Shown: positions 1 through 64,000 of the stretch, piece after piece | Numbering within the stretch: the stretch's first letter is position 1 | How the letters are laid out: every line of letters starts with the position of its first letter | UHGV virus genome: UHGV-0109738 | Direction: 5' to 3' (one strand) | DNA length: 64,000 bases | Source of the DNA: a virus | The notes under the pieces: model-generated | What the model was told of the DNA's origin: nothing | The model's database searches: none | The model's input: only the letters and a program-made list of their open reading frames with translations | Made by a program: the position numbers and the translations under genes

Positions 1-9683: not shown

Positions 9684-9692
9684 CTGCTATCC

Positions 9693-9971
9693 TTAAAACC
9701 ACTCCCTGAGCGGGCGCTCTGGTGTAACCACCCACTCACGGAACACGGAATCATCAAATCCATCGTCAAGAAGACGGATATTAACAAAGTACCCTTCGTT
9801 TCGCGTGTATTCTGGTTCTCCGTCATCAGAAACATCTGTCTCCCTGAACGTAAAACCAATCTCATCAACCAGAACGGCATTCTGCAGCTCTTCGTCCTCT
9901 TCCCAGTTAAGTTTCCTGAGAAATGCCCTGAAATCTGCTTTATCACTGAAACGCAACGTGAAATCTCTCAC
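9693..9971 (-). CDS. hypothetical protein (92 aa), possibly tail-fibre associated
   Basis: ORF track; 4-nt overlap with tail fibre gene stop. Confidence 0.4.
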   Translation of the reverse strand: MRDFTLRFSDKADFRAFLRKLNWEEDEELQNAVLVDEIGFTFRETDVSDDGEPEYTRNEGYFVNIRLLDDGFDDSVFREWVVTPERPLREWF

Positions 9972-11767
9972 TCCACAACCTCCCCAAGCTGCGCATCTGT
10001 TAGCTCTTTATGCCAGAGACGAAAATTCCTCACATGCCCAAATAAATGGCGTAATCCTGCTGTAGTTTGTCCACCAATGCGAATGGTTGCTGTACTCCGG
10101 ATATATTCCCATTTGGTTTTAGTTTCGCTGCTTAACTTACCGTTACTGACTACACATGTGGACCGTTCGGACTTTACCCGCATACCAATAAGCATTTTTT
10201 CCAGCCCGGCATTTTCATTTATTCGTCGGTCTGAACCACCTATATCACAATACGGAAAACCGTCGTACCCACCTGATGAACCAAACCCCATTACGATCCC
10301 CGCATCTGCCTGATGCCGGTATGTGTCAAAAACACGCGGCGCTGCATTTGGCGTTTTATACCAGTTCTTATGTACCTCACAAAGAACCGTAAAAGGAAGA
10401 TTATAAAGATTATTCTTAATCGGAACTGTAACCATATCGCTTGCCCGCGTTACCGGTGCCGTCCCCGTAACAATAAAAGATGATGCGCCTGTACCAGCCT
10501 CAATCTGTGGAGTGGTTACATCGAGATAATCCCCTGATGCAACCATCTGCCCTGTATCCGGAGAATACTGGACAAAACCACCAACCGTATTTTCTGTTGT
10601 ATCTGCTTTTAATGTAGCCTCAAAAAATATCCAGCCAGTTGCATCATCCTTAACAGACCTTGCTGTAACACGGCTTGTCTGACCTGTCTTGCTAATTATG
10701 CGGGTGGTAAGGTTCAGGTTTGCTGCTCCTATTGATGTCCTTACCTCCCCATCATAATGTTCAAATAAAATACGAACGGCGATATTATCAACTTCACTTT
10801 TTACCCGACAGGATATAGTTACATGCTTTTCGTCCCCTGAAGTATCAACCCCTCCGGCACTCGAATACAGTCCGGTAATGGTATGCGCTTTACTTGTACC
10901 AACAATCGAATCCTGTACGACAAACCGGCCATAATTAAACCCAAAACTATCTGTGCCTGTTTCTGTAACGTCCAGTGAAGTTGACTTATTCCACTTCGAA
11001 GGGTCTGTACTGTTTATTAACAGGTTTGTGCGCGTCCCCTCAATCAGTAATCCTTCGCGTTCAAAACGTGGCTCATTAATACCAGCCACAGTTAAAACAC
11101 CTGATTTGTTAATGTAAGTAGCAGTGCTTGCGCGTGAGAAAGAAACAACTTTATCTGATGATATTGTTTTTTCTTCCCCATTAATGGTTACTTTTTTAGT
11201 ACCAGGGCCGTAGCCCGTGATCATATCGAGAGAATCGTTAAACGGTATCCATACGTCCGGCAGCGGTTGCAAAACATACGCGTAAGGCTGTGCGGTCTGA
11301 TTGGCGTATTCGTGGGCTTCGTCTCTGTATGTCTTAGCTGAATCGGCTGCGCTTGTCGCTGTTGTTGCAGCGTTGGTTGCAGTGGTAGCTGATTGTGATG
11401 CTAATTTTGAGGCTGAAATCACATCTTTGTTGTCGCTAAAAAATTCAACTGCGTCCGCTATTTCTGATTCTTTGCCCTGATAGTAACGCAGTGTTTCGGC
11501 GACATCCTGAGCAAGACCATCCACAGAGATCGAATCTGAAAGCAGGATGCTAAATTTAGTTCCAGCCGGAATAGCCGGACTTGCCGCAGGAGTTACCGAC
11601 AAACTTGTTGCGCTTTTTACCTTTGTGATTGAAAAAATCTGCACCGGATCGCTAATGGCAATAAGAGTGCAACCCACTCTGATCAGAGATAATGCGGCGT
11701 TGAATTCAGTCCCTGCCCCGGTAACTGTGTTTCCGCTAACAGCTATAGTGCCTGTTGTGTAAATCAT
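9968..11767 (-). CDS. side tail fibre protein
   Basis: 599 aa; N-terminal MIYTTGTIAVSGNTVTGAGTEFNA and TTATNAATTATSAADSAK region typical of lambdoid Stf proteins. Confidence 0.75.
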   Translation of the reverse strand: MIYTTGTIAVSGNTVTGAGTEFNAALSLIRVGCTLIAISDPVQIFSITKVKSATSLSVTPAASPAIPAGTKFSILLSDSISVDGLAQDVAETLRYYQGKESEIADAVEFFSDNKDVISASKLASQSATTATNAATTATSAADSAKTYRDEAHEYANQTAQPYAYVLQPLPDVWIPFNDSLDMITGYGPGTKKVTINGEEKTISSDKVVSFSRASTATYINKSGVLTVAGINEPRFEREGLLIEGTRTNLLINSTDPSKWNKSTSLDVTETGTDSFGFNYGRFVVQDSIVGTSKAHTITGLYSSAGGVDTSGDEKHVTISCRVKSEVDNIAVRILFEHYDGEVRTSIGAANLNLTTRIISKTGQTSRVTARSVKDDATGWIFFEATLKADTTENTVGGFVQYSPDTGQMVASGDYLDVTTPQIEAGTGASSFIVTGTAPVTRASDMVTVPIKNNLYNLPFTVLCEVHKNWYKTPNAAPRVFDTYRHQADAGIVMGFGSSGGYDGFPYCDIGGSDRRINENAGLEKMLIGMRVKSERSTCVVSNGKLSSETKTKWEYIRSTATIRIGGQTTAGLRHLFGHVRNFRLWHKELTDAQLGEVVE

Positions 11768-11809
11768 CGCAATAACTCCGTTTTGTTAATTAACTAAACA
11801 ATTCTACCA

Positions 11810-11831
11810 TTTTGTGATCTGTGTTACACTT
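11810..11831. promoter_or_regulatory. CRP-consensus-like site TGTGA-N6-TTACA in divergent intergenic region
   Basis: cattTTGTGAtctgtgTTACAc; 19 of 22 nt shared with site at 19160-19181. Confidence 0.35.
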
Positions 11832-11964
11832 TGGGCTTATACATAATGTATTTTTTGATCTATATCAACATACGAAATGATAGCTTCTGCGGTGATTTGC
11901 TCATCGGATGGGTGGATCATCACGAACAACAAATGACAGTAAAACAAACAGTAAGGTGAATACA

Positions 11965-12210
11965 ATGAAAAAACTAATTGTTGCTTGCATCTTATCAGCT
12001 CTGTCTTTTGGTGCTTTTGCTTCTGTAAATTCGACAGATAAGAGTGATGCTGGCACTGCTCAATATGGTGATACTGGCCTTGATAACCAACGTTCGAGTT
12101 ATTTCAATACTGACTCATGGAAAGAAAAACAACTACAAGGTAAAATTATTGACAGTGAATGTAATTTACCTATCCATTTTTCTGGTGTAAATGATGGGTG
12201 TAAAAAATAA
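11965..12210 (+). CDS. secreted small protein (moron), 81 aa with signal peptide
   Basis: MKKLIVACILSALSFGAFA signal sequence; AAGGTGA SD; opposite strand to tail genes; own terminator. Confidence 0.55.
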   Translation: MKKLIVACILSALSFGAFASVNSTDKSDAGTAQYGDTGLDNQRSSYFNTDSWKEKQLQGKIIDSECNLPIHFSGVNDGCKK

Positions 12211-12221
12211 AAACAATGCAT

Positions 12222-12250
12222 AAAAAAACGGGGCTTATGCCCCGTTTTTT
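12222..12250. terminator. bidirectional rho-independent terminator
   Basis: AAAAAA-cggggc-ttat-gccccg-TTTTTT between moron ORF and J stop. Confidence 0.75.
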
Positions 12251-15200
12251 ATGCTGTCGTTGATGTTCTAAATGATCCGGTGCCTCTTGCTACTATCATT
12301 GTTGGAGAATACAACGCGGTACAATATGCGTATCCTTCAGATGATGATGTTTGAGGACAATATATTTTCCCGATAATATCTGATGCTTTTAAACCAGAAA
12401 AAGCGCATTGCACTGTTAATGTGCATCCACCATAAGGCACGTAATATGAAATTGTTTTGTTTTTATCTCCGCAACTAAACGTTACGTTATAAGTGGATCT
12501 ATATTCACCAGACATTAATGAAATAGTCGCCATAAGCATAACTGATTTCGTCAATGCATTATCCGTGCTGTCTTTATATGTGATGGTTGCGCTATAACTT
12601 CCGTTATGCCCAAGCACTCGATCTGGACCAACCCCCATGTTAGCAACGTCACCGACAAATGACTTTGCCTCTACTGTACCTTTAAACTTCCCGCTTGTGG
12701 CCTGAATCTCACCAGTGAATTTACCAGATGTTGCGTACACCGTACCGCGTACAGTGACGTTGTTGAACTCCGCATTGCCGTTTTTATTTAGCATCCAGCC
12801 AGCCGAACCAGCTTTATAGTTGGTTGACTGAATTTGCTGCGCAATCTTCGCGGTAGTGATTGATGCGTCTCTGATCCACGCATCACGGATGTAGCAAGCA
12901 CCGTTAGTAACATAGAACGGGGTCTGATAGGAGCCACCTGCCGCAGTCATAAGCACGAAACGGTCAACGAGGAAAATACACTGCGATTGAACGTTAGTCC
13001 CGCTACCAGTAAGGCCGAGCGACATTCCTGTAGCGTATTTCATACCGTTTTTATCAGTGGCAATCTTAATTGAATATGACGCATCAACGTTACCTTTGAA
13101 GTCAGTCAGTGCTTTTGATGTCGTTTCTATCGCCGTTGTGTTTCCGTTAATAGTTACTTTCAACTGGTCGATTCTGGTTGACAATGCCTCGTCTGCCGTT
13201 GCCATAGCCTGTGACCATTCCGTGATGCTTGAGTTTACATCGTCGAAAGATGCCGAGATCTGGCCAAATTTTTCCGCGCTTGATGTTTCATGCGTAGAAA
13301 GTGCAGTTGACACTTCGGATACTTTCGAATTAATCGTACTGGTAAGCGATGAGTTAAGGCTGCTGATTGCGTCAGTGCGTGCATTCTTCTCATCTGCGAT
13401 CGCTTTATCCATCCTGGTTACGTTGCTTGTCACCTTGCTATCGAGCGTGGAAATTGACGCATTAACCCCGCTAATAGCTTCTGCGCGTGCGCTCGCCTCA
13501 TCTGCGATTGCTTTATCAAGACGGGAAACGCTCGCGTCGGTCTTGCTTTCAAGACTACTGACGCTGGCGTTAACGTTGCTAATAGCTTCTGCGCGTGCGC
13601 TCGCCTCATCTGCGATTGCTGTGTCTACCCTTGCTATTTCCGCTTTTGTTTTTCTTTGTCCTTTCCTGTATTTCGCCTCAATAACAGTGCTCATCTTGCT
13701 TTGCGCCATTGAGTTATTAATAAGCGCCAGAGATGCGTTTTGCAGACCTGCTTTCGCCTGAACTATCTCGTCGCTGTTTTTATCAACCTCACTTTTAACG
13801 CTGCCAAGCGACGCGCTGATACCTGATATCGCCTGAGCGCGTGTGCTTGATTCGTCAGCGATAGCTTGATCAAGACGGCTAACACTGGCATTTGTGTTAT
13901 TTTCAAGCGTTGTTAAATCAGCTTTAACCACTGTTATTGCGTCGCTTCTTGCCTGCGTTTCATCTGATATTGCCTTATCGAGGCGCTTAACACTGGCGTC
14001 AGTTTTCTTGTCAAGCGTTGAGATACTTGCGTTCACGTCGCTGATAGCCTGAGTACGCGCACTTGTTTCGTCTGCAATTGCCCGATCAAGACGGTTTACG
14101 CTGGCGTCAGTTTTCTTGTCAAGATTGCTTATTGAGGCATTTACACCGTTAATAGCTTCAGCGCGAGCGCTGGCCTCGTCAGCTACTGCGCGTTGCACAT
14201 TAGAGATCTGACCTTTAAGGTTTGTGTCCATCACATTCATTTCTGCCGTGATGGTTTCCAGTGATTCCGCTGTCGCTTTTTTCTCTTCAGCGATAACGTT
14301 GTCAATGCGGTCAATTTCCGCTTTCGTCTCTGTCCTGCCTTTCTTGTACTGAGCGGTAAGAGTTACGCGAGTGTTAGTCTGTGCAAGCGAGTTATTAATA
14401 AGAGCAAGTGAGGCGTTTTGCAGACTTGCTTTTGCTTGCGCTAGTTCGCTGCCAACTTTTTCGCTAGACACCTCTAGCGAGTCGATTCTCGACTCATGCT
14501 GTCCAATATCATCGGCGTTTTCCTTAACCTTTTTATAAAGATCTTCCGTTTCTTTTTTAAGTGTGTCCGTGTCAGCTTTTATTGATCCCGTTTCTATGGT
14601 TAGGTTGTCAGTTTCAGTCCTTAAATCGTCAGTTATATTGGTCAGATTATCAGTTGCAGTTTTGAGGTTGTCAGTAGCAGTTTTAAGGTCATTCGTAGCG
14701 CTTTCGATAAGATCAGTGCGGTCGCCTAGATCTTTAATGTCACCAACCATTTCTTTAAATTGTTTGGAATTCATTACGTCTTTGGTGACGTAATCGGTAA
14801 TTTCGTCAAAGTTTTCTGTTGGCTTACCTGACGCTTCCACAAAGTCAGACACACCAAAAGCGTTACGCGTGCGCACATAAACGTAATATATGTGACCTGT
14901 ATTCATGCCGCCAAACGTCCACTGATGACCACGCCCCGTATATTGTGCTTTAGTGGTTACTGATGCCGGGTCGGTGATCTGTGTTTCACCTGAGTAATAA
15001 AACTCGTAACTGGTATCAGTGGTAAGCGTTGTTCTGCTGATCGGATACACTGTTGCCTGGAATACACCAGGAACCCAATTAACGCCAATCGGGGCTGCTG
15101 GTGCACCAATAACCAGATCAACTATACTCTCAGCGCCCTTCATGCCAGTATCATTACGACCGCGAATGCCTAATGAGTAGGTTCCTGAATCAATGCCATA

Positions 15201-17219
15201 AAAATCATAACTGTAATTCGTAGTTTCGTAGCTTTTAACCACAGCGCCGTCGGCGTTATACACGCGAATCTCAAAGGTCAGGCGACGCGTTGTCGTCTGT
15301 GTTTCCCATGTTGCGCGACATTGAACCGTTTCAGATCCAACGTTTAACACCTTCAGATTTTCAATGTTCGGCACGCGGAAGTGATTAAGCGTGTCGTTAT
15401 TGATCTCGAAGATTGCGCCATTATCGACTACGGCCTGCTTATGTGGATCATGCTGTGCGGCCTCGATGGTGTATACGCTGTTATTTTCTGTTTCTGCTAC
15501 GCTGGTGATTCGACATAAAACGGGTTTTGCTGCGTTGGTTGATACAGCAAAAACAGTACCGTTACGAATCCATGCCGGGGCGGATGCAAGGGTAATTTTG
15601 TTTCCGCTAACTCCAGTGATCTGGTGTTTTTTAAACTTGCCATCGCTATCAAGCAGGCTGATCGTATCTCCAGCGGAGATATATTTGGCATCAACCTTGT
15701 CTACAGTTATTACTTTGCCATTGTTCGCAACGATGCGACCGCCTAAGCGAGCGCCTGCGCGGTTATTGTCCAGGATTTCGATAATATCACCTGGCGTAAA
15801 GTGAATCGCGTCACGGGCCATTTTAAACGTGAATTTTGACGGCTCGCGTTTTGCTGTTTCTATCAGCCATTTGCCAGCGCGGTACGCTTGCCCGCGTGAC
15901 GTGCAACCGAAAGCCTCTAGCGTGGTTTCGTTATAACCATCGCGGGCGATCAGTTCATCGTCTGCCACGTATTCTTTTGATTGCTCCCAGCCGTTTTCCG
16001 GGTCAGTCCATGACACAATCACGGCGTTGTAAGATTCTGCGCGGGCAATACTTGAACGAGTAAACGCGCCATCAACTACGTTTGCATTTGTAATGGTGGC
16101 GATTGGATCTTGTGGCGCATCAATCATCACGGTAAGGCGCTGCCCGTCCCATAATGCAATACCACGGAACATGCCTGCAATATTATCCAGTAAGTCGCGT
16201 GCGCTAATTTGTTCCGTGATGTAAGCATTAAGCGTCATGCGAGGTTCAAAGCCGCCGTAACCATCGCTAACCAACTGATCGCAGTATTGGGAAAGCGTAT
16301 ATAATGCGCCATCGTCAACATCAATGTAACCAGCGTGGCGAGCAAGTCCGAAACGTTCATTTTTAACCAGATACCGGAAAAGCCATGCAGGGTTATTGGT
16401 GTACGCTTTTTTAAATCCACCAAGCCATAAACCGGAATACGTGCGCGTTTCAGGGTTATAGTTGTCCGGCACATCAACAATCAGTCCGCGCAGATGATAA
16501 GTGCGGGCAGGAGTATCAGTATACTGGTCATGGTCAATTACCGCGCCAGCTACAGCGGTATGAGGGTAAGACAGGTTATCGTCGATTATCTCGCTGTAAC
16601 TGCTCCACCGCGTATCATTACGAAGAAGATCGCTTTTGCTGTCTGGCGTTACGCGACGAACGCGAATATCAAACGGCTTTTCATCCGGTGCGTTGATAAC
16701 GTGAGCTTCCAGGTATTCACCACTCTGTTTACCAGGCCCGATCGTAATGTCTTTAACCAGCGACCACGTCGATGATGATGATGGCTTAACATCAACCATT
16801 AACATGACTGACGTGTTATATTGATTGCCCTTATCATCTGACTGAACTAGAGCATCAACGCCAACATTCAATCTAACGCGGGTGACGTTTGGGTCTGAAA
16901 CGGTCCTGATTATTGGCGTATCGTGAGTTACCTTCGCATTGACAATAACAGTTGATTCAATGGCGTTAAAACCGTTAATCGGTGATTGGTCAGCTGTGCC
17001 ATTGCGCCACGCTATACTTACCCCAGGGATTGACGTATTTCCGTTGGCGTCAGTAACAGGCGTGTCATTAAGCATCACATCATTTAATGGCGCTTTCTGG
17101 TTTACCGGGCCGTATATCGGCCCCTCGCTGAGAATGTCTAAAACACGATAAAACTGTTTATGATACAGGTTATCGTTCAATAAATGTGGTGTTTTGGCTT
17201 TGCCGCCGCCGCTACTCAT
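12249..17219 (-). CDS. J: host specificity / central tail fibre protein J (expanded, 1656 aa)
   Basis: N-terminal and C-terminal regions align with lambda J (e.g. RVRRVTPDSKSD..WSSYSEIID); about 500 aa repeat-rich coiled-coil insertion. Confidence 0.9.
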   Translation of the reverse strand: MSSGGGKAKTPHLLNDNLYHKQFYRVLDILSEGPIYGPVNQKAPLNDVMLNDTPVTDANGNTSIPGVSIAWRNGTADQSPINGFNAIESTVIVNAKVTHDTPIIRTVSDPNVTRVRLNVGVDALVQSDDKGNQYNTSVMLMVDVKPSSSSTWSLVKDITIGPGKQSGEYLEAHVINAPDEKPFDIRVRRVTPDSKSDLLRNDTRWSSYSEIIDDNLSYPHTAVAGAVIDHDQYTDTPARTYHLRGLIVDVPDNYNPETRTYSGLWLGGFKKAYTNNPAWLFRYLVKNERFGLARHAGYIDVDDGALYTLSQYCDQLVSDGYGGFEPRMTLNAYITEQISARDLLDNIAGMFRGIALWDGQRLTVMIDAPQDPIATITNANVVDGAFTRSSIARAESYNAVIVSWTDPENGWEQSKEYVADDELIARDGYNETTLEAFGCTSRGQAYRAGKWLIETAKREPSKFTFKMARDAIHFTPGDIIEILDNNRAGARLGGRIVANNGKVITVDKVDAKYISAGDTISLLDSDGKFKKHQITGVSGNKITLASAPAWIRNGTVFAVSTNAAKPVLCRITSVAETENNSVYTIEAAQHDPHKQAVVDNGAIFEINNDTLNHFRVPNIENLKVLNVGSETVQCRATWETQTTTRRLTFEIRVYNADGAVVKSYETTNYSYDFYGIDSGTYSLGIRGRNDTGMKGAESIVDLVIGAPAAPIGVNWVPGVFQATVYPISRTTLTTDTSYEFYYSGETQITDPASVTTKAQYTGRGHQWTFGGMNTGHIYYVYVRTRNAFGVSDFVEASGKPTENFDEITDYVTKDVMNSKQFKEMVGDIKDLGDRTDLIESATNDLKTATDNLKTATDNLTNITDDLRTETDNLTIETGSIKADTDTLKKETEDLYKKVKENADDIGQHESRIDSLEVSSEKVGSELAQAKASLQNASLALINNSLAQTNTRVTLTAQYKKGRTETKAEIDRIDNVIAEEKKATAESLETITAEMNVMDTNLKGQISNVQRAVADEASARAEAINGVNASISNLDKKTDASVNRLDRAIADETSARTQAISDVNASISTLDKKTDASVKRLDKAISDETQARSDAITVVKADLTTLENNTNASVSRLDQAIADESSTRAQAISGISASLGSVKSEVDKNSDEIVQAKAGLQNASLALINNSMAQSKMSTVIEAKYRKGQRKTKAEIARVDTAIADEASARAEAISNVNASVSSLESKTDASVSRLDKAIADEASARAEAISGVNASISTLDSKVTSNVTRMDKAIADEKNARTDAISSLNSSLTSTINSKVSEVSTALSTHETSSAEKFGQISASFDDVNSSITEWSQAMATADEALSTRIDQLKVTINGNTTAIETTSKALTDFKGNVDASYSIKIATDKNGMKYATGMSLGLTGSGTNVQSQCIFLVDRFVLMTAAGGSYQTPFYVTNGACYIRDAWIRDASITTAKIAQQIQSTNYKAGSAGWMLNKNGNAEFNNVTVRGTVYATSGKFTGEIQATSGKFKGTVEAKSFVGDVANMGVGPDRVLGHNGSYSATITYKDSTDNALTKSVMLMATISLMSGEYRSTYNVTFSCGDKNKTISYYVPYGGCTLTVQCAFSGLKASDIIGKIYCPQTSSSEGYAYCTALYSPTMIVARGTGSFRTSTTA
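13380..14220. repeat. intragenic tandem repeats within J (coiled-coil repeat region)
   Basis: Exact 43-bp repeat gctaatagcttctgcgcgtgcgctcgcctcatctgcgattgct at 13473 and 13582; protein repeats RLDKAIADExSARxxAIS..NASIS..KTDASV. Confidence 0.7.
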
Positions 17220-17232
17220 GGTTTTTCTCCTG

Positions 17233-17763
17233 TTAACTTACAACGTCTAATGCATCTCTGTTGTTGCTTGTGTCTATGCCTAACGATCCGACGTTTGAAC
17301 CTATTTTCATTTCACCCAACAGGATTGGCACTGGTCTACCCTGGCCTACCTTGTTTTCAACGCTGGTGTAGGTGTTGTTCGTTATGGTGTTATCTTGTGC
17401 GCTTTCTGCTGACGTCTTTATCTTCAGGTTGCGAGACATAAAGATCGAGAACGCAACGCTAACCACTGAAACACCAATCAAGATCCAACCCACAACACCA
17501 ATCCCCGCAATACCACCTTCAACTACTGGAGCAATAATGATGGTTGTTCCGTCAGGGTATTTACTGTTAACCGCTGCTGGCGCGGTCTTTTCGTCATAAT
17601 CTTTTCCGGCAATTCGTAAGCGCAAAGGTGTATTTAAAAAAGCCTTCTTGAACTCCTGATCCTGCGCGGTCAATAGGCTAAGTCCTTGCGCTGGCGTATC
17701 AACGTTTAAACACACTTTGCCGTAATATCTTCGAAGATTGCCCGTAAATCTAAATTTGAGCAT
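17233..17763 (-). CDS. I: tail assembly protein I
   Basis: C-terminal motif PVPILLGEMKIGSNV resembles lambda I (VLPVLYGEMRVGSRV); position between K and J. Confidence 0.75.
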   Translation of the reverse strand: MLKFRFTGNLRRYYGKVCLNVDTPAQGLSLLTAQDQEFKKAFLNTPLRLRIAGKDYDEKTAPAAVNSKYPDGTTIIIAPVVEGGIAGIGVVGWILIGVSVVSVAFSIFMSRNLKIKTSAESAQDNTITNNTYTSVENKVGQGRPVPILLGEMKIGSNVGSLGIDTSNNRDALDVVS

Positions 17764-18437
17764 TTGTCAGATCTCCATATTGAATGCGTTTGTCGAACAT
17801 ACGCGGGCCGCATTTGCTCGCGGCGGCTTAGCAGTCCGGCATTGTCATGATGCAAAACAGTGTTATCGCCCAGGAAAATCATCGCGTGGCATGGGTCAGC
17901 ACCTTTAAACGGCTGGCGGATAATCACGTCACCAGGCTGAATGCTTTGCGCATCAACCATGAAAAACCCGTTCAATGGCAGGTTTTTTATGTACAGGTTT
18001 TCCCCACGCAGCCACCACCCATCGTGGCGCTCAAAGTCAGGTAGATCCACGCCGCAAAGGTGATAGGCGTCACGGAAAAGCGAGTAGCAGTCTGTTTTCC
18101 CGTGCTCAAATTTACGGCCTAACAGGTGCGCTACCGGGAGAAACTTTCTCACCCTGCCACCTGAACATAAAAACCACGGCAGGCCGGAAATAACATGCTG
18201 TTGTCGATCCCGTGCCGACAATACCAGGGTATCATCGGTGTGGGAGTGGAAAACTGCTGTTATAACGCCTAATTCGTCAGCTTTGATATAATCGTCAGGC
18301 GAGATTTTAAAGCTGTTGTGCGGCGTTTCAGACACGTTTAAGCACGGGTAAAAATAATCGTTATCTATCACCAGGCCGCAAACTTCCTCACGCGGGTGTG
18401 CTGCTGCATAGCGAATCATTTTATCTTCAAGCGCCAT
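17706..18437 (-). CDS. K: tail assembly protein K (MPN/JAB plus NlpC/P60-like)
   Basis: HSHTDD metal-binding motif; position between L and I; start set at ATG just after L stop. Confidence 0.7.
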   Translation of the reverse strand: MALEDKMIRYAAAHPREEVCGLVIDNDYFYPCLNVSETPHNSFKISPDDYIKADELGVITAVFHSHTDDTLVLSARDRQQHVISGLPWFLCSGGRVRKFLPVAHLLGRKFEHGKTDCYSLFRDAYHLCGVDLPDFERHDGWWLRGENLYIKNLPLNGFFMVDAQSIQPGDVIIRQPFKGADPCHAMIFLGDNTVLHHDNAGLLSRREQMRPAYVRQTHSIWRSDKCSNLDLRAIFEDITAKCV

Positions 18438-18439
18438 AA

Positions 18440-19144
18440 TCAACCCACCTTGCTTGATCCTGGGAAACATGAAATTGGTAACGGATTCGGGCGCGGAAAA
18501 CGCAAACGGCAACCGCTTAGGCGGTGGCTGCATTTATCCAGCTTTGGATCGCTTGTCGATTCGTCTTTGTCAGTAGCTACAGGGCCGCCACTATATCCGC
18601 AACCGTCGCCGCGATATTGCCACTGGCAAACGTCAGCGAGGATTGTGCGCCCAGGGATAACCGCTTTATCAGCATCAATTGGCGTTGACAGTTCATATTG
18701 CACCTGGTCCGCTGTTTCTTCGCTCATCGCTTCAACGACGTAAAAAGACACAGCCTCAATAGATGGATCTGCATCTGGATTGCCGTTGGGGAAGTTAACG
18801 GCGTCCAGGTATTTTACTTCCACCTGGCGGCGAGTAACCTTCATTCCTCGCAGGTCGTTGAAATCGTTATTCATCCCGGTGATTAGCCCGCCAATGTTGG
18901 CTACTACCATTTGGGGGCGTGAGTAAACGCCTTCGTTTTTCATTTCGAAGCCAGTTGCCTCGATCGGGTAGCTGTTGTAAGCCAAGCCCTTCCAGATAAC
19001 CTGGCCGTAATAGCCATTCGCGCCGGAATGGAAGCGGATAACCTCGCCACCCAGGGGCGTAAGGTCCAGCTCAAATAAGTCAATGACCGCGCCGACTCCG
19101 GCATCGACGGAATCAATAATCATCTCTCTCGGAATATTGCGCAT
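18440..19144 (-). CDS. L: minor tail protein L
   Basis: Aligns with lambda L throughout (e.g. YLDAVNFPNGN, CQWQYRGDGCGYSG, DKCSHRLSGC). Confidence 0.9.
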   Translation of the reverse strand: MRNIPREMIIDSVDAGVGAVIDLFELDLTPLGGEVIRFHSGANGYYGQVIWKGLAYNSYPIEATGFEMKNEGVYSRPQMVVANIGGLITGMNNDFNDLRGMKVTRRQVEVKYLDAVNFPNGNPDADPSIEAVSFYVVEAMSEETADQVQYELSTPIDADKAVIPGRTILADVCQWQYRGDGCGYSGGPVATDKDESTSDPKLDKCSHRLSGCRLRFPRPNPLPISCFPGSSKVG

Positions 19145-19159
19145 TTTCTCACCTTGTCA

Positions 19160-19181
19160 TTTTGTGATCTGCGTCACGCTA
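19160..19181. promoter_or_regulatory. CRP-consensus-like site TGTGA-N6-TCACG in divergent intergenic region
   Basis: cattTTGTGAtctgcgTCACGc; homologous to 11810-11831. Confidence 0.35.
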
Positions 19182-19235
19182 AATCATACCAAAATGGATT
19201 GATCGAGGTTTTTACAATATGTATATTTTACTCAA

Positions 19236-19442
19236 ATGAAGGGGAAGTTAACAAAATGGCACAAAGGGCGCGGGATGAACGATAAACTATGGAGACTGAC
19301 CTTATTTGTGAGTAATGGGCGTGATATCGAGGCTGAATTCGATAACCCTAGCGACGCCTTAGAAACGTCCATTTACCTATCAGAAAAAGATGATCGCGTC
19401 CTGGGCTACCGGATTAAACCGATTAAAAGCGGGGATCAGTAA
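19236..19442 (+). CDS. hypothetical moron protein
   Basis: ORF track; opposite strand to tail genes; start uncertain (internal ATG at 19275). Confidence 0.35.
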   Translation: MKGKLTKWHKGRGMNDKLWRLTLFVSNGRDIEAEFDNPSDALETSIYLSEKDDRVLGYRIKPIKSGDQ

Positions 19443-19443
19443 A

Positions 19444-19794
19444 ATGCAAAAATACCGTCTAGATGTATGGATGGCAGGCAGTAAAGATTGGGAAGGTTAC
19501 GGATTATATGACAGTTACGAAATGGCAGTCGAGGAAGGAGAAAAACTTGTTCGCTTCTTCGGGCGCGCCAGGGAATTCAAAATAACTCAGGTACAAATAG
19601 ATGAGAAGGTGGAAGATATGAACCCGAAAGATATTAACTTTAACGTCAATGTTAATTTTGCTGACTCTATGGATCAGTCTTGCCCTGGTGAAATACACGC
19701 AAAGGGTTTCCCGGCTGATGATCCTGATGCAAAACGCGAATACGAAAAAGCGGCAAAAGATTTCTGTATCGACAATTTAAGTTGCTTTGATTAA
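19444..19794 (+). CDS. hypothetical moron protein (116 aa)
   Basis: ORF track; start reassigned to ATG overlapping upstream stop. Confidence 0.45.
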   Translation: MQKYRLDVWMAGSKDWEGYGLYDSYEMAVEEGEKLVRFFGRAREFKITQVQIDEKVEDMNPKDINFNVNVNFADSMDQSCPGEIHAKGFPADDPDAKREYEKAAKDFCIDNLSCFD

Positions 19795-19799
19795 AAATT

Positions 19800-20285
19800 A
19801 TGAAATGGTACAACATCTTTACTTATAATGAAGGGAAATTATTCTGGAAGATACCAACAAGCGGTAGAATTACCAACGGCAAGGAAGCCGGAAGTTTGCA
19901 CAACGGGTATATTGTTATCTGTGTGCAAAATAAAAAGTATAAGGCACACAACATAATTTGGGAAATGCACAACGGCCCGATCCCAGAAGGGTATGTGATT
20001 GACCATATAAACCATATAAGGAGTGATAACAGAATATAAAATCTAAGAATGATAACAAAACAAGAAAACATGAAAAATATGCCGTTATCCAGAAGGAATA
20101 AGAGCGGGTGCATTGGCGTATGGTGGAATGAAGCGAATAAAAAATGGATTGTAAGAGTGATGATTAGTGGGGTGTATCGGCATATAGGGTGTTTTAATAG
20201 CTACCTTGATGCGTGTAACGCCTCAAAAGAAGCGCACGAAATCGGAGGGTACTATAAAGAACATGGCGCGGCGCAATCACAGTGA
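19800..20285 (+). pseudogene. HNH homing endonuclease with AP2-type DNA-binding domain, interrupted by a single in-frame TAA
   Basis: Two track ORFs (19800-20039, 20049-20285) are in the same frame separated by TAA at 20037-20039; motifs HNGYIVI..AHNIIWE..IDHINHIRSDNRI then NLR..QENMKNM and AP2-like SGCIGVWWNEANKKWIVRV. Confidence 0.7.
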
Positions 20286-20511
20286 TTATGTATACACGTT
20301 GAAACAGGCCGCCCGCCTTATCGGTTATCATGAACACGAATTTATTGATTTGCTGATTGAGCGCGGGATACTGTACCAGGTCTGCTTAACGCTGTACCCT
20401 AAAGCGAAATACCTACAGGAAAAGTTATTTATCATCATGACGGATGAAAACCAGGTTAATCACTCATTCGTCACTGATAAGGGATTGACATATTTGAAGG
20501 GGGCGTTATGA
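20263..20511 (+). CDS. hypothetical protein (82 aa), possible HTH
   Basis: ORF track; internal ATG chosen; overlaps 3' end of HNH ORF in another frame. Confidence 0.35.
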   Translation: MARRNHSDYVYTLKQAARLIGYHEHEFIDLLIERGILYQVCLTLYPKAKYLQEKLFIIMTDENQVNHSFVTDKGLTYLKGAL

Positions 20512-20588
20512 GATGTGCGAACATTACGTTCTGGAAATGATCATTATCATTATTGGATTGTCATGCATTCTGCTATCGACACTATAAA

Positions 20589-20613
20589 CCCCGCCGTGGC
20601 GGGGTGTTTTTTT
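20589..20613 (+). terminator. rho-independent terminator
   Basis: ccccgcc-gt-ggcgggg followed by T-run; ends the plus-strand moron cassette. Confidence 0.7.
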
Positions 20614-20795
20614 TAATCGTAGGATAGAAATGCTACTTCTTTGCCATCCCAAGTCGTACAGCCGATATATCCATCACCCATATCATGAAGATACCACGTC
20701 TCGCCATTATCAGCCCGGACAGTAAGATCATTAATTTCATAGTCGGCGAACAATGTAAAAGCGCCAGTGCGCTCCACTACACAAAAATAAGGCAT
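20613..20795 (-). CDS. hypothetical protein (60 aa)
   Basis: ORF track. Confidence 0.35.
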   Translation of the reverse strand: MPYFCVVERTGAFTLFADYEINDLTVRADNGETWYLHDMGDGYIGCTTWDGKEVAFLSYD

Positions 20796-20806
20796 ATCCC
20801 CTCCCT

Positions 20807-21160
20807 CTAATTAATAACTTGCTCAAATGTTGCATTTAGCGTGTATAGCGGACCGTCTTTAGTCATGCTCCAGCTACGGCAAACAAAAAGCCTTTGCACG
20901 TTATCCATCGACGGCGACCAGTAAAAAGCCTCGACAGCGCCACGCGCCCTCAAGAATGCTTCCGCCTGGATCGCTACATTCCCACCATCGCCGCATCCTG
21001 CACTACTGCCTTTAAAAACCAGGGTGTAACTATCAAGTAATGTGTTAATCCCTTTCGCCTGGCGTTGTTCATACCCATCACCAAGTTTAATGACAGATAC
21101 GTTTGGTTCCCTGGTCACGCTGTAGCTTCTTTGCGGCGTCCATCTGAACACTTCCGGCAT
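20807..21160 (-). CDS. M: minor tail protein M
   Basis: N-terminal FRWTP..GDGYEQR and C-terminal NATFEQVIN match lambda M (FRWKV..GDGYSQR; EFSAEFEQVVN). Confidence 0.85.
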   Translation of the reverse strand: MPEVFRWTPQRSYSVTREPNVSVIKLGDGYEQRQAKGINTLLDSYTLVFKGSSAGCGDGGNVAIQAEAFLRARGAVEAFYWSPSMDNVQRLFVCRSWSMTKDGPLYTLNATFEQVIN

Positions 21161-21192
21161 AAAACCCCCACAAGTTACATTTTGTATATATC

Positions 21193-21216
21193 TTTACGCG
21201 CTTCTACGCGAAAAAT
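21193..21216. promoter_or_regulatory. conserved motif TTTACGCG-N4-TACGCGAAAAAT (copy A) upstream of M
   Basis: tttacgcgcttctacgcgaaaaat; second copy at 33325-33348. Confidence 0.4.
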
Positions 21217-21327
21217 GAGATCTTTGTCACAATGATTATAGCTAGTTTACAAAATGGCTTCACGTAGCATGCAACAAGATGTATATAGAAAGCAAGAAGA
21301 AAGCAGTACCAACGAAGGAGGCCCAAA

Positions 21328-21483
21328 ATGAAACGCTATGTAGTAGTAATGCTAAATAACGCATTCGAACAAGTGGAAATAGCAATCGTTAAGGGTTTCG
21401 ACGACGCATTCAAATACGGTCAATTCATGATGAATGCGAAAGAAGATGAATACCGGGACTTCTTCCTGAAGGCACTTAACTAA
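21328..21483 (+). CDS. small protein (51 aa) with strong RBS
   Basis: GAAGGAGG SD 7 nt upstream of ATG; below the 60-aa track cutoff, found by manual translation. Confidence 0.5.
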   Translation: MKRYVVVMLNNAFEQVEIAIVKGFDDAFKYGQFMMNAKEDEYRDFFLKALN

Positions 21484-21500
21484 GGATGATGGGGTGAGTT

Positions 21501-21755
21501 ATGAAACTGGTAGCGATTGACAAAAACCTGAAAGCACAGAAAAACGCGCCGGAACGTGTAGTTAAAAAAGCAAGGGAGCTTTTGAACGCGTTTTTAAACA
21601 AGGATGTGTCGCCCAAAAAATTAAAAGACGGTTACGGCTACGCCTTCCGCGCCAATTTAGACTGGCGAGTCTATAGCCAGGATCTGAAGGAGTGGGTGAT
21701 TGTTGAACATCATAAATTTAATGAATTATCTGGCGTGCGCGGTTGCCATAAGTGA
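21501..21755 (+). CDS. hypothetical protein (84 aa), weak RelE/HigB-toxin-like motif
   Basis: ORF track; motif GYAFRANLDWRVY..VIVEHH reminiscent of RelE/HigB-type toxins (unverified). Confidence 0.4.
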   Translation: MKLVAIDKNLKAQKNAPERVVKKARELLNAFLNKDVSPKKLKDGYGYAFRANLDWRVYSQDLKEWVIVEHHKFNELSGVRGCHK

Positions 21756-21865
21756 GTCGGGATATGAAGGACGATAAATTCACCTGGCGTGAGATCTGGA
21801 ACATCTGGTTAGTGATGTCCAGTAGGAGTTACATCGCACGTAACGGCAGACTGTAGGAGAAAAAA

Positions 21866-22048
21866 GTGATTATTGAAGAAACAAAACGTTGTTATGGTGT
21901 CCGGTTAGATCTTGAAAATGATGTATTGTGGATAACCGAACTTATGGGGACTGACACCATCGTGATTGACAAGTCGCAGGCTGTACAGCTTATTGCTGGA
22001 CTACAAAAGTTTGTTGATGGTGAGTTTAAAAACGAAGAGGTAGACTAA
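21866..22048 (+). CDS. hypothetical protein (60 aa)
   Basis: ORF track; GTG start with AGGAG SD. Confidence 0.4.
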   Translation: MIIEETKRCYGVRLDLENDVLWITELMGTDTIVIDKSQAVQLIAGLQKFVDGEFKNEEVD

Positions 22049-22053
22049 GAAAA

Positions 22054-22072
22054 AGGCCACTATAAGTGGCCT
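22054..22072. terminator. terminator-like hairpin (bidirectional)
   Basis: aggccac-tataa-gtggcct flanked by A-run and T-containing run. Confidence 0.5.
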
Positions 22073-22077
22073 TAGTG

Positions 22078-24420
22078 TTATTTGCGGCGCGGTTGCAACA
22101 TTCCGCCCGGTCTTTGAGATTCCCTTGTTATCATCTTCATAGCTACACGTTCCATTGTCTGTTCAAGTCTGCGGCTGTCTTCGTCGCTGAATCCGTTCGT
22201 TGTCTGAATGCTGATACTGACAGGCATACTAATACCGCCACCGCCGCCAATATCACGGCCCGGAATAACTCTGCCGTTCTCGCCAGGAATCATATATTGA
22301 TTCCCGTTAGGCGTCTGGAATAGCTCCGTCCTGTTGTTTTCCCCGACACGGTACAAGTTGCCACCAATGACGCTACCACCATTAAAGCGCCTGCCACCGA
22401 AGATGGATGTTGCCAGAGACATGATCGCAGTGAGTGCCGCAGAGCCAGCCGCCGCCCAGCTACCGCCAGTTGATGCTGCTGTTGCCGCCGCTGCCGGGGC
22501 CGCTGCCGCAGCGATGCTACCCTGAGCGGCTACCGCACTTGCCGTTGTGCTGGCCTGCGTTGCCTTGCTTTGTGTCTCCATCATGATTTGATCTGCTATC
22601 CAGTTGGCGGCTATGTCAGAAAGCCTGTTGCCGATGTTCCCTAGTATATTGCTCCCTAAGTTAGCAAAAACATCGCTCAATGATTGAGTGCCGTTAAGCA
22701 GGCCAACAAGCGCATTGCTCATGCCACCTTTAAGGCCATTAACGCAATCACCGATAAGGCCGTTAGTGTCGCTTTGCGCCTGCCACTGCTCCCATTTCAG
22801 ATCGCGGATCTGCTGCTCATAGGCTAACAATTCCTGTTTCTGTTGTGCTTCTGTAGCGCCCAGGTCGATAAGCATTTGCTTACGGACGGCCCATTCATTT
22901 TGTGCCTGCTGGATGGGGTCAACCTCGCCTTTTAGCTGGTCCATCGGGCTAACTATTTGCGACCATTTATCACGCAGTTCATCTACCGGGATCTGCGCTA
23001 ATTCTTCTTTCAGTTCCTTGCCGATCCCTTTTTGCGCGGCGCGGTACTCAAGGAGCGTGATTTTACCCTGGGCAAATGCAGCATCAATGGCCTTGCCGTT
23101 CTCCAACGCTTTGCGCATGGCGGCGGCGTCTTTGTTGTACTGATCAGAAACGCTTATACCTTTGTCACCAAGCCGATCAGCTTCCGATTTCTTCTCTTTT
23201 TTCTGTTTTTTCGGCTTGTCTACTGGCTTGTCGAATCCGGTAATCGCTCCGTCATTGGCAGCATTCTGTTCATTTTTCCTTGCTTCTTCTGTAGCCTGGA
23301 TTGCTGCGGTCAGATCATCCTGTAGTTGCATGACCTTGCCAACGGTCTTCCCGTATTTCTTCTCGTAGTTGCTGTTATATTCGTCGGTTTGCTCTCCTAC
23401 TACCTCCTTCACCCATTTATAGCCATCCATTAGCGCCTTGATTGGCGTCACCATTGCGATGATCTTCTCTGCCACCTCTCCAGCCTTAACAGCCACATCA
23501 TCAAACATGTCGATAAATTCGCTACCAGCCGTTTTGAGTGTGTCGAAGCAGGTTTTAGCGAATTTAGCGCCATCGCCAAGCCCTTTAACGCCTTTCGTGA
23601 TCAAGTCGATAGCTGAAACAACGCCATCTGACACGCCAAAAAGATCATCCAACTGCTCAACAAGGCCCATAATTTCTACTTTAAGCTCATTGATAGCCAT
23701 GCCGGATGTGCGCGGCAACTGAGCAAACTTATCGTTTGTTTCCTGCGTAGCCGCCTGTATTGCGTTAACCATCCTTTCAGCCGTGATCTTGCCGTCCAGC
23801 ATTTCGGCGCGGAACTGGCCCATTGATAATCCCATATGGCGGGCCATTGTTTGTACGATGGTCGGCGTGTTTTCAAGCAGGCTGTTAAATTCTTCGGCAC
23901 GAAGAACACCGCCGTCGATAGACTGACGGAATTGACGCATTGAGTTAGACATCTGTTCCGCTGACGCGCCGCCTAATGCACCCATTTTCTGAATAGTGCC
24001 AACCAGGTTAAGCAATTGCCCTTCCGTAGCGGAGGTGTTTTTTAGTGAGATAGCCAGGCCTTGCCATAATTCGCCAGTATCTTTCAGGCTCTGCCCCGTC
24101 TCCCTGGATATTTCTTTCAGACCATCAAAAACCCGCCCGGCAGATTCCGCGTCGCCTGTAAGCATTTTGATTTTGACGCGTAGCATTTTGGCCTGCTCTG
24201 CCATTTCCATAAACTGTCTAACGGCCTCGGCAGCAATTAGCAGATGGATAACCCTGGTCAGTGCTTTGATTGATGTTTTCAGTGTGTTTACCTGGCGATC
24301 GGCCTGTTTAGCACCGCGCTCTATACGGTCAAAGGCCTGGTCTGCCTGTCGTTGTGCTACAAGAAGTTGTCCTGTTTTTGCGTCAACTTCGTAATAAATT
24401 GTGCCTACACTGGTAGCCAT
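22078..24420 (-). CDS. tail tape measure protein
   Basis: 780 aa, alpha-helical, Gly/Ala-rich C-terminal region; located between tail chaperone position and M. Confidence 0.85.
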   Translation of the reverse strand: MATSVGTIYYEVDAKTGQLLVAQRQADQAFDRIERGAKQADRQVNTLKTSIKALTRVIHLLIAAEAVRQFMEMAEQAKMLRVKIKMLTGDAESAGRVFDGLKEISRETGQSLKDTGELWQGLAISLKNTSATEGQLLNLVGTIQKMGALGGASAEQMSNSMRQFRQSIDGGVLRAEEFNSLLENTPTIVQTMARHMGLSMGQFRAEMLDGKITAERMVNAIQAATQETNDKFAQLPRTSGMAINELKVEIMGLVEQLDDLFGVSDGVVSAIDLITKGVKGLGDGAKFAKTCFDTLKTAGSEFIDMFDDVAVKAGEVAEKIIAMVTPIKALMDGYKWVKEVVGEQTDEYNSNYEKKYGKTVGKVMQLQDDLTAAIQATEEARKNEQNAANDGAITGFDKPVDKPKKQKKEKKSEADRLGDKGISVSDQYNKDAAAMRKALENGKAIDAAFAQGKITLLEYRAAQKGIGKELKEELAQIPVDELRDKWSQIVSPMDQLKGEVDPIQQAQNEWAVRKQMLIDLGATEAQQKQELLAYEQQIRDLKWEQWQAQSDTNGLIGDCVNGLKGGMSNALVGLLNGTQSLSDVFANLGSNILGNIGNRLSDIAANWIADQIMMETQSKATQASTTASAVAAQGSIAAAAAPAAAATAASTGGSWAAAGSAALTAIMSLATSIFGGRRFNGGSVIGGNLYRVGENNRTELFQTPNGNQYMIPGENGRVIPGRDIGGGGGISMPVSISIQTTNGFSDEDSRRLEQTMERVAMKMITRESQRPGGMLQPRRK

Positions 24421-24723
24421 GATTTAACCTCATGCAAAATGTGATCTATGCATCTATTTTATACAAAATGTCTTTATTTTAACGATACCGTTTTGTATAG
24501 ATGATGTAGAGAAAGATAGAAGAGATGCAGGAAGGCCGGATGTCCCGGAGGAAGTGAAAGAGGATAAGAAAATGAGAAACGTAAACTACCGTCCCAACGA
24601 ATATGAACGCTATGCGGACCTTATCGAAGAAATGTTAAAAGCACTTAAAAAATAAACAATATGCGTGTATAACTAAGTTAAAGGAAGCATTTAGCAAATC
24701 AGAATAATTACAGGGGGTTGATT

Positions 24724-25143
24724 ATGAAACGGTTAGCAAAAATGGTGCTTGCTGTGATTGCTGCACTAGCATTTAACGCTAACGCTAACGCTAACGAGGC
24801 CATAAACATTAACTGTGAAGAAGTGGCAAACCATGTAGCCGCATATCACGACATGATCAAAAAAGAACCAGCCGCACCCACAATTCTTTTTAAGGCAATT
24901 GATAAAAATTTTGAAGGTAAACCAGTTTATGCTCGTTGGTTTAATTATGGCCTTGTAAACGAGGCTGCTGTAGGCGTAGTCTTTGAAAACAACAGCGAAA
25001 TAAAAAACAGGATAGCTAACGAGTGTAAAGCAAATAAAGTTGCTTTCGCTGAAAGAATTTTTAATAAAGGCGGCGCTGGTGCAAAAAATCACGCAATTGT
25101 CGATTTAGGTAACGGTTTTATTGATATTGTTAGAATCAAATAA
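24724..25143 (+). CDS. secreted hypothetical protein (moron), 139 aa
   Basis: Signal peptide MKRLAKMVLAVIAALAFNANA; AGGGGG SD; contains AACGCT x3 hexamer repeat. Confidence 0.55.
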   Translation: MKRLAKMVLAVIAALAFNANANANEAININCEEVANHVAAYHDMIKKEPAAPTILFKAIDKNFEGKPVYARWFNYGLVNEAAVGVVFENNSEIKNRIANECKANKVAFAERIFNKGGAGAKNHAIVDLGNGFIDIVRIK

Positions 25144-25150
25144 GACAAAC

Positions 25151-25173
25151 GCCCGGATCTACCGGGCTTTTTC
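25151..25173 (+). terminator. rho-independent terminator
   Basis: gcccgg-atcta-ccgggc followed by TTTTTC. Confidence 0.7.
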
Positions 25174-25845
25174 TTGCTTGCGATTTTCCATTCTTTTTAG
25201 CGCCTTTTTAGCAGCCTCCATTTGCTCGTCATAAGCACGTTTATTTATGTGAACATTTGGTCTACTTCTTTCATTTCTTTCGTCTGGCGGCGTTTTAGCG
25301 CGCACTGCGGCCCTGTATCCGGTCATTGTCATGTTCCACGCTTCTGATTCAGATAATCCCAGATGAGCAACGGCAGAATAAACGAAATCAAGTACATCAA
25401 ATGTCGGCTTGTATTCACCTTCCCGGATCTCGCTTGTATTTTCTTCCGGCCCGTCACCGATTAAACCGTGGTACATGCAGTGTTGCGCCAGCGTAATAAC
25501 ATCATCAACTGGCATTATTCCGGGCTTTAACCTTAATTTGCCCGAAGGAGTAAACCAGCATTCGCCCAATAACGGGCCTGTTTCGTCGTCTGAGCAACAT
25601 TTCAGGATGTGCATTGACGTTTGCACTATCCCACCATAACACCGCGCCATAATGCGATTGCGGAGGTCTGGATCTGTAGGTAATCGTGAAGGGTATTTGC
25701 TACCGTGGATGGTTGCGAAATATTCCACAAGCTCCCTGTCATTACCGATTTTAGCCATCGCAGCGAAACACGGGTTAAATTCATAGCGCTTACCGTTCAC
25801 CATAGCCACAAATTGTCCGGTACGAACATGAATCATAGTCTTCAC
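25159..25845 (-). CDS. putative tail assembly protein (position-based)
   Basis: 228 aa ORF between major tail protein and tape measure genes. Confidence 0.3.
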   Translation of the reverse strand: MKTMIHVRTGQFVAMVNGKRYEFNPCFAAMAKIGNDRELVEYFATIHGSKYPSRLPTDPDLRNRIMARCYGGIVQTSMHILKCCSDDETGPLLGECWFTPSGKLRLKPGIMPVDDVITLAQHCMYHGLIGDGPEENTSEIREGEYKPTFDVLDFVYSAVAHLGLSESEAWNMTMTGYRAAVRAKTPPDERNERSRPNVHINKRAYDEQMEAAKKALKRMENRKQEKAR

Positions 25846-25881
25846 CCTAAAAGAAAGGGGGCTAAATAGCCCCCTTATTGT

Positions 25882-26358
25882 TTACGCAGCAACCGGATCG
25901 GTTACAGTTACCTGGCCAGCGCTTTCGCACTCGATAGACCAGGTCGTCACATCATCATACGGAGCCTCTTCTTTGAAGGAGGTGCAAAGGAATGGCCCCT
26001 CGGTTACATCGGTGGCACTGACAATTTTCAGCCACACATATGGTTGATTTCCGGTAGCAGTGCCCGGAGACATTACATGCCGTTTTAGTGCTTTCTGGTT
26101 GTATGTATCATCGCTACGTGAAACACCATCACCAGAGAAGCTCACTGATTTATAAGTAACCAGCGACTCTTTGGTATAGTCGGCGGATTTATCAGCGGTA
26201 GCGTCTGCGGATTCCCATTCTACGGAAAGCGTTTTGCCGCGCATCATACCTAACGGCTTGTAGCCACCCTCTTCCGGTTTCGCGCTGGGACAAGCAATGG
26301 CATAGAACACGGCAACATCACGCCCGGTAAACGCACCGGATTTACAGGTTTCGGACAT
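25882..26358 (-). CDS. major tail (tube) protein
   Basis: 158 aa; position immediately upstream of chaperone/tape-measure genes. Confidence 0.5.
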   Translation of the reverse strand: MSETCKSGAFTGRDVAVFYAIACPSAKPEEGGYKPLGMMRGKTLSVEWESADATADKSADYTKESLVTYKSVSFSGDGVSRSDDTYNQKALKRHVMSPGTATGNQPYVWLKIVSATDVTEGPFLCTSFKEEAPYDDVTTWSIECESAGQVTVTDPVAA

Positions 26359-26371
26359 ATTGGTTTACCTC

Positions 26372-26758
26372 TTATCTGGATATGATGGATTGAAAAGCTA
26401 CGGTAAAAATAAAGCGCCCTTCTCTTGTCTGCATCGCAGGAATAGCGCCAACTGGCTTCATGTGTGTAATTTTATCAGTTTTATATTCTGTTAACATACT
26501 TTGACGGATGGCATCGGCCAGGTCTTCCACTTCACAGATATTTGCATCATTACGCGCTGAAATAACCAGGATGCGAAAATAATCACGGGTTATTGCTTCT
26601 TCACCAGCCGCGCCGCCGTTTTGCTGGATAACAATGTATCGGTCGTTATTCGAATTGGATTTTTCATTCCAGAAACGGGCCTGCAAAATATAGCCTTTAT
26701 CGTACCCGTGGGATTTAATCCAATCCCTTATTTCGTCGTATACTTCGCTGCGTTTCAT
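26372..26758 (-). CDS. tail completion/terminator-like protein (position-based)
   Basis: 128 aa; ATGA-type overlap with upstream gene. Confidence 0.35.
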   Translation of the reverse strand: MKRSEVYDEIRDWIKSHGYDKGYILQARFWNEKSNSNNDRYIVIQQNGGAAGEEAITRDYFRILVISARNDANICEVEDLADAIRQSMLTEYKTDKITHMKPVGAIPAMQTREGRFIFTVAFQSIISR

Positions 26759-27219
26759 GTTTTGTAACCTTCTACAATCTCTTTATAAATATCGTCGGCG
26801 TTGTTTGGATCTTCGAATGCCTTGCGCAAGAATTCCGGCTCCGCGTTTGGGTCCCAATATTTACCTTTGCCAGTACCGCCGCCGAACTCAATTACCTGTT
26901 TCGGCCCGAAATCTGAAAGGTTATTTGTTTTCCCGAAATGTTCACGCGGCTGGCCTTTTAATGTGCCTGGCATATTGTGCACCCATTCAGCGTAACGGGC
27001 TGTATATCCCAGCCGTAACTGCATACCCTCCGCCGTGTTACCTATATATTGAAATTGGCTGTTAATTAAAAAACCCGTATCAACCGGTGTCATGTTTGCC
27101 GCAAAGCCACCAGCCAGCATACCGACGCGCCATAAAACTTCGTGCGTCTTTTTATCGGTGATTTCCTTTAGCTCCTGCTTTAATCTCTCACGGACGCGTT
27201 TAACTCCCCTGATAGGCAT
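26755..27219 (-). CDS. HK97 gp10-like tail component
   Basis: 154 aa; position in head-tail joining block. Confidence 0.4.
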   Translation of the reverse strand: MPIRGVKRVRERLKQELKEITDKKTHEVLWRVGMLAGGFAANMTPVDTGFLINSQFQYIGNTAEGMQLRLGYTARYAEWVHNMPGTLKGQPREHFGKTNNLSDFGPKQVIEFGGGTGKGKYWDPNAEPEFLRKAFEDPNNADDIYKEIVEGYKT

Positions 27220-27221
27220 GA

Positions 27222-27590
27222 TTAACCCCCTGTCACGATCTTATAATCCGGCGTATCGTTAAACATGCTCATATCCCATTCAACGATCCCGGTAATAATG
27301 TTGGCTCCTGCCGCCATCGGGTCGGTAATATTGGTGGTGTCACCAGTGGCAATCATCCAGCCGTTTTCCGGGCGCTGTACTGGCTGCATATTATGAAGCA
27401 GTTCGGTAAATACGGTTATTGTATTGCTAACCTCATTACCGTTTGTGTCTGTTGCAGTGCCGTCGGTGCGCTCCCATGCGCAGTTAATCAGGTATGGTGC
27501 GCCGTATACGTCGGCGTTTGTCCAGTCGTCATGCGTTACGGGGTAGATGGTGGCTAATGCCTTGTAACTGAATCGCGCAATCTTACTCAT
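27222..27590 (-). CDS. head-tail adaptor protein (position-based)
   Basis: 122 aa. Confidence 0.35.
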   Translation of the reverse strand: MSKIARFSYKALATIYPVTHDDWTNADVYGAPYLINCAWERTDGTATDTNGNEVSNTITVFTELLHNMQPVQRPENGWMIATGDTTNITDPMAAGANIITGIVEWDMSMFNDTPDYKIVTGG

Positions 27591-27774
27591 AGCCGTAACT
27601 CCAGCTAATGACCTTTGGATGAGTTTTCGCCACGCGCGGGCAAAGAATTACCCATAAGCCAGCATCATTGAGGTAGGCCGCCACCTGGCGTCCGCTATCC
27701 GTTTTAACCCACACGCGGGTAAATGGTTTCGGCAATACTGGATTTGGTAATGTCAGGTCGTTCCACATTGTCAC
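27583..27774 (-). CDS. hypothetical structural-module protein (63 aa)
   Basis: ORF track; overlaps neighbours by a few nt. Confidence 0.35.
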   Translation of the reverse strand: MTMWNDLTLPNPVLPKPFTRVWVKTDSGRQVAAYLNDAGLWVILCPRVAKTHPKVISWSYGYE

Positions 27775-28157
27775 ACCCTCCTGCTCTTACCAATCCACAG
27801 CCCGGCGTGCGCGGTGTTTTCTGGATCTGGTGGAATTAGTTCGGCTGTACAATGGTGTTTGTCCAGTGAGTAAAGCAACGAATAGGCCGCCTTCCATCGC
27901 TTATTAAAATCGACATAGCGGTATGACTGACTCGCACCGTTCGGCCCAGTCTGCGAGGAAACGTATTTATCAGCCTGGCTTAGTCCTAACAGGCCAATCA
28001 GATAAAGCTGAATCAATGTTGCAGTGGAGGCCGGATAGTTGGCATCAAGGCATTCATTAACGCTATTTGCCTGCTCCACCAGCAAAGATAAGATAACGTC
28101 TGGCAGGTCAATACCCTGGCTTTCAATATATTCCCGCGCCTGTTCTGTAGTGACCAT
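27771..28157 (-). CDS. head-tail connector-like protein
   Basis: 128 aa from ATG with GGAG SD. Confidence 0.4.
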   Translation of the reverse strand: MVTTEQAREYIESQGIDLPDVILSLLVEQANSVNECLDANYPASTATLIQLYLIGLLGLSQADKYVSSQTGPNGASQSYRYVDFNKRWKAAYSLLYSLDKHHCTAELIPPDPENTAHAGLWIGKSRRV

Positions 28158-28222
28158 TTTGTTTTCTCCACATACAAAAAAATCCCCGGCATCGCGCCGG
28201 GGAGTTACAGGAAACATATCAA

Positions 28223-29287
28223 TCAGGTATTGCTGCCGTAGACCACACCTGAACGACCTTTCATATCACAGGTGATCTGAAGACCCTCAGCAGACATAAT
28301 GCGGAAGTTGTAGTTATCGGTCGGCATCATGCGCGGTAACGGAACTACGCCAGTGGTCATGCCAATCAGCGGGGTGATGACGCCGCGACTACGCTGATAA
28401 GCGATAAATTCGTTGTCAGTCAGCGCATAGGTCTGGCGAATATCATCAACCGGGACAAACGGCTTGATAACATCCAGTACACTACCAACAATTACGCCAT
28501 TAACGATGTGTGGGCGTGCCAGGTTAGCCATGATTTCTGGCGATACCCACATTACATCGTATTTAGCTACGAAGTTGGCGCGGGCCAGTTTCCCGAACTC
28601 ACCAGTGGTAAAGAATTCAATAATCTTATCGAAAGTCGCGGTGGTCAGGTCGATTTTAGCGACAGTTTTCAGTTTAAGTTGCTGGGTGTTTTTGTGGTTT
28701 TTAAGACCCATTGCTTTATGACCATCAACCACGATGCGATCGTTACCATTCAGGTAGAACTGGACGCGTGCTTTGTTGAATTTTTTCAGTTTAAGGCGCT
28801 GGCTGTCTAATGCAAGGTCGATGCCTACAGTATTTAAGCCCTGAGCTAAACGCCAGTTAACACCGTAACCCGCTGCGAACATCGGGATCGGGTCGCCATC
28901 GCTGCCGTATTCGGTGTGATCAAAGCCGTGTGGCGCTTGACCATCCATAGACATCACAACTTCATCATCGATGTCACCGGATACGTTGTACATTTTCAGC
29001 GTTTTACCGATTGGCAGTACGGTTTGCACACCCATCAGGTCGTTTACGATCTCAATACCGATTTCTTCGGTGTTCAGTTCGATAATCTGGTTATCGATTT
29101 CTTTCCAGAATTCTTTTGCGAAGCCGCCGACGGCGTTACAGGTCAACATTTCAGCGGTCATATTTGCCTGATTTGCAGCAATCATGGCGTTGTGCTGCTC
29201 GTTGAAGATATTGCGTTGCGCCCACAGTTCTTTCCAATGGCCCTGCATACGGGCGTTGGTGGCAAGGTTTTCTTTTGTAAAGTACAT
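28223..29287 (-). CDS. major capsid protein
   Basis: 354 aa; position after scaffold/decoration genes; size typical. Confidence 0.65.
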   Translation of the reverse strand: MYFTKENLATNARMQGHWKELWAQRNIFNEQHNAMIAANQANMTAEMLTCNAVGGFAKEFWKEIDNQIIELNTEEIGIEIVNDLMGVQTVLPIGKTLKMYNVSGDIDDEVVMSMDGQAPHGFDHTEYGSDGDPIPMFAAGYGVNWRLAQGLNTVGIDLALDSQRLKLKKFNKARVQFYLNGNDRIVVDGHKAMGLKNHKNTQQLKLKTVAKIDLTTATFDKIIEFFTTGEFGKLARANFVAKYDVMWVSPEIMANLARPHIVNGVIVGSVLDVIKPFVPVDDIRQTYALTDNEFIAYQRSRGVITPLIGMTTGVVPLPRMMPTDNYNFRIMSAEGLQITCDMKGRSGVVYGSNT

Positions 29288-29304
29288 GTTTTTCCCCTTT
29301 TAAA

Positions 29305-29733
29305 TTAAGCAACGCGAACGCGGATAAAATCTTCCGCCTCCAGGGTTACGTCTTCCTGGCAGTATGCGATGATCGGATCTGGCGCTGCCTGTTCACTTGG
29401 CGCAACAAACAGTTTCACCCCGTCGGCTGCGAGAGCAATAGCTGCACCCTTAACATAAGCGGCTGCAGGAACAAGGAGAGCAAACTCTCGGCCCTGTTCC
29501 ACATAATCAGCAACAACAGTTTCATTTGCAGCGATTGCATCAGTAATGGTTTTGCCTTCGTGGAATGCCGGGTTGACGATGTACAACTGAGCTGCACCGA
29601 CATCAGCACTGGTTGCTTTTGCAAACTTACCTCCGTCCAGTTTTACCAGTTCACCTGGTTTTACTGCGACCTTAGCAGTGTAGGTTTCGGTAATGGATTT
29701 ACCATCAATATTTACACGACGAAAACGAGACAT
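29305..29733 (-). CDS. head decoration/structural protein (DUF2190-like)
   Basis: 142 aa, Ala-rich. Confidence 0.4.
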   Translation of the reverse strand: MSRFRRVNIDGKSITETYTAKVAVKPGELVKLDGGKFAKATSADVGAAQLYIVNPAFHEGKTITDAIAANETVVADYVEQGREFALLVPAAAYVKGAAIALAADGVKLFVAPSEQAAPDPIIAYCQEDVTLEAEDFIRVRVA

Positions 29734-29747
29734 TGTATTCCCTCCAG

Positions 29748-31052
29748 TTAGAAATAAGTGTTAAAGTCAGGGACTTCGCCTTTTTTGTCTTCACTTGCTG
29801 TGTTGGCGGCTAGCGGAGTTGCTTTACCCAGGGATTTAAACATTGCCTCTAATGCTTCACCGCTTAATGCGTTAGCAACAATTTCGCCGTGAACTTTTGC
29901 TACTGCGGCGCGTTTTTCTGCTACTTCTTTATTTGCGTTTGCTGCAATTTCTTCTTTAATTGCTTTCTGGTTGGTCTGTAATTCTTCTTGGTTGGTCTGC
30001 AATTCTTCTACGCTTGCCTGTACTGGTTTTAATGCCTCTGCTACTGCATTAGCGATATTGGCGGCTAAGCCTTCGTTAATTTCTTTTACCAGTTCGGCGC
30101 GTTCTTCTTTTGTCAAAGGCATGGGATCGTCCTCCGATTTATTGGCCTTAATTTTTTCATTCAGGGAGAAAAGATTAGAAAGGTGTTCAGCGAACTGAGC
30201 AAACCATGATTTACTTTCCTCGTTGGTTGCAAGCTCGCCATTATTGAGAATAATTTTATCAGCCTGTTTTTCGTAGTTGTATCTTTCCGCACAGTTTTCA
30301 TTAGTGGCGATCGTCACCTCTCTATCAGTGAAGTCCACCACGTATACGTAATCAGCGTCAGGGAACATTTCCCGCGCGGCAGCGGTTAACTGCTTTTCAA
30401 GTGTGCGATAGCTATTTTCTTTCATTGCCACCGCCATTAACGGCTTCGCCTGGTCGGTATTAACCATTAAGCCTACGCCCTGTTCCGGCGAAGCGGCTGG
30501 CGGCTCATGCAGCAAGATAGCGTCATGGTCGATCGACATGATTTTCACTACATGGTCAGCACCCTGGGCTTTCATTTTTTCGGTGGCTGGCATACGCTGG
30601 CGATATACAGCGACGGACGACCAGATAGGATCTTTGCTTTCTCCTTTCTCCAGTGCTTCCAGTCGGGCTAATAATTCGCGGCCCTGGCTTGAATGGCTGG
30701 CGGTTTCCACATCCACCCATTTTTCCACATAAACACGGTTGCCGCGTAACTCAACGTTTCTGTTCCACGCACCACAAAAACCCGTGTTTAATCCTTCCGG
30801 GCTAAATGCTGAAACAAATTTACCGTCAACGGTAGGATGGCCCAGCGGGGCAAGCGTACCCTCCAGTGACTGGTAATTAGCGATAATTTCAGCTTCCGGG
30901 TAATATTCACGATTCATAACGATATTGAATGGCAGCGTATATGATGGCACAACAATGTGCTCGCGTCCGTTATAAGTTTCCCGGCGTATGGTATTAGCGG
31001 TTAATTTGGTATTAACCTGAATCAGTTCTTTACTCACGGTTTTTACTCCCAA
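29748..31052 (-). CDS. putative scaffolding/prohead protein
   Basis: 434 aa with C-terminal coiled-coil (EELQTNQEELQTNQKAIKEE). Confidence 0.45.
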   Translation of the reverse strand: MGVKTVSKELIQVNTKLTANTIRRETYNGREHIVVPSYTLPFNIVMNREYYPEAEIIANYQSLEGTLAPLGHPTVDGKFVSAFSPEGLNTGFCGAWNRNVELRGNRVYVEKWVDVETASHSSQGRELLARLEALEKGESKDPIWSSVAVYRQRMPATEKMKAQGADHVVKIMSIDHDAILLHEPPAASPEQGVGLMVNTDQAKPLMAVAMKENSYRTLEKQLTAAAREMFPDADYVYVVDFTDREVTIATNENCAERYNYEKQADKIILNNGELATNEESKSWFAQFAEHLSNLFSLNEKIKANKSEDDPMPLTKEERAELVKEINEGLAANIANAVAEALKPVQASVEELQTNQEELQTNQKAIKEEIAANANKEVAEKRAAVAKVHGEIVANALSGEALEAMFKSLGKATPLAANTASEDKKGEVPDFNTYF

Positions 31053-31987
31053 TCTTCGCCATATTTAGCGTGCGCAACTTTATAGTTTTCTTGCGCCCGA
31101 TCTAATATTCGTTCGTTTAATATGTTACCGTCTTCGTCAACTAATACGGTAATCGTGCTACATTTGCAGTTAATTGAATTAGGGGATCTACTCCACCATT
31201 CGCGCTGCTCATCTATGGTGTATGTTTTACCGTGCCGCTGCGCGTGCGATAGCCTGGTAGTCGGTGATAATGCCGAAATGTGCATTTGCATAGTGCGCAG
31301 ATTAAATTCTTCTGTCGCCGCTTCTGCCTCATCCATACGCGCTGTGCGTAACGCTGTGCATATTTCAGTTCGAGCAATACGTTTACACCTGTATAGCGGT
31401 AATTGCGTCTCCTGATTCAATGTGCGCGCTATTTCCAGTGGGTTTAAACCACGGGCCATGCCTTCAGTTAGTCGGCGGGCCATATCCTTTTTGATCTGTG
31501 CTGTCAGCCCGCGCATTTCCTCAAATACACGGGTACGGACAAGGGCAAGGCGTGTGCGGTAAGTTGTGCTGGATAGCACGACAGACACATCAGGATAGGC
31601 GCTTGAGTACGTGACAGACTGGTTAGCGAGGTTGGCATATTCCTGTGCCGTGCCGCGCTGATAAGCCACCTTCACGTAATTCTGCCAAAACCAAAAACTT
31701 TCCGGGTCGGTTAGCTCGAATATCTCATCAATCATGTCGCTGGCGTCCTCCAGCATGTCATGCAGTTCATCCATGTAAATCTGAAAGGTGTATTTCTTAT
31801 TAACAGCCAGGCTATATTGTATTCTGTCAAGTATGGCGAGATATGGATCGGCTATTTTGTTCAGGCAGGATTTGAAACGCTTAATAGCGCCAGACCTTAA
31901 CTTCCCTGTCATGGTCGGGTCTTCGGTGTTAGATGGCATTATCGCGGCTGGAGGTATTCGCCTGATTATTTTCTTCACCTTCATCAT
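31043..31987 (-). CDS. head morphogenesis (minor head) protein
   Basis: 314 aa; directly downstream of portal. Confidence 0.5.
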   Translation of the reverse strand: MMKVKKIIRRIPPAAIMPSNTEDPTMTGKLRSGAIKRFKSCLNKIADPYLAILDRIQYSLAVNKKYTFQIYMDELHDMLEDASDMIDEIFELTDPESFWFWQNYVKVAYQRGTAQEYANLANQSVTYSSAYPDVSVVLSSTTYRTRLALVRTRVFEEMRGLTAQIKKDMARRLTEGMARGLNPLEIARTLNQETQLPLYRCKRIARTEICTALRTARMDEAEAATEEFNLRTMQMHISALSPTTRLSHAQRHGKTYTIDEQREWWSRSPNSINCKCSTITVLVDEDGNILNERILDRAQENYKVAHAKYGEDWE

Positions 31988-33302
31988 CGTTTTCCTCGTC
32001 TTCCAGTTCTACTTCATTAGCCGGGCCATCGTATCCGGCAGCTTCACGGATCTCGTCACCGCTGAATATTTCCTCACCAGTAGCGAGACATGCATGATTG
32101 ATTTGTGCCATTTTGTATGCCGCGTCGAGTAGCTCAGCTTTTGTCATGGCGTTAAGGTCGTCCCACAGCACAGATACGTCTACTGGCATACTGATAAGGC
32201 GGAGATCTGCCATCTTGCGGAATAGTTCCTCAAGCTCGCCTCCTATTTCCTCCCGGCGGGTCATACAGCGGTTATTGAAGTAGCGGAGGTCTTCGGTTGA
32301 TGCACGCTCACCCTGCTGATTCCCAACCAGGATACGCGTTGGAATGTCGATGCCAGCGGCGGCGGTTTGCAGGTTGACGTCATAGGTAGCGGACGGATCG
32401 GCTACGGCAGTAACCAGCGGGCTAACGGTAGCTCCCTGCAATGCCATCATCACATCATTACCTTTATTTATATCCTCTGCCGCTTCATTGAATTTTTCGC
32501 GTAGCTCTGTAACGTCGCAACCGTATGTTGCAGCCAGGGAACGGAAATCAATCTCTTTATCGAACGAGATAGCCAGTTGACGTGCTGCGTTTTTCAGGAA
32601 TGATTCACCGCTGCCGCCTTCCACTTTCTCCAGTGAAACGAATGCGTTATAGGACGGTTCAAGGAAAGCGATGGCATCATCAGAATAATCACCGAAGATA
32701 AATATGCGATCTGGATGTATCTTTCTTGCTATGGTCTTACTGTTAATGCGCTCCTTGTATTCCCACCATGTAGGCAGGCCATAGTTTTCTTTATCCGGGT
32801 TTTCTTCGAAGTCCTTCGGTGTAAGAGCACCAGCCCATACGGGGGTAAATTTGGCAATGCCTACGCCTTTTGTTACTGGCTGATCCCACGGCTTGTTATC
32901 CCTGACGTGAATTAACAGTCCAGCATAACGACCGATGAGGCGGCGGCGATCGCATTCAGCAATTACGCGCCAGAATCTATTGTCGAATCGTTTTTTGATT
33001 TCTCTTTCCCACGAAGTTTCCTTTTCCGCTTTCTCGTCTTCCGTACCTTCAATCAGCGTTGGCCTGGTGCGCCAGCACGTAGTAATGATCTTCTCAATAG
33101 CACCGTGAGCGATACCACCGCGACGATACAGTTTGTATAAATCGGCATAGGTGATTTCTTCTTTAAATCCGTATTCACTCCACGCAGCATCACGTTTGGC
33201 ATCTATCCCCATAGTGAACGGATGTGCCGCTGCATAGCGGGCAAAGGCCGCCTGGCGTTGAGACAAGGCAGCATTAACCGCCAATTCTAAATTGGATGGC
33301 AT
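31929..33302 (-). CDS. portal protein
   Basis: 457 aa from ATG preceded by AGGAG; acidic C-terminus; follows terL. Confidence 0.7.
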   Translation of the reverse strand: MPSNLELAVNAALSQRQAAFARYAAAHPFTMGIDAKRDAAWSEYGFKEEITYADLYKLYRRGGIAHGAIEKIITTCWRTRPTLIEGTEDEKAEKETSWEREIKKRFDNRFWRVIAECDRRRLIGRYAGLLIHVRDNKPWDQPVTKGVGIAKFTPVWAGALTPKDFEENPDKENYGLPTWWEYKERINSKTIARKIHPDRIFIFGDYSDDAIAFLEPSYNAFVSLEKVEGGSGESFLKNAARQLAISFDKEIDFRSLAATYGCDVTELREKFNEAAEDINKGNDVMMALQGATVSPLVTAVADPSATYDVNLQTAAAGIDIPTRILVGNQQGERASTEDLRYFNNRCMTRREEIGGELEELFRKMADLRLISMPVDVSVLWDDLNAMTKAELLDAAYKMAQINHACLATGEEIFSGDEIREAAGYDGPANEVELEDEENDDEGEENNQANTSSRDNAI

Positions 33303-33324
33303 AATGTTTACTCCTGAATACATG

Positions 33325-33348
33325 TTTACGCGTTGCTACGCGAAAAAT
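33325..33348. promoter_or_regulatory. conserved motif TTTACGCG-N4-TACGCGAAAAAT (copy B) upstream of portal
   Basis: tttacgcgttgctacgcgaaaaat; 21 of 24 nt identical to copy A. Confidence 0.4.
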
Positions 33349-33413
33349 AGAAAAATTCGTGAGGGATTGTGAGGCAGATTTTGTGTAGCTAATTGAGAAT
33401 TATTATTGTTCAT

Positions 33414-33432
33414 CTTCGAAAATTTTTCGAAG
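33414..33432. repeat. 19-bp perfect palindrome in terL-portal intergenic gap
   Basis: cttcgaaaatttttcgaag. Confidence 0.6.
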
Positions 33433-33450
33433 TTGATAATAATCAATAAC

Positions 33451-34935
33451 TTAAAACCCTCGCAGGCGCTTAGGTAACATAAGGCCCATTGCCTGTGGCT
33501 GGCTTAGTTCGGTGATACCCCATACCATTGCGTCCATACGGTCAGGGGATTTTTTGGCGGTAGCTGGCACGTATTCCATCATTTGATTTTCCAGCGTATA
33601 TAGCTCACCAGTGTGTGCCACCCTTCCTTGTGCATACAGTGCTGATATTGGTTCGGCGCGGGCGAATTTACCTTTGCTTGCGTGCACCTTAACAATGCGG
33701 CCTTTGAATCCTGCATTGCGTAGCGTGGCCTCTGCCATGTCACCGCCCTGGTTGGTTTCGATAACTATCGCGTCAGCTTCATGGATGTCATAAGCGTTCA
33801 TTGCTGCTTGCGCCCAGTCGTTAGGCGACATGCGGCCTGAATAGTCACCGTCTACTGAATACTGTGCGTACTTGCCGCCACCATAAGCGGAACACGCCAT
33901 GATCCCCGTTTCGTCTGACTCATCAGATGATGTTGTCGCAGGGTCAATAGCTATCACAGTGCGGATTTTCTCCTGCGTTATCTGCATCCGGTGCGCGGCG
34001 GTAATCATCGCCTCTGTCCACAACGCACCCTCTTCGTCGAATTTACGCGGGCGCTGCATGTACTGGGCCTCAAATGACCGTCTGTGTGCCTTCAGTCCAG
34101 CTTCATGGGCGTCATTGTGCTTTTTAGGCCATAGCCAGCCATCTGGCAGGTTATGAGGAATGGGGATAGCGAACTCGTTTTCAGGATACAAATCCCGGTA
34201 GTCAACGCTGTTGTCGATTTTCACTGGCAGGTTCAAGTGATACCACTTTTCACCGCTTCCACCGCGTAGCAGGTAGCCGGACAAATCATCGTAGTGGATG
34301 CGCTGCATGATGACGATGACAGGCGTTGTTTGCACCGCCAGACGTGAAGCAAGCGTGTCGTTGTAGTTGGTGTTTACCTGCTTTCTCACCACGTCAGAGT
34401 AAGCGTCAGCGGGTTTTAATGGGTCGTCGATGATTAACGCGCCATTAAATCCTGGCTCCATATACCCCGCACGGAACCCTGTAACCTGGCCAAGCGATGA
34501 CGTTGCATACACGCCGCCACCGTATTCAGTCCACCACATTGATTTTGAGTTTGCATCGTTGCGGATCCTCATGGGCCACATTGCCTGATATTCAGGCGTA
34601 CAGATCATGTTTCTTACGGTCGAGGAATTGAGTAACGCCAGGTTGTTGGAATAGGAGACATGAAGGAATCGTGTGCGGGGATTTATTGCGAGTGACCGCG
34701 CCATCATGTTGATAGTTGCGATCATGGTTTTGCCGTACCCTGGAGGGATGTTAATGATGAGTCGGGTTATCTCACCATTGACAACGCGTTGCAGTGCGTC
34801 GCGGATAGCTAAGTGATGGCCTGAGATTAACATCTTCGTTCCGTTCGCTTGCTTATAGAAGTAGCGATTGAAAAACAGGCCATCGTTTTCACATTTGGAC
34901 TGAATAACTCGTTCTTTGATTGTCAGCATAATCAC
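33451..34935 (-). CDS. terminase large subunit
   Basis: 494 aa; Walker A-like PPGYGKT; follows terS. Confidence 0.85.
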   Translation of the reverse strand: MIMLTIKERVIQSKCENDGLFFNRYFYKQANGTKMLISGHHLAIRDALQRVVNGEITRLIINIPPGYGKTMIATINMMARSLAINPRTRFLHVSYSNNLALLNSSTVRNMICTPEYQAMWPMRIRNDANSKSMWWTEYGGGVYATSSLGQVTGFRAGYMEPGFNGALIIDDPLKPADAYSDVVRKQVNTNYNDTLASRLAVQTTPVIVIMQRIHYDDLSGYLLRGGSGEKWYHLNLPVKIDNSVDYRDLYPENEFAIPIPHNLPDGWLWPKKHNDAHEAGLKAHRRSFEAQYMQRPRKFDEEGALWTEAMITAAHRMQITQEKIRTVIAIDPATTSSDESDETGIMACSAYGGGKYAQYSVDGDYSGRMSPNDWAQAAMNAYDIHEADAIVIETNQGGDMAEATLRNAGFKGRIVKVHASKGKFARAEPISALYAQGRVAHTGELYTLENQMMEYVPATAKKSPDRMDAMVWGITELSQPQAMGLMLPKRLRGF

Positions 34936-35417
34936 ACCTCATCTTCTACTTCCTGAACGATGCGGGCGATCTCTTCTTTTGTGACTTCTACCTGTACTGG
35001 TGCTTCTTCCCTGTTGCCTACGATTTCCTGCGTAACGCGTTCGCCATACTTACGCGGTTGCAGTTTTGCCAATAGCCATTTACGGGTTTCAATCATCAAT
35101 TGATGGCGGCGGCATTGGTCTTTATCGGTGTTCTCCGCTGCGTCCGCTATGTCGATAATCTCATCAGCCAATACCTCAAAACCGATCTCTTTCGCGCGTA
35201 TGTACATGTCCGAGAACTCTGGCACGTCTCTGAACCATTTAAGGATTGTTGAACGCGCAGGCATATCAGGCATCTTCGAAATCTTGTTAATACTTTGACC
35301 GTCCGCCACCAGCTCACAGATCTCTAATGCCTTTTCTTCGGTATAACCATGCGGACGGCCCACCTTTTTAGCTGCTGGCTTTTTATCGTCAGCTTTTGCC
35401 TTTTTAGTGCGGGCCAT
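34932..35417 (-). CDS. terminase small subunit
   Basis: 161 aa; basic N-terminus with HTH; 4-nt overlap with terL. Confidence 0.75.
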   Translation of the reverse strand: MARTKKAKADDKKPAAKKVGRPHGYTEEKALEICELVADGQSINKISKMPDMPARSTILKWFRDVPEFSDMYIRAKEIGFEVLADEIIDIADAAENTDKDQCRRHQLMIETRKWLLAKLQPRKYGERVTQEIVGNREEAPVQVEVTKEEIARIVQEVEDEV

Positions 35418-35582
35418 ATTTCACCTCTCAAAACCATTTGCACAGAATATATAAACACGCAATTAATGTTGCGCAGTATGTTACCGTTTCCAGAAAGTCG
35501 AATAGCTCTTTCATTGATACCATCCACTTTATTTGACTTGCTTAATTTAGGAAGCGCATAAAATGCGCGTCCAAGCCATAAC

Positions 35583-35651
35583 CTATTGAGTCAGTGCGGT
35601 CATGGTAAGAACAATCGCAACAATCAGGAAAAAGAAATCAAGCCATTTCAT
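35583..35651 (-). CDS. micro-ORF P7, hydrophobic peptide (22 aa) MKWLDFFFLIVAIVLTMTALTQ
   Basis: AGGGGG SD 6 nt upstream; single predicted TM helix; member of tandem array. Confidence 0.45.
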   Translation of the reverse strand: MKWLDFFFLIVAIVLTMTALTQ

Positions 35652-35736
35652 TTTTAACCCCCTGCGATTCAGTTGACACTTAAAAGCACCGCAACGATGA
35701 CAATCACTATAATCATGCAAAAGAAGTCTGCTTCCC

Positions 35737-35817
35737 TCATCTTTTAAACCCTCGATAAAAATCAACGGCAATAACTGTAATAACAGCCACCAGCAATAGC
35801 ATTTCGTATGCGTTCAT
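35737..35817 (-). CDS. micro-ORF P6, hydrophobic peptide (26 aa) MNAYEMLLLVAVITVIAVDFYRGFKR
   Basis: Start overlaps P5 stop (ATGA); shared N-terminal motif M-x-x-Y/F-D/E. Confidence 0.45.
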   Translation of the reverse strand: MNAYEMLLLVAVITVIAVDFYRGFKR

Positions 35818-35912
35818 TTGATACTACCCATAACAAGGCCGATGATTATGATTATGGCGACAACGCCTAGCATCATTCCGCACATAATCGCCAGTAATTC
35901 GAATATATCCAT
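35814..35912 (-). CDS. micro-ORF P5, hydrophobic peptide (32 aa) MDIFELLAIMCGMMLGVVAIIIIIGLVMGSIK
   Basis: AGGTGA SD; stop overlaps P6 start. Confidence 0.45.
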   Translation of the reverse strand: MDIFELLAIMCGMMLGVVAIIIIIGLVMGSIK

Positions 35913-35958
35913 GCCGTCACCTATACAACATTCTTCCACCAGAAATAGATAATGACGG

Positions 35959-35994
35959 CTACACCGACCACCAGATGAGATCGTAAATATTCAT
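35959..35994 (-). pseudogene. micro-ORF P4, truncated (MNIYDLIWWSV), hydrophobic continuation in -1 frame
   Basis: GAAGGTG SD; -1 frame continues VAVIIYFWWKNVV to stop at 35921. Confidence 0.3.
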
Positions 35995-36005
35995 GGTGAA
36001 CACCT

Positions 36006-36080
36006 TCAGCTTTCAATGAATATCATGATCGCCAGCCATACAGCGACGCATAAAGAAAGGATAACGAGTGGGTCAATCAT
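36006..36080 (-). CDS. micro-ORF P3, hydrophobic peptide (24 aa) MIDPLVILSLCVAVWLAIMIFIES
   Basis: GGAGGGG SD; start overlaps P2 stop (ATGATTGA). Confidence 0.45.
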   Translation of the reverse strand: MIDPLVILSLCVAVWLAIMIFIES

Positions 36081-36189
36081 CTTGCCCCTCCACCCAGCGC
36101 TTGATCTTTGCGTTTATTAGTGCAACTGCAATAAAACCCACCAGATATACAGAAATGCCGATCAATCCGGCAATGATATAATCATCCAT
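36073..36189 (-). CDS. micro-ORF P2, hydrophobic peptide (38 aa) MDDYIIAGLIGISVYLVGFIAVALINAKIKRWVEGQDD
   Basis: Translationally coupled to P1 and P3. Confidence 0.4.
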   Translation of the reverse strand: MDDYIIAGLIGISVYLVGFIAVALINAKIKRWVEGQDD

Positions 36190-36193
36190 AACA

Positions 36194-36262
36194 TTATTCA
36201 CCAACCAGTAATATTACAGCGGCAGCCATTCCGATAAACAAACCCAACAGAAAAGTAACCAT
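36194..36262 (-). CDS. micro-ORF P1, hydrophobic peptide (22 aa) MVTFLLGLFIGMAAAVILLVGE
   Basis: GGGGGTG SD; ATG 3 nt after stop of HExxH gene. Confidence 0.4.
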   Translation of the reverse strand: MVTFLLGLFIGMAAAVILLVGE

Positions 36263-36264
36263 AA

Positions 36265-36849
36265 TCACCCCCGTTTAAAGCTCATTACACGCGGTACAAG
36301 CGCTTCTTTTGCTTTAGGCTTACGTTTGCCTTTCTTCGCTGGTTTTTTCTCTTCTTTCGGCTCCTCTGCCTGTTCAACTGCCTGTTCTGCTGCATCAGTC
36401 GCCTTTTCCGCCTGGTCTAATGCCTGCTCTACGACTTCAGCCGCCTGCATTGCTGCAACCTGTGCTTCGTTTGATTCTGCCAGGATTGGGAAGAATGCGT
36501 CAAAGATGCGGCCTACCATGTAAGCATATGTCTCGTTTGCTGGGTGAGTTGGATCAGTGGTCGCCACGACGCCTACATCACTTAAAACGTGGAATGTAGT
36601 GTGTGCGCATTCATGTACCAGCGTTCCTAACTCATTATCGAATACTGCGATCACGTAGAAGTTACCGCCTTTCTCACCCGTGCAGGTTAATGTCAGGCCG
36701 CCTGCCAGTTCGAAATCAGGTTCGATCGGAATCCCTGCCTTCTCGCAAAATTCATAAAACATGTCGCGGGTCGGGCAGAAGAAAACAGTTGTATGCTCAA
36801 AGAGCGGAACTTTGAATTGAGGCAACTTGATGCCTTTAGCCTTAGCCAT
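36265..36849 (-). CDS. putative zinc metallopeptidase-like protein (HExxH motif) with lysine-rich C-terminal tail
   Basis: 194 aa; motif LVHECAHTTFH; C-terminus EEKKPAKKGKRKPKAK. Confidence 0.5.
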   Translation of the reverse strand: MAKAKGIKLPQFKVPLFEHTTVFFCPTRDMFYEFCEKAGIPIEPDFELAGGLTLTCTGEKGGNFYVIAVFDNELGTLVHECAHTTFHVLSDVGVVATTDPTHPANETYAYMVGRIFDAFFPILAESNEAQVAAMQAAEVVEQALDQAEKATDAAEQAVEQAEEPKEEKKPAKKGKRKPKAKEALVPRVMSFKRG

Positions 36850-37128
36850 CAGAATATTCCTCTATCCTGAAAAATATAACCCCCGCAAAACTGGACACCG
36901 CAGGGAGTGAAAACAGCTATAAAACACTAAAAACGGCGCTGCATGAGTACCGTTTTCAGAATTTTATAAAACTGGATAATGGCGCTTTCTTCTACCCAGG
37001 TAGCGCCCTACCTGTTAATGAGGTTGTTTACCAGGTATTACGTGTTTTTGACTATTCCGCCGTCGCTCGCGGGAAGGATTGGCCCGGTTATGGCTGGCTG
37101 GCAGAAACGGCGACACGTCCACGCGCTG

Positions 37129-37599
37129 TTATTCTTTGCGTAAGCACTGCGTTTTGATGTAGTCCTGTAACCCAGTGATCTGAGCGTCTTTCGTTTTTAG
37201 TTGTTCTCTGAGGGATAGATAAGCTGATTCAGCGTCGGGAGTGAGTCTACAGGTGGCTCCATCAATGGCGCTGGCGGATCCGGTGGGGTCAGACACTCGC
37301 ACGGGCGTTGCGTTGACGCGCAGCCGGATAGTGCCGTTATCAATACCAGTGCGCAGATCGGCAATGTCAGATCTGATAGCTTTAATTTCATCGTGATACC
37401 TCTTATCAAGTTTTGACAGTTCGGCGTTTCGCTCCTTCATCTGCTGAATAGTATTACTTGCTGTTTTTAGTGCGCCCTGCGTAGTAGTTAGCTCGCTTTG
37501 CATTGTGTTTATCACTGACTGGCAATGACTGAGCGCGGCAACAAGGCCAACAACAATACAAACAACAACGGCGATGATTAACGTCTTCACCTTGTCCAT
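37129..37599 (-). CDS. Rz i-spanin
   Basis: 156 aa; N-terminal TM then coiled-coil; follows endolysin; contains embedded Rz1 frame. Confidence 0.8.
37197..37391 (-). CDS. Rz1 o-spanin lipoprotein (embedded in Rz)
   Basis: [24 protein letters not shown] lipobox; proline-rich; alternative frame within Rz. Confidence 0.75.
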   Translation of the reverse strand: MKLKLSDLTLPICALVLITALSGCASTQRPCECLTPPDPPAPLMEPPVDSLPTLNQLIYPSENN

Positions 37600-38078
37600 G
37601 TTTCACCCCATTCGCAAACGGCATATTCAACCTCGCGGCGGTTAACCAGGCCTTGCCACTTCTTACCGCCAGCGTATACCCAGCGTTTAAGCTGTGCGCA
37701 CGCTTCTGATTTCTTGCCGTCATTGAGTAGCTTCAATAAGGTTGATGTTTTGAAATTGGTAGCGCCTACGTTATAGGCGAATGAATAAAGTGCTGCGCGG
37801 GTAAAATCTGATATTTCGACTTTAATATAGGGATCGATCGCTTTTGCGGTCTTGTGTAGATCTTTATTTAACAAAGCATCGCATTCTGATTGCGTGTAAG
37901 TCTTGCCAAGCATGATGTCTTTTCCCGTATGACCGTGGCAAACAGTCCATACACCAACAACATCACGATAAGGATTGTAATCAACTCCCTCTAATGGCTT
38001 AATCATCACCGCCGCAATAGCGATCGCCCCACCAGCCGCCGCCGCAACAATCTTGTTTTTCAGCGATTGGCTAATCAT
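37587..38078 (-). CDS. SAR endolysin (phage lysozyme)
   Basis: N-terminal signal-anchor [26 protein letters not shown] followed by lysozyme-like domain; start immediately after holin stop. Confidence 0.8.
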
Positions 38079-38079
38079 G

Positions 38080-38280
38080 TTACTTATTCCCCATTCGCGC
38101 GTCGTGTTCCTCTTGCGCTCGCTTGTTCTCCTGTGATTTGAAGTAATAGTTAACGGCAAATGTGCCTACGGTTGATAAGATACCCACAAAGACGGCAATA
38201 TCATTGATGGTTATCGCGCCGAAAAAAGCAGTTACGGCCCCAGTCACATACGCGCACGCCTCCCGTATTCTGTCGAACAT
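38080..38280 (-). CDS. holin (phage 21 S-type pinholin-like)
   Basis: 66 aa, two TM segments, charged C-terminus [26 protein letters not shown]. Confidence 0.75.
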
Positions 38281-38300
38281 AGATTTTCCTCCAACAAAGC

Positions 38301-38322
38301 AAAAACCCGGCGCGGGGCCGGG
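38301..38322 (-). terminator. rho-independent terminator immediately upstream of holin (tR'-like position)
   Basis: Minus-strand cccggc-cccgc-gccggg followed by TTTTT. Confidence 0.6.
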
Positions 38323-38387
38323 TAGTTATAGTTTCGCATTGTTAGAGAATATTTTAATCTGTTTGTTTACGACCTACAAATACGGCG

Positions 38388-38564
38388 TTACGGCTTTCTA
38401 TATATCAGGCCATTATCAAGCAATGTTTGCATATGCCACCGATCCATGTCGCTTAATTCCCAATAAGGAACATCATCAGGTCTTATCATCACCGATTCAC
38501 CTCTAACCAAATAGGCGATGTTAAATACCTTATGTAAATAGATGCCATCTTCGATCTCGTTCAT
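38388..38564 (-). CDS. small hypothetical protein (58 aa), paralog of 38561-38740
   Basis: Manual translation; N-terminus MNEIEDGIY; start overlaps upstream stop (ATGA). Confidence 0.4.
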   Translation of the reverse strand: MNEIEDGIYLHKVFNIAYLVRGESVMIRPDDVPYWELSDMDRWHMQTLLDNGLIYRKP

Positions 38565-38740
38565 AGGTCGCTAACCTTAAACAGTATGCCTTTATCAACG
38601 CCACGCTTAATGTCTTCCCTTGTTGTTTTGAAGAACGGCTCATATTCCCCACCATCGAAGCTGATTGTTACAGTATCGCCGCCCACTATGTAAAAAACGT
38701 TCTCCATCAGGTTTACACCATAGATACCGTCTTCAATCAT
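38561..38740 (-). CDS. small hypothetical protein (59 aa), paralog of 38388-38564
   Basis: Manual translation; N-terminus MIEDGIYGV; ATGA overlaps at both ends. Confidence 0.4.
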   Translation of the reverse strand: MIEDGIYGVNLMENVFYIVGGDTVTISFDGGEYEPFFKTTREDIKRGVDKGILFKVSDL

Positions 38741-38931
38741 TTCTTGCGCTCCTTAATAGCTCGCTTGATCTGCACTACCGTAGCATCGAAGAAAGCGAGA
38801 AACATCACTACAGGCCATAAAGGAATCTCAAGGCCACCACGATCGAGATCGTTATATTTGATGAAACAAGACATCAGGATAGCGCCAGCGATATAAAGGA
38901 GAAATACAGCAAAGATAAGACATTCAATCAT
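38737..38931 (-). CDS. small membrane protein (64 aa)
   Basis: ORF track; hydrophobic N-terminal half. Confidence 0.45.
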   Translation of the reverse strand: MIECLIFAVFLLYIAGAILMSCFIKYNDLDRGGLEIPLWPVVMFLAFFDATVVQIKRAIKERKK

Positions 38932-39064
38932 CCTCTTTCTCCCCGCCTAAATGTTGATATATTTTTTCAGCATTTTCCCCGCGCTCAAAACAATAATGCT
39001 CAAACATGCGCCAGTGTTCACTAAGAAACATAACAATAAACTTGTTTACGTATTCGTCATCCAT
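38924..39064 (-). CDS. small hypothetical protein (46 aa)
   Basis: Manual translation; start 3 nt after upstream stop. Confidence 0.35.
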   Translation of the reverse strand: MDDEYVNKFIVMFLSEHWRMFEHYCFERGENAEKIYQHLGGEKEDD

Positions 39065-39066
39065 CG

Positions 39067-39378
39067 TTAATCATCCTCTTCATCGTCTTCTTGTTCAGCT
39101 AGGAAATCATCGACAGAACAGTAAGTAACTGGCGGGATATATTCGAAGTCATCCGTATCAAGATCGAGCGTCCTGCTGTCGCCGTCGTCGTCAATCGTAT
39201 TCATTCCTAACTCACCGAAAGGGCCGTACCCAATGTGGCCCAGGTATTCGCAACCAATCGCAAACCCAGGGTATTCGCCTTTACACCGGATTTTGTAAAG
39301 TTTATTTGATGCGCTCAATTTCCGACCCTCCACTTTCTGCTTCAGTGATTTTGTATTCTGCCGCCAGTTCAGCGCCAA
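39067..39378 (-). CDS. hypothetical acidic protein (start uncertain)
   Basis: ORF track; acidic C-terminal tail EQEDDEEDD; N-terminal region ambiguous between frames. Confidence 0.3.
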   Translation of the reverse strand: MALNWRQNTKSLKQKVEGRKLSASNKLYKIRCKGEYPGFAIGCEYLGHIGYGPFGELGMNTIDDDGDSRTLDLDTDDFEYIPPVTYCSVDDFLAEQEDDEEDD

Positions 39379-39628
39379 GCAATTCCACTTCCATATTAGC
39401 GATACCCTGGAACATCAGATAGGCAAAAACTAGGCTTTTAATTCTATCCGGGTCTTCAAGATGGTCTGCATTAAAAGGCGGTTCCGATACGTGGAAGCAT
39501 TTAACATGCGCATCGTCTTCAGTGGCTACACGGAAACATGCGCCAGGTTACCCGGCGAATTCCCCCAATCTTTCTTCGTTCGGTAAAGTACCACGGAAAA
39601 CTTTAACGCTGATAAATTTAGTCATTGT

Positions 39629-39910
39629 TTATTCTCCTTCGTAAAGAGTTGCCACCAGTTCGGCATCTGTTAGCGTGTTATAATCTGTATAAAACCCGCA
39701 ACGCATAAGTGAAGAAAGGCCAGCCACTTTGCACCACATAGGGGTCGATTCGCTCAAATATTCATTCTCCCTTTTTTCGCTGTATTCCAGTTCATAAAAC
39801 CGACTATTGTTAACACCCTCAATTACACGGCTGTATGTGCCATCAAGCCTACTAACTCCGCGCCATAGTCTGATCACAACCATAATTTCTACTCCGTTTG
39901 ATGGGGCCAT
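39629..39910 (-). CDS. hypothetical protein (93 aa)
   Basis: ORF track; start lies within a GGGGCC/GGCCCC hairpin. Confidence 0.4.
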   Translation of the reverse strand: MAPSNGVEIMVVIRLWRGVSRLDGTYSRVIEGVNNSRFYELEYSEKRENEYLSESTPMWCKVAGLSSLMRCGFYTDYNTLTDAELVATLYEGE

Positions 39911-39922
39911 TCGGCCCCGTGT

Positions 39923-40063
39923 TTATTCTTCTTCTCCTCCTCTAAATCCTAAGCACTCCGCGTATTCGTCAATGCTTAATGCTTCTTCACCTGGTGCCAA
40001 TACTTCAAAGTAGCGGGCGTATAGTTCGAAAACCCAGGCCGGATATTTAGCGTTAGCGTTCAT
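39923..40063 (-). CDS. small hypothetical protein (46 aa)
   Basis: Manual translation; AAGGGG SD. Confidence 0.35.
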   Translation of the reverse strand: MNANAKYPAWVFELYARYFEVLAPGEEALSIDEYAECLGFRGGEEE

Positions 40064-40072
40064 GGTTCCCCC

Positions 40073-40351
40073 TTATGCCATGCGTGCAAATTCAAGTGAT
40101 TTGCATTCGTAGTCTTCCTCTGCCTGTTCGATGACTGCCATCATCATTTCGTTTGCGTTGTTGAATGCGTTGCTTTGTGCGAACTTGTCGGCTCCACCTT
40201 CTTCTTCGAACTCCGCGTTGTTTGCTGCAATGTAGTGATATTCGATGTTGTTCAGGTAAGGGCTTGCAGCGTGTGCTGGGTCTTCTTTCTCCACCATCTC
40301 CCAAAATGCGTTTAAGCGAGATTCGACTTCTTTGTTAATCCAGCGTTTCAT
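40073..40351 (-). CDS. hypothetical acidic protein (92 aa)
   Basis: ORF track. Confidence 0.45.
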   Translation of the reverse strand: MKRWINKEVESRLNAFWEMVEKEDPAHAASPYLNNIEYHYIAANNAEFEEEGGADKFAQSNAFNNANEMMMAVIEQAEEDYECKSLEFARMA

Positions 40352-40429
40352 TTTTCTACCCTCCGCATCGTTCTCTCTTCAGCTTCTTTATAACAAAATG
40401 GCACTGCCGAAACAATGCCATTTCGTAAA

Positions 40430-40451
40430 CCTTGTGATACAGATCACATTT
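40430..40451. promoter_or_regulatory. perfect CRP-consensus site TGTGA-N6-TCACA
   Basis: ccttgTGTGAtacagaTCACAttt in the only sizeable intergenic gap (40352-40449) of the late small-gene block; adjacent 8-bp inverted repeat aaatggca/tgccattt. Confidence 0.45.
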
Positions 40452-40674
40452 ACGTTTCTTCCGTAAAAGTAACCTTCATCGCCCCATCCGAACTACGGAC
40501 AACATAACGACCAATACCGCCTAGCGGCCCTGCATACCATAAGTGACCGTAAGTGTCAGTTACGACGATAAACGGAAATTTAGGAGACAATCCCATCGGT
40601 TTTTCAGCCGTATACTGTGCGCCTTCTTCAAAACAGCCTAATTTCGATTCGTTACACGTTAAAATCATTTTCAT
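40450..40674 (-). CDS. small protein, paralog family A member 1 (74 aa)
   Basis: Shares F-x-x-G-x-x-Y ... TD-x-x-G-x-LW pattern with three adjacent genes. Confidence 0.5.
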   Translation of the reverse strand: MKMILTCNESKLGCFEEGAQYTAEKPMGLSPKFPFIVVTDTYGHLWYAGPLGGIGRYVVRSSDGAMKVTFTEET

Positions 40675-40910
40675 ACCCCTACATACGAAAACGCAGCAAA
40701 AGCACCACCACCAGCACGCGCATAAACAAGTGCCGTGCCATACCCCATCTTATAAAATCGCCATAACTGACCCTGGTCGTCAGTAATGGCATGAATATAT
40801 TCCTGATCCTTTGCGTCAACCAATGCCGCGTCAACCTCGTAGATCTTGCCATTCTTAAAAAACGCGCTGCATCGTGAGTATGTGCACTGGTATCTATGTT
40901 TCCGATTCAT
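40671..40910 (-). CDS. small protein, paralog family A member 2 (79 aa)
   Basis: FFKNGKIYEV..ITDDQGQLWRFY; ATGA overlap with member 1. Confidence 0.5.
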   Translation of the reverse strand: MNRKHRYQCTYSRCSAFFKNGKIYEVDAALVDAKDQEYIHAITDDQGQLWRFYKMGYGTALVYARAGGGAFAAFSYVGV

Positions 40911-40920
40911 AGCACCTCAC

Positions 40921-41178
40921 TTATTCCGGTTTACTGCCTTCGCGGGCGCAAAACTCCGCGATCTCACGGAAATCATGCACTATGCGATAAATATACAAAC
41001 CAGCGGCGTTATTGATATGGCTAACATAAGCGAAATAAACTTTATCATCATCGCCAGTTATCGCCATTGCACCATCACCGCCCGGTGCGCCGTGGAGTTG
41101 AACGCCGCAATAGATCTTCCCTTCTTCAAAAATATTGCGGTCGCGCGTCTGCAATACCTCAAAATATAAATGTTTCAT
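40921..41178 (-). CDS. small protein, paralog family A member 3 (85 aa)
   Basis: FEEGKIYCGV..ITGDDDKVYFAY; AAGGGG SD. Confidence 0.5.
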   Translation of the reverse strand: MKHLYFEVLQTRDRNIFEEGKIYCGVQLHGAPGGDGAMAITGDDDKVYFAYVSHINNAAGLYIYRIVHDFREIAEFCAREGSKPE

Positions 41179-41188
41179 TGTTGCCCCT

Positions 41189-41401
41189 TTAATAACGTTC
41201 AAAGCTGGCAGCAAAACCTACACCGGATATTTCACCGCCTTCATAGCTCGGCCTGAATACCCATATTTCGTCATGATTATCAATCAAGGCAAGGCAATTA
41301 CTCATTGTGTGTGCTTCATTGCCATAAACGATGTGAACGTCATAAATACTCCCAATCGTGAAAACACTGTCATTGCTTGAGTATGAGCATTTAACTTGCA
41401 T
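41189..41401 (-). CDS. small protein, paralog family A member 4 (70 aa)
   Basis: FTIGSIYDVH..LIDNHDEIWVF. Confidence 0.5.
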   Translation of the reverse strand: MQVKCSYSSNDSVFTIGSIYDVHIVYGNEAHTMSNCLALIDNHDEIWVFRPSYEGGEISGVGFAASFERY

Positions 41402-41646
41402 CAGAAAACCCCTTTATAATCGACCGTGTATTTTGCTATCAGATTCCAGTCGCAGTAATTAAGCATGTTGCGAGGCTGCCAGCCTTTCATCCCGACCGCC
41501 CGCCGCGCAGCGTGACGGCGATAATCATCGTTATAGTCAGCTATGCACCACGGCTGGAGAACAAACATATAATTTGCTTCATTAACCAGGATAGCCACCA
41601 GCTTTCCTGTTGCCTTGTCTTTTGCCCTGAAATAATTCACTTTCAT
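41401..41646 (-). CDS. small hypothetical protein (81 aa)
   Basis: ORF track; tightly packed co-directional. Confidence 0.45.
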   Translation of the reverse strand: MKVNYFRAKDKATGKLVAILVNEANYMFVLQPWCIADYNDDYRRHAARRAVGMKGWQPRNMLNYCDWNLIAKYTVDYKGVF

Positions 41647-41858
41647 TTTAACACCTCGTCGATCAACATTTCTTCTTCCAGGTTAGCCGGACGTTTACGA
41701 AATATCCCGGCAAAAACCAGATCTTCGAGTAGGTCTTTACGCTTAAATAACCACTCTTTCATTATCACCCCGTCGTTGCTGCGATATACGACGCCGCTTT
41801 TCAGAAAATAAAAAGTGCGGCTATTGGTCTGTAGGTAGAGATCTTCGTAAACGTCCAT
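41643..41858 (-). CDS. small hypothetical protein (71 aa)
   Basis: ORF track; 4-nt overlap. Confidence 0.45.
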   Translation of the reverse strand: MDVYEDLYLQTNSRTFYFLKSGVVYRSNDGVIMKEWLFKRKDLLEDLVFAGIFRKRPANLEEEMLIDEVLK

Positions 41859-41862
41859 ACCG

Positions 41863-42090
41863 TTAATCCTCTACAATCTCAAGCCCGCGCCCCTTGTCCC
41901 CGACGAAATCGCCCAAGCTGAACGTATACGACCACGCCGGATTGATGTAATGGTCATCAGCACCAGCGGCAATGAGATCAGCACCATTAATCATGCAAGT
42001 AATATCATCGCTATGAACGACATTAACGACCTTACCAACAACCTGTTTCAATGACTGGTATCCGTGATCGTGCAAGAATTTAACTTTCAT
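41863..42090 (-). CDS. small hypothetical protein (75 aa)
   Basis: ORF track. Confidence 0.45.
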   Translation of the reverse strand: MKVKFLHDHGYQSLKQVVGKVVNVVHSDDITCMINGADLIAAGADDHYINPAWSYTFSLGDFVGDKGRGLEIVED

Positions 42091-42320
42091 TCGTCTGCCT
42101 CCCAGTGGTCTATGCTGATTAAAAAGTCCCGGATAGCGTGTCGTTCGTCGCGCGTTGGCTTGCGCTTACGGTAAATCTTAAAGTCAAACCATTCTTTTTC
42201 TTGTTCGAAATCCAGGTTGTAAGCAAGCACCTCAATATATCCACATTCGTGATACTGGTACGCCACGCCAGCACGAACAAAAAAGCGGGTTTTATCCCGC
42301 TTGTGTTCATAGATACGCAT
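42087..42320 (-). CDS. small hypothetical protein (77 aa)
   Basis: ORF track; 4-nt overlap. Confidence 0.45.
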   Translation of the reverse strand: MRIYEHKRDKTRFFVRAGVAYQYHECGYIEVLAYNLDFEQEKEWFDFKIYRKRKPTRDERHAIRDFLISIDHWEADE

Positions 42321-42330
42321 ATTTGCCCCA

Positions 42331-42561
42331 CTATGCAGTCGTGTAACTATCTACCAGCTTTTCATCCTTCATTCTGGCAAGCTGGGAGATATTCATCGTG
42401 TAGCCTTCATCAGAGAAAAGCCACTCCGCAGCCTTGCGACGAAAAGCTATATCATCATGGTTGCGCGTCCATGTAGCGATCACCACGCGCTTTCCATCAG
42501 TGGCAAACATGGTTAATTCGTTATCAACAACGTCGATAGCCTGCCAGATTTTTAGTTCCAT
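42331..42561 (-). CDS. small hypothetical protein (76 aa)
   Basis: ORF track. Confidence 0.45.
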   Translation of the reverse strand: MELKIWQAIDVVDNELTMFATDGKRVVIATWTRNHDDIAFRRKAAEWLFSDEGYTMNISQLARMKDEKLVDSYTTA

Positions 42562-42917
42562 GATTTATCACCGTAGATCTTGAATAGTTCACACGCTTTC
42601 TGATCTTCAAATATATTCATATGCAGGTCACGCAGACGGCGCATTGTTCGGAATCGCGGTCTAAACTCCTGGCTCCGTTTAATGTATTTGCCGCCAATTG
42701 AATAAATATGCCCGTATGAATACCATCTATTCCCTACCCATATTTCATATTCTTTGCCTTCGTAATTGAATTTTATCGTTAGCTCGTCCACTTCAACTAT
42801 TGACCATTTATCAATGATGTCATTAAGCATTTCGTCCCATTCTTTCAGGAATGGATGCTGATAAAAACCGAAAAGCGTATTTGCAGCGTGGCAAAGGTAA
42901 TCAATGATTATTTGCAT
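42552..42917 (-). CDS. hypothetical protein (121 aa)
   Basis: ORF track. Confidence 0.45.
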   Translation of the reverse strand: MQIIIDYLCHAANTLFGFYQHPFLKEWDEMLNDIIDKWSIVEVDELTIKFNYEGKEYEIWVGNRWYSYGHIYSIGGKYIKRSQEFRPRFRTMRRLRDLHMNIFEDQKACELFKIYGDKSWN

Positions 42918-43137
42918 ATTTCCACCTTCTCAATATGTAGTAAATGTTATCGTAAGCTATATTATCCGCATCTTCCTGTGTTATATGTCTGGCATCAAAA
43001 AAGAAATCAGCGTCGTGCCATACATGAAAAAGAAGTCGCGCGAATTGTCTGCGGCGGCGCTTACTGCGTGATAGTTCGTTAAATTCTATTAACGCTTTAT
43101 CATATGCTCTTATCATGCGCTTACGGTTACTTTTCAT
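42901..43137 (-). CDS. small basic protein, paralog family B member 1 (78 aa)
   Basis: MKSNRKRMIRAYDKALIEF..; tandem paralog of 43142-43342. Confidence 0.5.
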   Translation of the reverse strand: MKSNRKRMIRAYDKALIEFNELSRSKRRRRQFARLLFHVWHDADFFFDARHITQEDADNIAYDNIYYILRRWKYANNH

Positions 43138-43141
43138 ATTG

Positions 43142-43342
43142 TCACCACATCATATAGTAAACGTTATCATCTGCTAATTCGTCTGCGTCTCTTTGGCAGT
43201 CGATTGTCGCATCATCTTCGTGCCATTCTTTAGCAAATAAACGCGCCCATTTACGACGCTCACGTTTATTGTGCCGCAGGTCACTAAAAACCATTAAAGC
43301 CTTGTCGTAAGCTCTTACCAGGCGTTTCATTCTACTTTTCAT
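43142..43342 (-). CDS. small basic protein, paralog family B member 2 (66 aa)
   Basis: MKSRMKRLVRAYDKALMVF.. Confidence 0.5.
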   Translation of the reverse strand: MKSRMKRLVRAYDKALMVFSDLRHNKRERRKWARLFAKEWHEDDATIDCQRDADELADDNVYYMMW

Positions 43343-43548
43343 TTTTCACCCTTCCTTAATTCCTTAATTTCAATATTGCGTAACCGGACGTCGCACGGCG
43401 TTTCAGATTTACCAGTAAGCGCCAGCGTCAGGTTTTCAGGTGTCGTGTAAAGAATTATCTCTTTACCAGTGCTAAATTTAATTTCTATGCGGATCTCGTT
43501 TTCATCACCGCACAATACGCGGCTAATTGACAGGCCAGCTTTTTTCAT
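43339..43548 (-). CDS. small hypothetical protein (69 aa)
   Basis: ORF track. Confidence 0.4.
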   Translation of the reverse strand: MKKAGLSISRVLCGDENEIRIEIKFSTGKEIILYTTPENLTLALTGKSETPCDVRLRNIEIKELRKGEK

Positions 43549-43561
43549 TGCTCAACAAACC

Positions 43562-43873
43562 TTAAAATCTGTATTGCCAGTAAATATCACACTTTATTGC
43601 GAATACCTTCACCGGATCAGGGCCGAATAGTGGATGTTGAATCAACTTGATTTCGTACCCCATGTAAGGCAATACGATAATCCGGTCTTTCTCATCATCC
43701 GATGGATAACCCCATTTAATGATTAATCTTGTGTACTCCCGCCCCTCCAGGCGTTTACGCCAGTATTCATTGTAAAGCCGGTATTCTTCCACCTTCTTTC
43801 CCGCCCGGATGGCGTGGAAGTATTCACCTTTTAAATTCAAATGTAAGTGTTTATTTGCCATCGCTATGATCAT
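43562..43873 (-). CDS. hypothetical protein (103 aa)
   Basis: ORF track. Confidence 0.45.
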   Translation of the reverse strand: MIIAMANKHLHLNLKGEYFHAIRAGKKVEEYRLYNEYWRKRLEGREYTRLIIKWGYPSDDEKDRIIVLPYMGYEIKLIQHPLFGPDPVKVFAIKCDIYWQYRF

Positions 43874-44120
43874 GTAAACAGTCGTTATAGCCTTCGATGT
43901 ATCCGGTTAATCCTGTGTTACTTACTGACCAATCAGCCGAACGGCGCTTGATGGCCTTGTCCATAGTCATCTCGTCACCTGGCCCGCCTGGCTCGATGTA
44001 TTTTCTTAAATCCCTTACTATCCACGCCCTTAATTGTTGCGTATCACTGCACACACGCGCCGTTAATGTCAGATTATTAACCAGCTTTGCGAATAGATGT
44101 TCTTTTAATTTAGGCTTCAT
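43851..44120 (-). CDS. hypothetical protein (89 aa)
   Basis: ORF track. Confidence 0.4.
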   Translation of the reverse strand: MKPKLKEHLFAKLVNNLTLTARVCSDTQQLRAWIVRDLRKYIEPGGPGDEMTMDKAIKRRSADWSVSNTGLTGYIEGYNDCLHDHSDGK

Positions 44121-44310
44121 CCTTCACCTCGCGACGATAGATTTCTACTGGCTTAACCGGAATAGCGTTAAAATCACCTTCATCCAGTGCGGCAATAAAC
44201 GTTAGCGCCAACCGTGCTTCAACACCGCTTAAATACTTGCACCATGCCTCACCGTTATAATCTTTAAAAAGAATAATCACTTTTTTCATGTTTATCTCTT
44301 GTTGTTTCAT
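44110..44310 (-). CDS. hypothetical protein (66 aa)
   Basis: ORF track; begins right at Q stop, leaving no room for a lambda-like pR' gap. Confidence 0.4.
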   Translation of the reverse strand: MKQQEINMKKVIILFKDYNGEAWCKYLSGVEARLALTFIAALDEGDFNAIPVKPVEIYRREVKDEA

Positions 44311-45032
44311 TATTCACCCCGTGTCACTCGTTTAATTTCGTTATCAGCCCGCGCCTCTTCTTTGAACAATTCAGTAATGGCGTCTTCATAGAAAGCACGG
44401 TATTTCTTCCACCACGTTGATCGGCTTACCGGAAATACAAGCTGATTAACCGCACGCCGGACAAGATCTACAGGGAAACGCGAGTACCCGCGCCCGCCGC
44501 AATGCTGGCACGTTTTGAACGCTGGCATTTCCGCTGCTTCACTGGCTGCTTTATCCGGTATCTCGCCGCGCCCTTTGCATCGTTTACAATGATTGCGAAC
44601 TTTTCCATGCCCCTTGCATTTTTTGCAAAGGTGTTTTTCTCCGTAGTCGTCAAACGTAAATTTATATCCGCCGCAATCCATACAAGTTTTTTCTGTCGCG
44701 GCACTCTGGCAGTAATCCCGAAACGCGAAAACGGCAACAAGAATAATAAGATCATTGCGTTTGTCCTCGTCCAACTCCATGACGTATTCGTAATCTTTTG
44801 CCATAGCTCTTAAACGCTCTGTAAGCAAAACTACGGCCCTGTGTTTTTCGGCTTGCGATAATTCCATCTTCCCTAAAAAAGCGCTATAACCAAGCTCTAC
44901 GCGCGATTGCGCCATACCTGCTGCGGTTAGTGCATCAGTAGTATTAAGCGAGTCTGGGGACGTGCCCCGGCTTTCATCTGACAAACGCGGTGATTTTGGG
45001 AGGTGGAATTTAAGAATAGATTCCAAATTCAT
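44310..45032 (-). CDS. Q: late antitermination protein Q (lambda type)
   Basis: N-terminus MNLESILKFHLPKSPRLSDESRGTSPDSL..AAGMAQS aligns with lambda Q; Cys-rich zinc-binding region. Confidence 0.85.
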   Translation of the reverse strand: MNLESILKFHLPKSPRLSDESRGTSPDSLNTTDALTAAGMAQSRVELGYSAFLGKMELSQAEKHRAVVLLTERLRAMAKDYEYVMELDEDKRNDLIILVAVFAFRDYCQSAATEKTCMDCGGYKFTFDDYGEKHLCKKCKGHGKVRNHCKRCKGRGEIPDKAASEAAEMPAFKTCQHCGGRGYSRFPVDLVRRAVNQLVFPVSRSTWWKKYRAFYEDAITELFKEEARADNEIKRVTRGE

Positions 45033-45214
45033 TATTTACCCCCGTAACGTGCAACCAGTCTTTTGCGATCAGATATTGATTGCACTAGCTTTCTTTCAAA
45101 CTCTTTCAATGCAAGCAATTCGCGCATATGAAAAGCCTGGATTTGTCGGACTGTAGCTAAATCATGCTCATCGCGCTGAATATCTATTTGCAGATCTTTA
45201 ACTTCGTTTTTCAT
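45032..45214 (-). CDS. hypothetical protein (60 aa)
   Basis: ORF track. Confidence 0.4.
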   Translation of the reverse strand: MKNEVKDLQIDIQRDEHDLATVRQIQAFHMRELLALKEFERKLVQSISDRKRLVARYGGK

Positions 45215-45618
45215 TGCTCACCCCACATATTAGTCGCGTATTCGTCAATATCCGGTAGTAGGTCGCCGCGTTCGCGGATCTTAATAAACAAGCGTCCGCC
45301 TTTTACCTTCCGGCAGCGGACAATTTTTATTGAGTCAATTTGTCCATCATCTTTCCAAAATCCGGCATAAGTAAGGCTGTCAAATAGGCATTTAGGGATA
45401 TTATCAAGATCCCTGGTCCGGTTATCAGGCGGCGCGGCATAAATGGCGATTGCCAGTCGGCAAGACAGGTTAATGTCTAGATTTAATAATTCGATGATGT
45501 CTTTTACTTGTTCCCGGTATTCCTTCCCCACTTCGCTGATATAGTGAAAACCCCGTGAATGTCGGTAATAGCGGTTATTCGATGGCGGGTAAGGCAGGCT
45601 AAAAGTATATTCATTCAT
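45211..45618 (-). CDS. rusA: crossover junction endodeoxyribonuclease RusA
   Basis: LPYPPSNNRYYRHSRG and RDLDNIPKCLFDSLTYAGFWKDDGQ match RusA. Confidence 0.9.
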   Translation of the reverse strand: MNEYTFSLPYPPSNNRYYRHSRGFHYISEVGKEYREQVKDIIELLNLDINLSCRLAIAIYAAPPDNRTRDLDNIPKCLFDSLTYAGFWKDDGQIDSIKIVRCRKVKGGRLFIKIRERGDLLPDIDEYATNMWGEQ

Positions 45619-46220
45619 GCTGCCTTTCTCCTTAAGGCGTCCAATTTAGCCTGATAGACTTTTATGATCTCCTTGCATTCTTCGATCGCCCATTTATGAG
45701 TTTCGTTGTTGTTCTCCAGCGCTTCCACCCTGGCAAGGCCAATTTTCCTAATCAGCGCTGGGCGATATGCTTCTATGTTGCCATCTAATGTCTGGTTGCA
45801 GTGCCTGCATTGTTTGTGGCAATTATCCTCGTTAAAACGAAGGTGCCCGGCGGCGGCAACCGTTCTATAGTGTCCGGCATCTGCTCCGCATTGTTCGTAA
45901 TAGTAAGTCCCGCATGATATGCACGGCTGACCCGCGTCACGTTCGCGGATATAGGCATTAAATACCGCTTGTGCCTGCTTCAACCAATAACTACGCGGAT
46001 TTAACTGCTTCCGCTTCCGGTTGCGTTCTTCCCGCTGGCTATCACGGCGTTTCTTCCGTTCCATAGCCTTCATAGCCTTCTCACGGTCGCGGCATAGCTG
46101 ATCAAACTTCAGCTCTTCCAGACACTCATCACTGCACCACGTTTGATTGTGATATTTAGGCTCAAAAAAAACGCCGCAGCACTTGCAACGGCGTCTTATT
46201 GGTTTTTTAGGGTTCTGCAT
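45615..46220 (-). CDS. ninG: NinG/Rap recombination protein
   Basis: Aligns with lambda NinG (RRRCKCC..; PRSYWLKQAQ; CISCGT..DAGHYRT; LRFNE.N.HKQC). Confidence 0.85.
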   Translation of the reverse strand: MQNPKKPIRRRCKCCGVFFEPKYHNQTWCSDECLEELKFDQLCRDREKAMKAMERKKRRDSQREERNRKRKQLNPRSYWLKQAQAVFNAYIRERDAGQPCISCGTYYYEQCGADAGHYRTVAAAGHLRFNEDNCHKQCRHCNQTLDGNIEAYRPALIRKIGLARVEALENNNETHKWAIEECKEIIKVYQAKLDALRRKAA

Positions 46221-46234
46221 AAAAACCACCCCTA

Positions 46235-46411
46235 TTATTTTTGATTCTCTGTTTCGTTCAGCCTTTCGGCGTGTCCGGCCCTTAGCCAATGATCTAAGCA
46301 TTCGTTGCACTCGTTACAGCCTCCTTTCTTTGTGCTGCATACATTGCACATTGCACGCATGACGCTTTCTCGTTCATAGTCGTCATGCCATTGGTAATTA
46401 TCAAAAGACAT
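46235..46411 (-). CDS. NinF-like small zinc-finger protein
   Basis: MSFDNYQWHDDYERESVMRA..C-rich; AGGGAGG SD. Confidence 0.55.
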   Translation of the reverse strand: MSFDNYQWHDDYERESVMRAMCNVCSTKKGGCNECNECLDHWLRAGHAERLNETENQK

Positions 46412-46519
46412 AATGCTCCCTCCCTTTAAGGTGATTTCTACGCATTTCAGCGCTGCCGGATTTTTAAAGAGCATTTCGTTTGCTTGAAGTATACAAAATG
46501 GATACGCCAGAACAAGGTG

Positions 46520-46561
46520 AATGGCGCCATTATGTGATCCACATCACGCAATGGCGCCATT
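46520..46561. promoter_or_regulatory. twin 12-bp perfect palindromes AATGGCGCCATT flanking a CRP-like TGTGA-N6-TCACG
   Basis: aatggcgccatt at 46520 and 46550, 30 bp apart; centre atgTGTGAtccacaTCACGc. Confidence 0.45.
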
Positions 46562-46570
46562 TTGTAAATT

Positions 46571-47335
46571 TCAGTCCGGTAAAACGCGGTTAAGCGTAGT
46601 ACGATTGATGGCCCGGTCGTTAGCCAGGAATACAGCACGGGCAAAGCCGCGCGGCGTTAGTGAGCGGATCATCTTAGTGCGTTTCGACTTTCCTCCTAAC
46701 TTCGCGTGCTGTTTGCTGTCTTCCCATTCATCCGGCATAGGTACAGGCCGGAATAGCGGCTGCTTAAATCCATTCCCGCACCAGATACAAGTTTTCTTCG
46801 TGTATGCGTCGCGGTCGGCGATGTATTCCGGGAAAGCAGGATGTTTGTCGTCTTCCGGCAGGTAGCCACCGTAAGCGCACGGATTGAAGATAAAATCCGG
46901 CTTACGCCATAACGTTGACAGTGCGCCCACCGGATTTTCCACCATCCACGGGACGTGATACATGTCAGCCAGCGTTTCTACCAGTTTTGCGTTATATGCC
47001 GCCTTCACCTGGAAGTCAGGATCTTTTTCACGCTTGCTGGCAAACCAACGAGCGTCGGACACGGCTAGATGGTCGCATGGCGGGAAGGCCAGAATAATGT
47101 CAGGATCTGGATAAACAGACAAATCAGGGGAGAACATCACCAGGAAATGGCTGTCAATCCATACGTTAACGTATTCAATATTCGGATGAATGATTTTTAC
47201 GCCTTCATAGTCGCCGTGGTTAGCGCCGTCATAGTTGAAGCAATAACACTTATAGCCAGCGTCAGCCCAATCTTTAACGGCGTACCCGCTGCCGTCGTAC
47301 AACGACCACACCACCCAATTTTTAAGCCCGCTCAT
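46571..47335 (-). CDS. putative DNA (cytosine-5)-methyltransferase-like protein
   Basis: Motifs resembling C5-MTase I (SLYDGSG), IV (FPPCDHLAVS) and VI (ENPVG); 254 aa. Confidence 0.45.
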   Translation of the reverse strand: MSGLKNWVVWSLYDGSGYAVKDWADAGYKCYCFNYDGANHGDYEGVKIIHPNIEYVNVWIDSHFLVMFSPDLSVYPDPDIILAFPPCDHLAVSDARWFASKREKDPDFQVKAAYNAKLVETLADMYHVPWMVENPVGALSTLWRKPDFIFNPCAYGGYLPEDDKHPAFPEYIADRDAYTKKTCIWCGNGFKQPLFRPVPMPDEWEDSKQHAKLGGKSKRTKMIRSLTPRGFARAVFLANDRAINRTTLNRVLPD

Positions 47336-47877
47336 TTTCTGCCCTCAAACGTAAAATAGCGGCGCATGATGATAGTGATCACCGTTACCGCTGCCATTTT
47401 TGAGATGAATTGAATAGCTGATATTTCCGGTATAAATGCCATAAACGATAGCGTGGGAAAAATTAACGCATCGCCGATAGCTGAAGCTATATTTGCAGGC
47501 CAGCGTTTCGAATCGAAATCACCAGGTAAAACACGGTAAACGCCGCCAGAAATAAGCGCACAGGAAACAACCGCAACGAATGACGCGATCGCCACCATTC
47601 CTGCATCATAGTTTATCAGCACCGTAATTGCGCCAGCGGCGGCGCATGTTGTAGCCGACCATTTCAGGCCGCCGTCATATAACAAGAAGTCACGGATCAT
47701 CATATTGACACACACTGCGGCTACCGTGGTGATCGGAATTACCCACGGGCCACAGTGGTTAACAATAAGATTGATGATCACGAAAACGGCGACATAAACG
47801 CAGGCTAATAACCTGTCAATTGTCACCCTTTTCATTTGGATCGTACCTCTTATCACGAATAGCTTCAGCTCTATCAA
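47332..47877 (-). CDS. hypothetical multi-pass membrane protein
   Basis: ORF track; several hydrophobic segments. Confidence 0.45.
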   Translation of the reverse strand: MIELKLFVIRGTIQMKRVTIDRLLACVYVAVFVIINLIVNHCGPWVIPITTVAAVCVNMMIRDFLLYDGGLKWSATTCAAAGAITVLINYDAGMVAIASFVAVVSCALISGGVYRVLPGDFDSKRWPANIASAIGDALIFPTLSFMAFIPEISAIQFISKMAAVTVITIIMRRYFTFEGRK

Positions 47878-48115
47878 ACTTCAAATCAAGTCGAGTTGAA
47901 ATGCAACCACATTGAGGGTTAAGCATAGAAGGCGGCAATCCCTTACAACTGGTTATAGCTTCATCTTTTATTAATCCACCATTCAGCGGCATATCAAAAA
48001 CAGCCTGTTTCTTTCTTTGTTCTTCCTCACGTTCCGTTAATATTTGCTCAGCTTTTAGCGCGTTATAGCTAATTAAATCAATTAGTGTGTCTGTCGGATC
48101 GCTGTTATTGCTCAA
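47816..48115 (-). CDS. hypothetical protein (99 aa)
   Basis: ORF track. Confidence 0.35.
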   Translation of the reverse strand: MSNNSDPTDTLIDLISYNALKAEQILTEREEEQRKKQAVFDMPLNGGLIKDEAITSCKGLPPSMLNPQCGCISTRLDLKFDRAEAIRDKRYDPNEKGDN

Positions 48116-48309
48116 AATAGCCTCTAAACGCGCCTCCTTGAGACAAATTAGCAGATCCCATACATCAAGCGTGGTTAAATCTGCCCCCCTTCTTAGCGTT
48201 GTAAATAGTGGCTATTTTTGGCGCTGATTTTTCCTCTTTTTTGTCGTAGCCGTTTTGCTTACCTCTTTGCTCTATGGTTTCTGATGCAAGTCTTAATAAA
48301 TCTGCTGCC

Positions 48310-48849
48310 TTAGTCATTATTTGCGCCTCTCGCGTATAGCTCTTTACGTGTTATCTGCGTGAAAATACATTCATGTCTGCACCGTGGATGCCAGATCAAG
48401 AACAAGCTCCCTTTATTGTTTCCGCTTGCTGGTTTCCCTGTCGCGGCATTTATAAAAGCCAGCCGCCCGCGCGTAATTAATCGGCATTCGTTTGCCGTCT
48501 CCACGCCGTTCATAAACCAGTTAACAGAAATGTCAGCGGGCAATAACATTACACAGCCAATGTGATTTCGTTGATGTTCAAGCGCCGCCTTATCAACGAA
48601 TGGCCCCGGATTAGAATATGGCGGATTCATCCAGACATACTCACCAGGCATCGCCACCGCTCCCCACGGATAATGGAGCGTGTCCATTTCTTCGGTTATA
48701 TATCGCGGTATTAATGCGTTTGCCTTGTTTGCCGCCACATCCGCGACGAATTCGAATTCCAGATCCATTCCTCTAAAAACAGGTTTCGGCGTCTGCCATA
48801 GGTCTTTTATTTCTTTCGGCGTGTTGCTGCCGCCGTAATCATTTTTCAT
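48310..48849 (-). CDS. phage-type DNA N6-adenine methyltransferase (Dam family)
   Basis: Catalytic NPPY motif (VWMNPPYSN); size 179 aa typical of phage Dam. Confidence 0.7.
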   Translation of the reverse strand: MKNDYGGSNTPKEIKDLWQTPKPVFRGMDLEFEFVADVAANKANALIPRYITEEMDTLHYPWGAVAMPGEYVWMNPPYSNPGPFVDKAALEHQRNHIGCVMLLPADISVNWFMNGVETANECRLITRGRLAFINAATGKPASGNNKGSLFLIWHPRCRHECIFTQITRKELYARGANND

Positions 48850-48858
48850 TACGCCCCC

Positions 48859-49110
48859 TTAGAAATAATCCTGATCAGTTCCCCATCGGTTGTTCAAATA
48901 CCCCACCAGCCAGACAAAACGCTCGATACTGATTAGCGGGGCGACCTTGCGATAATGCTTGTCTAATATCAGCCGCGTGGCTTTATCGCTGTAGCCGTTC
49001 TTTTCCACCTCCGCTTTGCAGGCCGAAAGCGCCGCGCGGGCGGCAGTTTTTACGGCGTTAAATTGCGGCTCTGACATATTGAATAAAGCCATAGGATCAC
49101 CATGTATCAT
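48859..49110 (-). CDS. hypothetical protein (83 aa)
   Basis: ORF track. Confidence 0.4.
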   Translation of the reverse strand: MIHGDPMALFNMSEPQFNAVKTAARAALSACKAEVEKNGYSDKATRLILDKHYRKVAPLISIERFVWLVGYLNNRWGTDQDYF

Positions 49111-49348
49111 CCCAATCCGGCGCGGCAGTCAAGCAAAAACCAATGAATGCGCTCACAGCCAATAAAGCGCGGGCTGCAAAAAGAATATTCCCAATGTCGT
49201 TAAATTCAGGCAGCGACCACGTAATAAACATACCCCCCAGCATAATAACACCGATAACAGTCAGGGCCGCCAGGAAAACAAAAAGCGTAGCCAAAAGCCA
49301 CGCCCCCAACCAGTTAAAAAAGCTCTTAAGCATTTTAAACGTCCTCAA
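49097..49348 (-). CDS. hypothetical membrane protein (83 aa)
   Basis: ORF track; two hydrophobic helices. Confidence 0.4.
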   Translation of the reverse strand: MRTFKMLKSFFNWLGAWLLATLFVFLAALTVIGVIMLGGMFITWSLPEFNDIGNILFAARALLAVSAFIGFCLTAAPDWDDTW

Positions 49349-49538
49349 TTACCCCGCCTTTCACGCGCTCTTTAATATCCCATACGTGAGGCTTGCATAT
49401 TTCTTGATAGTAGTGATCCGGCCTGCTGCCGAAATACCATTTGCCATCCATATAAAAATAAACGCCAGAAAAATTTCCTGGCGCTGCCTTTGTTGCTGCT
49501 TCTGGAATTTTCCATTCCATGTAATGTTTAAATTTCAT
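49335..49538 (-). CDS. hypothetical protein (67 aa)
   Basis: ORF track. Confidence 0.4.
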   Translation of the reverse strand: MKFKHYMEWKIPEAATKAAPGNFSGVYFYMDGKWYFGSRPDHYYQEICKPHVWDIKERVKGGVIEDV

Positions 49539-49722
49539 GAGTTTTTAAATAACCCCTTCTGAATGCTTTGATGTAAAGTCCTAGCCTTCTTATATGCTGA
49601 ACGCCATCAATGATGCGCACTAAATAAATTGCACCGTTTGTGTCAGATACAAAACGACAGCCAAAACCAATACCAACCAACTTCAGGTTGTCAGGTATTC
49701 TATAATCAGTTTTCTGTTCCAT
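49528..49722 (-). CDS. hypothetical protein (64 aa)
   Basis: ORF track. Confidence 0.35.
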   Translation of the reverse strand: MEQKTDYRIPDNLKLVGIGFGCRFVSDTNGAIYLVRIIDGVQHIRRLGLYIKAFRRGYLKTHEI

Positions 49723-49820
49723 GCCTCACCTCATATGGTATTCAATAAGCCACCTGATAAACAGACATAAGGCAATAAAACCCCAGCAACAGCACATATA
49801 AAACAATGTGTCGTCCATAA

Positions 49821-50096
49821 TTAAGCCTCAATAACACCGTAATCAAACGTGCCTAAATACCGTTCGATACTTACAACCTCAATACCATCAATACACCGTT
49901 TCCACACAGACACCTGGCTTTCATTTTCTCTGAAGTGCATATTAGAAAGCACTTCATCGGCTGGATAGTCTTTCCCGGCGACGTAGGCATCGTGACCTAC
50001 GCCACCTTCTACGCAATAAAGCATCAATTCGCGTTCCATTTTTGCTTCCTCCGCACCGTAAACCTTTTGATTTCGGCTTACAAAACGGATATGCAA
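49821..50096 (-). CDS. hypothetical protein (91 aa)
   Basis: ORF track. Confidence 0.4.
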   Translation of the reverse strand: MHIRFVSRNQKVYGAEEAKMERELMLYCVEGGVGHDAYVAGKDYPADEVLSNMHFRENESQVSVWKRCIDGIEVVSIERYLGTFDYGVIEA

Positions 50097-50138
50097 TTAC
50101 AATACAAAATGTATATTTATGTGATCGGAATTACTCGG

Positions 50139-50759
50139 TTAATGCAGTACACGTTTTCCCTGTTCAGGCGTCGGCTGTGCGTTTTTCCGTGCGTCATTAA
50201 GCACAGCGATAGCCGCCTGTACGCCGAAATCATTTGCACGCATATCATTGCCAACCATTTCACCGTAAAACAATGGCATGAGCGATTTTACTTCTTCCTC
50301 TTTGTGGCCTTCCTCAATGTATTTCTGCAACATCTTAACCTCAAAGATATTTTTCATCAGGCCGCGCATAGAATGCAGTGAAACACTACAAAGCTGATCC
50401 TTGTTCAACGGGAAAATAACAGCACTTCCGAACGCGAGCGGATCAACCTCTTCCGGCACTGGTACGCGTCCGAATTCTTCCTCCATGCGCTTCACAAAAG
50501 TAAGAGAGAATACATAACGCGCTACCGATGTTTTTTCTTCCATACTTAAAGACACGTAATCGCGGATTGACGCCCCCATCACAATATCAACAACCTGTAG
50601 CGCCAGATTCAAATCAGCGTCATACGCGCCAGCTTCCATATCTTTCAATACTTCGTGATAATCTTTAATTTCCACTTCGTGAAAGTTTGCATCATCTGTA
50701 TAGCGAGTGATCAACATACCTTCATTACCGAGAGAGTAAGCTGTTTTGATGTCGTTCAT
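50139..50759 (-). CDS. hypothetical protein (206 aa)
   Basis: ORF track. Confidence 0.5.
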   Translation of the reverse strand: MNDIKTAYSLGNEGMLITRYTDDANFHEVEIKDYHEVLKDMEAGAYDADLNLALQVVDIVMGASIRDYVSLSMEEKTSVARYVFSLTFVKRMEEEFGRVPVPEEVDPLAFGSAVIFPLNKDQLCSVSLHSMRGLMKNIFEVKMLQKYIEEGHKEEEVKSLMPLFYGEMVGNDMRANDFGVQAAIAVLNDARKNAQPTPEQGKRVLH

Positions 50760-50772
50760 GATATTTATCCTT

Positions 50773-51105
50773 TTATAGTGGGTGATGCCATTTCATTTCT
50801 GTTTCTGAATTAAACGGGTTTCCTTCGCTTGAAAGGAATAAATCACGCTCCCGTTTCAGTTCTTCCGGGCTTATTTCTATTTCATCAATCTGACCGAACG
50901 ATCCCGGCATCATTCGTTTTAAATCAGATAGCGGACGCATAAGGCCGCAGCCGCGTAACAGCATATCGACCGCGAATTGTCTACGTCCGGCGGCGTCATT
51001 AAAGCGCCGTGCCCAGGGCACAACCACGATCCTGCGTTCGAATTCGATAAATAGTGATAGCTTGTTTGTTTCGCTATCATATGCTTTATGGAATTTAATT
51101 TTCAT
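50773..51105 (-). CDS. hypothetical protein (110 aa)
   Basis: ORF track. Confidence 0.45.
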   Translation of the reverse strand: MKIKFHKAYDSETNKLSLFIEFERRIVVVPWARRFNDAAGRRQFAVDMLLRGCGLMRPLSDLKRMMPGSFGQIDEIEISPEELKRERDLFLSSEGNPFNSETEMKWHHPL

Positions 51106-51286
51106 TTAACACCTCGACGTATTGCTCAAGATGCCATGTACCAACTTCATCCATGTTTTCGTCGTATATAATGACCTCTCCGCCTTGCCTGAATCTGAAA
51201 GCAGTAGCTGTAAATTCACGGCCCCACCACGCCTTTAATCGCTCCCCACCTTTCATGTGTTTAACCTTTACTTCTTTTATGGCCAT
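51095..51286 (-). CDS. hypothetical protein (63 aa)
   Basis: ORF track. Confidence 0.4.
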   Translation of the reverse strand: MAIKEVKVKHMKGGERLKAWWGREFTATAFRFRQGGEVIIYDENMDEVGTWHLEQYVEVLNEN

Positions 51287-51549
51287 ACGCCGAACATCCC
51301 ATTCAGTCCGGCGAACAATTTCCGCCAGTGGTTTTCAACATAAGCCCGGAACGGCTTAACGCGAACATTGCGGGCCTTCAGTTCAATCTTGTCGAAGAAA
51401 CGCGGCTCTATAATTGTTCCGTCCAGATATTTAACCAGGATCGGGCGCTCAAGATCGTTATATGTCTTGTTCAGCACAACCAGACCAGGGTCACTACGAT
51501 ATTCAGACAAAACAACAAGATCGCCCTCTTTTACATTCCAAGTAACCAT
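51277..51549 (-). CDS. hypothetical protein (90 aa)
   Basis: ORF track; ATG start adjacent to upstream micro-ORF stop. Confidence 0.4.
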   Translation of the reverse strand: MVTWNVKEGDLVVLSEYRSDPGLVVLNKTYNDLERPILVKYLDGTIIEPRFFDKIELKARNVRVKPFRAYVENHWRKLFAGLNGMFGVWP

Positions 51550-51668
51550 CACATCACCACCTTACCAATAAAAGCCAATACCGCAGCAAGTGCTCCGCAA
51601 AATACAATCGTAAACAGGAAACAAATAACGCAAAACGCGACCGTCACAATATCCTTACCGACTTTCAT
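51549..51668 (-). CDS. micro-ORF, hydrophobic peptide (39 aa) MKVGKDIVTVAFCVICFLFTIVFCGALAAVLAFIGKVVM
   Basis: Manual translation; ends with ATG-TGA overlapping next start. Confidence 0.35.
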   Translation of the reverse strand: MKVGKDIVTVAFCVICFLFTIVFCGALAAVLAFIGKVVM

Positions 51669-51676
51669 GATTGGCC

Positions 51677-51790
51677 TCACATGTTAGTGATGAGTTTAAT
51701 GATCGATACCGTGATATAAAGCGATACGCTGAGATACAGCACGGCGATAGATAAAGCCGCAAGCAATGCGGCAATTTTTGCAAGGTTCAT
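51677..51790 (-). CDS. micro-ORF, hydrophobic peptide (37 aa) MNLAKIAALLAALSIAVLYLSVSLYITVSIIKLITNM
   Basis: Manual translation; GGAGGG SD; ATGA overlap with upstream gene. Confidence 0.35.
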   Translation of the reverse strand: MNLAKIAALLAALSIAVLYLSVSLYITVSIIKLITNM

Positions 51791-52011
51791 TTGCCACCCT
51801 CCGCAATGAACTTATTAAGCCATTTGTTATTAGCCAGCCGTTCGGTATCTTCGCCGAATGATTTACGGTCGCTTAATTCCTGGCGAGTAAGCTGAGGACA
51901 TTTATCGTGCCACCCCGCAGACGTTTCGAACTCATACAGGCCGCCGTCAAAATAAATAAGCTCATCACGACCGTCAGGAATTTCCTTGTCTACTTCTTTT
52001 TCTTTAATCAT
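51787..52011 (-). CDS. hypothetical protein (74 aa)
   Basis: ORF track. Confidence 0.4.
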   Translation of the reverse strand: MIKEKEVDKEIPDGRDELIYFDGGLYEFETSAGWHDKCPQLTRQELSDRKSFGEDTERLANNKWLNKFIAEGGK

Positions 52012-52023
52012 GATAACACCTCA

Positions 52024-52302
52024 TTAATCGTTAATGACCTGGCCCATACGCCCGCGATATTTGCGCATACGTGGATCGACATATTCAGGCCAATGCATAT
52101 CCGGTTTTCTTTGCAGTGGGTAAAAACTTGCCTGCCAGTTGTCGAACCATATTTGCTTTGCGTACAGGTCACTAAATCTTTTCGCCATCCGATCCGCTGC
52201 CGTGCCGCATAAAAAAAGCCCGCGATCGATTTGATCACGGGCTTCTCTTAAAACTTTCTCTTTTGTTCGCGGCGGCGGTGGTGCTTTTAAATAATTACCC
52301 AT
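52024..52302 (-). CDS. hypothetical protein (92 aa)
   Basis: ORF track. Confidence 0.4.
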   Translation of the reverse strand: MGNYLKAPPPPRTKEKVLREARDQIDRGLFLCGTAADRMAKRFSDLYAKQIWFDNWQASFYPLQRKPDMHWPEYVDPRMRKYRGRMGQVIND

Positions 52303-52317
52303 CGCTAACCTATTGAA

Positions 52318-52734
52318 TCAGAATGGAATATCATCGTCGAAGTCCATCGGCGGCGGATTATTCCCGTTATTATTTTGAGGCGGTGGCGCTTTCTGCTGCT
52401 GGCCTTGCTGCTGGCCTTGTTGGTTAACGTTCATGAATTCAAATTCGTTAACCGCCACTTCTACCGCAGTTCCCTTCGTGCCGTCGTTCCGGTCATATTG
52501 CCGAACATCAAGGCGACCGCTTACCACTATTTTCCCACCCTTGCGGATATGTGGCGCTAATTTTTCCGCACGCTCACCAAATACCAGACAAGTGATCCAC
52601 ATTACCCGCTTATTATCGCCGTAGCCATTCGTTACAGCTAACGGAAAACTACCAATCGCTTTCCCGCTCGGCGTGTAGCGAACCTCCATATCATTACCTA
52701 TATTCCCGCCCGCCGTGATTGAATTTAAACTCAT
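52318..52734 (-). CDS. ssb: single-stranded DNA-binding protein
   Basis: OB-fold N-terminus, Gln/Gly/Pro-rich linker and acidic tip DFDDDIPF. Confidence 0.9.
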   Translation of the reverse strand: MSLNSITAGGNIGNDMEVRYTPSGKAIGSFPLAVTNGYGDNKRVMWITCLVFGERAEKLAPHIRKGGKIVVSGRLDVRQYDRNDGTKGTAVEVAVNEFEFMNVNQQGQQQGQQQKAPPPQNNNGNNPPPMDFDDDIPF

Positions 52735-53375
52735 TAACCCATCTCCCCGTTAAGCTCCGCTTTGCGGATACCATATACGTCTTGCGCTTTCTGCCTTTGC
52801 TCTGAATTTTCAGGCAATAACTTCCAGCATTTACCGAATATTTCCCTTAGTGTTTTTTCGTCCGGCGCTTTCGCTGCTGCATCACAGAAACGTGCTAACA
52901 CTTCATCAGGATTTGGCGGCGCTTTCTTCTGCTGCTGTTGTTGTTTTGGTGGGTTTTTCTGTTGTCGCGGCTGCTGGCCTGTCTGCTTCGCGTAATCATC
53001 AGTATCAGGATCGCGAGCATCATCTATGCAGAATAAACCGTTCAAAGCATATTTCCGCGCGTAACTTGATGTTGCTCCTGTTAGCTGGCTGGCGTCCATA
53101 CCCTTCTTGCTTTCTTCCTCCCTGGCATAAGCAGTTACCGCTATTACGTCTTCACCGTCGCTTAGCGTCGCCGTGGCTTTCACATAATAGCGATTGCCGA
53201 TCAGGACAATTTCATCACTAACAGTCAGCGTGATATTTTGAAGCAGTGGTTTAACCGCCTCTAAAATATCCTCCGCCGACCTGTAATTATACCCGCCAAA
53301 ATTATTACGCTGATTTTTCGGCGCGTTCAGCGTTTGCTGAATCGTCCATAGCTTTTTATGTAACTCTGTTTTCAC
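52734..53375 (-). CDS. erf: Erf-family single-strand annealing recombinase
   Basis: Aligns with P22 Erf (LNAPKNQ..YRS.EDILE.VKPLL; DEIVLIG.RYYVKATAT; KKGMDA.Q.TGATSSYARKY.LNGLF.IDDA). Confidence 0.9.
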   Translation of the reverse strand: MKTELHKKLWTIQQTLNAPKNQRNNFGGYNYRSAEDILEAVKPLLQNITLTVSDEIVLIGNRYYVKATATLSDGEDVIAVTAYAREEESKKGMDASQLTGATSSYARKYALNGLFCIDDARDPDTDDYAKQTGQQPRQQKNPPKQQQQQKKAPPNPDEVLARFCDAAAKAPDEKTLREIFGKCWKLLPENSEQRQKAQDVYGIRKAELNGEMG

Positions 53376-53524
53376 CCTTTAATCTCCTTCGCTGTTAACA
53401 CTATGTATAAGGCTTTATTCGCGGCGCTCCACATTTCGGCATCATGAAGCATTTCCGCTACCGCCAGTTTGAATTGAAGCGCCAGAATAACCATAATGTT
53501 ACCCCCGAATGTTTACATTTTGTA

Positions 53525-53779
53525 TTAATGGTAGCGGACTTTATCCAGGGGTTTTTCCCCTAAATGGCGTGGTTGCGTTGCGTGGTAGTAGTTGCCGCTT
53601 TCATTTTCCGTATACCATTTCACTGATCCTTTGCGACGTTCTTTAATGCTATTTGGTTTGCATCTTTCCTCGTTTGCAAATCGAATAGCTTTATCCACAT
53701 TGTCTGTTTTATTGATTGCAGGTGATGATTTTCTTTCGTTTTCTCTTTTTATCCTTCTGCGTTCTCTGGCATTCATTTT
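53525..53779 (-). CDS. N-like transcription antiterminator (arginine-rich motif)
   Basis: N-terminal ARM MNARERRRIKRENERK; first gene leftward of cI, downstream of nutL-like element. Confidence 0.55.
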   Translation of the reverse strand, partial: KMNARERRRIKRENERKSSPAINKTDNVDKAIRFANEERCKPNSIKERRKGSVKWYTENESGNYYHATQPRHLGEKPLDKVRYH

Positions 53780-53859
53780 GCTATCACATTTGCCATATAT
53801 AATTGTAACGCTCATAATCTGATCTCCGTATATCCTTGATGAAAATTAATAAAAATCAT

Positions 53860-53897
53860 CTTCGTTAATTGCCGCACTTCCAGCGGCTGACCAGATT
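53860..53897 (-). promoter_or_regulatory. nutL-like element (boxA CGCTCATTAAC plus boxB hairpin GCCGC-TGGAAGT-GCGGC)
   Basis: Minus-strand boxA-like sequence 10 nt upstream of a 5-bp-stem hairpin with GA-rich loop, about 80 nt upstream of N start. Confidence 0.45.
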
Positions 53898-54314
53898 GTT
53901 AATGAGCGGCTTAACATCTTTCAACTAATCCCGCAATCATCGCCGTTCCCGGCGTGACCTTGCTCACTCCAAGCAAGCTGACTCGTCGCCTTGCGTGCGG
54001 TTTCGTGGGGGATGTAACGCTTTAAACACCCCATGCGCCTTGTTATCAGTGCCGCTTTCGGTCCCCCATCGGGGAGTTACTCCACGGTTGACAAGGTGTT
54101 AAGCCTGATTTTTAAAGTGCCAGGAAGTTGCTTTTGTTACCTGCGACCTTCCTTTGACTCGCAATATACGCCCCGTAAAACATCGAGTCAATCCATTTTG
54201 TATACTTTTTTAAAATATTTTATATGCTATTGATATTTAAACAATAAATAACGTTTTCTGTTTACGTTTTGGCGTTTTTAAGGCAAAGAAAAGCCGCCAT
54301 CCGGCGGCTAATGT

Positions 54315-54962
54315 TTATGGCAGGTTTACGATCTTCGCATCAACCACCACGCCTATAATTTTCGATTCTGGATTCATAGGGATTGGCGGATACAGCGGAT
54401 TGAGCGAACGTAAAAGCCTTTGACCTCCATCAATAATCAACTGTTTAAACGTCGGTATCTGCCCTTCCTCAAGCTGGGCTATAACCAGTTTGCCGTCAAT
54501 AGCTGGCGCGTGCGGGTCCACAAGTATCATCGTCCCCGCCGGGATGCTCAACCCCTGCGGCGCGTTCATTGATTCACCTTTGGCAACCAGCCAGTAACTG
54601 TCATCTGAACAAATAACGCTAGTCGTAACGTGTCGTAATGCTGAACGCCTTGCGTCATCCATATTGTTTACTGTGTCCTTCCAGTCAATAACCGGGTAAC
54701 TACCTAAATCACGCGGCGGCACGGCCTGAAGTGTATTAGAAACAGAATCATCAATGACCATGCCATCATGTGTAACAGTAAACTGCCGACGACCAAGCTC
54801 GCGCATAATCCGCGCAATATCTTCAAGATTTGGCTCTCGGCGACCGTTCAGCCAGTGTGACAGGCCGCCTTTAGTTATCCCCATACGATCCGCGAGTGAA
54901 TCCTGGCTCATGCCCTGCGCCCGCATGAGCTGCTTTGCTAAGTCATACCATTTTGTTTTCAT
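54315..54962 (-). CDS. CI-type prophage repressor (HTH plus S24 LexA-like peptidase domain)
   Basis: N-terminal HTH (MSQDSLADRMGITKGGLSHWLNGRR); C-terminal S24 motifs (AKGESM..; K in QLIID). Confidence 0.85.
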   Translation of the reverse strand: MKTKWYDLAKQLMRAQGMSQDSLADRMGITKGGLSHWLNGRREPNLEDIARIMRELGRRQFTVTHDGMVIDDSVSNTLQAVPPRDLGSYPVIDWKDTVNNMDDARRSALRHVTTSVICSDDSYWLVAKGESMNAPQGLSIPAGTMILVDPHAPAIDGKLVIAQLEEGQIPTFKQLIIDGGQRLLRSLNPLYPPIPMNPESKIIGVVVDAKIVNLP

Positions 54963-55266
54963 GTCGCTACCCTATAACCTCAAAAAGTTTGATGCAAGTC
55001 ACAAAACGTGTATTTTAAGCCTTGATCTTAAAATTCCATTTTGTAAACTTGCAGACAAGGTAAGGCCATACTTGCAAAGACGCAAGGAAAAAGATACGGA
55101 AGGCACAAAAAGGCACTTACCTTATGCTCTTTAAAAATCCGGTGTCGCTGCGAAGCGAAAAACAAATATCACGCAACGGCGGGATCTGTTGAGCGGTCAG
55201 TCACTGCTATCTAATGCTAATGGGATGCCCGCCCGCGCGTTCACTCTAACCATAGGAGAAAATGCG

Positions 55267-55524
55267 ATGAGTATAAACATGATTAGTAAAGCATGGAACG
55301 TAAAACTTAATAGCCCGATTCAAAAACTTGTCTTAATGGCTCTGGCTGAAAAGGCAGATAACAAAGGACGGGTACATGATGCATCACGCAAAGAAGTAGC
55401 CGCAATGTGTGAACTTCCTGTTCATACGGTACATGATGCCTTCGCCGCGTTAATGGATAAAGGATTTGTTTGTCGTCTTGATGCATTCAGTGATGTCTAT
55501 GTAGTGATGTTGCCGGAGGGATGA
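55267..55524 (+). CDS. putative early regulator / winged-helix protein (Cro- or CII-position)
   Basis: 86 aa from ATG with AGGAG SD; first rightward gene after the cI-divergent region. Confidence 0.4.
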   Translation: MSINMISKAWNVKLNSPIQKLVLMALAEKADNKGRVHDASRKEVAAMCELPVHTVHDAFAALMDKGFVCRLDAFSDVYVVMLPEG

Positions 55525-55527
55525 TCT

Positions 55528-64000: not shown

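Follow-up and report, generated by a model that had tools for sequence, protein, structure and literature searches.

A selected array of nine micro-genes for predicted single-helix membrane peptides between the lysis and packaging genes of an Escherichia coli prophage

The DNA analyzed here (the window) is a 64,000-nucleotide stretch of the virus genome UHGV-0109738, an E. coli prophage. Between its lysis genes and its DNA-packaging genes, the 848-nt gap separating p194 from terS contains nine minus-strand micro-ORFs of 22 to 38 codons, eight intact and one (P4) broken, whose products are predicted single-helix membrane peptides (Table 1). Each of the nine begins with ATG and is preceded by a Shine-Dalgarno (SD) motif, and neighbors overlap or lie at most 17 nt apart, with one 68-nt spacer as the sole exception. 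P2 and P3 overlap by ATGATTGA, and the P5/P6 and P6/P6b pairs each overlap by ATGA. The array abuts both flanking genes with 2 to 10 nt: the p194 stop codon ends 2 nt ahead of the P1 start codon, and the P8 stop codon overlaps the SD of terS (TGAGAGGTGAAATATG). Rather than intergenic DNA, the gap is a stretch of operon made up of nine very small genes.

Table 1. Features of the p194-terS region, with coordinates of the micro-ORFs checked by translation
Feature	Family	Position	Strand	Description	Loci with family (of 49)	pN/pS
p194 (5' flanking gene)		36265..36849	-	zincin-like N-terminal domain (HExxH...E), long helix, basic tail		
P1	F03	36194..36262	-	22 aa, MVTFLLGLFIGMAAAVILLVGE; ATG; SD GGGGGTGA	23	0.34
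P2	F05	36073..36189	-	38 aa, MDDYIIAGLIGISVYLVGFIAVALINAKIKRWVEGQDD, begins MDDY	45	0.26
P3	F08	36006..36080	-	24 aa, MIDPLVILSLCVAVWLAIMIFIES, begins MIDPL	47	0.33
P4	F11	35921..35994	-	pseudogene in the window	29 (intact)	0.31
P5	F13	35814..35912	-	32 aa, MDIFELLAIMCGMMLGVVAIIIIIGLVMGSIK, begins MDIFELL	22	0.13
P6	F14	35737..35817	-	26 aa, MNAYEMLLLVAVITVIAVDFYRGFKR, begins MNAYEML	47	0.28
P6b	F15	35669..35740	-	23 aa, MREADFFCMIIVIVIVAVLLSVN	15	0.17
P7	F16	35583..35651	-	22 aa, MKWLDFFFLIVAIVLTMTALTQ, begins MKWLDFF	46	0.13
non-coding spacer		35515..35582	-	68 nt; small hairpin GCGCATTTTATGCGC at 35568-35554		
P8	F20	35428..35514	-	28 aa, MKELFDFLETVTYCATLIACLYILCKWF	49	0.26
terS (3' flanking gene)		34932..35417	-	small terminase subunit, Sf6 type; Pfam PF20901, E = 1.5e-37		

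The original prediction had described seven of these micro-ORFs, P1 to P7, and translation places every one of them on the minus strand where it was said to lie, with the P2/P3 and P5/P6 overlaps as claimed. The count of seven was nevertheless too low, since P6b lies within the span then described, and the boundary set at position 35583 was too narrow, with P8 just outside it. A frameshift proposed for P4 was also borne out. A 1-nt deletion truncates P4 to MNIYDLIWWSV followed by a stop, leaving the remainder of the peptide in another frame, whereas intact relatives encode a 24-aa peptide, MNIYDLIWWS(L/V)VAVIIYFWWKNVV (alignment with L001, L004, and L005). The deletion is found only in the window and in an identical contig, L006. 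At the position of the 68-nt spacer, other phages carry up to five further cassettes (F17 to F21).

Such an array is not expected by chance. A filter requiring an ATG, an SD, and a hydrophobic core retains seven ORFs in the gap; in 1000 dinucleotide shuffles, it retains 0.44 on average and never more than 4. P1 was separated from its own SD by the boundary at which the gap was extracted, and it passes in the whole-window scan. No ORF on the antisense strand of the gap passes, and the array is the only locus in the 64-kb window with more than two passing ORFs.

Selection on the micro-ORFs was assessed in 49 related loci from mEp021-type (mEpimmI) coliphages and prophages, comprising 450 ORF copies. 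Starts are ATG in 446 of the 450 copies, and 445 have an SD motif 3 nt or longer; spacing has a median of 8 nt, 33% of the copies overlap a neighbor, coding density is 91%, and peptide lengths are fixed or nearly so within families. Segregating sites at codon positions 1, 2, and 3 number 125, 87, and 229 (chi-square p = 1e-16). Pooled over families, pN/pS is 0.26 when computed in the proposed frame, whereas the two remaining sense frames yield 1.02 and 1.27; 16 individual families have values of 0.13 to 0.40, and terS, for comparison, 0.11. As expected, the antisense frame with common wobble positions also has a low value (0.36), so the selection test alone leaves the strand unfixed; strand is assigned from the starts, SDs, and open frames. 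Conservation of reading frames in relatives had been named in advance as what genuine genes should display, and frames, starts, and SDs are indeed kept in the 49 loci. The micro-ORF frames are thus conserved and under purifying selection, upholding the original view of them as real coding sequences for hydrophobic single-helix peptides.

Across the 49 loci, each phage carries 3 to 13 cassettes drawn from about 21 peptide families. These are arranged in 37 distinct architectures with not one violation of a single common order. The junction sequence taGGTGA recurs between cassettes, and hybrid cassettes attest to recombination between family members. Members also have an N-terminal motif in common beyond what composition explains, which, together with the hybrids, substantiates the paralogy first proposed from the window peptides. 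The cassettes therefore come from about 21 partly paralogous families and, while their order is fixed, they are gained, lost, and recombined at SD/stop/ATG junctions. The length of the p194-terS gap ranges from 4 to 1157 nt with variable content. The lower end is a more distant relative (L134) in which terS starts 4 nt after p194 and the array is absent, indicating that the array is dispensable. The broken P4 of the window likewise speaks for dispensability. The array of phage mEp021, which grows on K-12, is limited to five cassettes.

Array-matched prophages were found in 35 of 5,426 complete E. coli genomes, and tblastn matches to the 47-aa F21 and the 38-aa P2 were confined to the mEpimmI group. 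Cassette F02 has a wider distribution. Its copies in locus L099 and in phage rV5 are 95.6% identical at the DNA level, SD included, although their flanks are only 29 to 30% identical, and tblastn recovered it from some 85 other phage records, which are rV5-like where their type is listed. In the 5-kb stretch of rV5 that was examined, F02 lies among hypothetical small genes and a single gene for a virion structural protein, and nothing is annotated as a lysis gene. Transfer between the temperate mEpimmI group and virulent rV5-like phages has occurred for at least one cassette, its own ribosome-binding site included.

Each window peptide contains one hydrophobic helix of approximately 13 to 27 residues, in most cases with a short acidic stretch at the N terminus and a C terminus that is neutral or basic. 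T occupies 54% of second codon positions. Among 21 family representatives, hydrophobic cores span 15 to 30 residues, 17 have a net negative N flank and none a positive one, and 20 have a C flank whose net charge is zero or positive. From this charge arrangement around a hydrophobic core, an N-out/C-in inner-membrane helix is predicted. On an insertion-energy scale applied with no position weighting, the summed insertion free energy over 17 residues is negative in six of the nine window peptides, and P4, P6, and P8, which have short cores (approximately 13 to 15 residues), give marginal values. P3 was considered as a possible lipoprotein, as its relatives read LSAC, which resembles a lipobox. 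The idea was rejected on two grounds: the segment ahead of this motif is too short and too acidic, and the window copy reads LSLC.

In keeping with the original view that this is no described phage module, PHROGs returned no match for the nine window peptides, Pfam and NCBIfam gave no significant match among 23 representative peptides (toxin families included), and PADLOC gave none for the peptides. A single peptide of the 23 had a sub-threshold match to the Pfam family Holin_SPP1 (E = 0.0087). An Rfam scan of positions 34800 to 37200 produced only a chance CRISPR-repeat match inside terS, and no described module of such micro-genes was found in the literature searched. The array peptides fall below the length cutoffs of gene callers, and most genome annotations, like the protein-family databases, omit the micro-genes. 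RefSeq leaves the 0.75- to 0.8-kb array stretch empty in both prophage genomes examined, peptides shorter than 30 aa are absent from a collection of 15 billion proteins, and the exact P2 sequence appears in a public protein collection labeled only "hypothetical protein." In a study whose virion proteomics was aimed at structural proteins, mEp021-type phages are reported to be as common in human stool isolates as lambdoid phages from the same collection (PMC11893012). The hemolysis-inducing Ipe protein of mEp021 was also considered as a possible array peptide and rejected, Ipe being the 72- to 83-aa product of another ORF.

Promoter-like sites in the region show no excess over the shuffle expectation. 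Terminator-like sites number 8 against 4.1 ± 1.8 expected (about 2-fold), three of the low-stringency matches lying inside array ORFs. Two terminator-like hairpins lie 5' of p194, one of which is annotated as a terminator in mEp021. The array also contains no above-chance promoter-like site of the kind that a moron, with its own promoter and terminator, would be expected to have. The array lies between the lysis cassette and terS/terL. With the timing read from gene order only, it would be transcribed together with p194, terS, and the structural genes in late lytic transcription, which would read through the two hairpins upstream of p194, and translation would proceed by SD-driven initiation and coupling between neighbors.

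Several alternative functions were weighed against these data. The original prediction had offered the peptides as possible precursors for the adjacent HExxH protein, and a RiPP-like or protease-substrate module in which p194 processes them would fit with the invariance of its HExxH...E signature (H79, E80, H83, and E106 in 45 distant homologs), with its constant position beside the array in the mEpimmI group, and with a database entry that names one homolog PolyVal metallopeptidase. Yet p194 belongs to no Pfam family, its AF2 model (pLDDT 78) has no fold match in the PDB, solved peptidases included, and phrog_1365, which it does match, carries no functional label. None of 33 loci in P22-like phages that encode p194 homologs (Orf129) at 41 to 45% identity has downstream micro-ORFs. 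The p194 of L134 (53% identity, same tail) is likewise followed directly by terS, and the rV5-like phages that carry F02 do not appear among the p194 tblastn matches. The peptides also lack a leader/core organization, nearly the whole of each being hydrophobic helix. We regard processing by p194 as extremely improbable. It is unlikely, too, that the peptides regulate lysis timing by pairing with holin transmembrane helices in an antiholin-like or pro-holin manner, with the cassette mix setting the time of permeabilization. A holin-endolysin-spanin cassette does precede the array in the same orientation, the peptides are small and single-helix, and one of them has the Holin_SPP1 match. However, no peptide reaches a Pfam holin-family threshold, Rz, the two terminator-like hairpins, and p194 stand between the holin and the array, and no annotated lysis gene accompanies F02 in the rV5 stretch. 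L134 has a holin of the same family and no array; as the two holins compared belong to one family, the comparison of holin type could not separate the hypotheses.

In size and hydrophobicity the peptides also resemble the Ibs, Ldr, TisB, and Hok toxins, some of whose loci are likewise tandem, which raises the possibility of depolarizing membrane poisons that are silenced by antisense RNA and serve in addiction or abortive infection. Against this, the peptides are translationally coupled in a polycistronic unit without individual promoters, the Rfam scan yielded no RNA family, no sign of an antisense ORF or RNA was seen, toxin families in Pfam and NCBIfam gave no match, and the SDs are strong, whereas type I toxins typically have occluded ribosome-binding sites. 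Such a role is highly improbable. We also judge it very unlikely that the peptides have no function at all and that the array works at the nucleic acid level (as a packaging site or a ribosome relay to terS) or consists of neutral by-products of T-rich sequence. The array adjoins terS, its last ORF overlaps the terS SD, and hydrophobic ORFs arise readily from T-rich sequence, a point discussed in PMC11188072. Neither neutrality nor a purely nucleic acid role would account for the codon-position substitution pattern, the frame-specific pN/pS of 0.26, the lengths, ATG starts, and SDs conserved in 450 copies, or the one cassette kept intact in unrelated rV5-like phages. Further, cassette number varies from 0 to 13, and therefore no fixed DNA site in the array can be essential. 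The terminase is of the Sf6 type, and Sf6-type headful packaging systems recognize a site inside or near terS itself. The counter-case allowed for at the outset, that the region is purely cos or pac DNA, is likewise at odds with a gap so variable in length and content.

The most likely interpretation is that the peptides are late-expressed accessory membrane microproteins. They would insert in the inner membrane with the N terminus periplasmic and the C terminus cytoplasmic, as does the Pf3 coat protein, and would act singly, in a dispensable accessory capacity, through packing of their helices against the transmembrane segments of larger membrane proteins, a step that we model on characterized small membrane proteins. 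The partners might belong to the host, the phage, or a competitor, and the result may be a late conditioning of the membrane, for example, the exclusion of other phages, the blunting of membrane-acting abortive-infection effectors, or the tuning of lysis. No part in virion building or DNA packaging is envisaged for the peptides. We give the model as a whole, a selected micro-gene operon expressed late and supplying inner-membrane accessory peptides, an even chance of being right.

A more specific version of these accessory membrane microproteins is tentative. The array might be a combinatorial toolkit of transmembrane-helix binders, in which each cassette of about 25 residues has a different membrane-protein target. 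Conceivable targets, again tentatively, are the injection channels that competitor phages use or the membrane-acting effectors of host abortive-infection systems that respond to the appearance of late proteins such as terminase and portal. Phages could possibly shuffle such a toolkit through recombination where cassettes share SD/stop junctions, and could do so between temperate and virulent phages as well. If true, this would amount to a new class of phage counter-defense or exclusion module made from the smallest possible genes. The mEp021 array is a tractable experimental system for the roles of single-helix peptides in phage.

The working model for the array peptides is the binding of small membrane proteins to a larger membrane protein. 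AcrZ, MgtS, MgrB, KdpF, CydX, and PmrR all regulate larger membrane proteins (review PMC12648545). Like the predicted array peptides, AcrZ-type proteins have 20 to 50 residues and one transmembrane helix and are usually overlooked by annotation. The two groups have no sequence similarity, and AcrZ-type proteins are encoded by single chromosomal genes with their own regulation, whereas the array consists of 3 to 13 unrelated or paralogous cassettes in one coupled phage operon. For topology, the closest likeness is to the Pf3 coat protein, a 44-residue virion structural protein of a filamentous phage that is encoded by a single gene. As is predicted for the array peptides, its span is short and single, with an acidic N-tail, a basic C-tail, an N-out/C-in orientation, and no signal peptide. 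However, the array peptides are shorter, their C termini are in many cases uncharged, and a membrane coat is not a feature of tailed phages. Type I toxins (Ibs, Ldr, TisB, Hok, and ShoB) each have their own promoter, an antisense RNA, and repressed translation. They share with the array peptides a very small size and a hydrophobic helical character, and their genes are sometimes tandemly duplicated, but the array is operonic and has strong SDs, no antisense signal, and no family match.

Holins, antiholins, and single-gene lysis peptides, the last a diverse group (PMC7693330), resemble the predicted array peptides in being small phage membrane peptides near lysis functions. The 37-aa LysM of the single-stranded RNA phage M illustrates that a one-helix peptide of fewer than 40 aa is able to inhibit a specific membrane enzyme. 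The array differs in that a complete holin-endolysin-spanin set is already present in the phage and in that it is itself variable and dispensable. Two further lines of work come close in other respects. Hydrophobic intergenic microprotein families of Enterobacteriaceae are described as short, under purifying selection, and unannotated (PMC11188072). In the laboratory, hydrophobic random peptides confer phage resistance and 50-codon hydrophobic ORFs readily gain phage-related functions, the peptides that could be localized being cytosolic and acting through the Rcs pathway (PMC12557735). In the passages searched, neither paper reports a phage operon with multiple cassettes in a set order. The array has an unusual evolutionary mode, in which order is fixed, presence and absence are free, and horizontal transfer is cassette-sized, and it clearly exemplifies, in nature, how selection can maintain many microprotein genes within a single operon.

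The 848-nt gap between p194, the gene for an HExxH protein, and terS, the small terminase gene, holds nine minus-strand ORFs of 22 to 38 codons, each with an ATG start and a Shine-Dalgarno (SD) motif. All seven micro-ORFs of the original prediction (P1 to P7) were found on checking, with their overlaps as described, and yet its count and outer boundary were too small: P6b lies within the range that it covered and was overlooked there, and P8 lies just beyond it. Neighboring ORFs range from overlapping by 8 nt to lying 17 nt apart, except at one 68-nt spacer. This spacer occupies the position where other phages hold up to five extra cassettes (peptide families F17 to F21) and may be the scar of a deletion or a small element with a regulatory role. 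The frameshift reported in P4 proved to be a 1-nt deletion confined to the window and a metagenomic contig identical to it; in relatives the peptide is intact, at 24 aa. Under a filter combining ATG, SD, and a hydrophobic core, seven ORFs in the gap passed, versus a mean of 0.44 and a maximum of 4 in 1000 dinucleotide-preserving shuffles; none passed on the opposite strand of the gap, and no locus in the rest of the 64-kb window had more than two. Elsewhere in the prophage, a pair of adjacent hydrophobic small ORFs (window 51549-51790, minus strand) may represent a second, smaller set of membrane micro-genes.

The window prophage is of the mEp021 type, which belongs to the "mEpimmI" group of non-lambdoid, Nus-dependent temperate coliphages (PMC11893012). 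Its array region is 86 to 93% identical to those of mEp044, MagusPhagus, mEp010, mEp021, and others and was matched in prophages of 35 of 5,426 complete E. coli genomes. The minus-strand gene order is holin, endolysin, Rz-type spanin, a 279-nt noncoding stretch, p194, the array, terS, and terL. In relatives, HNH endonuclease genes that look like mobile nuclease genes inside the late region occur between lysozyme and Rz or between terS and terL (L050 2752-3273; the P0117-carrying contig). The gene at the portal position of another relative (NZ_CP095538.1, 1-1171) bears the RefSeq name "anti-CBASS protein Acb1 family protein," which may be a misleading automatic name; the same position is labeled "DUF1073 domain-containing protein" in another genome and matches PF06381 (Phage_portal_3) in related contigs.

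Features of the array and its surroundings (window coordinates unless an accession is given)
Feature	Coordinates	Strand	Remarks
terL, large terminase	33451-34935	minus	
terS, Sf6-type small terminase	34932-35417	minus	
P8, MKELFDFLETVTYCATLIACLYILCKWF	35514-35428	minus	stop codon overlaps terS ribosome-binding site
Spacer, 68 nt	35515-35582	minus	only noncoding stretch of the array; hairpin GCGCATTTTATGCGC at 35568-35554
P6b, MREADFFCMIIVIVIVAVLLSVN	35740-35669	minus	
p194, 194-aa HExxH protein	36265-36849	minus	
Two tandem intrinsic-terminator-like hairpins, GAAAACGGTACTCATGCAGCGCCGTTTTT and CCCTGCGGTGTCCAGTTTTGCGGGGGTTATATTTTT	~36870-36960	minus	just upstream of p194
Rz-type spanin	37129-37599	minus	
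Endolysin	37587-38159	minus	
39-aa ORF, MKVGKDIVTVAFCVICFLFTIVFCGALAAVLAFIGKVVM	51668-51549	minus	ATG and SD, hydrophobic
37-aa ORF, MNLAKIAALLAALSIAVLYLSVSLYITVSIIKLITNM	51790-51677	minus	ATG and SD, hydrophobic
rV5 copy of family F02, 29-aa ORF, MIASILTFMGGVAFGFIVCLFIVIMSMRG	NC_011041 2504-2593		unannotated, between gp132 and gp133

For comparison, 46 viral contigs were fetched via terS and combined with three phage records; 48 of these and the window were analyzed, giving 49 loci. The p194-to-terS distance varied from 321 to 1157 nt and was filled with similar ORFs in every case. The 450 ORF copies clustered into about 21 peptide families, nearly all with an ATG start (446 copies) and an SD (445 copies); the median intercistronic distance was 8 nt, one-third of the copies overlapped a neighbor (mostly by ATGA), and 91% of the gap was coding across loci. 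Variable sites within families were distributed over codon positions 1, 2, and 3 as 125:87:229 (p = 1e-16). Loss of reading-frame conservation in relatives had been named as grounds for refuting the original prediction; the frames are conserved across the 49 loci, with a pooled pN/pS of 0.26 (0.13 to 0.40 in each of 16 families), versus 1.02 and 1.27 in the remaining two sense frames and 0.11 for terS at the same loci. The antisense frames gave 0.82, 0.36, and 1.63, the value of 0.36 belonging to the wobble-sharing frame, as expected. From the conserved starts, SDs, and substitution patterns, we take the micro-ORFs to be real protein-coding genes and the purifying selection on them to be moderate. 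At least one of the features tested contradicts a reading of the array as purely DNA- or RNA-level elements. No RNA families were found, and promoter-like matches were not enriched over shuffles.

Cassette content varies widely, with 37 combinations among the 49 loci and 3 to 13 cassettes per phage, and a single linear family order fits all loci with zero violations. Five families occur in nearly every locus (F20 in all 49, F08 and F14 in 47 each, F16 in 46, and F05 in 45), and the others vary in presence. The sequence immediately 5' of a start codon travels with the preceding cassette regardless of the next one (tgttgtaTAGGTGAnnnnATG after F11 and gactcaaTAGGTGA after F16, for example), which places breakpoints within the first codons or where SD, stop, and ATG meet. 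F04 is a hybrid joining the first four codons of F05 to the F03 core, F06 begins with a combination of the F14 and F11 starts, and F15 and F19 have 15 of their first 18 nt in common. Such hybrids lend support to the proposed paralogous, duplicating family and point to probable recombination among its members in addition to duplication.

Each family encodes one hydrophobic core (15 to 30 residues in 21 family representatives), and T occupies the second position of 54% of codons. The flank preceding the core carries a net negative charge in 17 of 21 families and a net positive one in none; the flank following it is neutral or positive overall in 20 of 21. Given this charge pattern and the positive-inside rule, the N terminus is predicted to be periplasmic and the C terminus cytoplasmic. 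Y or F stands at position 4 in 11 families, as does D or E at position 5, and the common N-terminal pattern exceeds what composition gives (score of -1.6, with shuffled peptides at -6.2 ± 1.07). When biological hydrophobicity values were simply summed, membrane insertion was clearly predicted for six of the nine window peptides; P4, P6, and P8 were marginal because their cores are short.

Both hairpins upstream of p194 (-9.9 and -11.8 kcal/mol) lead into a U-run, and one bears a terminator annotation in mEp021. The second occurs in at least 34 of 48 relatives under a strict pattern; the first has a variant form in the relatives inspected, the strict pattern matching only 8 of 48. The few terminator-like matches in the array are of low stringency and lie inside ORFs. 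The tandem hairpins suggest that read-through transcription is needed for the packaging and structural genes. Judged by gene order only, p194, the array, and these genes would be read by late, terminator-resistant transcription from upstream.

The adjacency of p194 had raised the possibility that the peptides are precursors processed by it. The p194 protein consists of a zincin-like domain, a 58-residue helix, and a tail rich in lysine and arginine. Proteins of about 120 aa form a modest family that includes its N-terminal domain and has invariant G51, H79, E80, H83, and E106, a zincin-like signature (HExxH...E); Pfam and solved folds yielded neither a family nor a fold match. Its P22-like homologues (Orf129 of ST64T and gp70 of epsilon34) are tail-less and likewise sit between lysis genes and terS; a 134-aa gene separates them from terS, and the interval contains no micro-ORFs. 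(A second, more distant p194 copy adjoins the sieA promoter in P22 [NC_002371 13861-14193]; it is hkcC in HK620.) No qualifying micro-ORF run was present downstream of p194 homologues of 41 to 45% identity in 33 viral contigs, and in a contig whose p194 has 53% identity and a basic tail, terS begins 4 nt downstream. These array-less loci indicate that the array was inserted where p194 meets terS in one clade, that the phage type can do without it, and that it has no link to the HExxH protein.

Family F02 (29 aa), a cassette that has passed between phage types, bears on the same question, as its DNA, SD included, is 95.6% identical between an mEpimmI-type contig and the virulent phage rV5, whereas the 80-nt flanks on each side are unrelated. 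By tblastn, the ORF is present in some 85 additional phage records, rV5-like where listed. No rV5-like phage was among the tblastn hits for p194. The precursor idea is thus disfavored, because p194 homologues occur without the array and F02 occurs without a p194 match; at least one of the features tested contradicts it, as also holds for the view of the peptides as type I-like toxins. Regulation of the holin is ranked below a general membrane-conditioning or exclusion role, since in a virulent phage F02 lies away from any annotated lysis gene in the 5-kb stretch examined, and the array is missing from a relative whose holin is of the same family. The best-supported reading is a late-operon array of individually exchangeable microproteins, predicted to be single-pass inner-membrane proteins. 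We hypothesize that they would bind other membrane proteins and in this way play accessory roles; the source of these partners may be the host, competing phages, or the phage's own lysis machinery.

The suggestion that the module had not been described before agrees with the family databases and literature searched. PHROG gave no family match for the nine window peptides, and Pfam, NCBIfam, and PADLOC gave no meaningful match for 23 family representatives. In a 15-billion-protein collection, peptides shorter than 30 aa are absent, and those of 32, 38, and 47 aa are listed solely as "hypothetical" or without a name. In both RefSeq genomes examined, PGAP annotates nothing in the gap, and PHANOTATE-based records annotate some array ORFs as hypothetical proteins. 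The mEpimmI genome paper does not discuss the array peptides (PMC11893012); its hemolysis-inducing protein, Ipe, was ruled out as one of them, being a different product of 72 to 83 aa. A general survey found Enterobacteriaceae hydrophobic microproteins under selection (PMC11188072), and hydrophobic random peptides can confer phage resistance (PMC12557735); the passages of these two papers that were searched contain no comparable ordered array. The array is real, larger than first reported, and not described as a module before; it stands out for the number of its cassettes, for an order that stays fixed although each cassette may be present or absent, and for horizontal transfer of single cassettes. 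It belongs among the small membrane proteins of phages and bacteria, and the N-out/C-in signal arrangement predicted for its peptides is that of the Pf3 coat protein.

Follow-up and report, generated by a model that had tools for sequence, protein, structure and literature searches.

The gene analysed here is a real late gene, encoding a small zinc-protease-like enzyme to which a lysine-rich tail has been added in this lineage. It lies in a window of 64,000 nucleotides, the whole stretch of DNA analysed, taken from virus genome UHGV-0109738. Our favoured reading, which we consider reasonably likely, is that the protein is a stand-alone minimal gluzincin-type metallohydrolase. It would most likely be a zinc-dependent peptidase, expressed late, and the tail found in the mEp phages would tether it to DNA or another polyanion. 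The protein is not dedicated to maturing the peptides that the neighbouring micro-ORFs encode.

The ORF list gives a single ORF of 194 codons on the minus strand at 36265-36849, which starts with ATG at 36849 and stops with TGA at 36267-36265; it is referred to here as the zincin gene. The window comes from a temperate E. coli phage of the mEp021 group (mEpimmI). The region shows 88-92% DNA identity to these Nus-dependent temperate coliphages, the members matched being mEp044, mEp021, mEp515, mEp554, mEp010, mEp013 and MagusPhagus. In the mEp-group records the orthologues (mEp021_49, for example), at 89-92% DNA identity to the zincin gene, are annotated 'hypothetical protein'. The gene was found in all seven mEp-like phage records searched. 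It is also present in 34 of 5,426 complete E. coli genomes (about 0.6%), in every case on the chromosome and annotated as hypothetical, and these 34 copies belong to mEp-like prophages. The position first proposed for the gene, between lysis and packaging genes, is borne out. Reading along the minus strand, holin (38080-38280), endolysin (37587-38159) and Rz with an embedded Rz1 (37129-37599) together occupy 37129-38280 and are followed by a gap of 280 nt and the zincin gene. About 850 nt of micro-ORFs lie 3′ of the gene, and then TerS, TerL and the portal gene, which together span 31929-35417. The features of the region are collected in Table 1.

Table 1. Features of the zincin gene and its surroundings (positions in the window; residues are those of the 194-residue protein).
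Feature	Position	Strand	Basis
Two tandem terminator-like hairpins in the gap after Rz, both with a U-run on the 3′ side	36880..36968 (36918-36968, 36880-36906)	-	RNA fold
Shine-Dalgarno sequence GAGG	36859..36862	-	9 nt 5′ of the ATG
Complete gene, candidate mini-zincin with C-terminal extension	36265..36849	-	ORF list; orthologue of mEp021_49
Putative catalytic domain, residues 1-123	36481..36849	-	phrog_1365 match, AlphaFold2 model, HMMER family
HECAH (H79, E80, H83), predicted active-site helix	36601..36615	-	reverse complement CAT GAA TGC GCA CAC
NETYAY, residues 105-110 (E106, putative third metal ligand at the start of the next helix; Y110, conserved Tyr)	36520..36537	-	conservation and model
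Ala/Glu/Gln-rich acidic helical spacer, residues 124-166, net charge -10	36352..36480	-	charge count; model helix 104-161
Lys-rich basic tail, residues 167-194, net charge +10	36268..36351	-	12 K/R in 28; pLDDT <50 for 163-194
Junction GTGATTATG: zincin TGA overlaps a GTG; the ATG of the first micro-ORF follows after 2 nt	36260..36268	-	sequence
Array of about 8-9 micro-ORFs, 23-62 aa as listed	35428..36268	-	hydropathy, cross-phage comparison
Small terminase (Sf6-type), Lys-rich N-terminal arm MARTKKAKADDKKPAAKKVGRP	34932..35417	-	orthologues carry Pfam Sf6_terminase

The HECAH motif recorded in the initial annotation is present at residues 79-83 and is near-invariant throughout the family; the stretch quoted with it, LVHECAHTTFH, includes H79, E80, H83 and H87. 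Conservation was assessed in an alignment of the protein with 148 family representatives (149 sequences, clustering at 50%), whose overall identity to it is only about 25-40%. H79 is kept in 148/148 representatives, E80 and H83 in 147/148 each, E106 in 145/148, Y110 in 143/146 and G51 in 146/147; each of the six is at least 96% conserved among the 149 sequences. Where a representative does not have HExxH, it is a frameshifted fragment or carries one substitution. The downstream histidine, H87, had been pointed out along with the motif. It is invariant among close relatives only and is not conserved across the family; the conserved third residue is E106, in NETYAY. The family signature is thus HExxH-(x22)-E-x3-Y, which is gluzincin-like, with 23 residues from H83 to E106. 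The ETYA segment fits the (E,H)xx(A,F,T,S,G) glutamate-helix motif (PMC7213743). HExxH is short and the protein matches no curated family, and the motif could in principle have arisen by chance in a non-enzymatic structural or hypothetical protein. The pattern just described, in which H79, E80, H83, E106 and Y110 are near-invariant at such low overall identity, effectively refutes this and leaves it extremely improbable.

An AlphaFold2 model of the domain alone, built with 50 diverse homologues, has a pLDDT of 94.3 and a pTM of 0.88. Its elements are strands 11-13, 21-25, 51-57 and 63-69 and helices 28-38, 74-91 and 103-127, giving the topology beta-beta-alpha-beta-beta-alpha(HExxH)-alpha(E). 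HECAH sits inside predicted helix 74-91 and E106 at the start of predicted helix 103-127. Iyer et al. describe the minimal zincin core as a sheet and a helix, then two C-terminal helices bearing HExxH and Glu (PMC5512222); the four predicted strands and helix 28-38 match this core. Judged from topology alone, H79, H83 and E106 would converge on one metal site. In the full-length model (pLDDT 76) a compact N-terminal domain is followed by a long helix, 104-161, and a disordered end, 163-194, with pLDDT <50. Membership of the zincin superfamily (Pfam clan Peptidase_MA) is probable, and we hold it with considerable confidence.

Membership of a named family within the superfamily is not shown; PF18818, SprT-like and M78 each failed. 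Profile-HMM searches and structure prediction had been proposed as the check on the metallopeptidase-like assignment. The prediction agrees with that assignment in giving a zincin-like topology, but the Pfam and NCBIfam searches with the protein gave no significant match to a peptidase model and Foldseek against the PDB no match with E <0.1. Sequence and profile searches of the PDB likewise returned nothing significant. The matches below threshold, both to Pfam among 50 family members and to PDB chains, are almost all to zincins. For Pfam these were SprT-like in 7/50 members and single matches to M76, M50B, BSP and M78; for the PDB they were myroilysin, astacin-type proteases (BMP1, tolloid-like 1) and peptidyl-Lys metalloendopeptidase. 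MPTase-PolyVal (PF18818) was not matched by the protein at E up to 10 or by the 50 members at E up to 0.1. M78 (ImmA/IrrE) was matched by only 1/50 members, with E = 0.099. Alignment of the family profile with E. coli SprT/YggI by hhalign gave a probability of only 5.7%, and SprT membership is rejected. Matches to Alanine_zipper (E = 0.019), Nop52 and aKG-HExxH hydroxylase (E = 1.5) were discarded as tail-driven or insignificant.

With membership of any peptidase family unproven, the protein might be a metal-dependent hydrolase of a non-protein substrate (nucleic acid, nucleotide signal or cell-wall precursor), or a non-catalytic metal-binding regulator. A nucleic-acid substrate would also be in keeping with the basic tail. 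The RNase YbeY is an example of a zincin-like fold with another activity, but YbeY-type sites use an H-x3-H-x5-H motif, which is not seen in this protein. Its best structural and sequence neighbours are peptidases. Furthermore, HExxH combined with a helix-borne Glu and a Tyr is the peptidase (gluzincin) signature (PMC5512222, PMC7213743). We regard a non-protein substrate or a regulatory role as distinctly unlikely, and favour a peptidase.

The domain belongs to a widespread phage family, for which a PHROG without assigned function already exists. The match to phrog_1365 ('unknown function') has E = 4.3e-31 and aligns residues 1-131 with profile positions 3-124 of 127; the family has no Pfam model. 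A word-indexed search returned 122 close protein relatives, nearly all from E. coli prophage. One source names a 61%-identical homologue (P0118) 'PolyVal Metallopeptidase superfamily domain'. An exhaustive HMMER search with the N-terminal domain gave 228 clusters at 50% identity, mostly stand-alone proteins of about 110-130 aa; a match of 5449 aa covers profile positions 3-24 only. The names retrieved by the family profile search were all 'hypothetical', and precomputed Pfam domains were absent. Homologues in well-known phages were located by tblastn: the 'Orf129' proteins of phage L, ST64T (where it is ST64Tp49) and ST104 and gp70 of epsilon34, all at about 45% identity, and HkcC of HK620 at 36%. 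In P22 the interval from sieA to orf59a contains an intact ORF (NC_002371, 13861-14226) that is identical to HkcC and unannotated in that record. PADLOC gave no matches. In the searchable literature on hkcC, Orf129, mEp021 gp49 and anti-defence proteases of phages with HExxH, neither an experiment nor a functional result for a phrog_1365 member was found.

Beyond the domain, the chain continues into the acidic spacer and basic tail of Table 1. Residues 167-194 read EKKPAKKGKRKPKAKEALVPRVMSFKRG; the tail as described earlier was EEKKPAKKGKRKPKAKEALVPRVMSFKRG. It had been likened to histone H1. The comparison holds as far as composition goes, the tail being Lys/Ala/Pro-rich, predicted to be disordered and of net charge +10, which makes it a plausible putative DNA binder; this is the highly positive, predicted-disordered character of histone-H1-like and AT-hook-like tails. 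The sequence most obviously suggests that the tail would bind DNA or another polyanion. Among close relatives the length of the spacer helix varies, by 14 aa and by smaller indels. The basic block and the terminal motif VPRVMSFKRG are conserved, with K172, K175, R176, K177, K179, K181, P186 and V188 invariant in these relatives. A variable helix joined to a conserved basic block and end motif suits a spacer plus a functional tail.

Extensions of this kind are rare. The median C-terminal extension is 4 aa among the 149 family representatives, and in only six does it reach at least 25 aa. Three of the six (P0121, P0165 and P0172) lie beyond the lineage formed by our protein and P0118, and their extensions are helical, charged (acidic/basic) and partly rich in Lys; two of the three end in K/RRG. 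Other members with short basic tails include P0189, P0254 and P0181. Because most members are tail-less, DNA tethering cannot be the core mechanism of the family.

We note two resemblances of the tail to packaging proteins, each too short for statistics. The segment KKPAKKGKRKP resembles KKPAAKKVGRP in the N-terminal arm of TerS, and the tail end ALVPRVMSFKRG faintly resembles the C-terminus of TerL, LMLPKRLRGF.

The zincin protein has neither a signal peptide nor a transmembrane segment (maximum 17-aa hydropathy 1.18) and is thus taken to be cytoplasmic. Of the two hairpins that precede its gene, that at 36918-36968 corresponds to the annotated mEp021 terminator 'TERM_6', and mEp013 has a terminator at the equivalent place. 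A simple scan of the minus strand in the gap between Rz and the zincin gene found no sigma-70-like promoter. Phages of the mEp type use Nus-dependent antitermination (PMC11893012). Given antitermination in these phages and no promoter in the gap, the gene is most simply placed on the late transcript that runs into TerS, TerL and portal. As judged from the sequence, it would be co-transcribed late, with the lysis genes and then the packaging genes.

At its 3′ end the gene meets the first micro-ORF, whose start is either a GTG that overlaps the stop (GTGA, 36268-36266) or an ATG at 36262-36260, 2 nt past the stop. The spacing of 3 nt given in the initial annotation is therefore essentially right. 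The arrangement is of a kind typical of translational coupling. Co-expression with the first micro-ORF, as originally suggested, is plausible, and the GTGA/ATG junction is conserved in relatives. The first downstream peptide starts MIM.. in mEp021, mEp044, mEp554 and MagusPhagus and MVIM.. in L015; the remainder of the peptide differs.

This junction is a reason for considering that the zincin might be a processing or maturation protease for co-expressed micro-ORF peptides, in a RiPP- or bacteriocin-like locus within a phage. The first micro-ORF begins on or directly after the zincin stop, in the mEp relatives as well; moreover zincin and array are adjacent in most mEp-group genomes examined. 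The peptides themselves argue against such a role. The longer listed micro-ORFs are upstream-extended readings of 22-29-aa peptides, and the peptides, of 22-47 aa, are each essentially one hydrophobic, transmembrane-like segment. No leader/core layout was seen in them and no modification or export genes lie between Rz and TerS. The zincin, as noted, has no signal peptide or transmembrane segment of its own.

Comparison among phages also speaks against processing. In seven relatives the peptide types, including MIDPLIILSACVAVWLAIMIFIES, MNAYEMLLLVAV..FYRGFKR, MKWLDFFFLIVAIVLTMTALTQ, MREADFFCMIIVIVIVAVLLSVN and MKELFDWLEVLTYCASFVACVYIINKY, recur but are gained, lost and reordered cassette-wise, and the array contents are shuffled, gained or lost between phages that share about 98% identity in the zincin domain. 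The array is thus a variable cassette region, and it is confined to the mEp lineage. In L013, whose zincin is 57% identical and carries a tail of the same type, micro-ORFs are absent and TerS starts 4 nt past the stop. In mEp013 and L016 an HNH endonuclease gene is inserted directly after the zincin gene, separating it from the array; the last 25 or so tail residues, including VPRVMSFKRG, are replaced there, with a Lys-rich stretch remaining. Over 200 other clusters of the family occur in unrelated contexts. The absence of the array from L013, the HNH genes of mEp013 and L016 and the cassette-wise variation show that the zincin is not specifically tied to the micro-ORFs. The suggestion that peptidase and small-peptide genes form a peptide-processing locus is therefore not upheld, and we consider a processing role very unlikely.

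What is kept is the slot after the lysis genes and before the terminase. This was seen in a sample of 67 parsed loci of the Orf129 subfamily (P22-like), found with a single-protein query. Their typical order is Rz / KilA-N / T5orf172, DUF2560, zincin, Dec-like protein, TerS, TerL. TerS lies at most three genes downstream of the zincin in 53/67 loci, and these 53 TerS proteins fall into three families (26 gp3-type, 14 Sf6-type and 13 Terminase_2). The micro-ORF array is absent from the P22-like loci with typed neighbours. Elsewhere the location changes: the P22 and HK620 copies are in the immI region (next to sieA/hkcB), and other members adjoin a ParE toxin gene, a dNMP kinase gene, or an RHH regulator together with likely replication genes. 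With other members in immI and early regions, the post-lysis slot could simply be a moron hot-spot and have no bearing on packaging.

Two structural or lytic roles were rejected. P22-like capsid assembly involves no proteolysis, and homologues are found in P22-like phages; nor is the protein among the mEp021 virion proteins. A role as prohead-maturation protease is rejected on these grounds. A lysis role finds no support, given the missing signal peptide and transmembrane segment and the many homologues that lie away from lysis genes.

Late expression beside the packaging genes, together with a DNA-binding-like tail, would also fit an injected early effector of the ArdC/polyvalent-protein type, in which the tail binds phage DNA and the co-packaged zincin cleaves restriction or defence proteins in the next host. 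Among proteins that enter a cell with invading DNA, no module is commoner than the zincin domain (PMC5512222). ArdC itself combines DNA binding with a gluzincin of near-equal HExxH...E spacing, 24 against 23 (PMC7213743), and the label that one source gives to a homologue, 'PolyVal metallopeptidase', points the same way. However, the protein is absent from the 16 mEp021 virion proteins identified by mass spectrometry, an analysis of gel bands that could miss low-copy proteins, and the two mEp021 virion proteins from outside the structural cluster map upstream of the lysis genes (PMC11893012). PF18818 was not matched at any threshold tried and, again, most family members have no tail. We consider an injected effector rather unlikely.

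A bolder version places the enzyme at the packaging stage. Here it would be a DNA-tethered protease on concatemeric DNA or the packaging motor, which strips or cleaves DNA-bound host proteins or defence sensors, or else a co-packaged, ArdC-like early effector; the sequences of the spacer and tail bear a faint resemblance to the N-terminal arm of TerS and the C-terminus of TerL. This proposal is unlikely. Were it true, P22, HK620 and phage L, with their tail-less homologues, would carry an as yet unrecognised class of small phage counter-defence proteases.

Our preferred reading, a late-expressed stand-alone gluzincin-type enzyme, can be set out as follows; metal binding, proteolysis, DNA tethering and substrate class are all steps that we infer. 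Late antitermination would read through the two terminator-like hairpins into the zincin gene, whose translation would be linked to that of the next gene, a micro-ORF here and TerS in a relative. [quoted passage not shown] In the mEp lineage the catalytic domain appears to have gained the acidic helical spacer of variable length and the disordered Lys/Ala/Pro-rich tail. The tail would most plausibly tether the enzyme to DNA or another polyanion, where it may act on DNA-associated host or phage proteins near genome packaging.

The analysis replaces 'hypothetical protein' by an enzyme hypothesis for a family present in the classic phages P22, HK620, phage L and ST64T. Proteases of this small size, when encoded by phages, are candidates for a part in counter-defence or host takeover. 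That basic tails were gained repeatedly in the family gives a hint of proteolysis tethered to DNA, as known in principle for Spartan and ArdC. The unsupported link to the gene array is removed, leaving the micro-ORF array as a separate phenomenon, interesting in its own right.

The zincin superfamily, minimal zincins and DNA-tethered zincins are all already known, and several systems invite comparison. Minigluzincins, such as proabylysin and projannalysin, are minimal stand-alone zincins, and PDB entry 3e11 is a 'predicted zincin-like metalloprotease' of 114 aa. No sequence relationship of these proteins to the phage protein is detectable and the structural score is low; they are archaeal or bacterial cellular proteins without a tail, not phage genes. 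For ImmA/IrrE (M78) and CapP there is no HMM membership, and the zincin gene, with Rz and micro-ORFs/TerS as neighbours, is not beside a repressor or a CBASS operon. Spartan, Wss1 and SprT-like proteins are alike in principle, in that a small zincin with basic DNA-binding regions cleaves DNA-bound proteins. SprT-like (PF10263) is the only Pfam family that was matched repeatedly (7/50, best E = 0.009), in all cases below the Pfam cut-off. The third ligand of Spartan is a His (PMC7213743), whereas E106 is the candidate here, and the phage protein differs from Spartan/SprT-like proteins in having no zinc-ribbon or ZBD.

ArdC of plasmid R388, with its PF18818 domain, shares several features: it is a gluzincin whose HExxH and Glu lie on successive helices, it has a conserved Tyr and a DNA-binding element, and it is borne on a mobile element (PMC7213743, PMC5512222). 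In the solved structure of its protease domain, H205 and E229 are 24 residues apart (PMC7213743). The zincins of polyvalent proteins are modules of large multidomain proteins, whereas the phrog_1365 members stand alone. The true homologues of the catalytic domain are phage L/ST64T Orf129, epsilon34 gp70, HK620 HkcC and the P22 ORF, at 36-45% identity (tblastn, E 1e-12 to 1e-25), which share the signature HExxH...NETxCY. All of them, at about 120-130 aa, have neither acidic helix nor basic tail. Like the gene described here, the Orf129-type copies come after Rz and before the small terminase.

The stretch between the zincin gene and that of the small terminase subunit (TerS) is occupied by an array of micro-ORFs. 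Each encodes a peptide of about 22–47 residues, essentially all of which consists of a single hydrophobic segment; an acidic residue often sits just before this segment (M-x-x-[DE]-x-[FL]...). In related phages the same peptide types recur and are gained, lost and reordered in the manner of cassettes. The array is missing from L013, a more distant relative. The micro-ORFs look like a paralogous, fast-shuffling family of single-pass membrane micro-proteins. The coordinates of this and the other features are collected in the table.

Features around the zincin gene and in related phages
Feature	Location	Strand	Remark
Micro-ORF array	window 35428-36268	minus	also in related-phage loci L001, L002, L010-L012, L015, L016
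HNH endonuclease insertion directly after zincin	L012:2197-2682 (mEp013); L016:4563-5000		
Two tandem terminator-like hairpins with U-runs	window 36880-36968	minus	
Embedded +1-frame ORF within Rz	window 37197-37409	minus	
TerS N-terminus	window 35340-35417	minus	likeness to zincin tail
TerL C-terminus	window 33451-33490	minus	faint likeness to zincin end
Unannotated zincin-family ORF, phage P22	L003:2501-2866 = NC_002371.2 13861-14226	+	

On its other side, the zincin gene and the packaging genes are set apart from the lysis cassette by two tandem terminator-like hairpins. The first is flanked by A- and U-tracts and could therefore be active in both directions. Terminators are annotated at the equivalent position in mEp021 and mEp013. 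Within the lysis cassette, the ORF embedded in Rz contains 'LSGC', which resembles a lipobox, and its tail is rich in proline; it looks like an ordinary Rz1 o-spanin.

The basic tail of the zincin is altered in mEp013 and in the related phage L016, where an inserted HNH gene overlaps the 3′ end of the zincin gene and the last ~25 tail residues are exchanged for unlike sequence (...KVGKYIIAGQSRYAMG). L015 and L016 carry a second HNH gene, located between endolysin and Rz. We note that the tail segment 'KKPAKKGKRKP' resembles the N-terminal arm of TerS, 'KKAKADDKKPAAKKVGRP', and that the zincin end, 'EALVPRVMSFKRG', is faintly similar to the C-terminal end of TerL, 'GLMLPKRLRGF'; L013 shows a comparable pairing. 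These matches are too short for statistics, but they could hint at an element in common that serves in docking or DNA binding.

An exhaustive HMMER search matched seven stretches of P0168, a giant protein of 5449 residues, to the zincin-family profile. The matches cover only profile positions 3–24, the N-terminal 'KLPxFxVPLF' segment, and not the catalytic core; either a short motif is repeated in this protein or the hit is spurious.

The neighbourhood of the Orf129 subfamily, the tail-less homologues of phage L/ST64T type, was counted in 67 loci from P22-like viral contigs (L019-L098). A DUF2560 protein precedes the zincin in 42 of these, and a decoration protein like Dec of phage L follows it in 35. 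Three unrelated TerS families alternate downstream, a switch that is a clear mosaic boundary. In P22 itself, the reference record holds no annotation for the family member situated between sieA and orf59a, the sole feature beneath it being 'sieA promoter'; the ORF is intact and its 121-residue sequence is identical to HkcC of HK620.

Follow-up and report, generated by a model that had tools for sequence, protein, structure and literature searches.

The gene order on the repressor side of this genome is real, and it is the fixed, already published layout of the mEp021-like (mEpimmI) E. coli gut phages. The DNA analysed, here called the window, is a stretch of 64,000 nucleotides from virus genome UHGV-0109738, and the order in question lies between positions 38,301 and 54,962. 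We consider it very probable that this region represents the immunity, early and delayed-early segment of an mEpimmI prophage, and that its modules keep the order that is ancestral and fixed in the group. The mEpimmI phages were described in 2025 as "Nus-dependent non-lambdoid" coliphages, with 48 genomes of high synteny (PMC11893012). Their isolates are reported to depend on host Nus factors, neither hybridisation nor viable hybrids with lambda were found, the group is set apart from the lambdoids, and integration is in ydaM, abgT or mppA according to integrase type (PMC11893012). They are also reported to be as common as lambdoid phages in human faeces.

Using Pfam and PHROGs, we confirmed that the cI, N-like, erf, ssb, two methyltransferase, ninG, rusA, Q, lysis and structural genes are all co-directional and leftward. 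The features from the repressor to Q are as follows.

54315-54962, minus strand: CI-like repressor, Rep021 homologue (Pfam HTH_3 and Peptidase_S24)
54309-54292, minus strand: terminator t1, directly 3' of the repressor gene (hairpin and T run, fold z -3.9)
54163-54191, minus strand: putative promoter for early transcription of the N arm, TTGACT-17-TATATT (highest-ranking promoter match here)
53907-53895 (boxA) and 53888-53872 (boxB), minus strand: nutR1, upstream of N, boxA with at most two mismatches from GCTCTTTAAAAAT
53525-53815, minus strand: N-like antiterminator, Gp17 homologue (PHROG 271 "anti-termination protein N-like", E 5.6e-14)
52734-53375, minus strand: Erf recombinase (Pfam ERF, 3e-42)
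52318-52734, minus strand: SSB (Pfam SSB, 2e-22)
51772-51756, minus strand: terminator t2 (hairpin, syntenic with mEp021 TERM_2)
49485-49461, minus strand: terminator t3 (hairpin, syntenic with mEp021 TERM_3)
48310-48849, minus strand: Dam methyltransferase (Pfam Dam, 2e-51)
within 46571-48849, minus strand: membrane protein between the two methyltransferases
46571-47335, minus strand: second DNA methyltransferase (PHROG 757, 7e-87)
46548-46440, minus strand: composite element of the nutR2 unit, with CRP-like site 46548-46533, motif TCCATTTTGTATACTT at 46502-46487, then nutR2
46472-46460 (boxA) and 46453-46440 (boxB), minus strand: nutR2
45615-46310, minus strand: NinG (Pfam, 3e-67)
45211-45618, minus strand: RusA (Pfam, 7e-16)
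44310-45032, minus strand: Q antiterminator, lambda family (PF03589, 103 bits, cut-off 26.7)

The opposite arm was likewise confirmed with Pfam and PHROGs. It reads rightward from the initiator through helicase, ninB and a small HTH gene to a convergent integrase, and the sign of the GC skew in the window flips near 55 kb. The preliminary description had called the HTH gene xis; it encodes a small HTH DNA-binding protein adjoining int and is here called only xis-like.

54988-55158, plus strand: replication-arm control region, with CRP-like site 54988-55003, then promoter motif and nutL
55022-55050, plus strand: putative replication-arm promoter, TTGATC-16-TAAACT, within motif TCCATTTTGTAAACTT
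55126-55138 (boxA) and 55145-55158 (boxB), plus strand: nutL, named in PMC11893012
55267-62796, plus strand: replication arm (protein like the O N-terminus with HTH, initiator, zinc-ribbon/T5orf172 protein, exonuclease, DnaB, NinB, HTH protein)
55267-56580, plus strand: initiator, Lin1244-type (Pfam, PHROGs)
58848-60269, plus strand: DnaB (Pfam, PHROGs)
61285-61716, plus strand: NinB (Pfam, PHROGs)
62566-62796, plus strand: small HTH protein, xis-like (Pfam, PHROGs)
62736-63962, minus strand: tyrosine integrase, convergent with the replication arm (Pfam Phage_integrase and Arm-DNA-bind_3)

Like lambda, the window has a CI-like repressor between two divergent early arms, an N gene downstream of and co-directional with cI, an N-type antiterminator with an arginine-rich motif, boxA/boxB nut sites, a lambda-family Q, and NinB, NinG and Rz homologues. 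The order nevertheless differs from that of lambda, where the genes for NinB, NinG, Q and Rz lie on the cro side and point away from cI. In the window NinG, Q and Rz are downstream of cI and co-directional with it, and NinB is on the other arm. When compared with the lambda map, the window does not follow the lambdoid order int-xis-recombination-N-cI | cro-replication-nin-Q-lysis-structural. Unlike in lambda and other lambdoids such as P22 and HK022, the replication genes and NinB read toward xis/int, and the recombination genes, NinG, RusA, Q, lysis and structural genes come after N. There are three nut sites instead of two, and no promoter block lies directly 3' of Q. Compared with lambda, the central block (recombination genes, N, cI and replication genes) appears inverted in the window.

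The preliminary description had read this order as a mosaic or rearranged regulatory circuit. A one-off circuit made by recent inversion or mosaic exchange of a lambdoid immunity and early region would agree with the formal equivalence to lambda with its central block inverted, and with the lambda homologues in the window (NinB 51%, NinG 52% to lambda Nin204, Q 35% and cI 34% identity). We give it a very small probability, because no relative departs from this order, and seven of those relatives are sequenced phage isolates. mEp021 and the related IMG/VR loci (46/46 centred on Q and 44/44 centred on cI) share both order and orientation with the window, and the order of the replication arm was identical in 44/44 relatives. 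When window positions 44000-64000, which span both arms, were compared with 5426 complete E. coli genomes, 35 matched, and in 28 of these the match covered 80% or more at a single collinear location. Megablast gave no DNA similarity of the region to lambdoid phages, the DNA matches being limited to mEp-group phages, and the nearest Q outside the group has at most 36% identity. The group also stands apart from lambdoids, with no viable lambda hybrids (PMC11893012). The order is thus the published norm of a well-described phage group, the outcome that the preliminary description had named as refuting its reading. A circuit peculiar to this locus is not supported, and a recent inversion is refuted. 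An ancient inversion relative to the lambda order may have occurred.

Window positions 11439-63990 form one collinear series with mEp021 146-53357, the whole phage genome; the window stops about 10 nt past the last homology on the int side. The mEpimmI phages compared were mEp021, mEp010, mEp013, mEp044, mEp515, mEp554 and MagusPhagus (PMC11893012). They are collinear with the window over the whole genome at 67-93% DNA identity per block, with every module in the same order and orientation. Their GC content is 46% (45.9% in the window), and the positions of the three nut sites and of t1, t2, t3 and t5 are syntenic; where t4 would be expected, the window has the palindrome that contains the CRP-like site. 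The integrase has 89% identity to mEp021 Int. The window differs from the group at its left end, which runs on into lambdoid cdt-I-type prophage DNA instead of the usual 280-bp end. This is the one genuine junction of the two-prophage type in the window, located inside the tail-fibre gene at 9990-11311. Positions 1-11311 are 99% identical to the end of lambdoid cdt-I prophages, below 9990 the sequences of other mEpimmI prophages depart from that of the window, and a metagenome contig with 100% identical proteins stops inside this shared repeat. These observations would suit an order that is an artefact of mis-assembly, or of two tandem prophages joined in the window. However, the junction is 27 kb from the region of interest, and 11439-63990 is collinear with complete phage genomes and complete E. 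coli chromosomes. We therefore give such an artefact a very small probability; in the region of interest mis-assembly is excluded, since the genomes of sequenced phage isolates run through it without a break in collinearity.

The N/nut system of the group is also known: mEp021 Gp17, nutR1, nutR2, nutL and terminators t1, t2 and t5 had been tested experimentally by 2023 (PMC11893012). The repressor of the window shows 94.9% identity to mEp021 Rep, and its Rep021-type sequence with HTH and S24 domains would place it among the immunity-I repressors. No operators were identified in this analysis, and no Cro-like or cII homologues were recognised. The t1 hairpin, which corresponds to mEp021 TERM_1, has an invariant stem and a variable loop in 45 relatives. 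At the putative N-arm promoter, whose early role we infer, both hexamers are kept across 35 distinct relative sequences with one or two exceptions, and the spacer between them is variable. The N-like protein has 93.8% identity to mEp021 Gp17, with an arginine-rich motif of R17, R19, R20, R21 and R24. The arginines conserved in Gp17-type proteins (R17, R19, R20 and R24), listed in PMC11893012, are all present in MSVTIIYGKCDSKMNARERRRIKR.

The three nut sites have fixed positions, each boxA (53907-53895, 46472-46460 and 55126-55138) being followed by a hairpin. A "nutL-like" site had been placed at 53860-53897; its boxA and boxB are real and the boxB lies inside that range, but the boxA is mostly just outside it and the site is the published nutR1. 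The nutR1 boxB stem varies by compensatory changes (GCCGC/GCGGC, GCTAC/GTAGC, GCAC/GTGC), the closing pair of the nutR2 boxB covaries (G.T, A-T, C-G), and a GNRA-type hairpin is predicted for nutL. With a boxA consensus and a boxB hairpin kept by compensatory change, the sites belong to the nut class, for which function has been shown in mEp021 only (PMC11893012).

nutL and nutR2 are each preceded by a CRP-like site and a promoter-like motif; in the nutR2 unit the CRP half-sites are conserved and their spacer is variable. At all three sites, and in 141 instances, 40.5-41.5 nt separate the CRP-like site from the motif. This promoter-like motif, a 16-bp asymmetric sequence (TCCATTTTGTAWACTT), recurs at about 12 mostly intergenic places in the genome.

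Downstream of Q the features are as follows.

38388-44310, minus strand: hypervariable array of about 25 small ORFs from Q to the holin (ORF list)
42302-42283, minus strand: terminator-like hairpin and T6 inside a core small ORF
38281-38380, minus strand: holin cassette, with -10-like TAAAAT (38356-38351), AACAAT (38343-38338), t5 and Shine-Dalgarno
38323-38305 and T run, minus strand: terminator t5 at the holin (hairpin z -3.1)
38080-38280, minus strand: holin (Pfam Phage_holin_2_3)
37129-38280, minus strand: lysis genes holin, lysozyme and Rz with embedded Rz1-like ORF (Pfam Phage_lysozyme, Phage_lysis)
9968-35417, minus strand: packaging, head and tail genes (Pfam terminase, portal, tail tube, tape measure, L, J)

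Q shows full-length similarity to lambda Q (E 2e-48), contains an insertion of 31 aa and carries an extra CxxCxGxG zinc finger. No conserved non-coding block for a promoter or pause site was found just 3' of Q, where the Q stop overlaps the start of the next ORF in all relatives. The Q-to-holin interval is 6.0 kb in the window, compared with about 2 kb in mEp021 and 3.1-6.8 kb in 44 IMG/VR loci. The holin hairpin had been placed at 38301-38322 and taken for the only clear terminator before lysis. It is real, far from Q, lies at 38323-38305 and equals the published t5, reported as experimentally shown in mEp021 (PMC11893012), but it is not the sole terminator-like element: the 42302-42283 hairpin lies between Q and holin, present in 45/46 relatives with zero synonymous variation across it, and the t1, t2 and t3 hairpins lie between cI and Q.

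A core of about 75 nt in the holin cassette begins just before the -10-like hexamer and ends at the holin start. It hardly varies among 46/46 relatives, although the ORFs upstream of it are of at least five unrelated types; the -35-like part of the cassette has two variants. The core resembles lambda pR'-qut-tR' in having a -10, a 6-7 nt gap, AACGAT/AACAAT and an intrinsic terminator before the holin, together with a Q of the same family. The spacing is TAAAAT-7 nt-AACAAT, compared with TAAATT-6 nt-AACGAT in lambda. This near-invariant block resembling the lambda promoter, pause and terminator suggests that Q acts there and not beside its own gene, the cassette being a candidate Q-responsive unit detached from the Q gene. 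In contrast to lambda, the candidate unit abuts the holin at 2-7 kb from Q, its proposed promoter has a weak -35 (TTGTAG) without an extended -10, and about 50 nt instead of 194 nt separate it from the terminator; its role is predicted from sequence. Accessory genes spanning kilobases also separate Q from the lysis genes in Stx-converting lambdoid phages. Their pR' remains beside Q and their accessory genes are late, whereas the conserved control block of the window stays with the holin.

Alternatively, the holin may lack a late promoter of its own: polymerase modified by Gp17 would read through from the upstream promoters into the lysis and structural genes, Q would act at another place, and the conserved block would be no more than t5 with translation signals. 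Every gene from N to the tail fibre is co-directional, N-type antitermination complexes are processive in lambda, the -35 is poor, and our promoter scan did not pick the TTGTAG/TAAAAT pair, all of which fit read-through. Lambda-family Q proteins, however, load at a promoter-proximal sigma-dependent pause, and a promoter is needed for this reason. Moreover, the invariant stretch reaches some 45 nt beyond the hairpin on its upstream side and holds the -10-like hexamer and AACAAT in a lambda-like register, and no other conserved non-coding block exists between Q and holin. Read-through alone is therefore rather unlikely in our judgement, though it keeps a real share of the probability.

With the detached holin unit, a tentative circuit can be drawn. 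The CI-like repressor, whose function was shown for mEp021, would be transcribed leftward to end at t1. Upon derepression, the consensus-like promoter just downstream of t1 would transcribe nutR1 and the N-like Gp17, and a second putative promoter would transcribe nutL and the replication arm. Gp17 and host Nus factors at the nut sites would then let RNA polymerase pass t2, t3 and later terminators as far as Q, as shown for mEp021. nutR2 may have its own promoter, built like that of the replication arm, with the CRP-like site near -61. Q would act at the conserved cassette abutting the holin and release transcription past t5 into the lysis and structural genes. The circuit would comprise three promoter-nut units, two of them (replication arm and ninG-rusA-Q) with a CRP-like site whose distance is fixed and class-I-like, a Q unit fixed to the holin, and the dispersed motif, which may mark a phage-specific promoter class or genome-wide repressor sites. 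We hold this composite reading as a possible arrangement, somewhat short of an even chance. Because the Q-responsive unit would be fixed to the holin, the hypervariable ORF array of 2-7 kb would belong to the early programme.

The order itself matters little as a finding, being a documented hallmark of a common gut phage group in which N/nut has been tested; it illustrates that N/Q-type antitermination is not bound to the lambda gene order. The additions made here to the known gene order and N/nut system are the holin cassette, the CRP-like/promoter units and the recurring motif; the three-unit circuit, detached late unit and dispersed motif are absent from the group description (PMC11893012). 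They suggest where the late switch of mEpimmI is located and offer an own promoter as the explanation for the third nut site, and the CRP-like sites are a possible catabolite control input to replication and Q expression.

The structural block is collinear with the mEp021 genes mapped by mass spectrometry. Small opposite-strand islands were observed in it near 19.2-20.5, 21.5-22.0 and 24.7-25.1 kb.

The genes and strands given in the preliminary description were confirmed by ORF tiling and family searches over the window, and are arranged as follows.

Genes of the window (coordinates or place, strand, identity)
54315-54962, minus strand, CI-like repressor (HTH plus S24)
53525-53815, minus strand, N-like protein (PHROG 'anti-termination protein N-like', E 5.6e-14)
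leftward after the N-like gene, minus strand, Erf, SSB and small ORFs
leftward arm, minus strand, Dam, a membrane protein and a second methyltransferase
leftward arm before Q, minus strand, NinG and RusA
44310-45032, minus strand, lambda-family Q (PF03589, 103 bits)
38388-44310, minus strand, ~25 small ORFs in the Q-to-holin interval
38080-38280, minus strand, holin, followed by lysozyme and Rz
leftward arm, minus strand, terminase, portal, head genes, tail tube, tape measure, L, K, I and J
9968-11767, minus strand, tail fibre
from ~55.27 kb, plus strand, rightward arm, opening with an HTH protein similar to the N-terminal domain of O-type initiators
next in order, plus strand, Lin1244-type initiator, zinc-ribbon/T5orf172 protein, exonuclease, DnaB, NinB and a small HTH protein
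62736-63962, minus strand, tyrosine integrase, convergent and overlapped by the small HTH protein

The GC skew of the window switches sign near 55 kb, as expected from two divergent transcription arms. No tRNA was found in a tRNA scan of the window, no Rfam family reached threshold over its whole length, and neither arm had a recognisable Cro-like or CII-like gene. The replication initiator is apparently split (55267-56580): an 85-aa protein, matching O-type initiators in their N-terminal DNA-binding part only, is followed by a separate 350-aa Lin1244-type protein. Relative to lambda Q, the Q of the window has a 31-aa insertion that contributes an additional CxxCxGxG (DnaJ-type) zinc-finger repeat.

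Five window proteins had lambda homologues, namely NinB (51%), NinG (52%), Q (35%), cI (34%) and Rz (33%). In lambda, NinB, NinG, Q and Rz all lie on the cro side, divergent from cI, whereas in the window NinG, Q and Rz follow cI on the same strand and NinB belongs to the other arm. Like that of lambda, the N gene of the window is downstream of cI and co-directional. Formally, the layout is that of lambda with the block of recombination genes, N, cI and replication genes inverted. The module order was correctly singled out as unusual when set against lambda. No DNA similarity of the region to lambdoid phages was detected.

This order is the norm of a described group, an outcome that the preliminary description had named as refuting its reading. 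When both halves of the region were compared by megablast with 50,697 phage records, the only matches were mEp021, mEp010, mEp013, mEp044, mEp515, mEp554 and MagusPhagus. Window 11439-63990 aligned with 146-53357 of mEp021, a phage of the mEpimmI group of E. coli gut phages, as a single collinear series with 67-93% identity per block. All 46 related IMG/VR loci centred on Q had the same order for the genes they held, all on one strand (cI, N-like, Erf, SSB, Dam, methyltransferase, NinG, RusA, Q, holin, lysozyme, Rz, terS, terL). One layout was shared by mEp021 and the group loci centred on the repressor (44/44), with Int (+), then xis-like, NinB, DnaB, exonuclease and initiator on the opposite strand, then cI (+), N-like and the rest. 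A relative was present in 35 of 5426 complete E. coli genomes, 28 of which carried 44000-64000 in one collinear place. A scan of species-representative genomes with the N-like antiterminator Gp17 returned no relatives.

The mEpimmI group was described by Negrete-Mendez et al. 2025 (PMC11893012) as Nus-dependent, non-lambdoid temperate coliphages from human faeces, with 'high synteny' and ~46% GC among 48 genomes. Immunity was shown to be conferred by the CI-like repressor Rep021, and Gp17 has conserved arginines 17, 19, 20 and 24 (PMC11893012). The group has three nut sites: nutR1 precedes gp17, nutR2 follows the methyltransferase and nutL lies on the other side of the repressor. Of the terminators, t1, t2 and t5 were shown by experiment and t3 and t4 are predictions (PMC11893012). 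The repressor and Gp17 of the window are 94.9% and 93.8% identical to their mEp021 counterparts, the latter with R17, R19, R20, R21 and R24, and the GC content is 45.9%. The window proteins thus fit the published group, and the module arrangement is already known. Synteny comparison, the kind of check suggested in the preliminary description, gave an order fixed in every relative and in mEp021, and the view of a peculiar, rearranged or mosaic circuit was not correct. Mis-assembly of two prophages, raised as a possible source of the order, was rejected for this region on the collinearity with mEp021 and with complete E. coli genomes. Being fixed in all members and found without lambdoid DNA similarity, the layout is a deep property of the lineage and not a rearrangement of this locus.

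The nut site noticed upstream of N is real and is the published nutR1. The three sites of the group lie as follows.

nut sites of the window
boxA 53907-53895 (GCTCATTAACAAT), boxB 53888-53872, minus strand, nutR1
boxA 46472-46460, boxB 46453-46440, minus strand, nutR2
boxA 55126-55138, boxB 55145-55158, plus strand, nutL (predicted fold of a 5-bp stem with a GCGA loop)

In many relatives the nutR1 boxA reads GCTCTTTAACAAT, close to the rrn boxA (TGCTCTTTAACAA). Pairing in its boxB stem is kept by compensatory changes among relatives (GCCGC/GCGGC, GCTAC/GTAGC, GCAC/GTGC), and the closing pair of nutR2 boxB covaries (G.T, A-T, C-G). The N leader also contains a 13-nt inverted repeat (53908-53920 with 54093-54105, 92% complementary, 172 nt apart). 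It brackets a stretch to which a further boxA-like word (GCACTTTAAAAAT, 54108-54120) is also assigned. The segment is absent altogether in some relatives, which places nutR1 ~45 nt from the promoter.

A 16-bp word, TCCATTTTGTAWACTT, occurs in exact copies at 55035-55050 (+), 46502-46487 (-) and 54192-54207 (+). At up to 3 mismatches, 12 copies were found in the window against 1.9 expected, a number reached by 0/100 shuffles. Its core, CATTTTGTAWA, is ~20-fold over-represented (11 copies against 0.5 expected), and mEp021 has 12 copies in syntenic places.

Motif sites of the window
left: 19245-19260, 21176-21191, 21243-21258, 24460-24470, 40388-40432, 46487-46502, 46556-46571
right: 54192-54207, 54993-55010, 55035-55050, 57676-57691, 58818-58833, 61748-61758

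The word is asymmetric, its second half being a -10-like hexamer (TATACT or TAAACT). The copies are mostly intergenic, and 8/12 aim at a co-oriented downstream gene, including each strand switch of the tail region. The motif may represent a class of phage promoter or dispersed repressor sites. A search for palindromic operators common to both early promoter regions returned only this asymmetric motif and loose A/T-rich repeats. The word GTTTTAC, which lies in the N-arm promoter spacer, was rejected as a candidate operator, as it is not conserved.

CRP-like sites, defined as TGTGA-N6-TCACA with at most 1 mismatch, numbered 7 in the window against 2.0 expected. Three of them lie 40.5-41.5 nt upstream of a motif copy.

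CRP-like sites upstream of the motif
54988-55003, before nutL
46548-46533, before nutR2
40448-40433

Across the loci, 141 instances keep this spacing, and relatives differ in the central bases of the site but conserve its half-sites. The usual gap from the -10 hexamer to the start is 7 nt, and class-I CRP sites are positioned near -60 to -61. With a 7-nt gap, the CRP-like site would likewise be centred near -60 to -61. On this conserved arrangement, nutR2 seems to be served by a promoter of its own, similar in build to that of the replication arm; if so, it would account for the presence of three nut sites in the group. Other near-consensus CRP-type palindromes are at 11813-11828, 19163-19178 and 21216-21231.

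The preliminary description also placed the only clear terminator before lysis at the holin. The hairpin there is real and is t5, but it is not the sole terminator-like element between Q and holin.

Hairpins of the leftward arm
54309-54292, minus strand, counterpart of t1
51772-51756, minus strand, counterpart of t2
49485-49461, minus strand, counterpart of t3
42302-42283, minus strand, hairpin plus T6, within a core small ORF at its 5' end
38323-38305, minus strand, t5, hairpin plus T run at the holin

The hairpin at 42302-42283 was present in 45/46 relatives, with zero synonymous change while the flanking codons vary. It is likely a functional RNA element or terminator, judging from this constraint, and the mEp021 annotation has no counterpart of it. 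The mEp021 't4' was rejected as a terminator: in the window it corresponds to a palindrome that holds a CRP-like site and lacks a T run.

Where the late switch lies was approached from both ends of the Q-to-holin interval. In every relative the Q stop codon and the start of the following ORF overlap, the sequence 3' of Q varies like coding sequence, with a wholly different ORF in mEp021, and no conserved non-coding block follows Q in the relatives. Upstream of the holin, a core of ~75 nt, from just upstream of a -10-like hexamer to the holin start, was near-invariant in 46/46 relatives, and the stretch before it has two variants. The core is kept despite at least 5 unrelated types of ORF ending just before it and a Q-to-holin distance of ~2 to 6.8 kb. 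The ORF array occupying this variable distance has few ORFs in common with mEp021.

Conserved block upstream of the holin (holin cassette)
38281-38380, minus strand, TTGTAG-17-TAAAAT, 7 nt, AACAAT, ~14 nt, t5 hairpin, T run, Shine-Dalgarno, ATG

Lambda pR' reads TTGACT-17-TAAATT, 6 nt, AACGAT, and the AACAAT of the cassette is in the same register. In lambda, AACGAT is the sigma-dependent pause element and Q loading site. Since a lambda-family Q should need a promoter-proximal site, we propose a Q target at the holin. The late switch probably sits at the cassette; the Q target would then be detached from the Q gene and the variable ORF array transcribed with the early genes. Against this, the -35 is poor and differs in the second variant, and the terminator would be only ~50 nt from the start. 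The cassette was found in mEp-group phages only, so there is no known pR' for comparison, which weakens the proposal. A search for closer Q relatives with mapped promoters gave nothing nearer than 36% identity outside the group. Two Q sequence types were tested for pairing with the two -35-region variants, and no association was seen. The promoter-level observations, on the holin cassette and on nutR2, are drawn from conservation only and may be new relative to the literature consulted.

At the left end, window 1-11311 matches, at 99% identity, the terminal part of lambdoid prophages of several E. coli strains; beyond their tail fibre gene, these prophages have type I cdtA, cdtB and cdtC (window 6793-9001). 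Toth et al. 2009, as cited in PMC4001111, reported that lambdoid prophage genes flank the type I cdt genes. Other mEpimmI prophages have the fibre gene in common down to 9990, then diverge, usually ending ~280 bp later. On these comparisons, mEpimmI-type DNA gives way to lambdoid-type DNA within the fibre gene (9990-11311). Either the junction is that of a natural recombinant, in which a cdt-I module became linked to this phage, or it was created in assembly across a 1.3-kb repeat; a metagenome contig with proteins 100% identical to those of the window ends within the shared stretch, at ~10780. The junction does not affect the module order at 38-64 kb. Beyond the cdt genes, window 1-6500 is low-GC (32-40%), island-like DNA; comparison with strain E5 assigns to it RepL, DUF4756, two H-NS-family proteins and DUF6387. 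The E5 counterpart runs on into a region with TcpC and TIR-domain genes.

Follow-up and report, generated by a model that had tools for sequence, protein, structure and literature searches.

An array of small accessory genes between the Q antiterminator gene and the probable late promoter of an mEp021-type E. coli prophage

Lambda's nin region is made up of small ORFs in the pR operon that are delayed-early and dispensable, whereas in Stx phages the Q-dependent stx genes and their tRNA genes come after pR'-tR'. As published, the Q-dependent late cassette comprises the Q gene, pR', a pause element, a terminator and the late genes, the Q transcription unit being defined in the literature as adjacent to Q. 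In lambda pR' has the form TAAATT-6 nt-AACGAT, and in SEN22 it is TAATAT-7 nt-AACAGT, followed by a terminator. The mEpimmI (mEp021-like) group of coliphages has also been described (PMC11893012; GenBank MH706966, PP180001-5 and PP925836), including N-like antitermination by Gp17 in mEp021, which is placed, with nutR2, upstream of NinG and Q. That study mentions just 'variable regions' and contains no analysis of the block between Q and the lysis genes.

The sequence studied here (the window, 64,000 nt of the virus genome UHGV-0109738) is a prophage of this group. Seven mEp phages, and 35 of the 5,426 complete E. coli genomes, share 84-96% DNA identity with the region; none of the public records is identical to it, the best match having 95.6% identity over 93%. 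Between Q and the holin gene, the minus strand carries 24 intact small ORFs of 45-121 aa, running co-directionally from 44310 down to 38388, and one nonsense-disrupted ORF (Table 1). Overlaps occur at 14 of the 23 junctions, six being of the 4-nt ATGA type, much as an earlier note on this DNA had described in reporting about 25 tightly packed, co-directional small genes. An apparent gap of 250 nt (39379-39628) results from the disruption of the 25th gene, of family 16, by a CAA to TAA nonsense codon; this gene is intact in 12 relatives, and the disrupted copy is 99.5% identical by blastn to the intact gene of strain M1/5.

Alternatively, the ORFs could be remnants without function, or could have arisen by chance in spacer DNA, as might be suggested by this nonsense mutation and by several frameshifted or chimeric database homologues. 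However, dN/dS lies between 0.05 and 0.53 in all 31 families, which effectively refutes such a reading, and PHROG families are matched by 21 of the 24 ORFs, with E-values down to 1e-60; hence these are real genes, small, conserved and under purifying selection. Coding density (0.81-0.97 across loci), Shine-Dalgarno sequences and coupled starts likewise make the remnant explanation extremely improbable.

Table 1. Coordinates of features in the Q-to-lysis region of the window; fractions give the loci in which a family is found
Feature	Coordinates	Strand	Evidence
Q antiterminator, lambda Q family	44310..45032	-	PF03589 7.7e-30; phrog_127 3.6e-78
g01, 66 aa, family 17 (11/16 loci)	44110..44310	-	phrog_35000 2.3e-42; dN/dS 0.10
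g02, 89 aa, family 6 (15/16 loci)	43851..44120	-	phrog_29262 6.3e-59; dN/dS 0.24
g03, 103 aa, probable ASCH/PUA-like domain protein (12/16 loci)	43562..43873	-	phrog_625 2.7e-37
g04, 69 aa, family 22 (5/16 loci)	43339..43548	-	phrog_1222 1.7e-29
g05, 66 aa, basic, family 2, paralogue of g06	43142..43342	-	phrog_8758 2.3e-24
g06, 78 aa, basic (pI 10.1), family 2, paralogue of g05	42901..43137	-	phrog_8758
g07, 121 aa, family 7 (15/16 loci)	42552..42917	-	phrog_16975 4.8e-60
g08, 76 aa, family 3 (16/16 loci)	42331..42561	-	phrog_38280 6.6e-56
g09, 77 aa, family 8 (14/16 loci)	42087..42320	-	phrog_30442 8e-52; dN/dS 0.05
g10, 75 aa, family 10 (13/16 loci)	41863..42090	-	phrog_5009 4.8e-30
g11, 71 aa, family 4 (16/16 loci)	41643..41858	-	
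g12, 81 aa, basic, family 5 (16/16 loci)	41401..41646	-	phrog_38609 2.5e-52
g13, 70 aa, family II subfamily D (8/16 loci)	41189..41401	-	phrog_31142 8e-5; hhalign
g14, 85 aa from ATG, probable family II subfamily G (6/16 loci)	40921..41178	-	hhalign
g15, 79 aa, family II subfamily A2 (7/16 loci + one chimera)	40671..40910	-	
g16, 74 aa, family II subfamily C (11/16 loci)	40450..40674	-	C-E P=2.3e-5
Mid-block intrinsic terminator, AAAUGGCAUUG-loop-CAGUGCCAUUUUGUU	40392..40423	-	sequence, alignment, RNA fold
Candidate extended -10 promoter TGtTATAAA, directly after mid-block terminator	40387..40395	-	alignment of 11 loci
g17, 92 aa, acidic, family 19 (6/16 loci)	40073..40351	-	phrog_7287 9.9e-38
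g18, 46 aa, acidic, family 13 (12/16 loci)	39923..40063	-	phrog_22232 2.9e-34
g19, 93 aa (84 aa from internal ATG), family 9 (12/16 loci; duplicated in 2)	39629..39910	-	phrog_32200 1.2e-55
Family 16 gene, TAA at 39548-39550 where relatives have CAA	39302..39625	-	translation; blastn against loci
g20, 45 aa, 42% Asp+Glu, family 14 (12/16 loci)	39067..39204	-	
g21, 46 aa, acidic, family 20 (6/16 loci)	38924..39064	-	phrog_15754 2.3e-25
g22, 64 aa, family 11 (13/16 loci)	38737..38931	-	phrog_10061 2.9e-24
g23, 59 aa, family I subfamily A1 (10/16 loci)	38561..38740	-	phrog_15318 3.4e-17
g24, 58 aa, family I subfamily B (12/16 loci)	38388..38564	-	phrog_15318
Candidate late promoter pR', non-coding element	38281..38372	-	alignment of 16 loci
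Intrinsic terminator, tR' equivalent	38305..38323	-	ACCCGGC-CCCGC-GCCGGGT then TTTTT
Class II (HP1-family) holin, first late gene	38080..38280	-	PF16080 1.6e-14; phrog_20
Lysozyme-type endolysin ORF	37587..38159	-	PF00959 3.8e-44
Rz i-spanin	37129..37599	-	ORF listing; homologue annotation
Embedded Rz1-like ORF within Rz	37197-37409		

The window was compared with 15 relatives, giving 16 loci in which the slot between Q and the holin gene ranges from 2,006 to 7,142 nt and from 8 to 29 genes. Gene order is fixed, and the relatives differ only by the loss, gain or duplication of whole genes, which are present or absent one by one; the last gene belongs to family I in every locus, except for two that have a family 25 gene. 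About four families are common to all 16 loci, namely those of g08, g11 and g12 together with at least one family I gene. The block is thus the accessory, presence/absence-polymorphic region proposed beforehand, and a fairly ordinary one for an mEp021-type E. coli prophage; the description of it as fast-evolving is true of its gene content, but not of its sequences, given the purifying selection and conserved order. Resizing of the array is best explained by short-homology deletions, through which neighbouring genes often become fused in frame, together with ancient tandem duplications. One such fusion is mEp013_60, where a g15-like gene is joined in frame to a g23-like gene and the crossover falls within a shared patch of about 14 nt; P0013, P0050 and P0051 are chimeras as well.

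The universal families, and the depositors' annotation of the g11 homologue in mEp021 (gp41) as a 'virion structural protein', might indicate that the block encodes unrecognised core functions, such as accessories to replication, morphogenesis or lysis. This seems highly doubtful, as most families are missing from several viable phages and mEp021 plates normally with only eight block genes. Furthermore, no block protein matched a functional Pfam, NCBIfam or annotated PHROG family, so that homology searching assigned no known housekeeping phage function and the accessory interpretation is retained.

Three sets of paralogues had been proposed within the block. The two basic proteins g05 and g06 are clearly related (blastp 5.9e-15, 49% identity, a common PHROG); their family is found in 15 of the 16 loci, three of which have two copies, and homologues of g06 occur in only 11 phage records. 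The pair starting M(N)EIEDGIY, g23 and g24, is similarly upheld (blastp 7e-6, a common PHROG), with profile-profile comparison by hhalign relating subfamily A1 to B (P=5.5e-10) and to F (P=2e-9). Of the supposed four-member family at 40450-41401, g13, g15 and g16 are joined through a bridging subfamily from the relatives (hhalign profile-profile P=2.3e-10, 4e-8 and 2.3e-5, the first being D-E and the last C-E; A2-D gives P=3.2e-5). The fourth, g14, is a weaker but probable member: its match to the merged family II profile, spanning 52 columns, has P=3.9e-4, whereas the 15 control families all score worse (0.0015-0.76), and it carries the F..G..Y and ITxDD motifs common to the family. If started at an upstream TTG (41214), g14 would be 97 aa long. 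A Chi site lies inside g15 at 40708-40715.

The earlier statement that no protein has a recognisable domain stands for all but g03, in nine of nine members of which a sub-threshold Pfam ASCH signature (E=0.011) is detected. In tblastn searches g03 matched 332 phage records at 55-60% identity, several annotated as ASCH, and PGAP names its homologues 'ASCH domain-containing' or 'RNA-binding protein'; hence it is probably an ASCH/PUA-like domain protein. Homologues of g04 are present in 228 phage records, including HK620 (hkaF), Stx phages and Dhillonviruses. No PHROG match was found for g11 and no PDB sequence match for g07. The g20 ORF is extendable to a TTG at 39378, and phrog_25234 matches this longer form; in the relatives PGAP calls the 44-45 aa form. 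With two hydrophobic segments (Kyte-Doolittle 19-residue maximum 2.59), g22 is probably a small membrane protein.

Searches of the block proteins against known defence and anti-defence proteins found no homology. The sole lead to an anti-defence role is a fold match between the family II model (pLDDT 77) and Bas11 Gp54 (PDB 9axb), at 10% identity. The products may be small single-domain proteins. Besides the ASCH-like protein, the two basic paralogues and the membrane protein candidate, they would comprise several highly acidic proteins of 45-46 aa, four beta-barrels resembling Gp54 and another small fold in two copies. Such proteins might be dispensable and serve, early in infection, to modulate proteins or defences of the host.

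The likely timing of expression depends on the boundaries of the block. Q is 35% identical to lambda Q (E=2e-48), with a 31-aa insertion bearing extra CxxC motifs. Its stop codon shares one base with the ATG of the first block ORF (TAATG) in the window and all 15 relatives, whichever gene comes first, confirming that the block follows Q without a gap; consequently there is no promoter gap after Q. At the other boundary, the 90 nt preceding the holin gene are near-invariant in the 16 loci, whereas adjacent coding DNA varies. Here a -10 sequence, TAAAAT (38351-38356), is followed by a 7-nt spacer, a pause-element-like AACAAT (38338-38343), a terminator and the holin RBS, and TAAAAT-N7-AACAAT has its sole exact match within the window at this site. 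By analogy with the pR' sequences of lambda and SEN22, and from its conservation, this cassette is probably the Q-dependent late promoter pR'. It has a poor -35 (3/6), which exists in two different haplotypes, and for this reason a generic promoter scan did not detect it. The terminator, 25 nt before the holin ATG, corresponds to TERM_5 (score 100) in the mEp021 annotation, and the predicted succession of terminator and holin after the block is confirmed, along with lysozyme and Rz; in the relatives the endolysin is annotated as a 492-nt form starting right after the holin.

Since the pR'-like cassette sits after the block and before the holin gene, the block lies upstream of the probable Q-dependent promoter, and this, with the lack of a gap after Q, makes Q-dependent read-through of the block unlikely. 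Were the block instead late cargo, pR' would be at the end of or inside Q, and Q-modified RNA polymerase would transcribe these genes before the lysis genes, as with stx. The physical position between Q and the holin gene would accord with this, as would the virion annotation of gp41, which would fit late rather than early expression. However, we consider it improbable: intergenic space after Q is absent in 16 of 16 loci, the Q junction is identical in mEp021 and mEp044 despite their different first block genes, and a motif search of the window found no second -10/AACAAT copy near Q. With the sole lambda-type cassette of -10, pause element and terminator conserved downstream of the block, the earlier analogy to the toxin position of Stx phages is not supported.

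We therefore favour, with moderate confidence, the reading of the block as a flexible accessory-gene array of an mEp021-type temperate coliphage, nin-like and delayed-early, between the Q gene and the promoter that Q targets. The array would be co-transcribed with Q at the distal end of the delayed-early rightward operon, independently of Q activity, with N-like Gp17 antitermination carrying transcription through its internal terminator; it would represent a nin-like region placed after Q, not an Stx-like late moron. An early context is also indicated by the homologues of g03 and g04, which sit in early accessory regions of lambdoid phages (adjoining EaA/Ea22 in Stx phages, and as hkaF, respectively).

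The internal terminator (RNA fold -25.4 kcal/mol) is kept in 14 of the 16 loci by pattern search, is annotated as T7/T8 by ARNold in mEp044 and mEp010, and divides the array into g01-g16 and g17-g24. In 11 aligned loci, the terminator and the candidate extended -10 that follows it are conserved regardless of the next gene, and the conserved TGnTATAAA could make the distal half an independent unit. The genes g17-g24 (40351-38388) would then form a separate moron-like unit with its own sigma70 promoter and terminators on both sides. The distal half does have the highest gene turnover and dN/dS (up to 0.53), and includes the membrane protein candidate. Nevertheless the candidate promoter is known from its sequence and has a weak -35, shuffled sequence contains promoter-like sites just as often as this region does, and mEp021 and mEp013 have distal genes but neither terminator nor promoter element; a separate unit is therefore unlikely, though not negligibly so. 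On that unlikely reading, the unit could be active in the prophage state and benefit the lysogen, for instance through exclusion or fitness functions.

Amongst known systems, the closest are the mEpimmI phages themselves, in which the slot is flanked, as in the window, by NinG, RusA, a 60-aa ORF and Q on one side and by holin, lysozyme and Rz on the other, with identical gene families in identical order; the window differs in its own combination of 24 genes, duplicated g05/g06, four family II genes and the family 16 nonsense mutation. Bas11 Gp54 is a small beta-barrel trigger of CapRelSJ46; no sequence-level link to it was detected for family II, which is multi-copy and, apart from a few sequences, confined to mEp-like prophages. 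The Stx-phage toxin locus is likewise an accessory segment with Q on one side and the lysis genes on the other, but stx follows pR'-tR' whereas here the pR'-like cassette follows the block, in which neither tRNAs nor toxin-like domains were found. The lambdoid late cassette is matched in its components: Q is of the lambda family, the -10 precedes a pause-like AAC(A/G)(A/G)T, and after an intrinsic terminator come the holin and lysis genes. However, the promoters of lambda and SEN22 begin no more than about 100 nt from the Q stop codon, whilst 2-7 kb of genes intervene here, and the terminator is within about 20 nt of the pause element rather than about 190 nt as in lambda. None of the 24 block proteins matched a nin family. 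Nonetheless the array resembles the lambda nin region: its small ORFs are co-directional and closely packed, stop codons overlap with starts, and an operon is probably shared with Q. Like nin, the array is mosaic and probably dispensable, and is interrupted by terminators for which N-type antitermination would be needed; whereas the lambda region lies between the replication genes and Q, the array here follows Q, and the recognisable nin homologues, NinG and RusA, are upstream of it.

The minus strand of UHGV-0109738 carries, between the Q gene and the holin, an array of tightly packed small genes, numbered here from g01 at the Q end to g24 (see the table of features). The estimate of about 25 genes in the earlier note was accurate, because the sole large 'gap' among the 24 intact ORFs (39379-39628) corresponds to a 25th gene, of family 16 (39302-39625, minus strand), which bears a single nonsense codon, CAA having become TAA at 39548-39550. 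This gene is intact in 12 relatives, and strain M1/5 has CAA at the codon in question; as the window's copy is otherwise 99.5% identical to the intact one there, its inactivation is recent. The suggestion that this 250 nt stretch might house a promoter was rejected in view of the nonsense-disrupted gene that fills it. Adjacent genes overlap at 14 of the 23 junctions, six of these overlaps being of the ATGA type. Fifteen related loci, of the mEpimmI (mEp021-like) group, were fetched for comparison, and 325 ORFs were clustered into around 31 families, in every one of which dN/dS lies between 0.05 and 0.53; the block ORFs are genes under purifying selection, rather than chance ORFs. PHROG families match 21 of the 24 ORFs, with E-values down to 1e-60, all of these families being of unknown function.

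Features of the Q-holin region and Chi sites of the window
Feature	Position	Strand	Remarks
NinG	45615-46310	minus	
RusA	45211-45618	minus	
60-aa ORF		minus	between RusA and Q
Q	44310-45032	minus	PF03589, 7.7e-30
24 intact small ORFs (g01-g24)	44310 down to 38388	minus	
Second intrinsic terminator	40423-40392	minus	3' of g16; kept in 14/16 loci
TGtTATAAA	40395-40387	minus	conserved; directly after the mid-block terminator
pR'-like element	TAAAAT 38356-38351; AACAAT 38343-38338	minus	hexamers 7 nt apart; 16 loci
Stretch after AACAAT		minus	about 14 nt, hairpin, T tract, RBS, holin ATG
GC-rich hairpin with T tract	38323-38305	minus	before holin
HP1-type holin	38080-38280	minus	followed by lysozyme and Rz/Rz1
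Chi sites	27107, 28076, 35306, 35787, 38029, 40708, 41595, 48903, 63602	minus	

The block region is 84-96% identical to those of the coliphages mEp021, mEp044, mEp010, mEp013, mEp515, mEp554 and MagusPhagus. Megablast comparisons with mEp044 and MagusPhagus gave 81-82% coverage at 86-88% identity, whilst E. coli prophages reach up to 93% coverage at 95.6% identity, with matches in 35 of 5,426 complete genomes. The gene order NinG-RusA-Q-small genes-holin-lysozyme-Rz is that of the mEpimmI group, with annotations in agreement, and every one of the window's 24 genes belongs to a family found, in collinear order, in the 15 loci. This group was described in 2025 as Nus-dependent, as non-lambdoid by recombination tests, and as having an N-like Gp17 together with a Q-like protein; the same paper names 'variable regions', without an analysis of the Q-holin block (PMC11893012). 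The window's block is a new allele of this known variable region, published but unanalysed.

Across the 16 loci, including the window, the Q stop codon and the holin start lie between 2,006 nt (mEp021, eight genes) and 7,142 nt (strain KKa019, 29 genes) apart, and 6,032 nt apart in the window. The loci differ by the presence, absence and duplication of whole genes, their order being collinear everywhere. What all 16 have in common is limited to the families of g08, g11 and g12, together with one or more genes of family I, the g23/g24 group; g02, g05/06 and g07 occur in 15. The comparison with related prophages thereby revealed the presence/absence polymorphism expected of the accessory region that the earlier note had envisaged: given this variation in size and gene presence between loci, the block is accessory, with its gene content in flux. 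The description 'fast-evolving' holds for that content, but not for the gene sequences, whose divergence does not exceed that of Q.

The layout of lambda-type systems has pR' directly after the Q gene, followed by a sigma-dependent pause element resembling a -10, a terminator and then the late genes. No non-coding DNA follows Q in any of the 16 loci: the Q stop codon ends on the base that begins the ATG of g01, and the Q stop overlaps the next ORF throughout, in keeping with the note's observation that the block starts without a gap. Around 90 nt upstream of the holin are instead almost invariant in all 16 loci, although the neighbouring coding DNA varies and three different genes can precede the element. 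This stretch includes an invariant AAACAAAYAGAT as well as the pR'-like motif, which is found exactly once in the window, 5.95 kb downstream of Q. The motif resembles both lambda pR' (TAAATT, 6 nt, AACGAT, as against TAAAAT, 7 nt, AACAAT) and that of the P22-like SEN22 (TTTACA-17-TAATAT, 7 nt (catttct), AACAGT, terminator); however, the SEN22 promoter begins about 40 nt past its own Q gene. Hence a Q of a recognised family, a -10, a pause-like element, a terminator and late genes are all present at the sequence level, whereas the candidate pR' does not adjoin the Q gene. The terminator noted ahead of the holin was confirmed as a hairpin with a T tract, and together these elements likely constitute a late promoter dependent on Q, along with its terminator; the least secure part of the promoter assignment is a poor -35, which exists as two haplotypes. 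No matches to the pR'-like element were found outside the mEp group, and a generic scan for promoters and terminators returned sites no more frequently than in shuffled sequence.

As the candidate pR' lies past the last block gene, the block would be upstream of it, and would be transcribed with Q, independently of Q protein, as the distal part of a delayed-early operon. The Q-dependent read-through of the block that the note had raised is accordingly not supported, given the position of the pR'-like cassette beyond it and the lack of a promoter gap after Q. Membership of the pR operon is suggested by the coupling of the block to Q and by published data on nutR2 and Gp17: in mEp021, Gp17 antitermination is documented, with nutR2 upstream of NinG. 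Given the second terminator within the block, g17-g24 would be reached from pR only with antitermination by Gp17. Alternatively, the conserved TGtTATAAA just behind this terminator could be an extended -10 promoter, making the distal half of the block semi-autonomous. Further upstream, a palindromic decamer, ATGGCGCCAT, occurs twice on the minus strand (46521-46530 and 46551-46560, the starts being 30 nt apart) in the spacer between a cytosine methyltransferase gene and a ninF-like ORF, near the position where the mEp021 paper puts terminator t4 and nutR2.

Over its full length, the Q protein itself shares 35% identity with lambda Q (E = 2e-48), and it is a genuine lambda-family antiterminator. 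The closest Q outside the mEp group is that of SEN22, at 36% identity, and no Q proteins of intermediate identity were found. Relative to lambda Q there is a 31-residue insertion at residues ~117-147, which adds CxxC...CxxC motifs and matches the DnaJ-type CXXCXGXG pattern at E = 2.5e-5, under the cut-off; this points to a possible second zinc ribbon within the 'arm' that binds DNA.

Several of the small genes are paralogues. The two-member basic family proposed earlier is clear, g05 and g06 matching by blastp at 5.9e-15 and having phrog_8758 in common. The pair at 38388-38740 is paralogous too: g23 and g24 (7e-6) both match phrog_15318 and have a profile-profile P of 5.5e-10, with a third subfamily (F) found in relatives and one to three copies of family I per phage. 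The proposed four-member family (family II, g13-g16) stands for three genes. Direct similarity between g13, g15 and g16 is weak, but subfamily E, from relatives, joins them firmly (P = 2.3e-10, 4e-8 and 2.3e-5, respectively). The fourth, g14, is a probable member: against the merged profile it reaches P = 3.9e-4, with 52 columns in register, which none of 15 control families equals (0.0015-0.76), and it shares the F..G..Y and ITxDD motifs. Families I and II show no relation to one another (profile comparison P = 0.57); their merger by single-linkage clustering was rejected, the link being one natural chimera in mEp013. When 5.8 billion proteins were searched, and 1.84 billion representatives exhaustively, both families proved almost limited to E. 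coli mEp-like contigs, with only a few outliers. Beyond the mEp group, family II has a rare relative in P0168, a 212 aa protein from the representative library, in which the domain occurs twice in tandem together with a C-terminal hydrophobic anchor. Since the paralogues share no DNA-level repeats within the block, the duplications are old.

The mEp013 chimera (mEp013_60, locus L007:6288-6584) joins residues 1-69 of a g15-like protein in frame to a g23-like C-terminus. The crossover patch is about 14 nt, CGTG(C/T)TGG(T/C)GGTGG, at which the g15-like parent has a Chi octamer, and this single event removed everything between the g15-like and the g23-like gene. The databases contain three further fusions, likewise in frame, that link the g15 family to other genes of the block (P0013, P0050 and P0051); across mEp013_60, P0005 and these three, g15-like N-termini are fused to C-termini of family I, 15 or 16. 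Such fusion genes mark deletions at short shared patches, and the block bears clear traces of in-frame short-homology recombination. Where deletions occur at the Q end, the TAATG junction is always kept, whichever gene comes first. The window has nine Chi octamers (GCTGGTGG), all on the minus strand, where 1.16 are expected and none of 100 shuffles reached nine; two lie within block genes, g15 and g12, and the Chi of the g15 family lies at the crossover of the mEp013 deletion chimera.

Searches for function gave no assignment, and the earlier statement that no domain is recognisable in the block is qualified only by g03. Amongst all 24 proteins, Pfam matches were limited to a sub-threshold PAP_RNA-bind in g17 and to ASCH (PF04266) in g03, at 16.9 bits against a gathering cut-off of 21.2 (E = 0.011, in nine of nine members). 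The top PDB match of g03 is PH0355 (2z0t, E = 0.28), and homologues 55-60% identical, several annotated as ASCH, occur in 332 phage records, adjoining EaA/Ea22 in Stx phages; g03 is probably an ASCH/PUA-like protein. Homologues of g04 are found in HK620 (hkaF), Stx phages and Dhillonviruses. Of the remainder, g05 and g06 are basic; g17, g18, g20 and g21 are acidic, g20 being 42% Asp+Glu; and g22 is a probable small membrane protein with two hydrophobic segments. Neither NCBIfam nor PADLOC matched any of the ten proteins submitted to each, sequence searches of the PDB, whether by individual protein or by profile, yielded only noise (including designed helical repeats for g17 and HIV gp41 constructs for g02), and nothing resembling a characterised inhibitor in sequence or fold emerged on comparison with anti-defence proteins already known (Acr, Ocr/Ard, Gam-like and others). 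The g11 homologue mEp021_41 (L002:4294-4542; window 41643-41858) is a 'virion structural protein' in GenBank, which if true would be a misfit with a purely early role; the mEp021 paper reports 16 virion proteins found by mass spectrometry, but no such entry behind the gp41 annotation was found in its text or supplements. Outside the block, between the lysis genes and the terminase region, a 194-aa ORF (36265-36849, minus strand; phrog_1365, unknown function, no Pfam match) contains LVHECAHTTFH, an HExxH motif, and a tail rich in Ala, Glu and Lys, and may encode an unrecognised metallopeptidase.

Structures were predicted for families I and II. Family I (pLDDT 92.5) has no convincing structural neighbour. 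The family II model is a six-strand beta-barrel superposable on Gp54 of Bas11 (9axb), the trigger of CapRelSJ46; folds similar to it are common in small uncharacterised proteins of enterobacterial siphophages, and CapRelSJ46 is not triggered even by close Gp54 homologues. Profile search of PDB sequences did not find 9axb, and an exhaustive HMM search returned only mEp-type small proteins and repeat-protein noise. An anti-defence or host-modulating role, suggested by context and one modelled fold match, is plausible. A wider reading, which we consider unlikely, is that the array is a diversifying nursery of small binders directed against host immunity, in which families I and II are decoys or inhibitors, maintained through selection by sensors (CapRel, for example) and shuffled anew through in-frame short-homology recombination, with dose and timing tied to Q synthesis by placement between Q and pR'. 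A single phage has as many as five Gp54-like barrels from family II, and as many as three copies of family I; were this reading true, such a layout for dose and timing would be one not described for lambda-family Q cassettes.

Small early phage gene arrays are the source of many anti-defence and host-takeover functions. The array described here is common in human-gut E. coli prophages and is a well-delimited candidate list for functional screens, for which the natural presence/absence series from mEp021 to KKa019 offers ready-made deletion mutants.

The stx genes are cargo downstream of pR'/tR', the opposite of the block's probable order, and a Stx-type moron has a late promoter and terminator upstream of the cargo, which the block lacks. 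The analogy drawn earlier with the toxin position of Stx phages is therefore not supported, since Q and g01 have neither a promoter gap nor a motif between them and the cassette lies downstream of g24. ARAGORN found no tRNA or tmRNA genes in the window, Rfam no families there, and no toxin domains are present in the block proteins. In SEN22, the ~400 nt from pR' to the holin could, by eye, hold a tRNA-like sequence (L017:900-1030), which if true would be a layout like that of Stx phages. The lambda nin region shares with the block its packing, overlaps and dispensability, but lies between the replication genes and Q, whereas the block is downstream of Q. Overall, the block is an array of a familiar type, made up of small early accessory genes, and is no new kind of system. 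What is noteworthy is the traces of short-homology recombination, the two lineage-restricted multi-copy families, one with the modelled fold of a known immune trigger, and the kilobases that apparently lie between a lambda-family Q and its promoter, an arrangement that corrects the Stx analogy and from which expression early and without Q is predicted.

What the first reader, a model, noticed from the sequence alone, without database searches (positions are those of the whole stretch)
40352..40451. Perfect CRP consensus site and a second palindrome in the only intergenic gap of the late small-gene block
The 98-bp gap contains ccttgTGTGAtacagaTCACAttt, a perfect TGTGA-N6-TCACA with A/T flanks, next to an 8-bp inverted repeat aaatggca-N12-tgccattt. 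A perfect 16-bp match is unlikely by chance in 64 kb. It may mark a host-regulated internal promoter driving the downstream small genes and lysis cassette independently of Q.
Basis: partly seen in the sequence, partly recalled or inferred. Interest (0 to 1): 0.55.

Follow-up and report, generated by a model that had tools for sequence, protein, structure and literature searches.

The report
CRP-type promoter/terminator cassette in a prophage
The gap holds a conserved regulatory cassette of a gut E. coli phage family: a near-ideal binding site for the host sugar-starvation regulator CRP, placed where it could switch on a weak promoter, overlapping an RNA hairpin that looks like a transcription stop signal; it probably controls a few small accessory genes, not cell lysis.

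Summary
TGTGATCTGTATCACA (40448-40433, minus strand) is the only perfect CRP core in the window (0.05 expected by chance).

The window is a prophage of the mEp021-like (mEpimmI) group, and the genes here run on the minus strand. The gap is a portable ~110-bp cassette. I found 42 copies (25 distinct) lying between at least six different upstream and four different downstream genes, with no insertions or deletions in the 76-nt core.

Seventeen bp downstream of the dyad lie TTGTTT, 17 bp, then TGtTATAAA. That puts the dyad near -60.5, a class I CRP activation position. The same dyad-to-promoter geometry recurs at three other promoter-like regions of this phage, two of them directly upstream of nut boxA sequences.

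The palindrome arms are inverted copies of a phage-wide 10-mer, TACAAAATGG. As RNA they form a 15-bp hairpin followed by UUUUGUU, annotated as a predicted terminator in phage mEp044.

The block is not late. It lies between the Q gene and a PR'-like promoter plus strong terminator in front of the holin, so Q-independent lysis is not supported. CRP binding and the transcription start are untested.

The parts
40430..40451 (-). 22-bp CRP-type site AAATGTGATCTGTATCACAAGG. The core dyad TGTGA-N6-TCACA is at 40448-40433. The site starts inside the TAA stop codon (40452-40450) of the upstream ORF.
   Evidence: In 25 distinct family copies G5, T6, G7, A8, C18 and A20 are invariant, while the spacer and right half vary.
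40418..40427 (-). Upstream copy of the dispersed motif (TACGAAATGG). It forms the 5' arm of the hairpin and ends 2 nt before the -35-like hexamer.
   Evidence: The major early promoter PR has the same placement: TACAAAATGG-A-TTGACT.
40410..40415 (-). -35-like hexamer TTGTTT, 17 bp downstream of the dyad. It lies in the apical part of the hairpin, overlapping the loop.
   Evidence: Columns 37-41 (TTGTT) are invariant in alignment A1.
40387..40395 (-). Extended -10-like element TGtTATAAA. The hexamer TATAAA is at 40392-40387, 17 bp from the -35-like hexamer. It lacks the usual T at -7.
   Evidence: TTTTGTTA plus A63 and A65 are invariant in 25 variants. The consensus scan did not flag it, because that scan requires a T at hexamer position 6.
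40392..40401 (+). Second, inverted copy of the dispersed motif (AACAAAATGG on the plus strand, CCATTTTGTT on the sense strand). It forms the 3' arm of the hairpin and overlaps the spacer and -10.
40393..40426 (-). Sense-strand RNA hairpin: 15 pairs with a 4-nt loop (40411-40408). The core 9-bp stem is worth -11.9 kcal/mol. It is followed by, and partly includes, UUUUGUU (40398-40392). This makes it look like an intrinsic terminator.
   Evidence: All pair cells are standard pairs in all 25 variants, and four pairs vary on one side only through G.U. The homologous site is annotated as 'Rho-independent terminator predicted by ARNold; T7' in mEp044.
40349..40364 (-). Shine-Dalgarno sequence GGAGGG (40364-40359) and ATG (40351-40349) of the first downstream gene. 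The inferred transcription start is near 40380.
   Evidence: The start site is inferred from the position of the -10 only.
38388..40351 (-). The small accessory genes that a start in the gap would serve. ORFs: 40073-40351, 39923-40063, 39629-39883, 39067-39378, 38924-39064, 38737-38931, 38561-38740, 38388-38564.
   Evidence: All match PHROGs of unknown function; none matches a Pfam family above the cutoff.
38300..38379 (-). PR'-like promoter (TTGTAG 38379-38374, 17 bp, TAAAAT 38356-38351) followed by the strong hairpin ACCCGGCCCCGCGCCGGGT (38323-38305) and TTTTTG. It lies directly upstream of the holin ATG (38280) and would be the downstream boundary of the unit.
   Evidence: It is conserved in mEp021, where the hairpin is annotated TERM_5.
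46488..46548 (-). Paralogous module upstream of the nutR2-type boxA: dyad CGTGATGTGGATCACA (46548-46533), 17 bp, TTGTTC, 16 bp, TATACT (46493-46488), then ATGCTCTTTAAAAA about 13 nt later.
54988..55049 (+). Paralogous module for the leftward operon (PL-like): dyad TTTGATGCAAGTCACA (54988-55003), 18 bp, TTGATC, 16 bp, TAAACT (55044-55049). A boxA sequence follows about 75 nt downstream. The same dyad lies just downstream of a candidate cI promoter on the opposite strand.
19163..19227 (+). Paralogous module in front of a reverse-oriented accessory cassette between minor tail genes: dyad TGTGATCTGCGTCACG (19163-19178), 20 bp, TTGATC, 17 bp, TATATT (19222-19227).

Best explanation
The gap is one copy of a portable ~110-bp regulatory cassette of mEp021-like (mEpimmI) temperate coliphages. 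It combines a stop signal and a restart signal.

Stop signal. RNA arriving from the upstream early operon folds into a 15-bp hairpin followed by UUUUGUU. This is an intrinsic terminator. Polymerase modified by the phage's N-like antiterminator would read through it; polymerase without that modification would stop there.

Restart signal. The same DNA carries a weak sigma-70 promoter: -35 TTGTTT, a 17-bp spacer, and an extended -10 TGtTATAAA. The promoter has a near-consensus CRP site exactly 17 bp upstream of its -35, so the site centre is at about -60.5 (range -60 to -62). That is the class I position, from which cAMP-CRP recruits RNA polymerase through the alpha C-terminal domain.

Transcripts started there would cover the eight small accessory genes downstream and end at the strong terminator in front of the holin.

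Shown here: the sequence features, their conservation, their fixed spacing, and the recurrence of the same dyad-to-promoter geometry at three other promoter-like regions of the phage.

Inferred: that host CRP is the protein that binds, that transcription starts near 40380, and that the hairpin terminates.
For: - The site has a perfect 10-nt core and an 11/11 left half-site. It is the only such site in 64 kb, against 0.05 expected.
- The cassette occurs in 42 copies (25 distinct) from phages, IMG/VR and metagenomes. It lies between at least 6 unrelated upstream and at least 4 different downstream genes, with no indel in the 76-nt core. It is found only in this phage group: once each in 32 of 5426 E. 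coli genomes and in 4 phage records.
- Within the site, the CRP-contacted bases G5, G7, A8 and C18 are invariant, while spacer positions 12-14 are among the most variable columns. Seven different spacers occur with intact TGTGA/TCACA.
- CRP-like dyads are enriched in the window: 7 at one mismatch or fewer versus 2.0 expected, reached by 1 of 100 shuffles. Six of the seven lie in intergenic gaps.
- Four of these dyads have TTGNNN 17-20 bp away and TAnAn[T/A] a further 16-17 bp on, in the direction of real genes. The background frequency of that pattern is 0.0012 per position, so about 0.016 were expected.
- At the module upstream of nutR2, 15 variants keep GTGAT/TCACA, TTGT and TATACT, while the 4 central bases and the linkers vary without length change.
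- At the PL-like module, six variants keep the dyad, TTGA and TAAACT, while the linker sequences diverge and change length by at most 1 nt. mEp044 keeps its dyads at the homologous positions.
- The hairpin is -19.9 kcal/mol with z = -6.7. It is 100% paired in 25 variants, and its substitutions are tolerated only as G.U pairs on the sense strand. The antisense fold is weaker, at -11.2 kcal/mol. mEp044 annotates it as a predicted terminator.
- There is a precedent for cAMP-CRP acting directly on phage promoters: the pir, dam and recE promoters of T1 (PMC6737242).
Against: - There is no experimental evidence for CRP binding, a transcription start or termination.
- The -10 candidate lacks the highly conserved T at -7 (TATAAA here, TATATA in relatives). 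The consensus scan reported neither a promoter nor a terminator in the gap.
- The inferred centre of -60.5 is 1 bp off the classical -61.5. The paralogous modules give -59.5 (upstream of nutR2 and PL-like) and -62.5 (the 19.2-kb module).
- In about half of the distinct family variants the right half-site is yCGCA or CAGCA (2-4 core mismatches). Strong CRP binding is therefore not universally preserved.
- The promoter-geometry test used a pattern defined after seeing the sites.
- The hairpin shows no double compensatory change. Its arm substitutions also match the degeneracy of the dispersed motif, so a DNA-level constraint explains them equally well.
- In many relatives the opposite strand of the left arm reads CCATTTTGTA(A/T)ACT. 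That string matches the -10 regions of the PL-like promoter and of the promoter upstream of nutR2. The direction of the promoter is therefore not settled.
Confidence: 0.45

Rival explanations
1. The dyad and the TACAAAATGG motif are operators for phage-encoded DNA-binding proteins, such as the CI-like Rep, an unrecognised Cro-like factor or another early protein. Host CRP is not involved. On this view the cassette is one of several dispersed operator sets that keep secondary promoters silent in the lysogen or time them during infection. Comparable cases are the dispersed C1 operators of P1 and the stoperators of mycobacteriophage L5 (both recalled from memory).
For: - TACAAAATGG occurs 24 times at one mismatch or fewer, against 7.0 +/- 2.5 expected; 0 of 100 shuffles reach 24. 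Seven copies are exact. Most lie in intergenic gaps, often as inverted pairs next to the dyads, and copies flank cI and PR.
- Several dyads sit immediately downstream of -10-like hexamers on the other strand, including the one before cI. That is a repressor-type position.
- A second copy of the same layout (AAATGTGATCT...TACAAAATGT-N16-CCGTTTTGTATAG) lies at 24440-24500.
- In about half of the cassette variants the right half is not TCACA but a separately conserved yCGCAAAG.
Against: - The ten early-region proteins scanned gave no CRP/FNR-family match above the Pfam cutoff.
- The dyads match the CRP consensus beyond the core (AAATGTGATCT).
- A position near -60 is an activator position, not a repressor position, for the four same-strand promoters.
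- PR and the PL-like promoter share a different conserved block just downstream of their -10 hexamers (TTGCGAGTCAAAGGAAGG and CTTGCAGACAAGGTAAGG). That block is a more natural Rep operator candidate (my own reading of the sequences).
Confidence: 0.25
2. The gap is only an intrinsic terminator and a mosaic joint. On this view the hairpin attenuates read-through in the early operon, and the conserved flanks persist because homologous recombination between phages uses the cassette as a linker. The CRP-like dyad would have no regulatory role.
For: - The hairpin plus U-tract is predicted as a terminator.
- Recombinant copies combine different upstream genes, dyad right halves and downstream genes (L020, L030, L044, L051), which shows crossovers within the cassette.
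- mEp021, mEp013 and mEp515 lack the cassette altogether, so it is dispensable.
- The -10 candidate is weak.
Against: - A linker role does not explain why half-site bases stay fixed while the bases between them vary.
- It does not explain why sequence downstream of the U-tract (TATAnA) is invariant.
- It does not explain why the same dyad-17/20-TTGnnn-16/17-TAnAnT arrangement recurs at three other places that share little other sequence.
Confidence: 0.2
3. The dyad acts at the RNA level, as a small 3'-end hairpin (UGUGAU-CUGU-AUCACA) of the upstream message. Alternatively it is a chance palindrome.
For: A 6-bp stem with a 4-nt loop can form, at -4.6 kcal/mol. In the module upstream of nutR2 the dyad sits at the tip of a long hairpin.
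Against: - The fold is weak; 8 of 200 shuffles fold at least as well.
- Family variants change the right arm to yCGCA without any compensating change on the left.
- Chance is excluded by the conservation and by the enrichment of such dyads.
Confidence: 0.05

Closest known systems
Class I CRP-dependent promoters of E. coli (lac P1 type; CRP site near -62)
   Same: A 22-bp two-fold symmetric TGTGA-N6-TCACA site lies one helical-phase-appropriate distance (about -60.5) upstream of a weak sigma-70 promoter. An A-rich stretch sits between the site and the -35, where the alpha C-terminal domain would bind.
   Different: The core match is better than in almost all natural sites. The -10 lacks the T at -7. 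The DNA between the site and the -10 doubles as a terminator-type hairpin and as two copies of a phage-specific motif. Neither the transcription start nor CRP dependence has been measured.
Internal terminators of lambdoid early operons read through by N (lambda nin-region tR2-tR4; from textbook knowledge)
   Same: A hairpin plus U-tract lies inside a long early operon of a phage that uses an N-like antiterminator (Gp17) with nut sites, one of which (nutR2) is upstream of this point.
   Different: Here the terminator lies downstream of the Q gene rather than upstream of it. It also overlaps a promoter-like element and a CRP-type site.
cAMP-CRP control of phage T1 promoters (pir, dam, recE; PMC6737242)
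   Same: Host CRP acts directly on promoters of a coliphage and links phage development to carbon status.
   Different: In T1, CRP represses, and this was shown experimentally. Here the geometry suggests activation, and nothing has been measured. The two phages are unrelated.
Moron-type accessory cassettes and boundary sequences of mosaic phage genomes (from general knowledge)
   Same: A short conserved non-coding element flanks exchangeable small genes of unknown function and offers its own promoter and terminator.
   Different: Here the conserved element itself moves between gene contexts. It also shares its design with the phage's core early promoter regions.

Membership tests
CRP (cAMP receptor protein) DNA site | A 22-bp two-fold symmetric site with core TGTGA-N6-TCACA and consensus half-site AAATGTGATCT. 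| tested here: met
   The site reads AAATGTGATCTGTATCACAAGG: 10/10 core, 11/11 left half, 17/22 overall. The consensus is taken from PMC1635313.
CRP (cAMP receptor protein) DNA site | Contacted bases (G5, G7, A8 and their symmetry mates) are preserved in relatives while uncontacted spacer bases drift. | tested here: inconclusive
   The left half is invariant in 25 variants, C18 is invariant and the spacer is variable. The right half, however, is TCACA-like in only about half of the variants; the rest have yCGCA or CAGCA. In the module upstream of nutR2 both halves are invariant in 15 variants.
CRP (cAMP receptor protein) DNA site | cAMP-dependent binding of CRP. | not testable with these tools
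   This needs an EMSA, a footprint or ChIP.
Class I CRP-dependent promoter | The site is centred near -62, -72, -83 or -93 relative to a mapped transcription start. | tested here: inconclusive
   The centre is about -60.5 if the start lies 7 nt after TATAAA. No start site has been mapped. The paralogous modules give -59.5, -59.5 and -62.5.
Class I CRP-dependent promoter | A recognisable sigma-70 core promoter downstream of the site. | tested here: inconclusive
   TTGTTT-17-TGtTATAAA is present and conserved. It lacks the T at -7 and was not reported by the consensus scan.
Intrinsic (Rho-independent) terminator | A stable stem-loop immediately followed by a U-rich tract on the transcribed strand. 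| tested here: met
   The core stem has 9 bp at -11.9 kcal/mol (15 bp at -19.9 kcal/mol including A:U pairs), followed by UUUUGUUAU. The fold is specific to the sense strand. ARNold predicts a terminator at the homologous site in mEp044. The simple scan did not list it.
Intrinsic (Rho-independent) terminator | Termination of transcription in vivo or in vitro. | not testable with these tools
   This needs a terminator-probe assay or 3'-end mapping.
Q-dependent late promoter (PR'/qut type) | A promoter closely followed by a terminator, lying at the head of the lysis and structural genes and downstream of the Q gene. | tested here: not met
   The gap is about 2.1 kb and eight genes upstream of the holin. 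An element that fits this description better lies at 38379-38300.
nut site (boxA + boxB) | A boxA sequence (GCTCTTTAA-like) followed by a boxB hairpin. | tested here: not met
   The window's only copies of the boxA string TGCTCTTTAA lie near 46474-46461 (minus strand) and 55124-55142 (plus strand). There is none in the gap.
Known structured RNA families (Rfam) | A match to a covariance model at the gathering score. | tested here: not met
   No hit reached the gathering score in the whole window. The gap gave only chance-level hits at E >= 0.25.

The most novel reading that the evidence does not exclude
Host cAMP-CRP may be wired into the core circuitry of this prevalent gut coliphage family through a set of dyads placed about 60 bp upstream of at least four promoters. 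These would be the leftward early/replication promoter, the promoter in front of nutR2, this cassette, and a reverse-oriented accessory cassette in the tail region. The dyad at the leftward promoter also sits just downstream of the candidate cI promoter. A single host protein could therefore lower repressor synthesis while activating lytic transcription. That would partly replace the Cro function, for which no gene lies between PR and the N-like gene. The accompanying dispersed 10-mer TACAAAATGG would be a second, still unassigned layer of control.
Probability: 0.25. Interest if true: 0.7.

Novelty: new member of a known kind. Interest (0 to 1): 0.5.

Why it matters
mEpimmI phages were described only recently. 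They are reported to be as common as lambdoid phages in a collection from human stool. Their published regulation covers only the repressor and the N-like antitermination system (PMC11893012). That paper defines no operators or promoters and does not mention CRP.

If the dyads are functional CRP sites, carbon status would feed directly into early transcription. Through the dyad between cI and the leftward promoter, it could also feed into the lysis-lysogeny switch of a widespread group of gut prophages.

The cassette in this gap is the cleanest test object: a perfect core, only 110 bp, and portable. On its own, however, it most likely controls only a handful of accessory genes of unknown function.

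Tried and rejected
- Rfam found nothing at gathering score in the whole window, and only chance-level hits in the gap.
- The consensus promoter/terminator scan reported nothing in the gap. The promoter and terminator calls therefore rest on relaxed criteria and on comparison with relatives.
- Pfam and PHROGs gave no function for the flanking or downstream small proteins.
- I looked for a phage-encoded CRP/FNR-like protein among ten early-region proteins. None was found. The hits were CI-like Rep, NinB, NinG, a zinc-finger/T5orf172-like protein and a replication-initiator-like protein.
- The 2023 paper on Gp17 antitermination in mEp021 is not in the library. I therefore could not check which terminators were tested experimentally.
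- Ideas considered by eye and dropped:
  - a sigma-54 promoter (TGGCAT-N5-CGGCA gives only a partial match and has no enhancer context);
  - a LexA box (no CTGT-N8-ACAG);
  - a 434-type ACAA-N6-TTGT operator (not consistent across motif copies);
  - IHF or Fis sites;
  - a class II CRP arrangement, or CRP acting on an antisense promoter inside the upstream gene (that sequence is not conserved).
- The hairpin encodes a possible 21-codon ORF (ATG at 40421). It is open in all variants, but it has no convincing ribosome-binding site and its frame relative to the next gene changes between variants. I treated it as unlikely.
- A 14-mer scan for the PL-like region was too unspecific: 120 mostly unrelated loci. 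Only six family variants could be used.

Full report
**What is in the sequence**

The window is a prophage of the mEp021-like, Nus-dependent, non-lambdoid 'mEpimmI' group. The region around the finding matches phages MagusPhagus, mEp044, mEp554 and mEp010 at 80-86% identity (group described in PMC11893012).

Genes around the finding run on the minus strand. The 98-bp gap 40352-40449 separates the TAA stop of ORF 40450..40674 from the ATG of ORF 40073..40351.

On the sense strand the gap reads: TAA-A-TGTGATCTGTATCACA-aggtt-TACGAAATGG-ca-TTGTTT-cggcagtg-CCATTTTGT-TATAAA-gaagctgaagagagaacgatgcGGAGGGtagaaaaATG.

The perfect TGTGA-N6-TCACA is unique in the window; 0.05 matches are expected by chance, and 4 of 100 shuffles contain one. 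With its flanks it matches the full left consensus half-site AAATGTGATCT. [quoted passage not shown]

The sense-strand RNA forms 15 consecutive pairs, including G.U pairs, with a 4-nt loop. Its energy is -19.9 kcal/mol (z = -6.7), against -11.2 kcal/mol for the other strand. The core 9-bp hairpin (-11.9 kcal/mol) is followed by UUUUGUUAU. The homologous site in mEp044 is annotated as an ARNold-predicted Rho-independent terminator, 'T7'.

**The gap is a conserved, portable cassette**

An exact-pattern scan for the hairpin found 25 IMG/VR contigs. A second pattern added metagenome contigs from the same family. Together with two phage records and the window, this gives 42 copies and 25 distinct 76-nt core sequences.

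The cassette lies between at least six unrelated upstream gene ends and at least four different downstream genes. Some copies (L020, L030, L044, L051) are recombinants that mix these contexts, so crossovers happen inside the cassette. No copy has an insertion or deletion in the 76-nt core, from the dyad to just beyond the TATA-like hexamer.

The cassette is confined to this phage group. It occurs once each in 32 of 5426 complete E. coli genomes and in four phage records. mEp021, mEp013 and mEp515 lack it. It matches no Rfam family.

**Conservation pattern**

In alignment A1 the column numbers coincide with CRP-site numbering.

- A2, G5, T6, G7 and A8 are invariant, and T9, C10 and T11 are nearly so. 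C18 and A20 are invariant.
- Positions 12-17 are among the most variable columns.
- Seven different spacers occur with intact half-sites.
- Of the 25 variants, 7 have a perfect core and 7 have one mismatch. Eleven have 2-4 mismatches, because their right half is TCGCA, CCGCA, ACGCA or CAGCA.
- Those right halves keep C16 (in all but the CAGCA variant), C18 and A19. TCGCA is the half-site of Sxy-dependent 'CRP-S' sites (PMC1635313). I treat that resemblance only as a lead.
- The hairpin is paired in 100% of cells in all 25 variants. Four pairs vary on one side only, always through G.U on the sense strand, and no pair shows a double compensatory change. This supports an RNA hairpin but does not prove one.
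- Sequence beyond the U-tract (T-A-t-A-n-A) is also conserved. A terminator alone does not need that.

**A promoter-like arrangement that recurs in the phage**

Seventeen bp after the dyad lies TTGTTT. Seventeen bp further on lies TATAAA, preceded by TGt (an extended -10). This puts the dyad centre near -60.5, close to the class I positions 'near -62'.

The window holds seven dyads with one core mismatch or fewer, against 2.0 expected; 1 of 100 shuffles reaches seven. Six of the seven lie in intergenic gaps.

Four of the seven show TTGNNN 17-20 bp away and TAnAn[T/A] after a further 16-17 bp, each pointing into genes on that strand. The pattern's background frequency is 0.0012 per position and direction, so about 0.016 were expected. 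The pattern was defined after inspection, which weakens this test.

Besides the one in this gap, the other three modules are:

1. CGTGATGTGGATCACA-17-TTGTTC-16-TATACT at 46548-46488 (minus strand). About 13 nt later comes ATGCTCTTTAAAAA, a boxA-type sequence at the place where the literature puts nutR2.
2. TTTGATGCAAGTCACA-18-TTGATC-16-TAAACT at 54988-55049 (plus strand), upstream of a second boxA and of the leftward operon.
3. TGTGATCTGCGTCACG-20-TTGATC-17-TATATT at 19163-19227 (plus strand), in front of a reverse-oriented cassette of unknown genes between minor tail genes.

Comparative data support modules 1 and 2 as real promoters. In 15 variants of module 1, GTGAT, TCACA, TTGT and GTATCCATTTTGTATACT are fixed, while the four central dyad bases and the linkers vary without length change. 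In six variants of module 2, the dyad, TTGA and TAAACT are fixed, while the linker and spacer sequences diverge. mEp044 keeps dyads at the homologous places.

The major rightward promoter (TTGACT-17-TATATT, 54191-54163) has an AT-rich upstream region and no dyad.

**The palindrome arms belong to a dispersed motif**

TACAAAATGG occurs 7 times exactly and 24 times with one mismatch or fewer. The expectation is 7.0 +/- 2.5, and no shuffle reaches 24. It is among the most over-represented 10-mers, and most copies lie in intergenic gaps.

The two arms of the gap hairpin are inverted copies of it, at 40427-40418 and 40392-40401. One orientation sits just upstream of -35 hexamers, as at PR, in the module at 19.2 kb and here. 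The other orientation forms the end of the spacer and the start of the -10, as in CCATTTTG-TAAACT, CCATTTTG-TATACT and here.

A second copy of the whole layout lies at 24440-24500. I cannot assign a binding protein to this motif. It may be a promoter-architecture element (an A-tract for the alpha C-terminal domain and a T-tract before the -10), or it may be an operator for a phage protein. The published description of the group defines no operators.

The block is not late. A Q-family antiterminator gene (PF03589) lies at 44310-45032 (annotated 'putative late gene regulator Q' in mEp021). It is followed by tightly packed small genes.

The gap is the only break of 30 nt or more between Q and 40073. 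After eight more small genes of unknown function comes a PR'-like promoter (TTGTAG-17-TAAAAT). About 30 nt later lies a GC-rich hairpin with TTTTTG, and then the holin. All of this is conserved in mEp021, where the hairpin is annotated TERM_5.

A transcript started in the gap would therefore end before the lysis genes, unless the polymerase had been made resistant to termination. 'Independently of Q' is not supported.

**Weighing the explanations**

I favour a combined terminator and CRP-type class I promoter cassette (confidence 0.45).

Its weak points are:
- the -10 without a T at -7;
- the degenerate right half-site in about half of the relatives;
- the post hoc nature of the geometry test;
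- the ambiguity of promoter direction, because in many relatives the antisense strand of the left arm matches the -10 regions of the PL-like promoter and of the promoter upstream of nutR2;
- above all, the absence of any binding or transcript data.

The main rival is that phage-encoded proteins use the dyad, the 10-mer, or both (0.25). A pure terminator and recombination-linker role (0.2) fails to explain the site-specific conservation and the recurring geometry. An RNA-level role for the dyad, or chance, is unlikely (0.05).

Direct action of cAMP-CRP on coliphage promoters has a precedent in phage T1, where it represses (PMC6737242).

**Verdict**

The cassette is a new, well-conserved example of known kinds of element: a CRP-type site, a class I-like promoter geometry and an intrinsic terminator. 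It sits in a recently described phage family.

The more interesting lead is phage-wide. CRP-type dyads lie about 60 bp upstream of several promoters, including the one next to the repressor gene, and they come with an unassigned dispersed motif.

Noticed in passing
window-wide; exact copies at 21248, 32108, 46492, 46557, 54193, 55036, 58819: The dispersed 10-mer TACAAAATGG occurs 24 times at one mismatch or fewer, against about 7 expected. Most copies lie in intergenic gaps, often as inverted pairs and next to CRP-like dyads. Its function is unknown and it is not described in the paper on this phage group.
   Followed up: partly
window 11813-11828, 19163-19178, 21216-21231, 46533-46548, 54988-55003 (also 24444-24459 and about 50120-50135, which have one good half-site): There is an excess of CRP-like dyads in intergenic regions of the prophage: 7 at one mismatch or fewer, against 2.0 expected. 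Several lie immediately downstream of -10-like hexamers on the opposite strand. One example is the dyad before cI, which lies 26-41 nt upstream of the cI ATG at 54962.
   Followed up: partly
window 38300-38379 (minus strand): A candidate Q-dependent late promoter: TTGTAG-17-TAAAAT, then about 30 nt later the hairpin ACCCGGCCCCGCGCCGGGT plus TTTTTG, directly upstream of the holin. It is conserved in mEp021. The Q-family gene lies about 6 kb upstream, not adjacent as in lambda.
   Followed up: partly
window 39901-39920 (minus strand); also L001 about 2395-2415, L002 about 2640-2660, L029 about 2033-2052: A conserved GC-rich hairpin (ACGGGGCCGAATGGCCCCAT) lies between accessory genes. No U-tract follows it on the sense strand. 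It recurs in mEp021, mEp044 and MagusPhagus in front of different genes. It may be an RNA processing or stability element, or another mosaic joint.
   Followed up: no
window about 46461-46474 (minus strand) and about 55124-55142 (plus strand): Two boxA-type sequences (ATGCTCTTTAAAAATCCGG), each preceded by one of the dyad-plus-promoter modules. This suggests that nutR2 and nutL each have their own promoter directly upstream.
   Followed up: partly
window 54145-54162 (minus strand) and 55046-55066 (plus strand): PR and the PL-like promoter share a similar block just after their -10 hexamers: TTGCGAGTCAAAGGAAGG and CTTGCAGACAAGGTAAGG. Non-window variants of the gap cassette carry AAGTCAAGGAAAG at the same relative position. 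This block is a candidate repressor operator or conserved leader.
   Followed up: no
window 53490-53524 (minus strand), 57681-57713 (plus strand), 58819-58850 (plus strand): Three genes have near-identical translation-initiation regions (TGTAAACA-[SD]-ATAACATnATG). These can pair around the Shine-Dalgarno sequence, which suggests a shared translational control.
   Followed up: no
window 19390-20511 (plus strand): A reverse-oriented cassette of ORFs of unknown function is inserted between minor tail protein genes (18440-19144 and 20807-21160). A CRP-like dyad bounds it on each side.
   Followed up: partly
window 53525-53815 (minus strand): The first gene after PR is the N-like Gp17 homologue, with the arginine-rich motif NARERRRIKRENERK. 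No Cro-like gene lies between PR and it.
   Followed up: no
window 39334-39628 (minus strand): A stretch of about 200-290 nt has no clean ORF; stops occur in the frame translated. mEp044 has a 107-aa gene at this place. This may be a decayed or mis-started gene.
   Followed up: no
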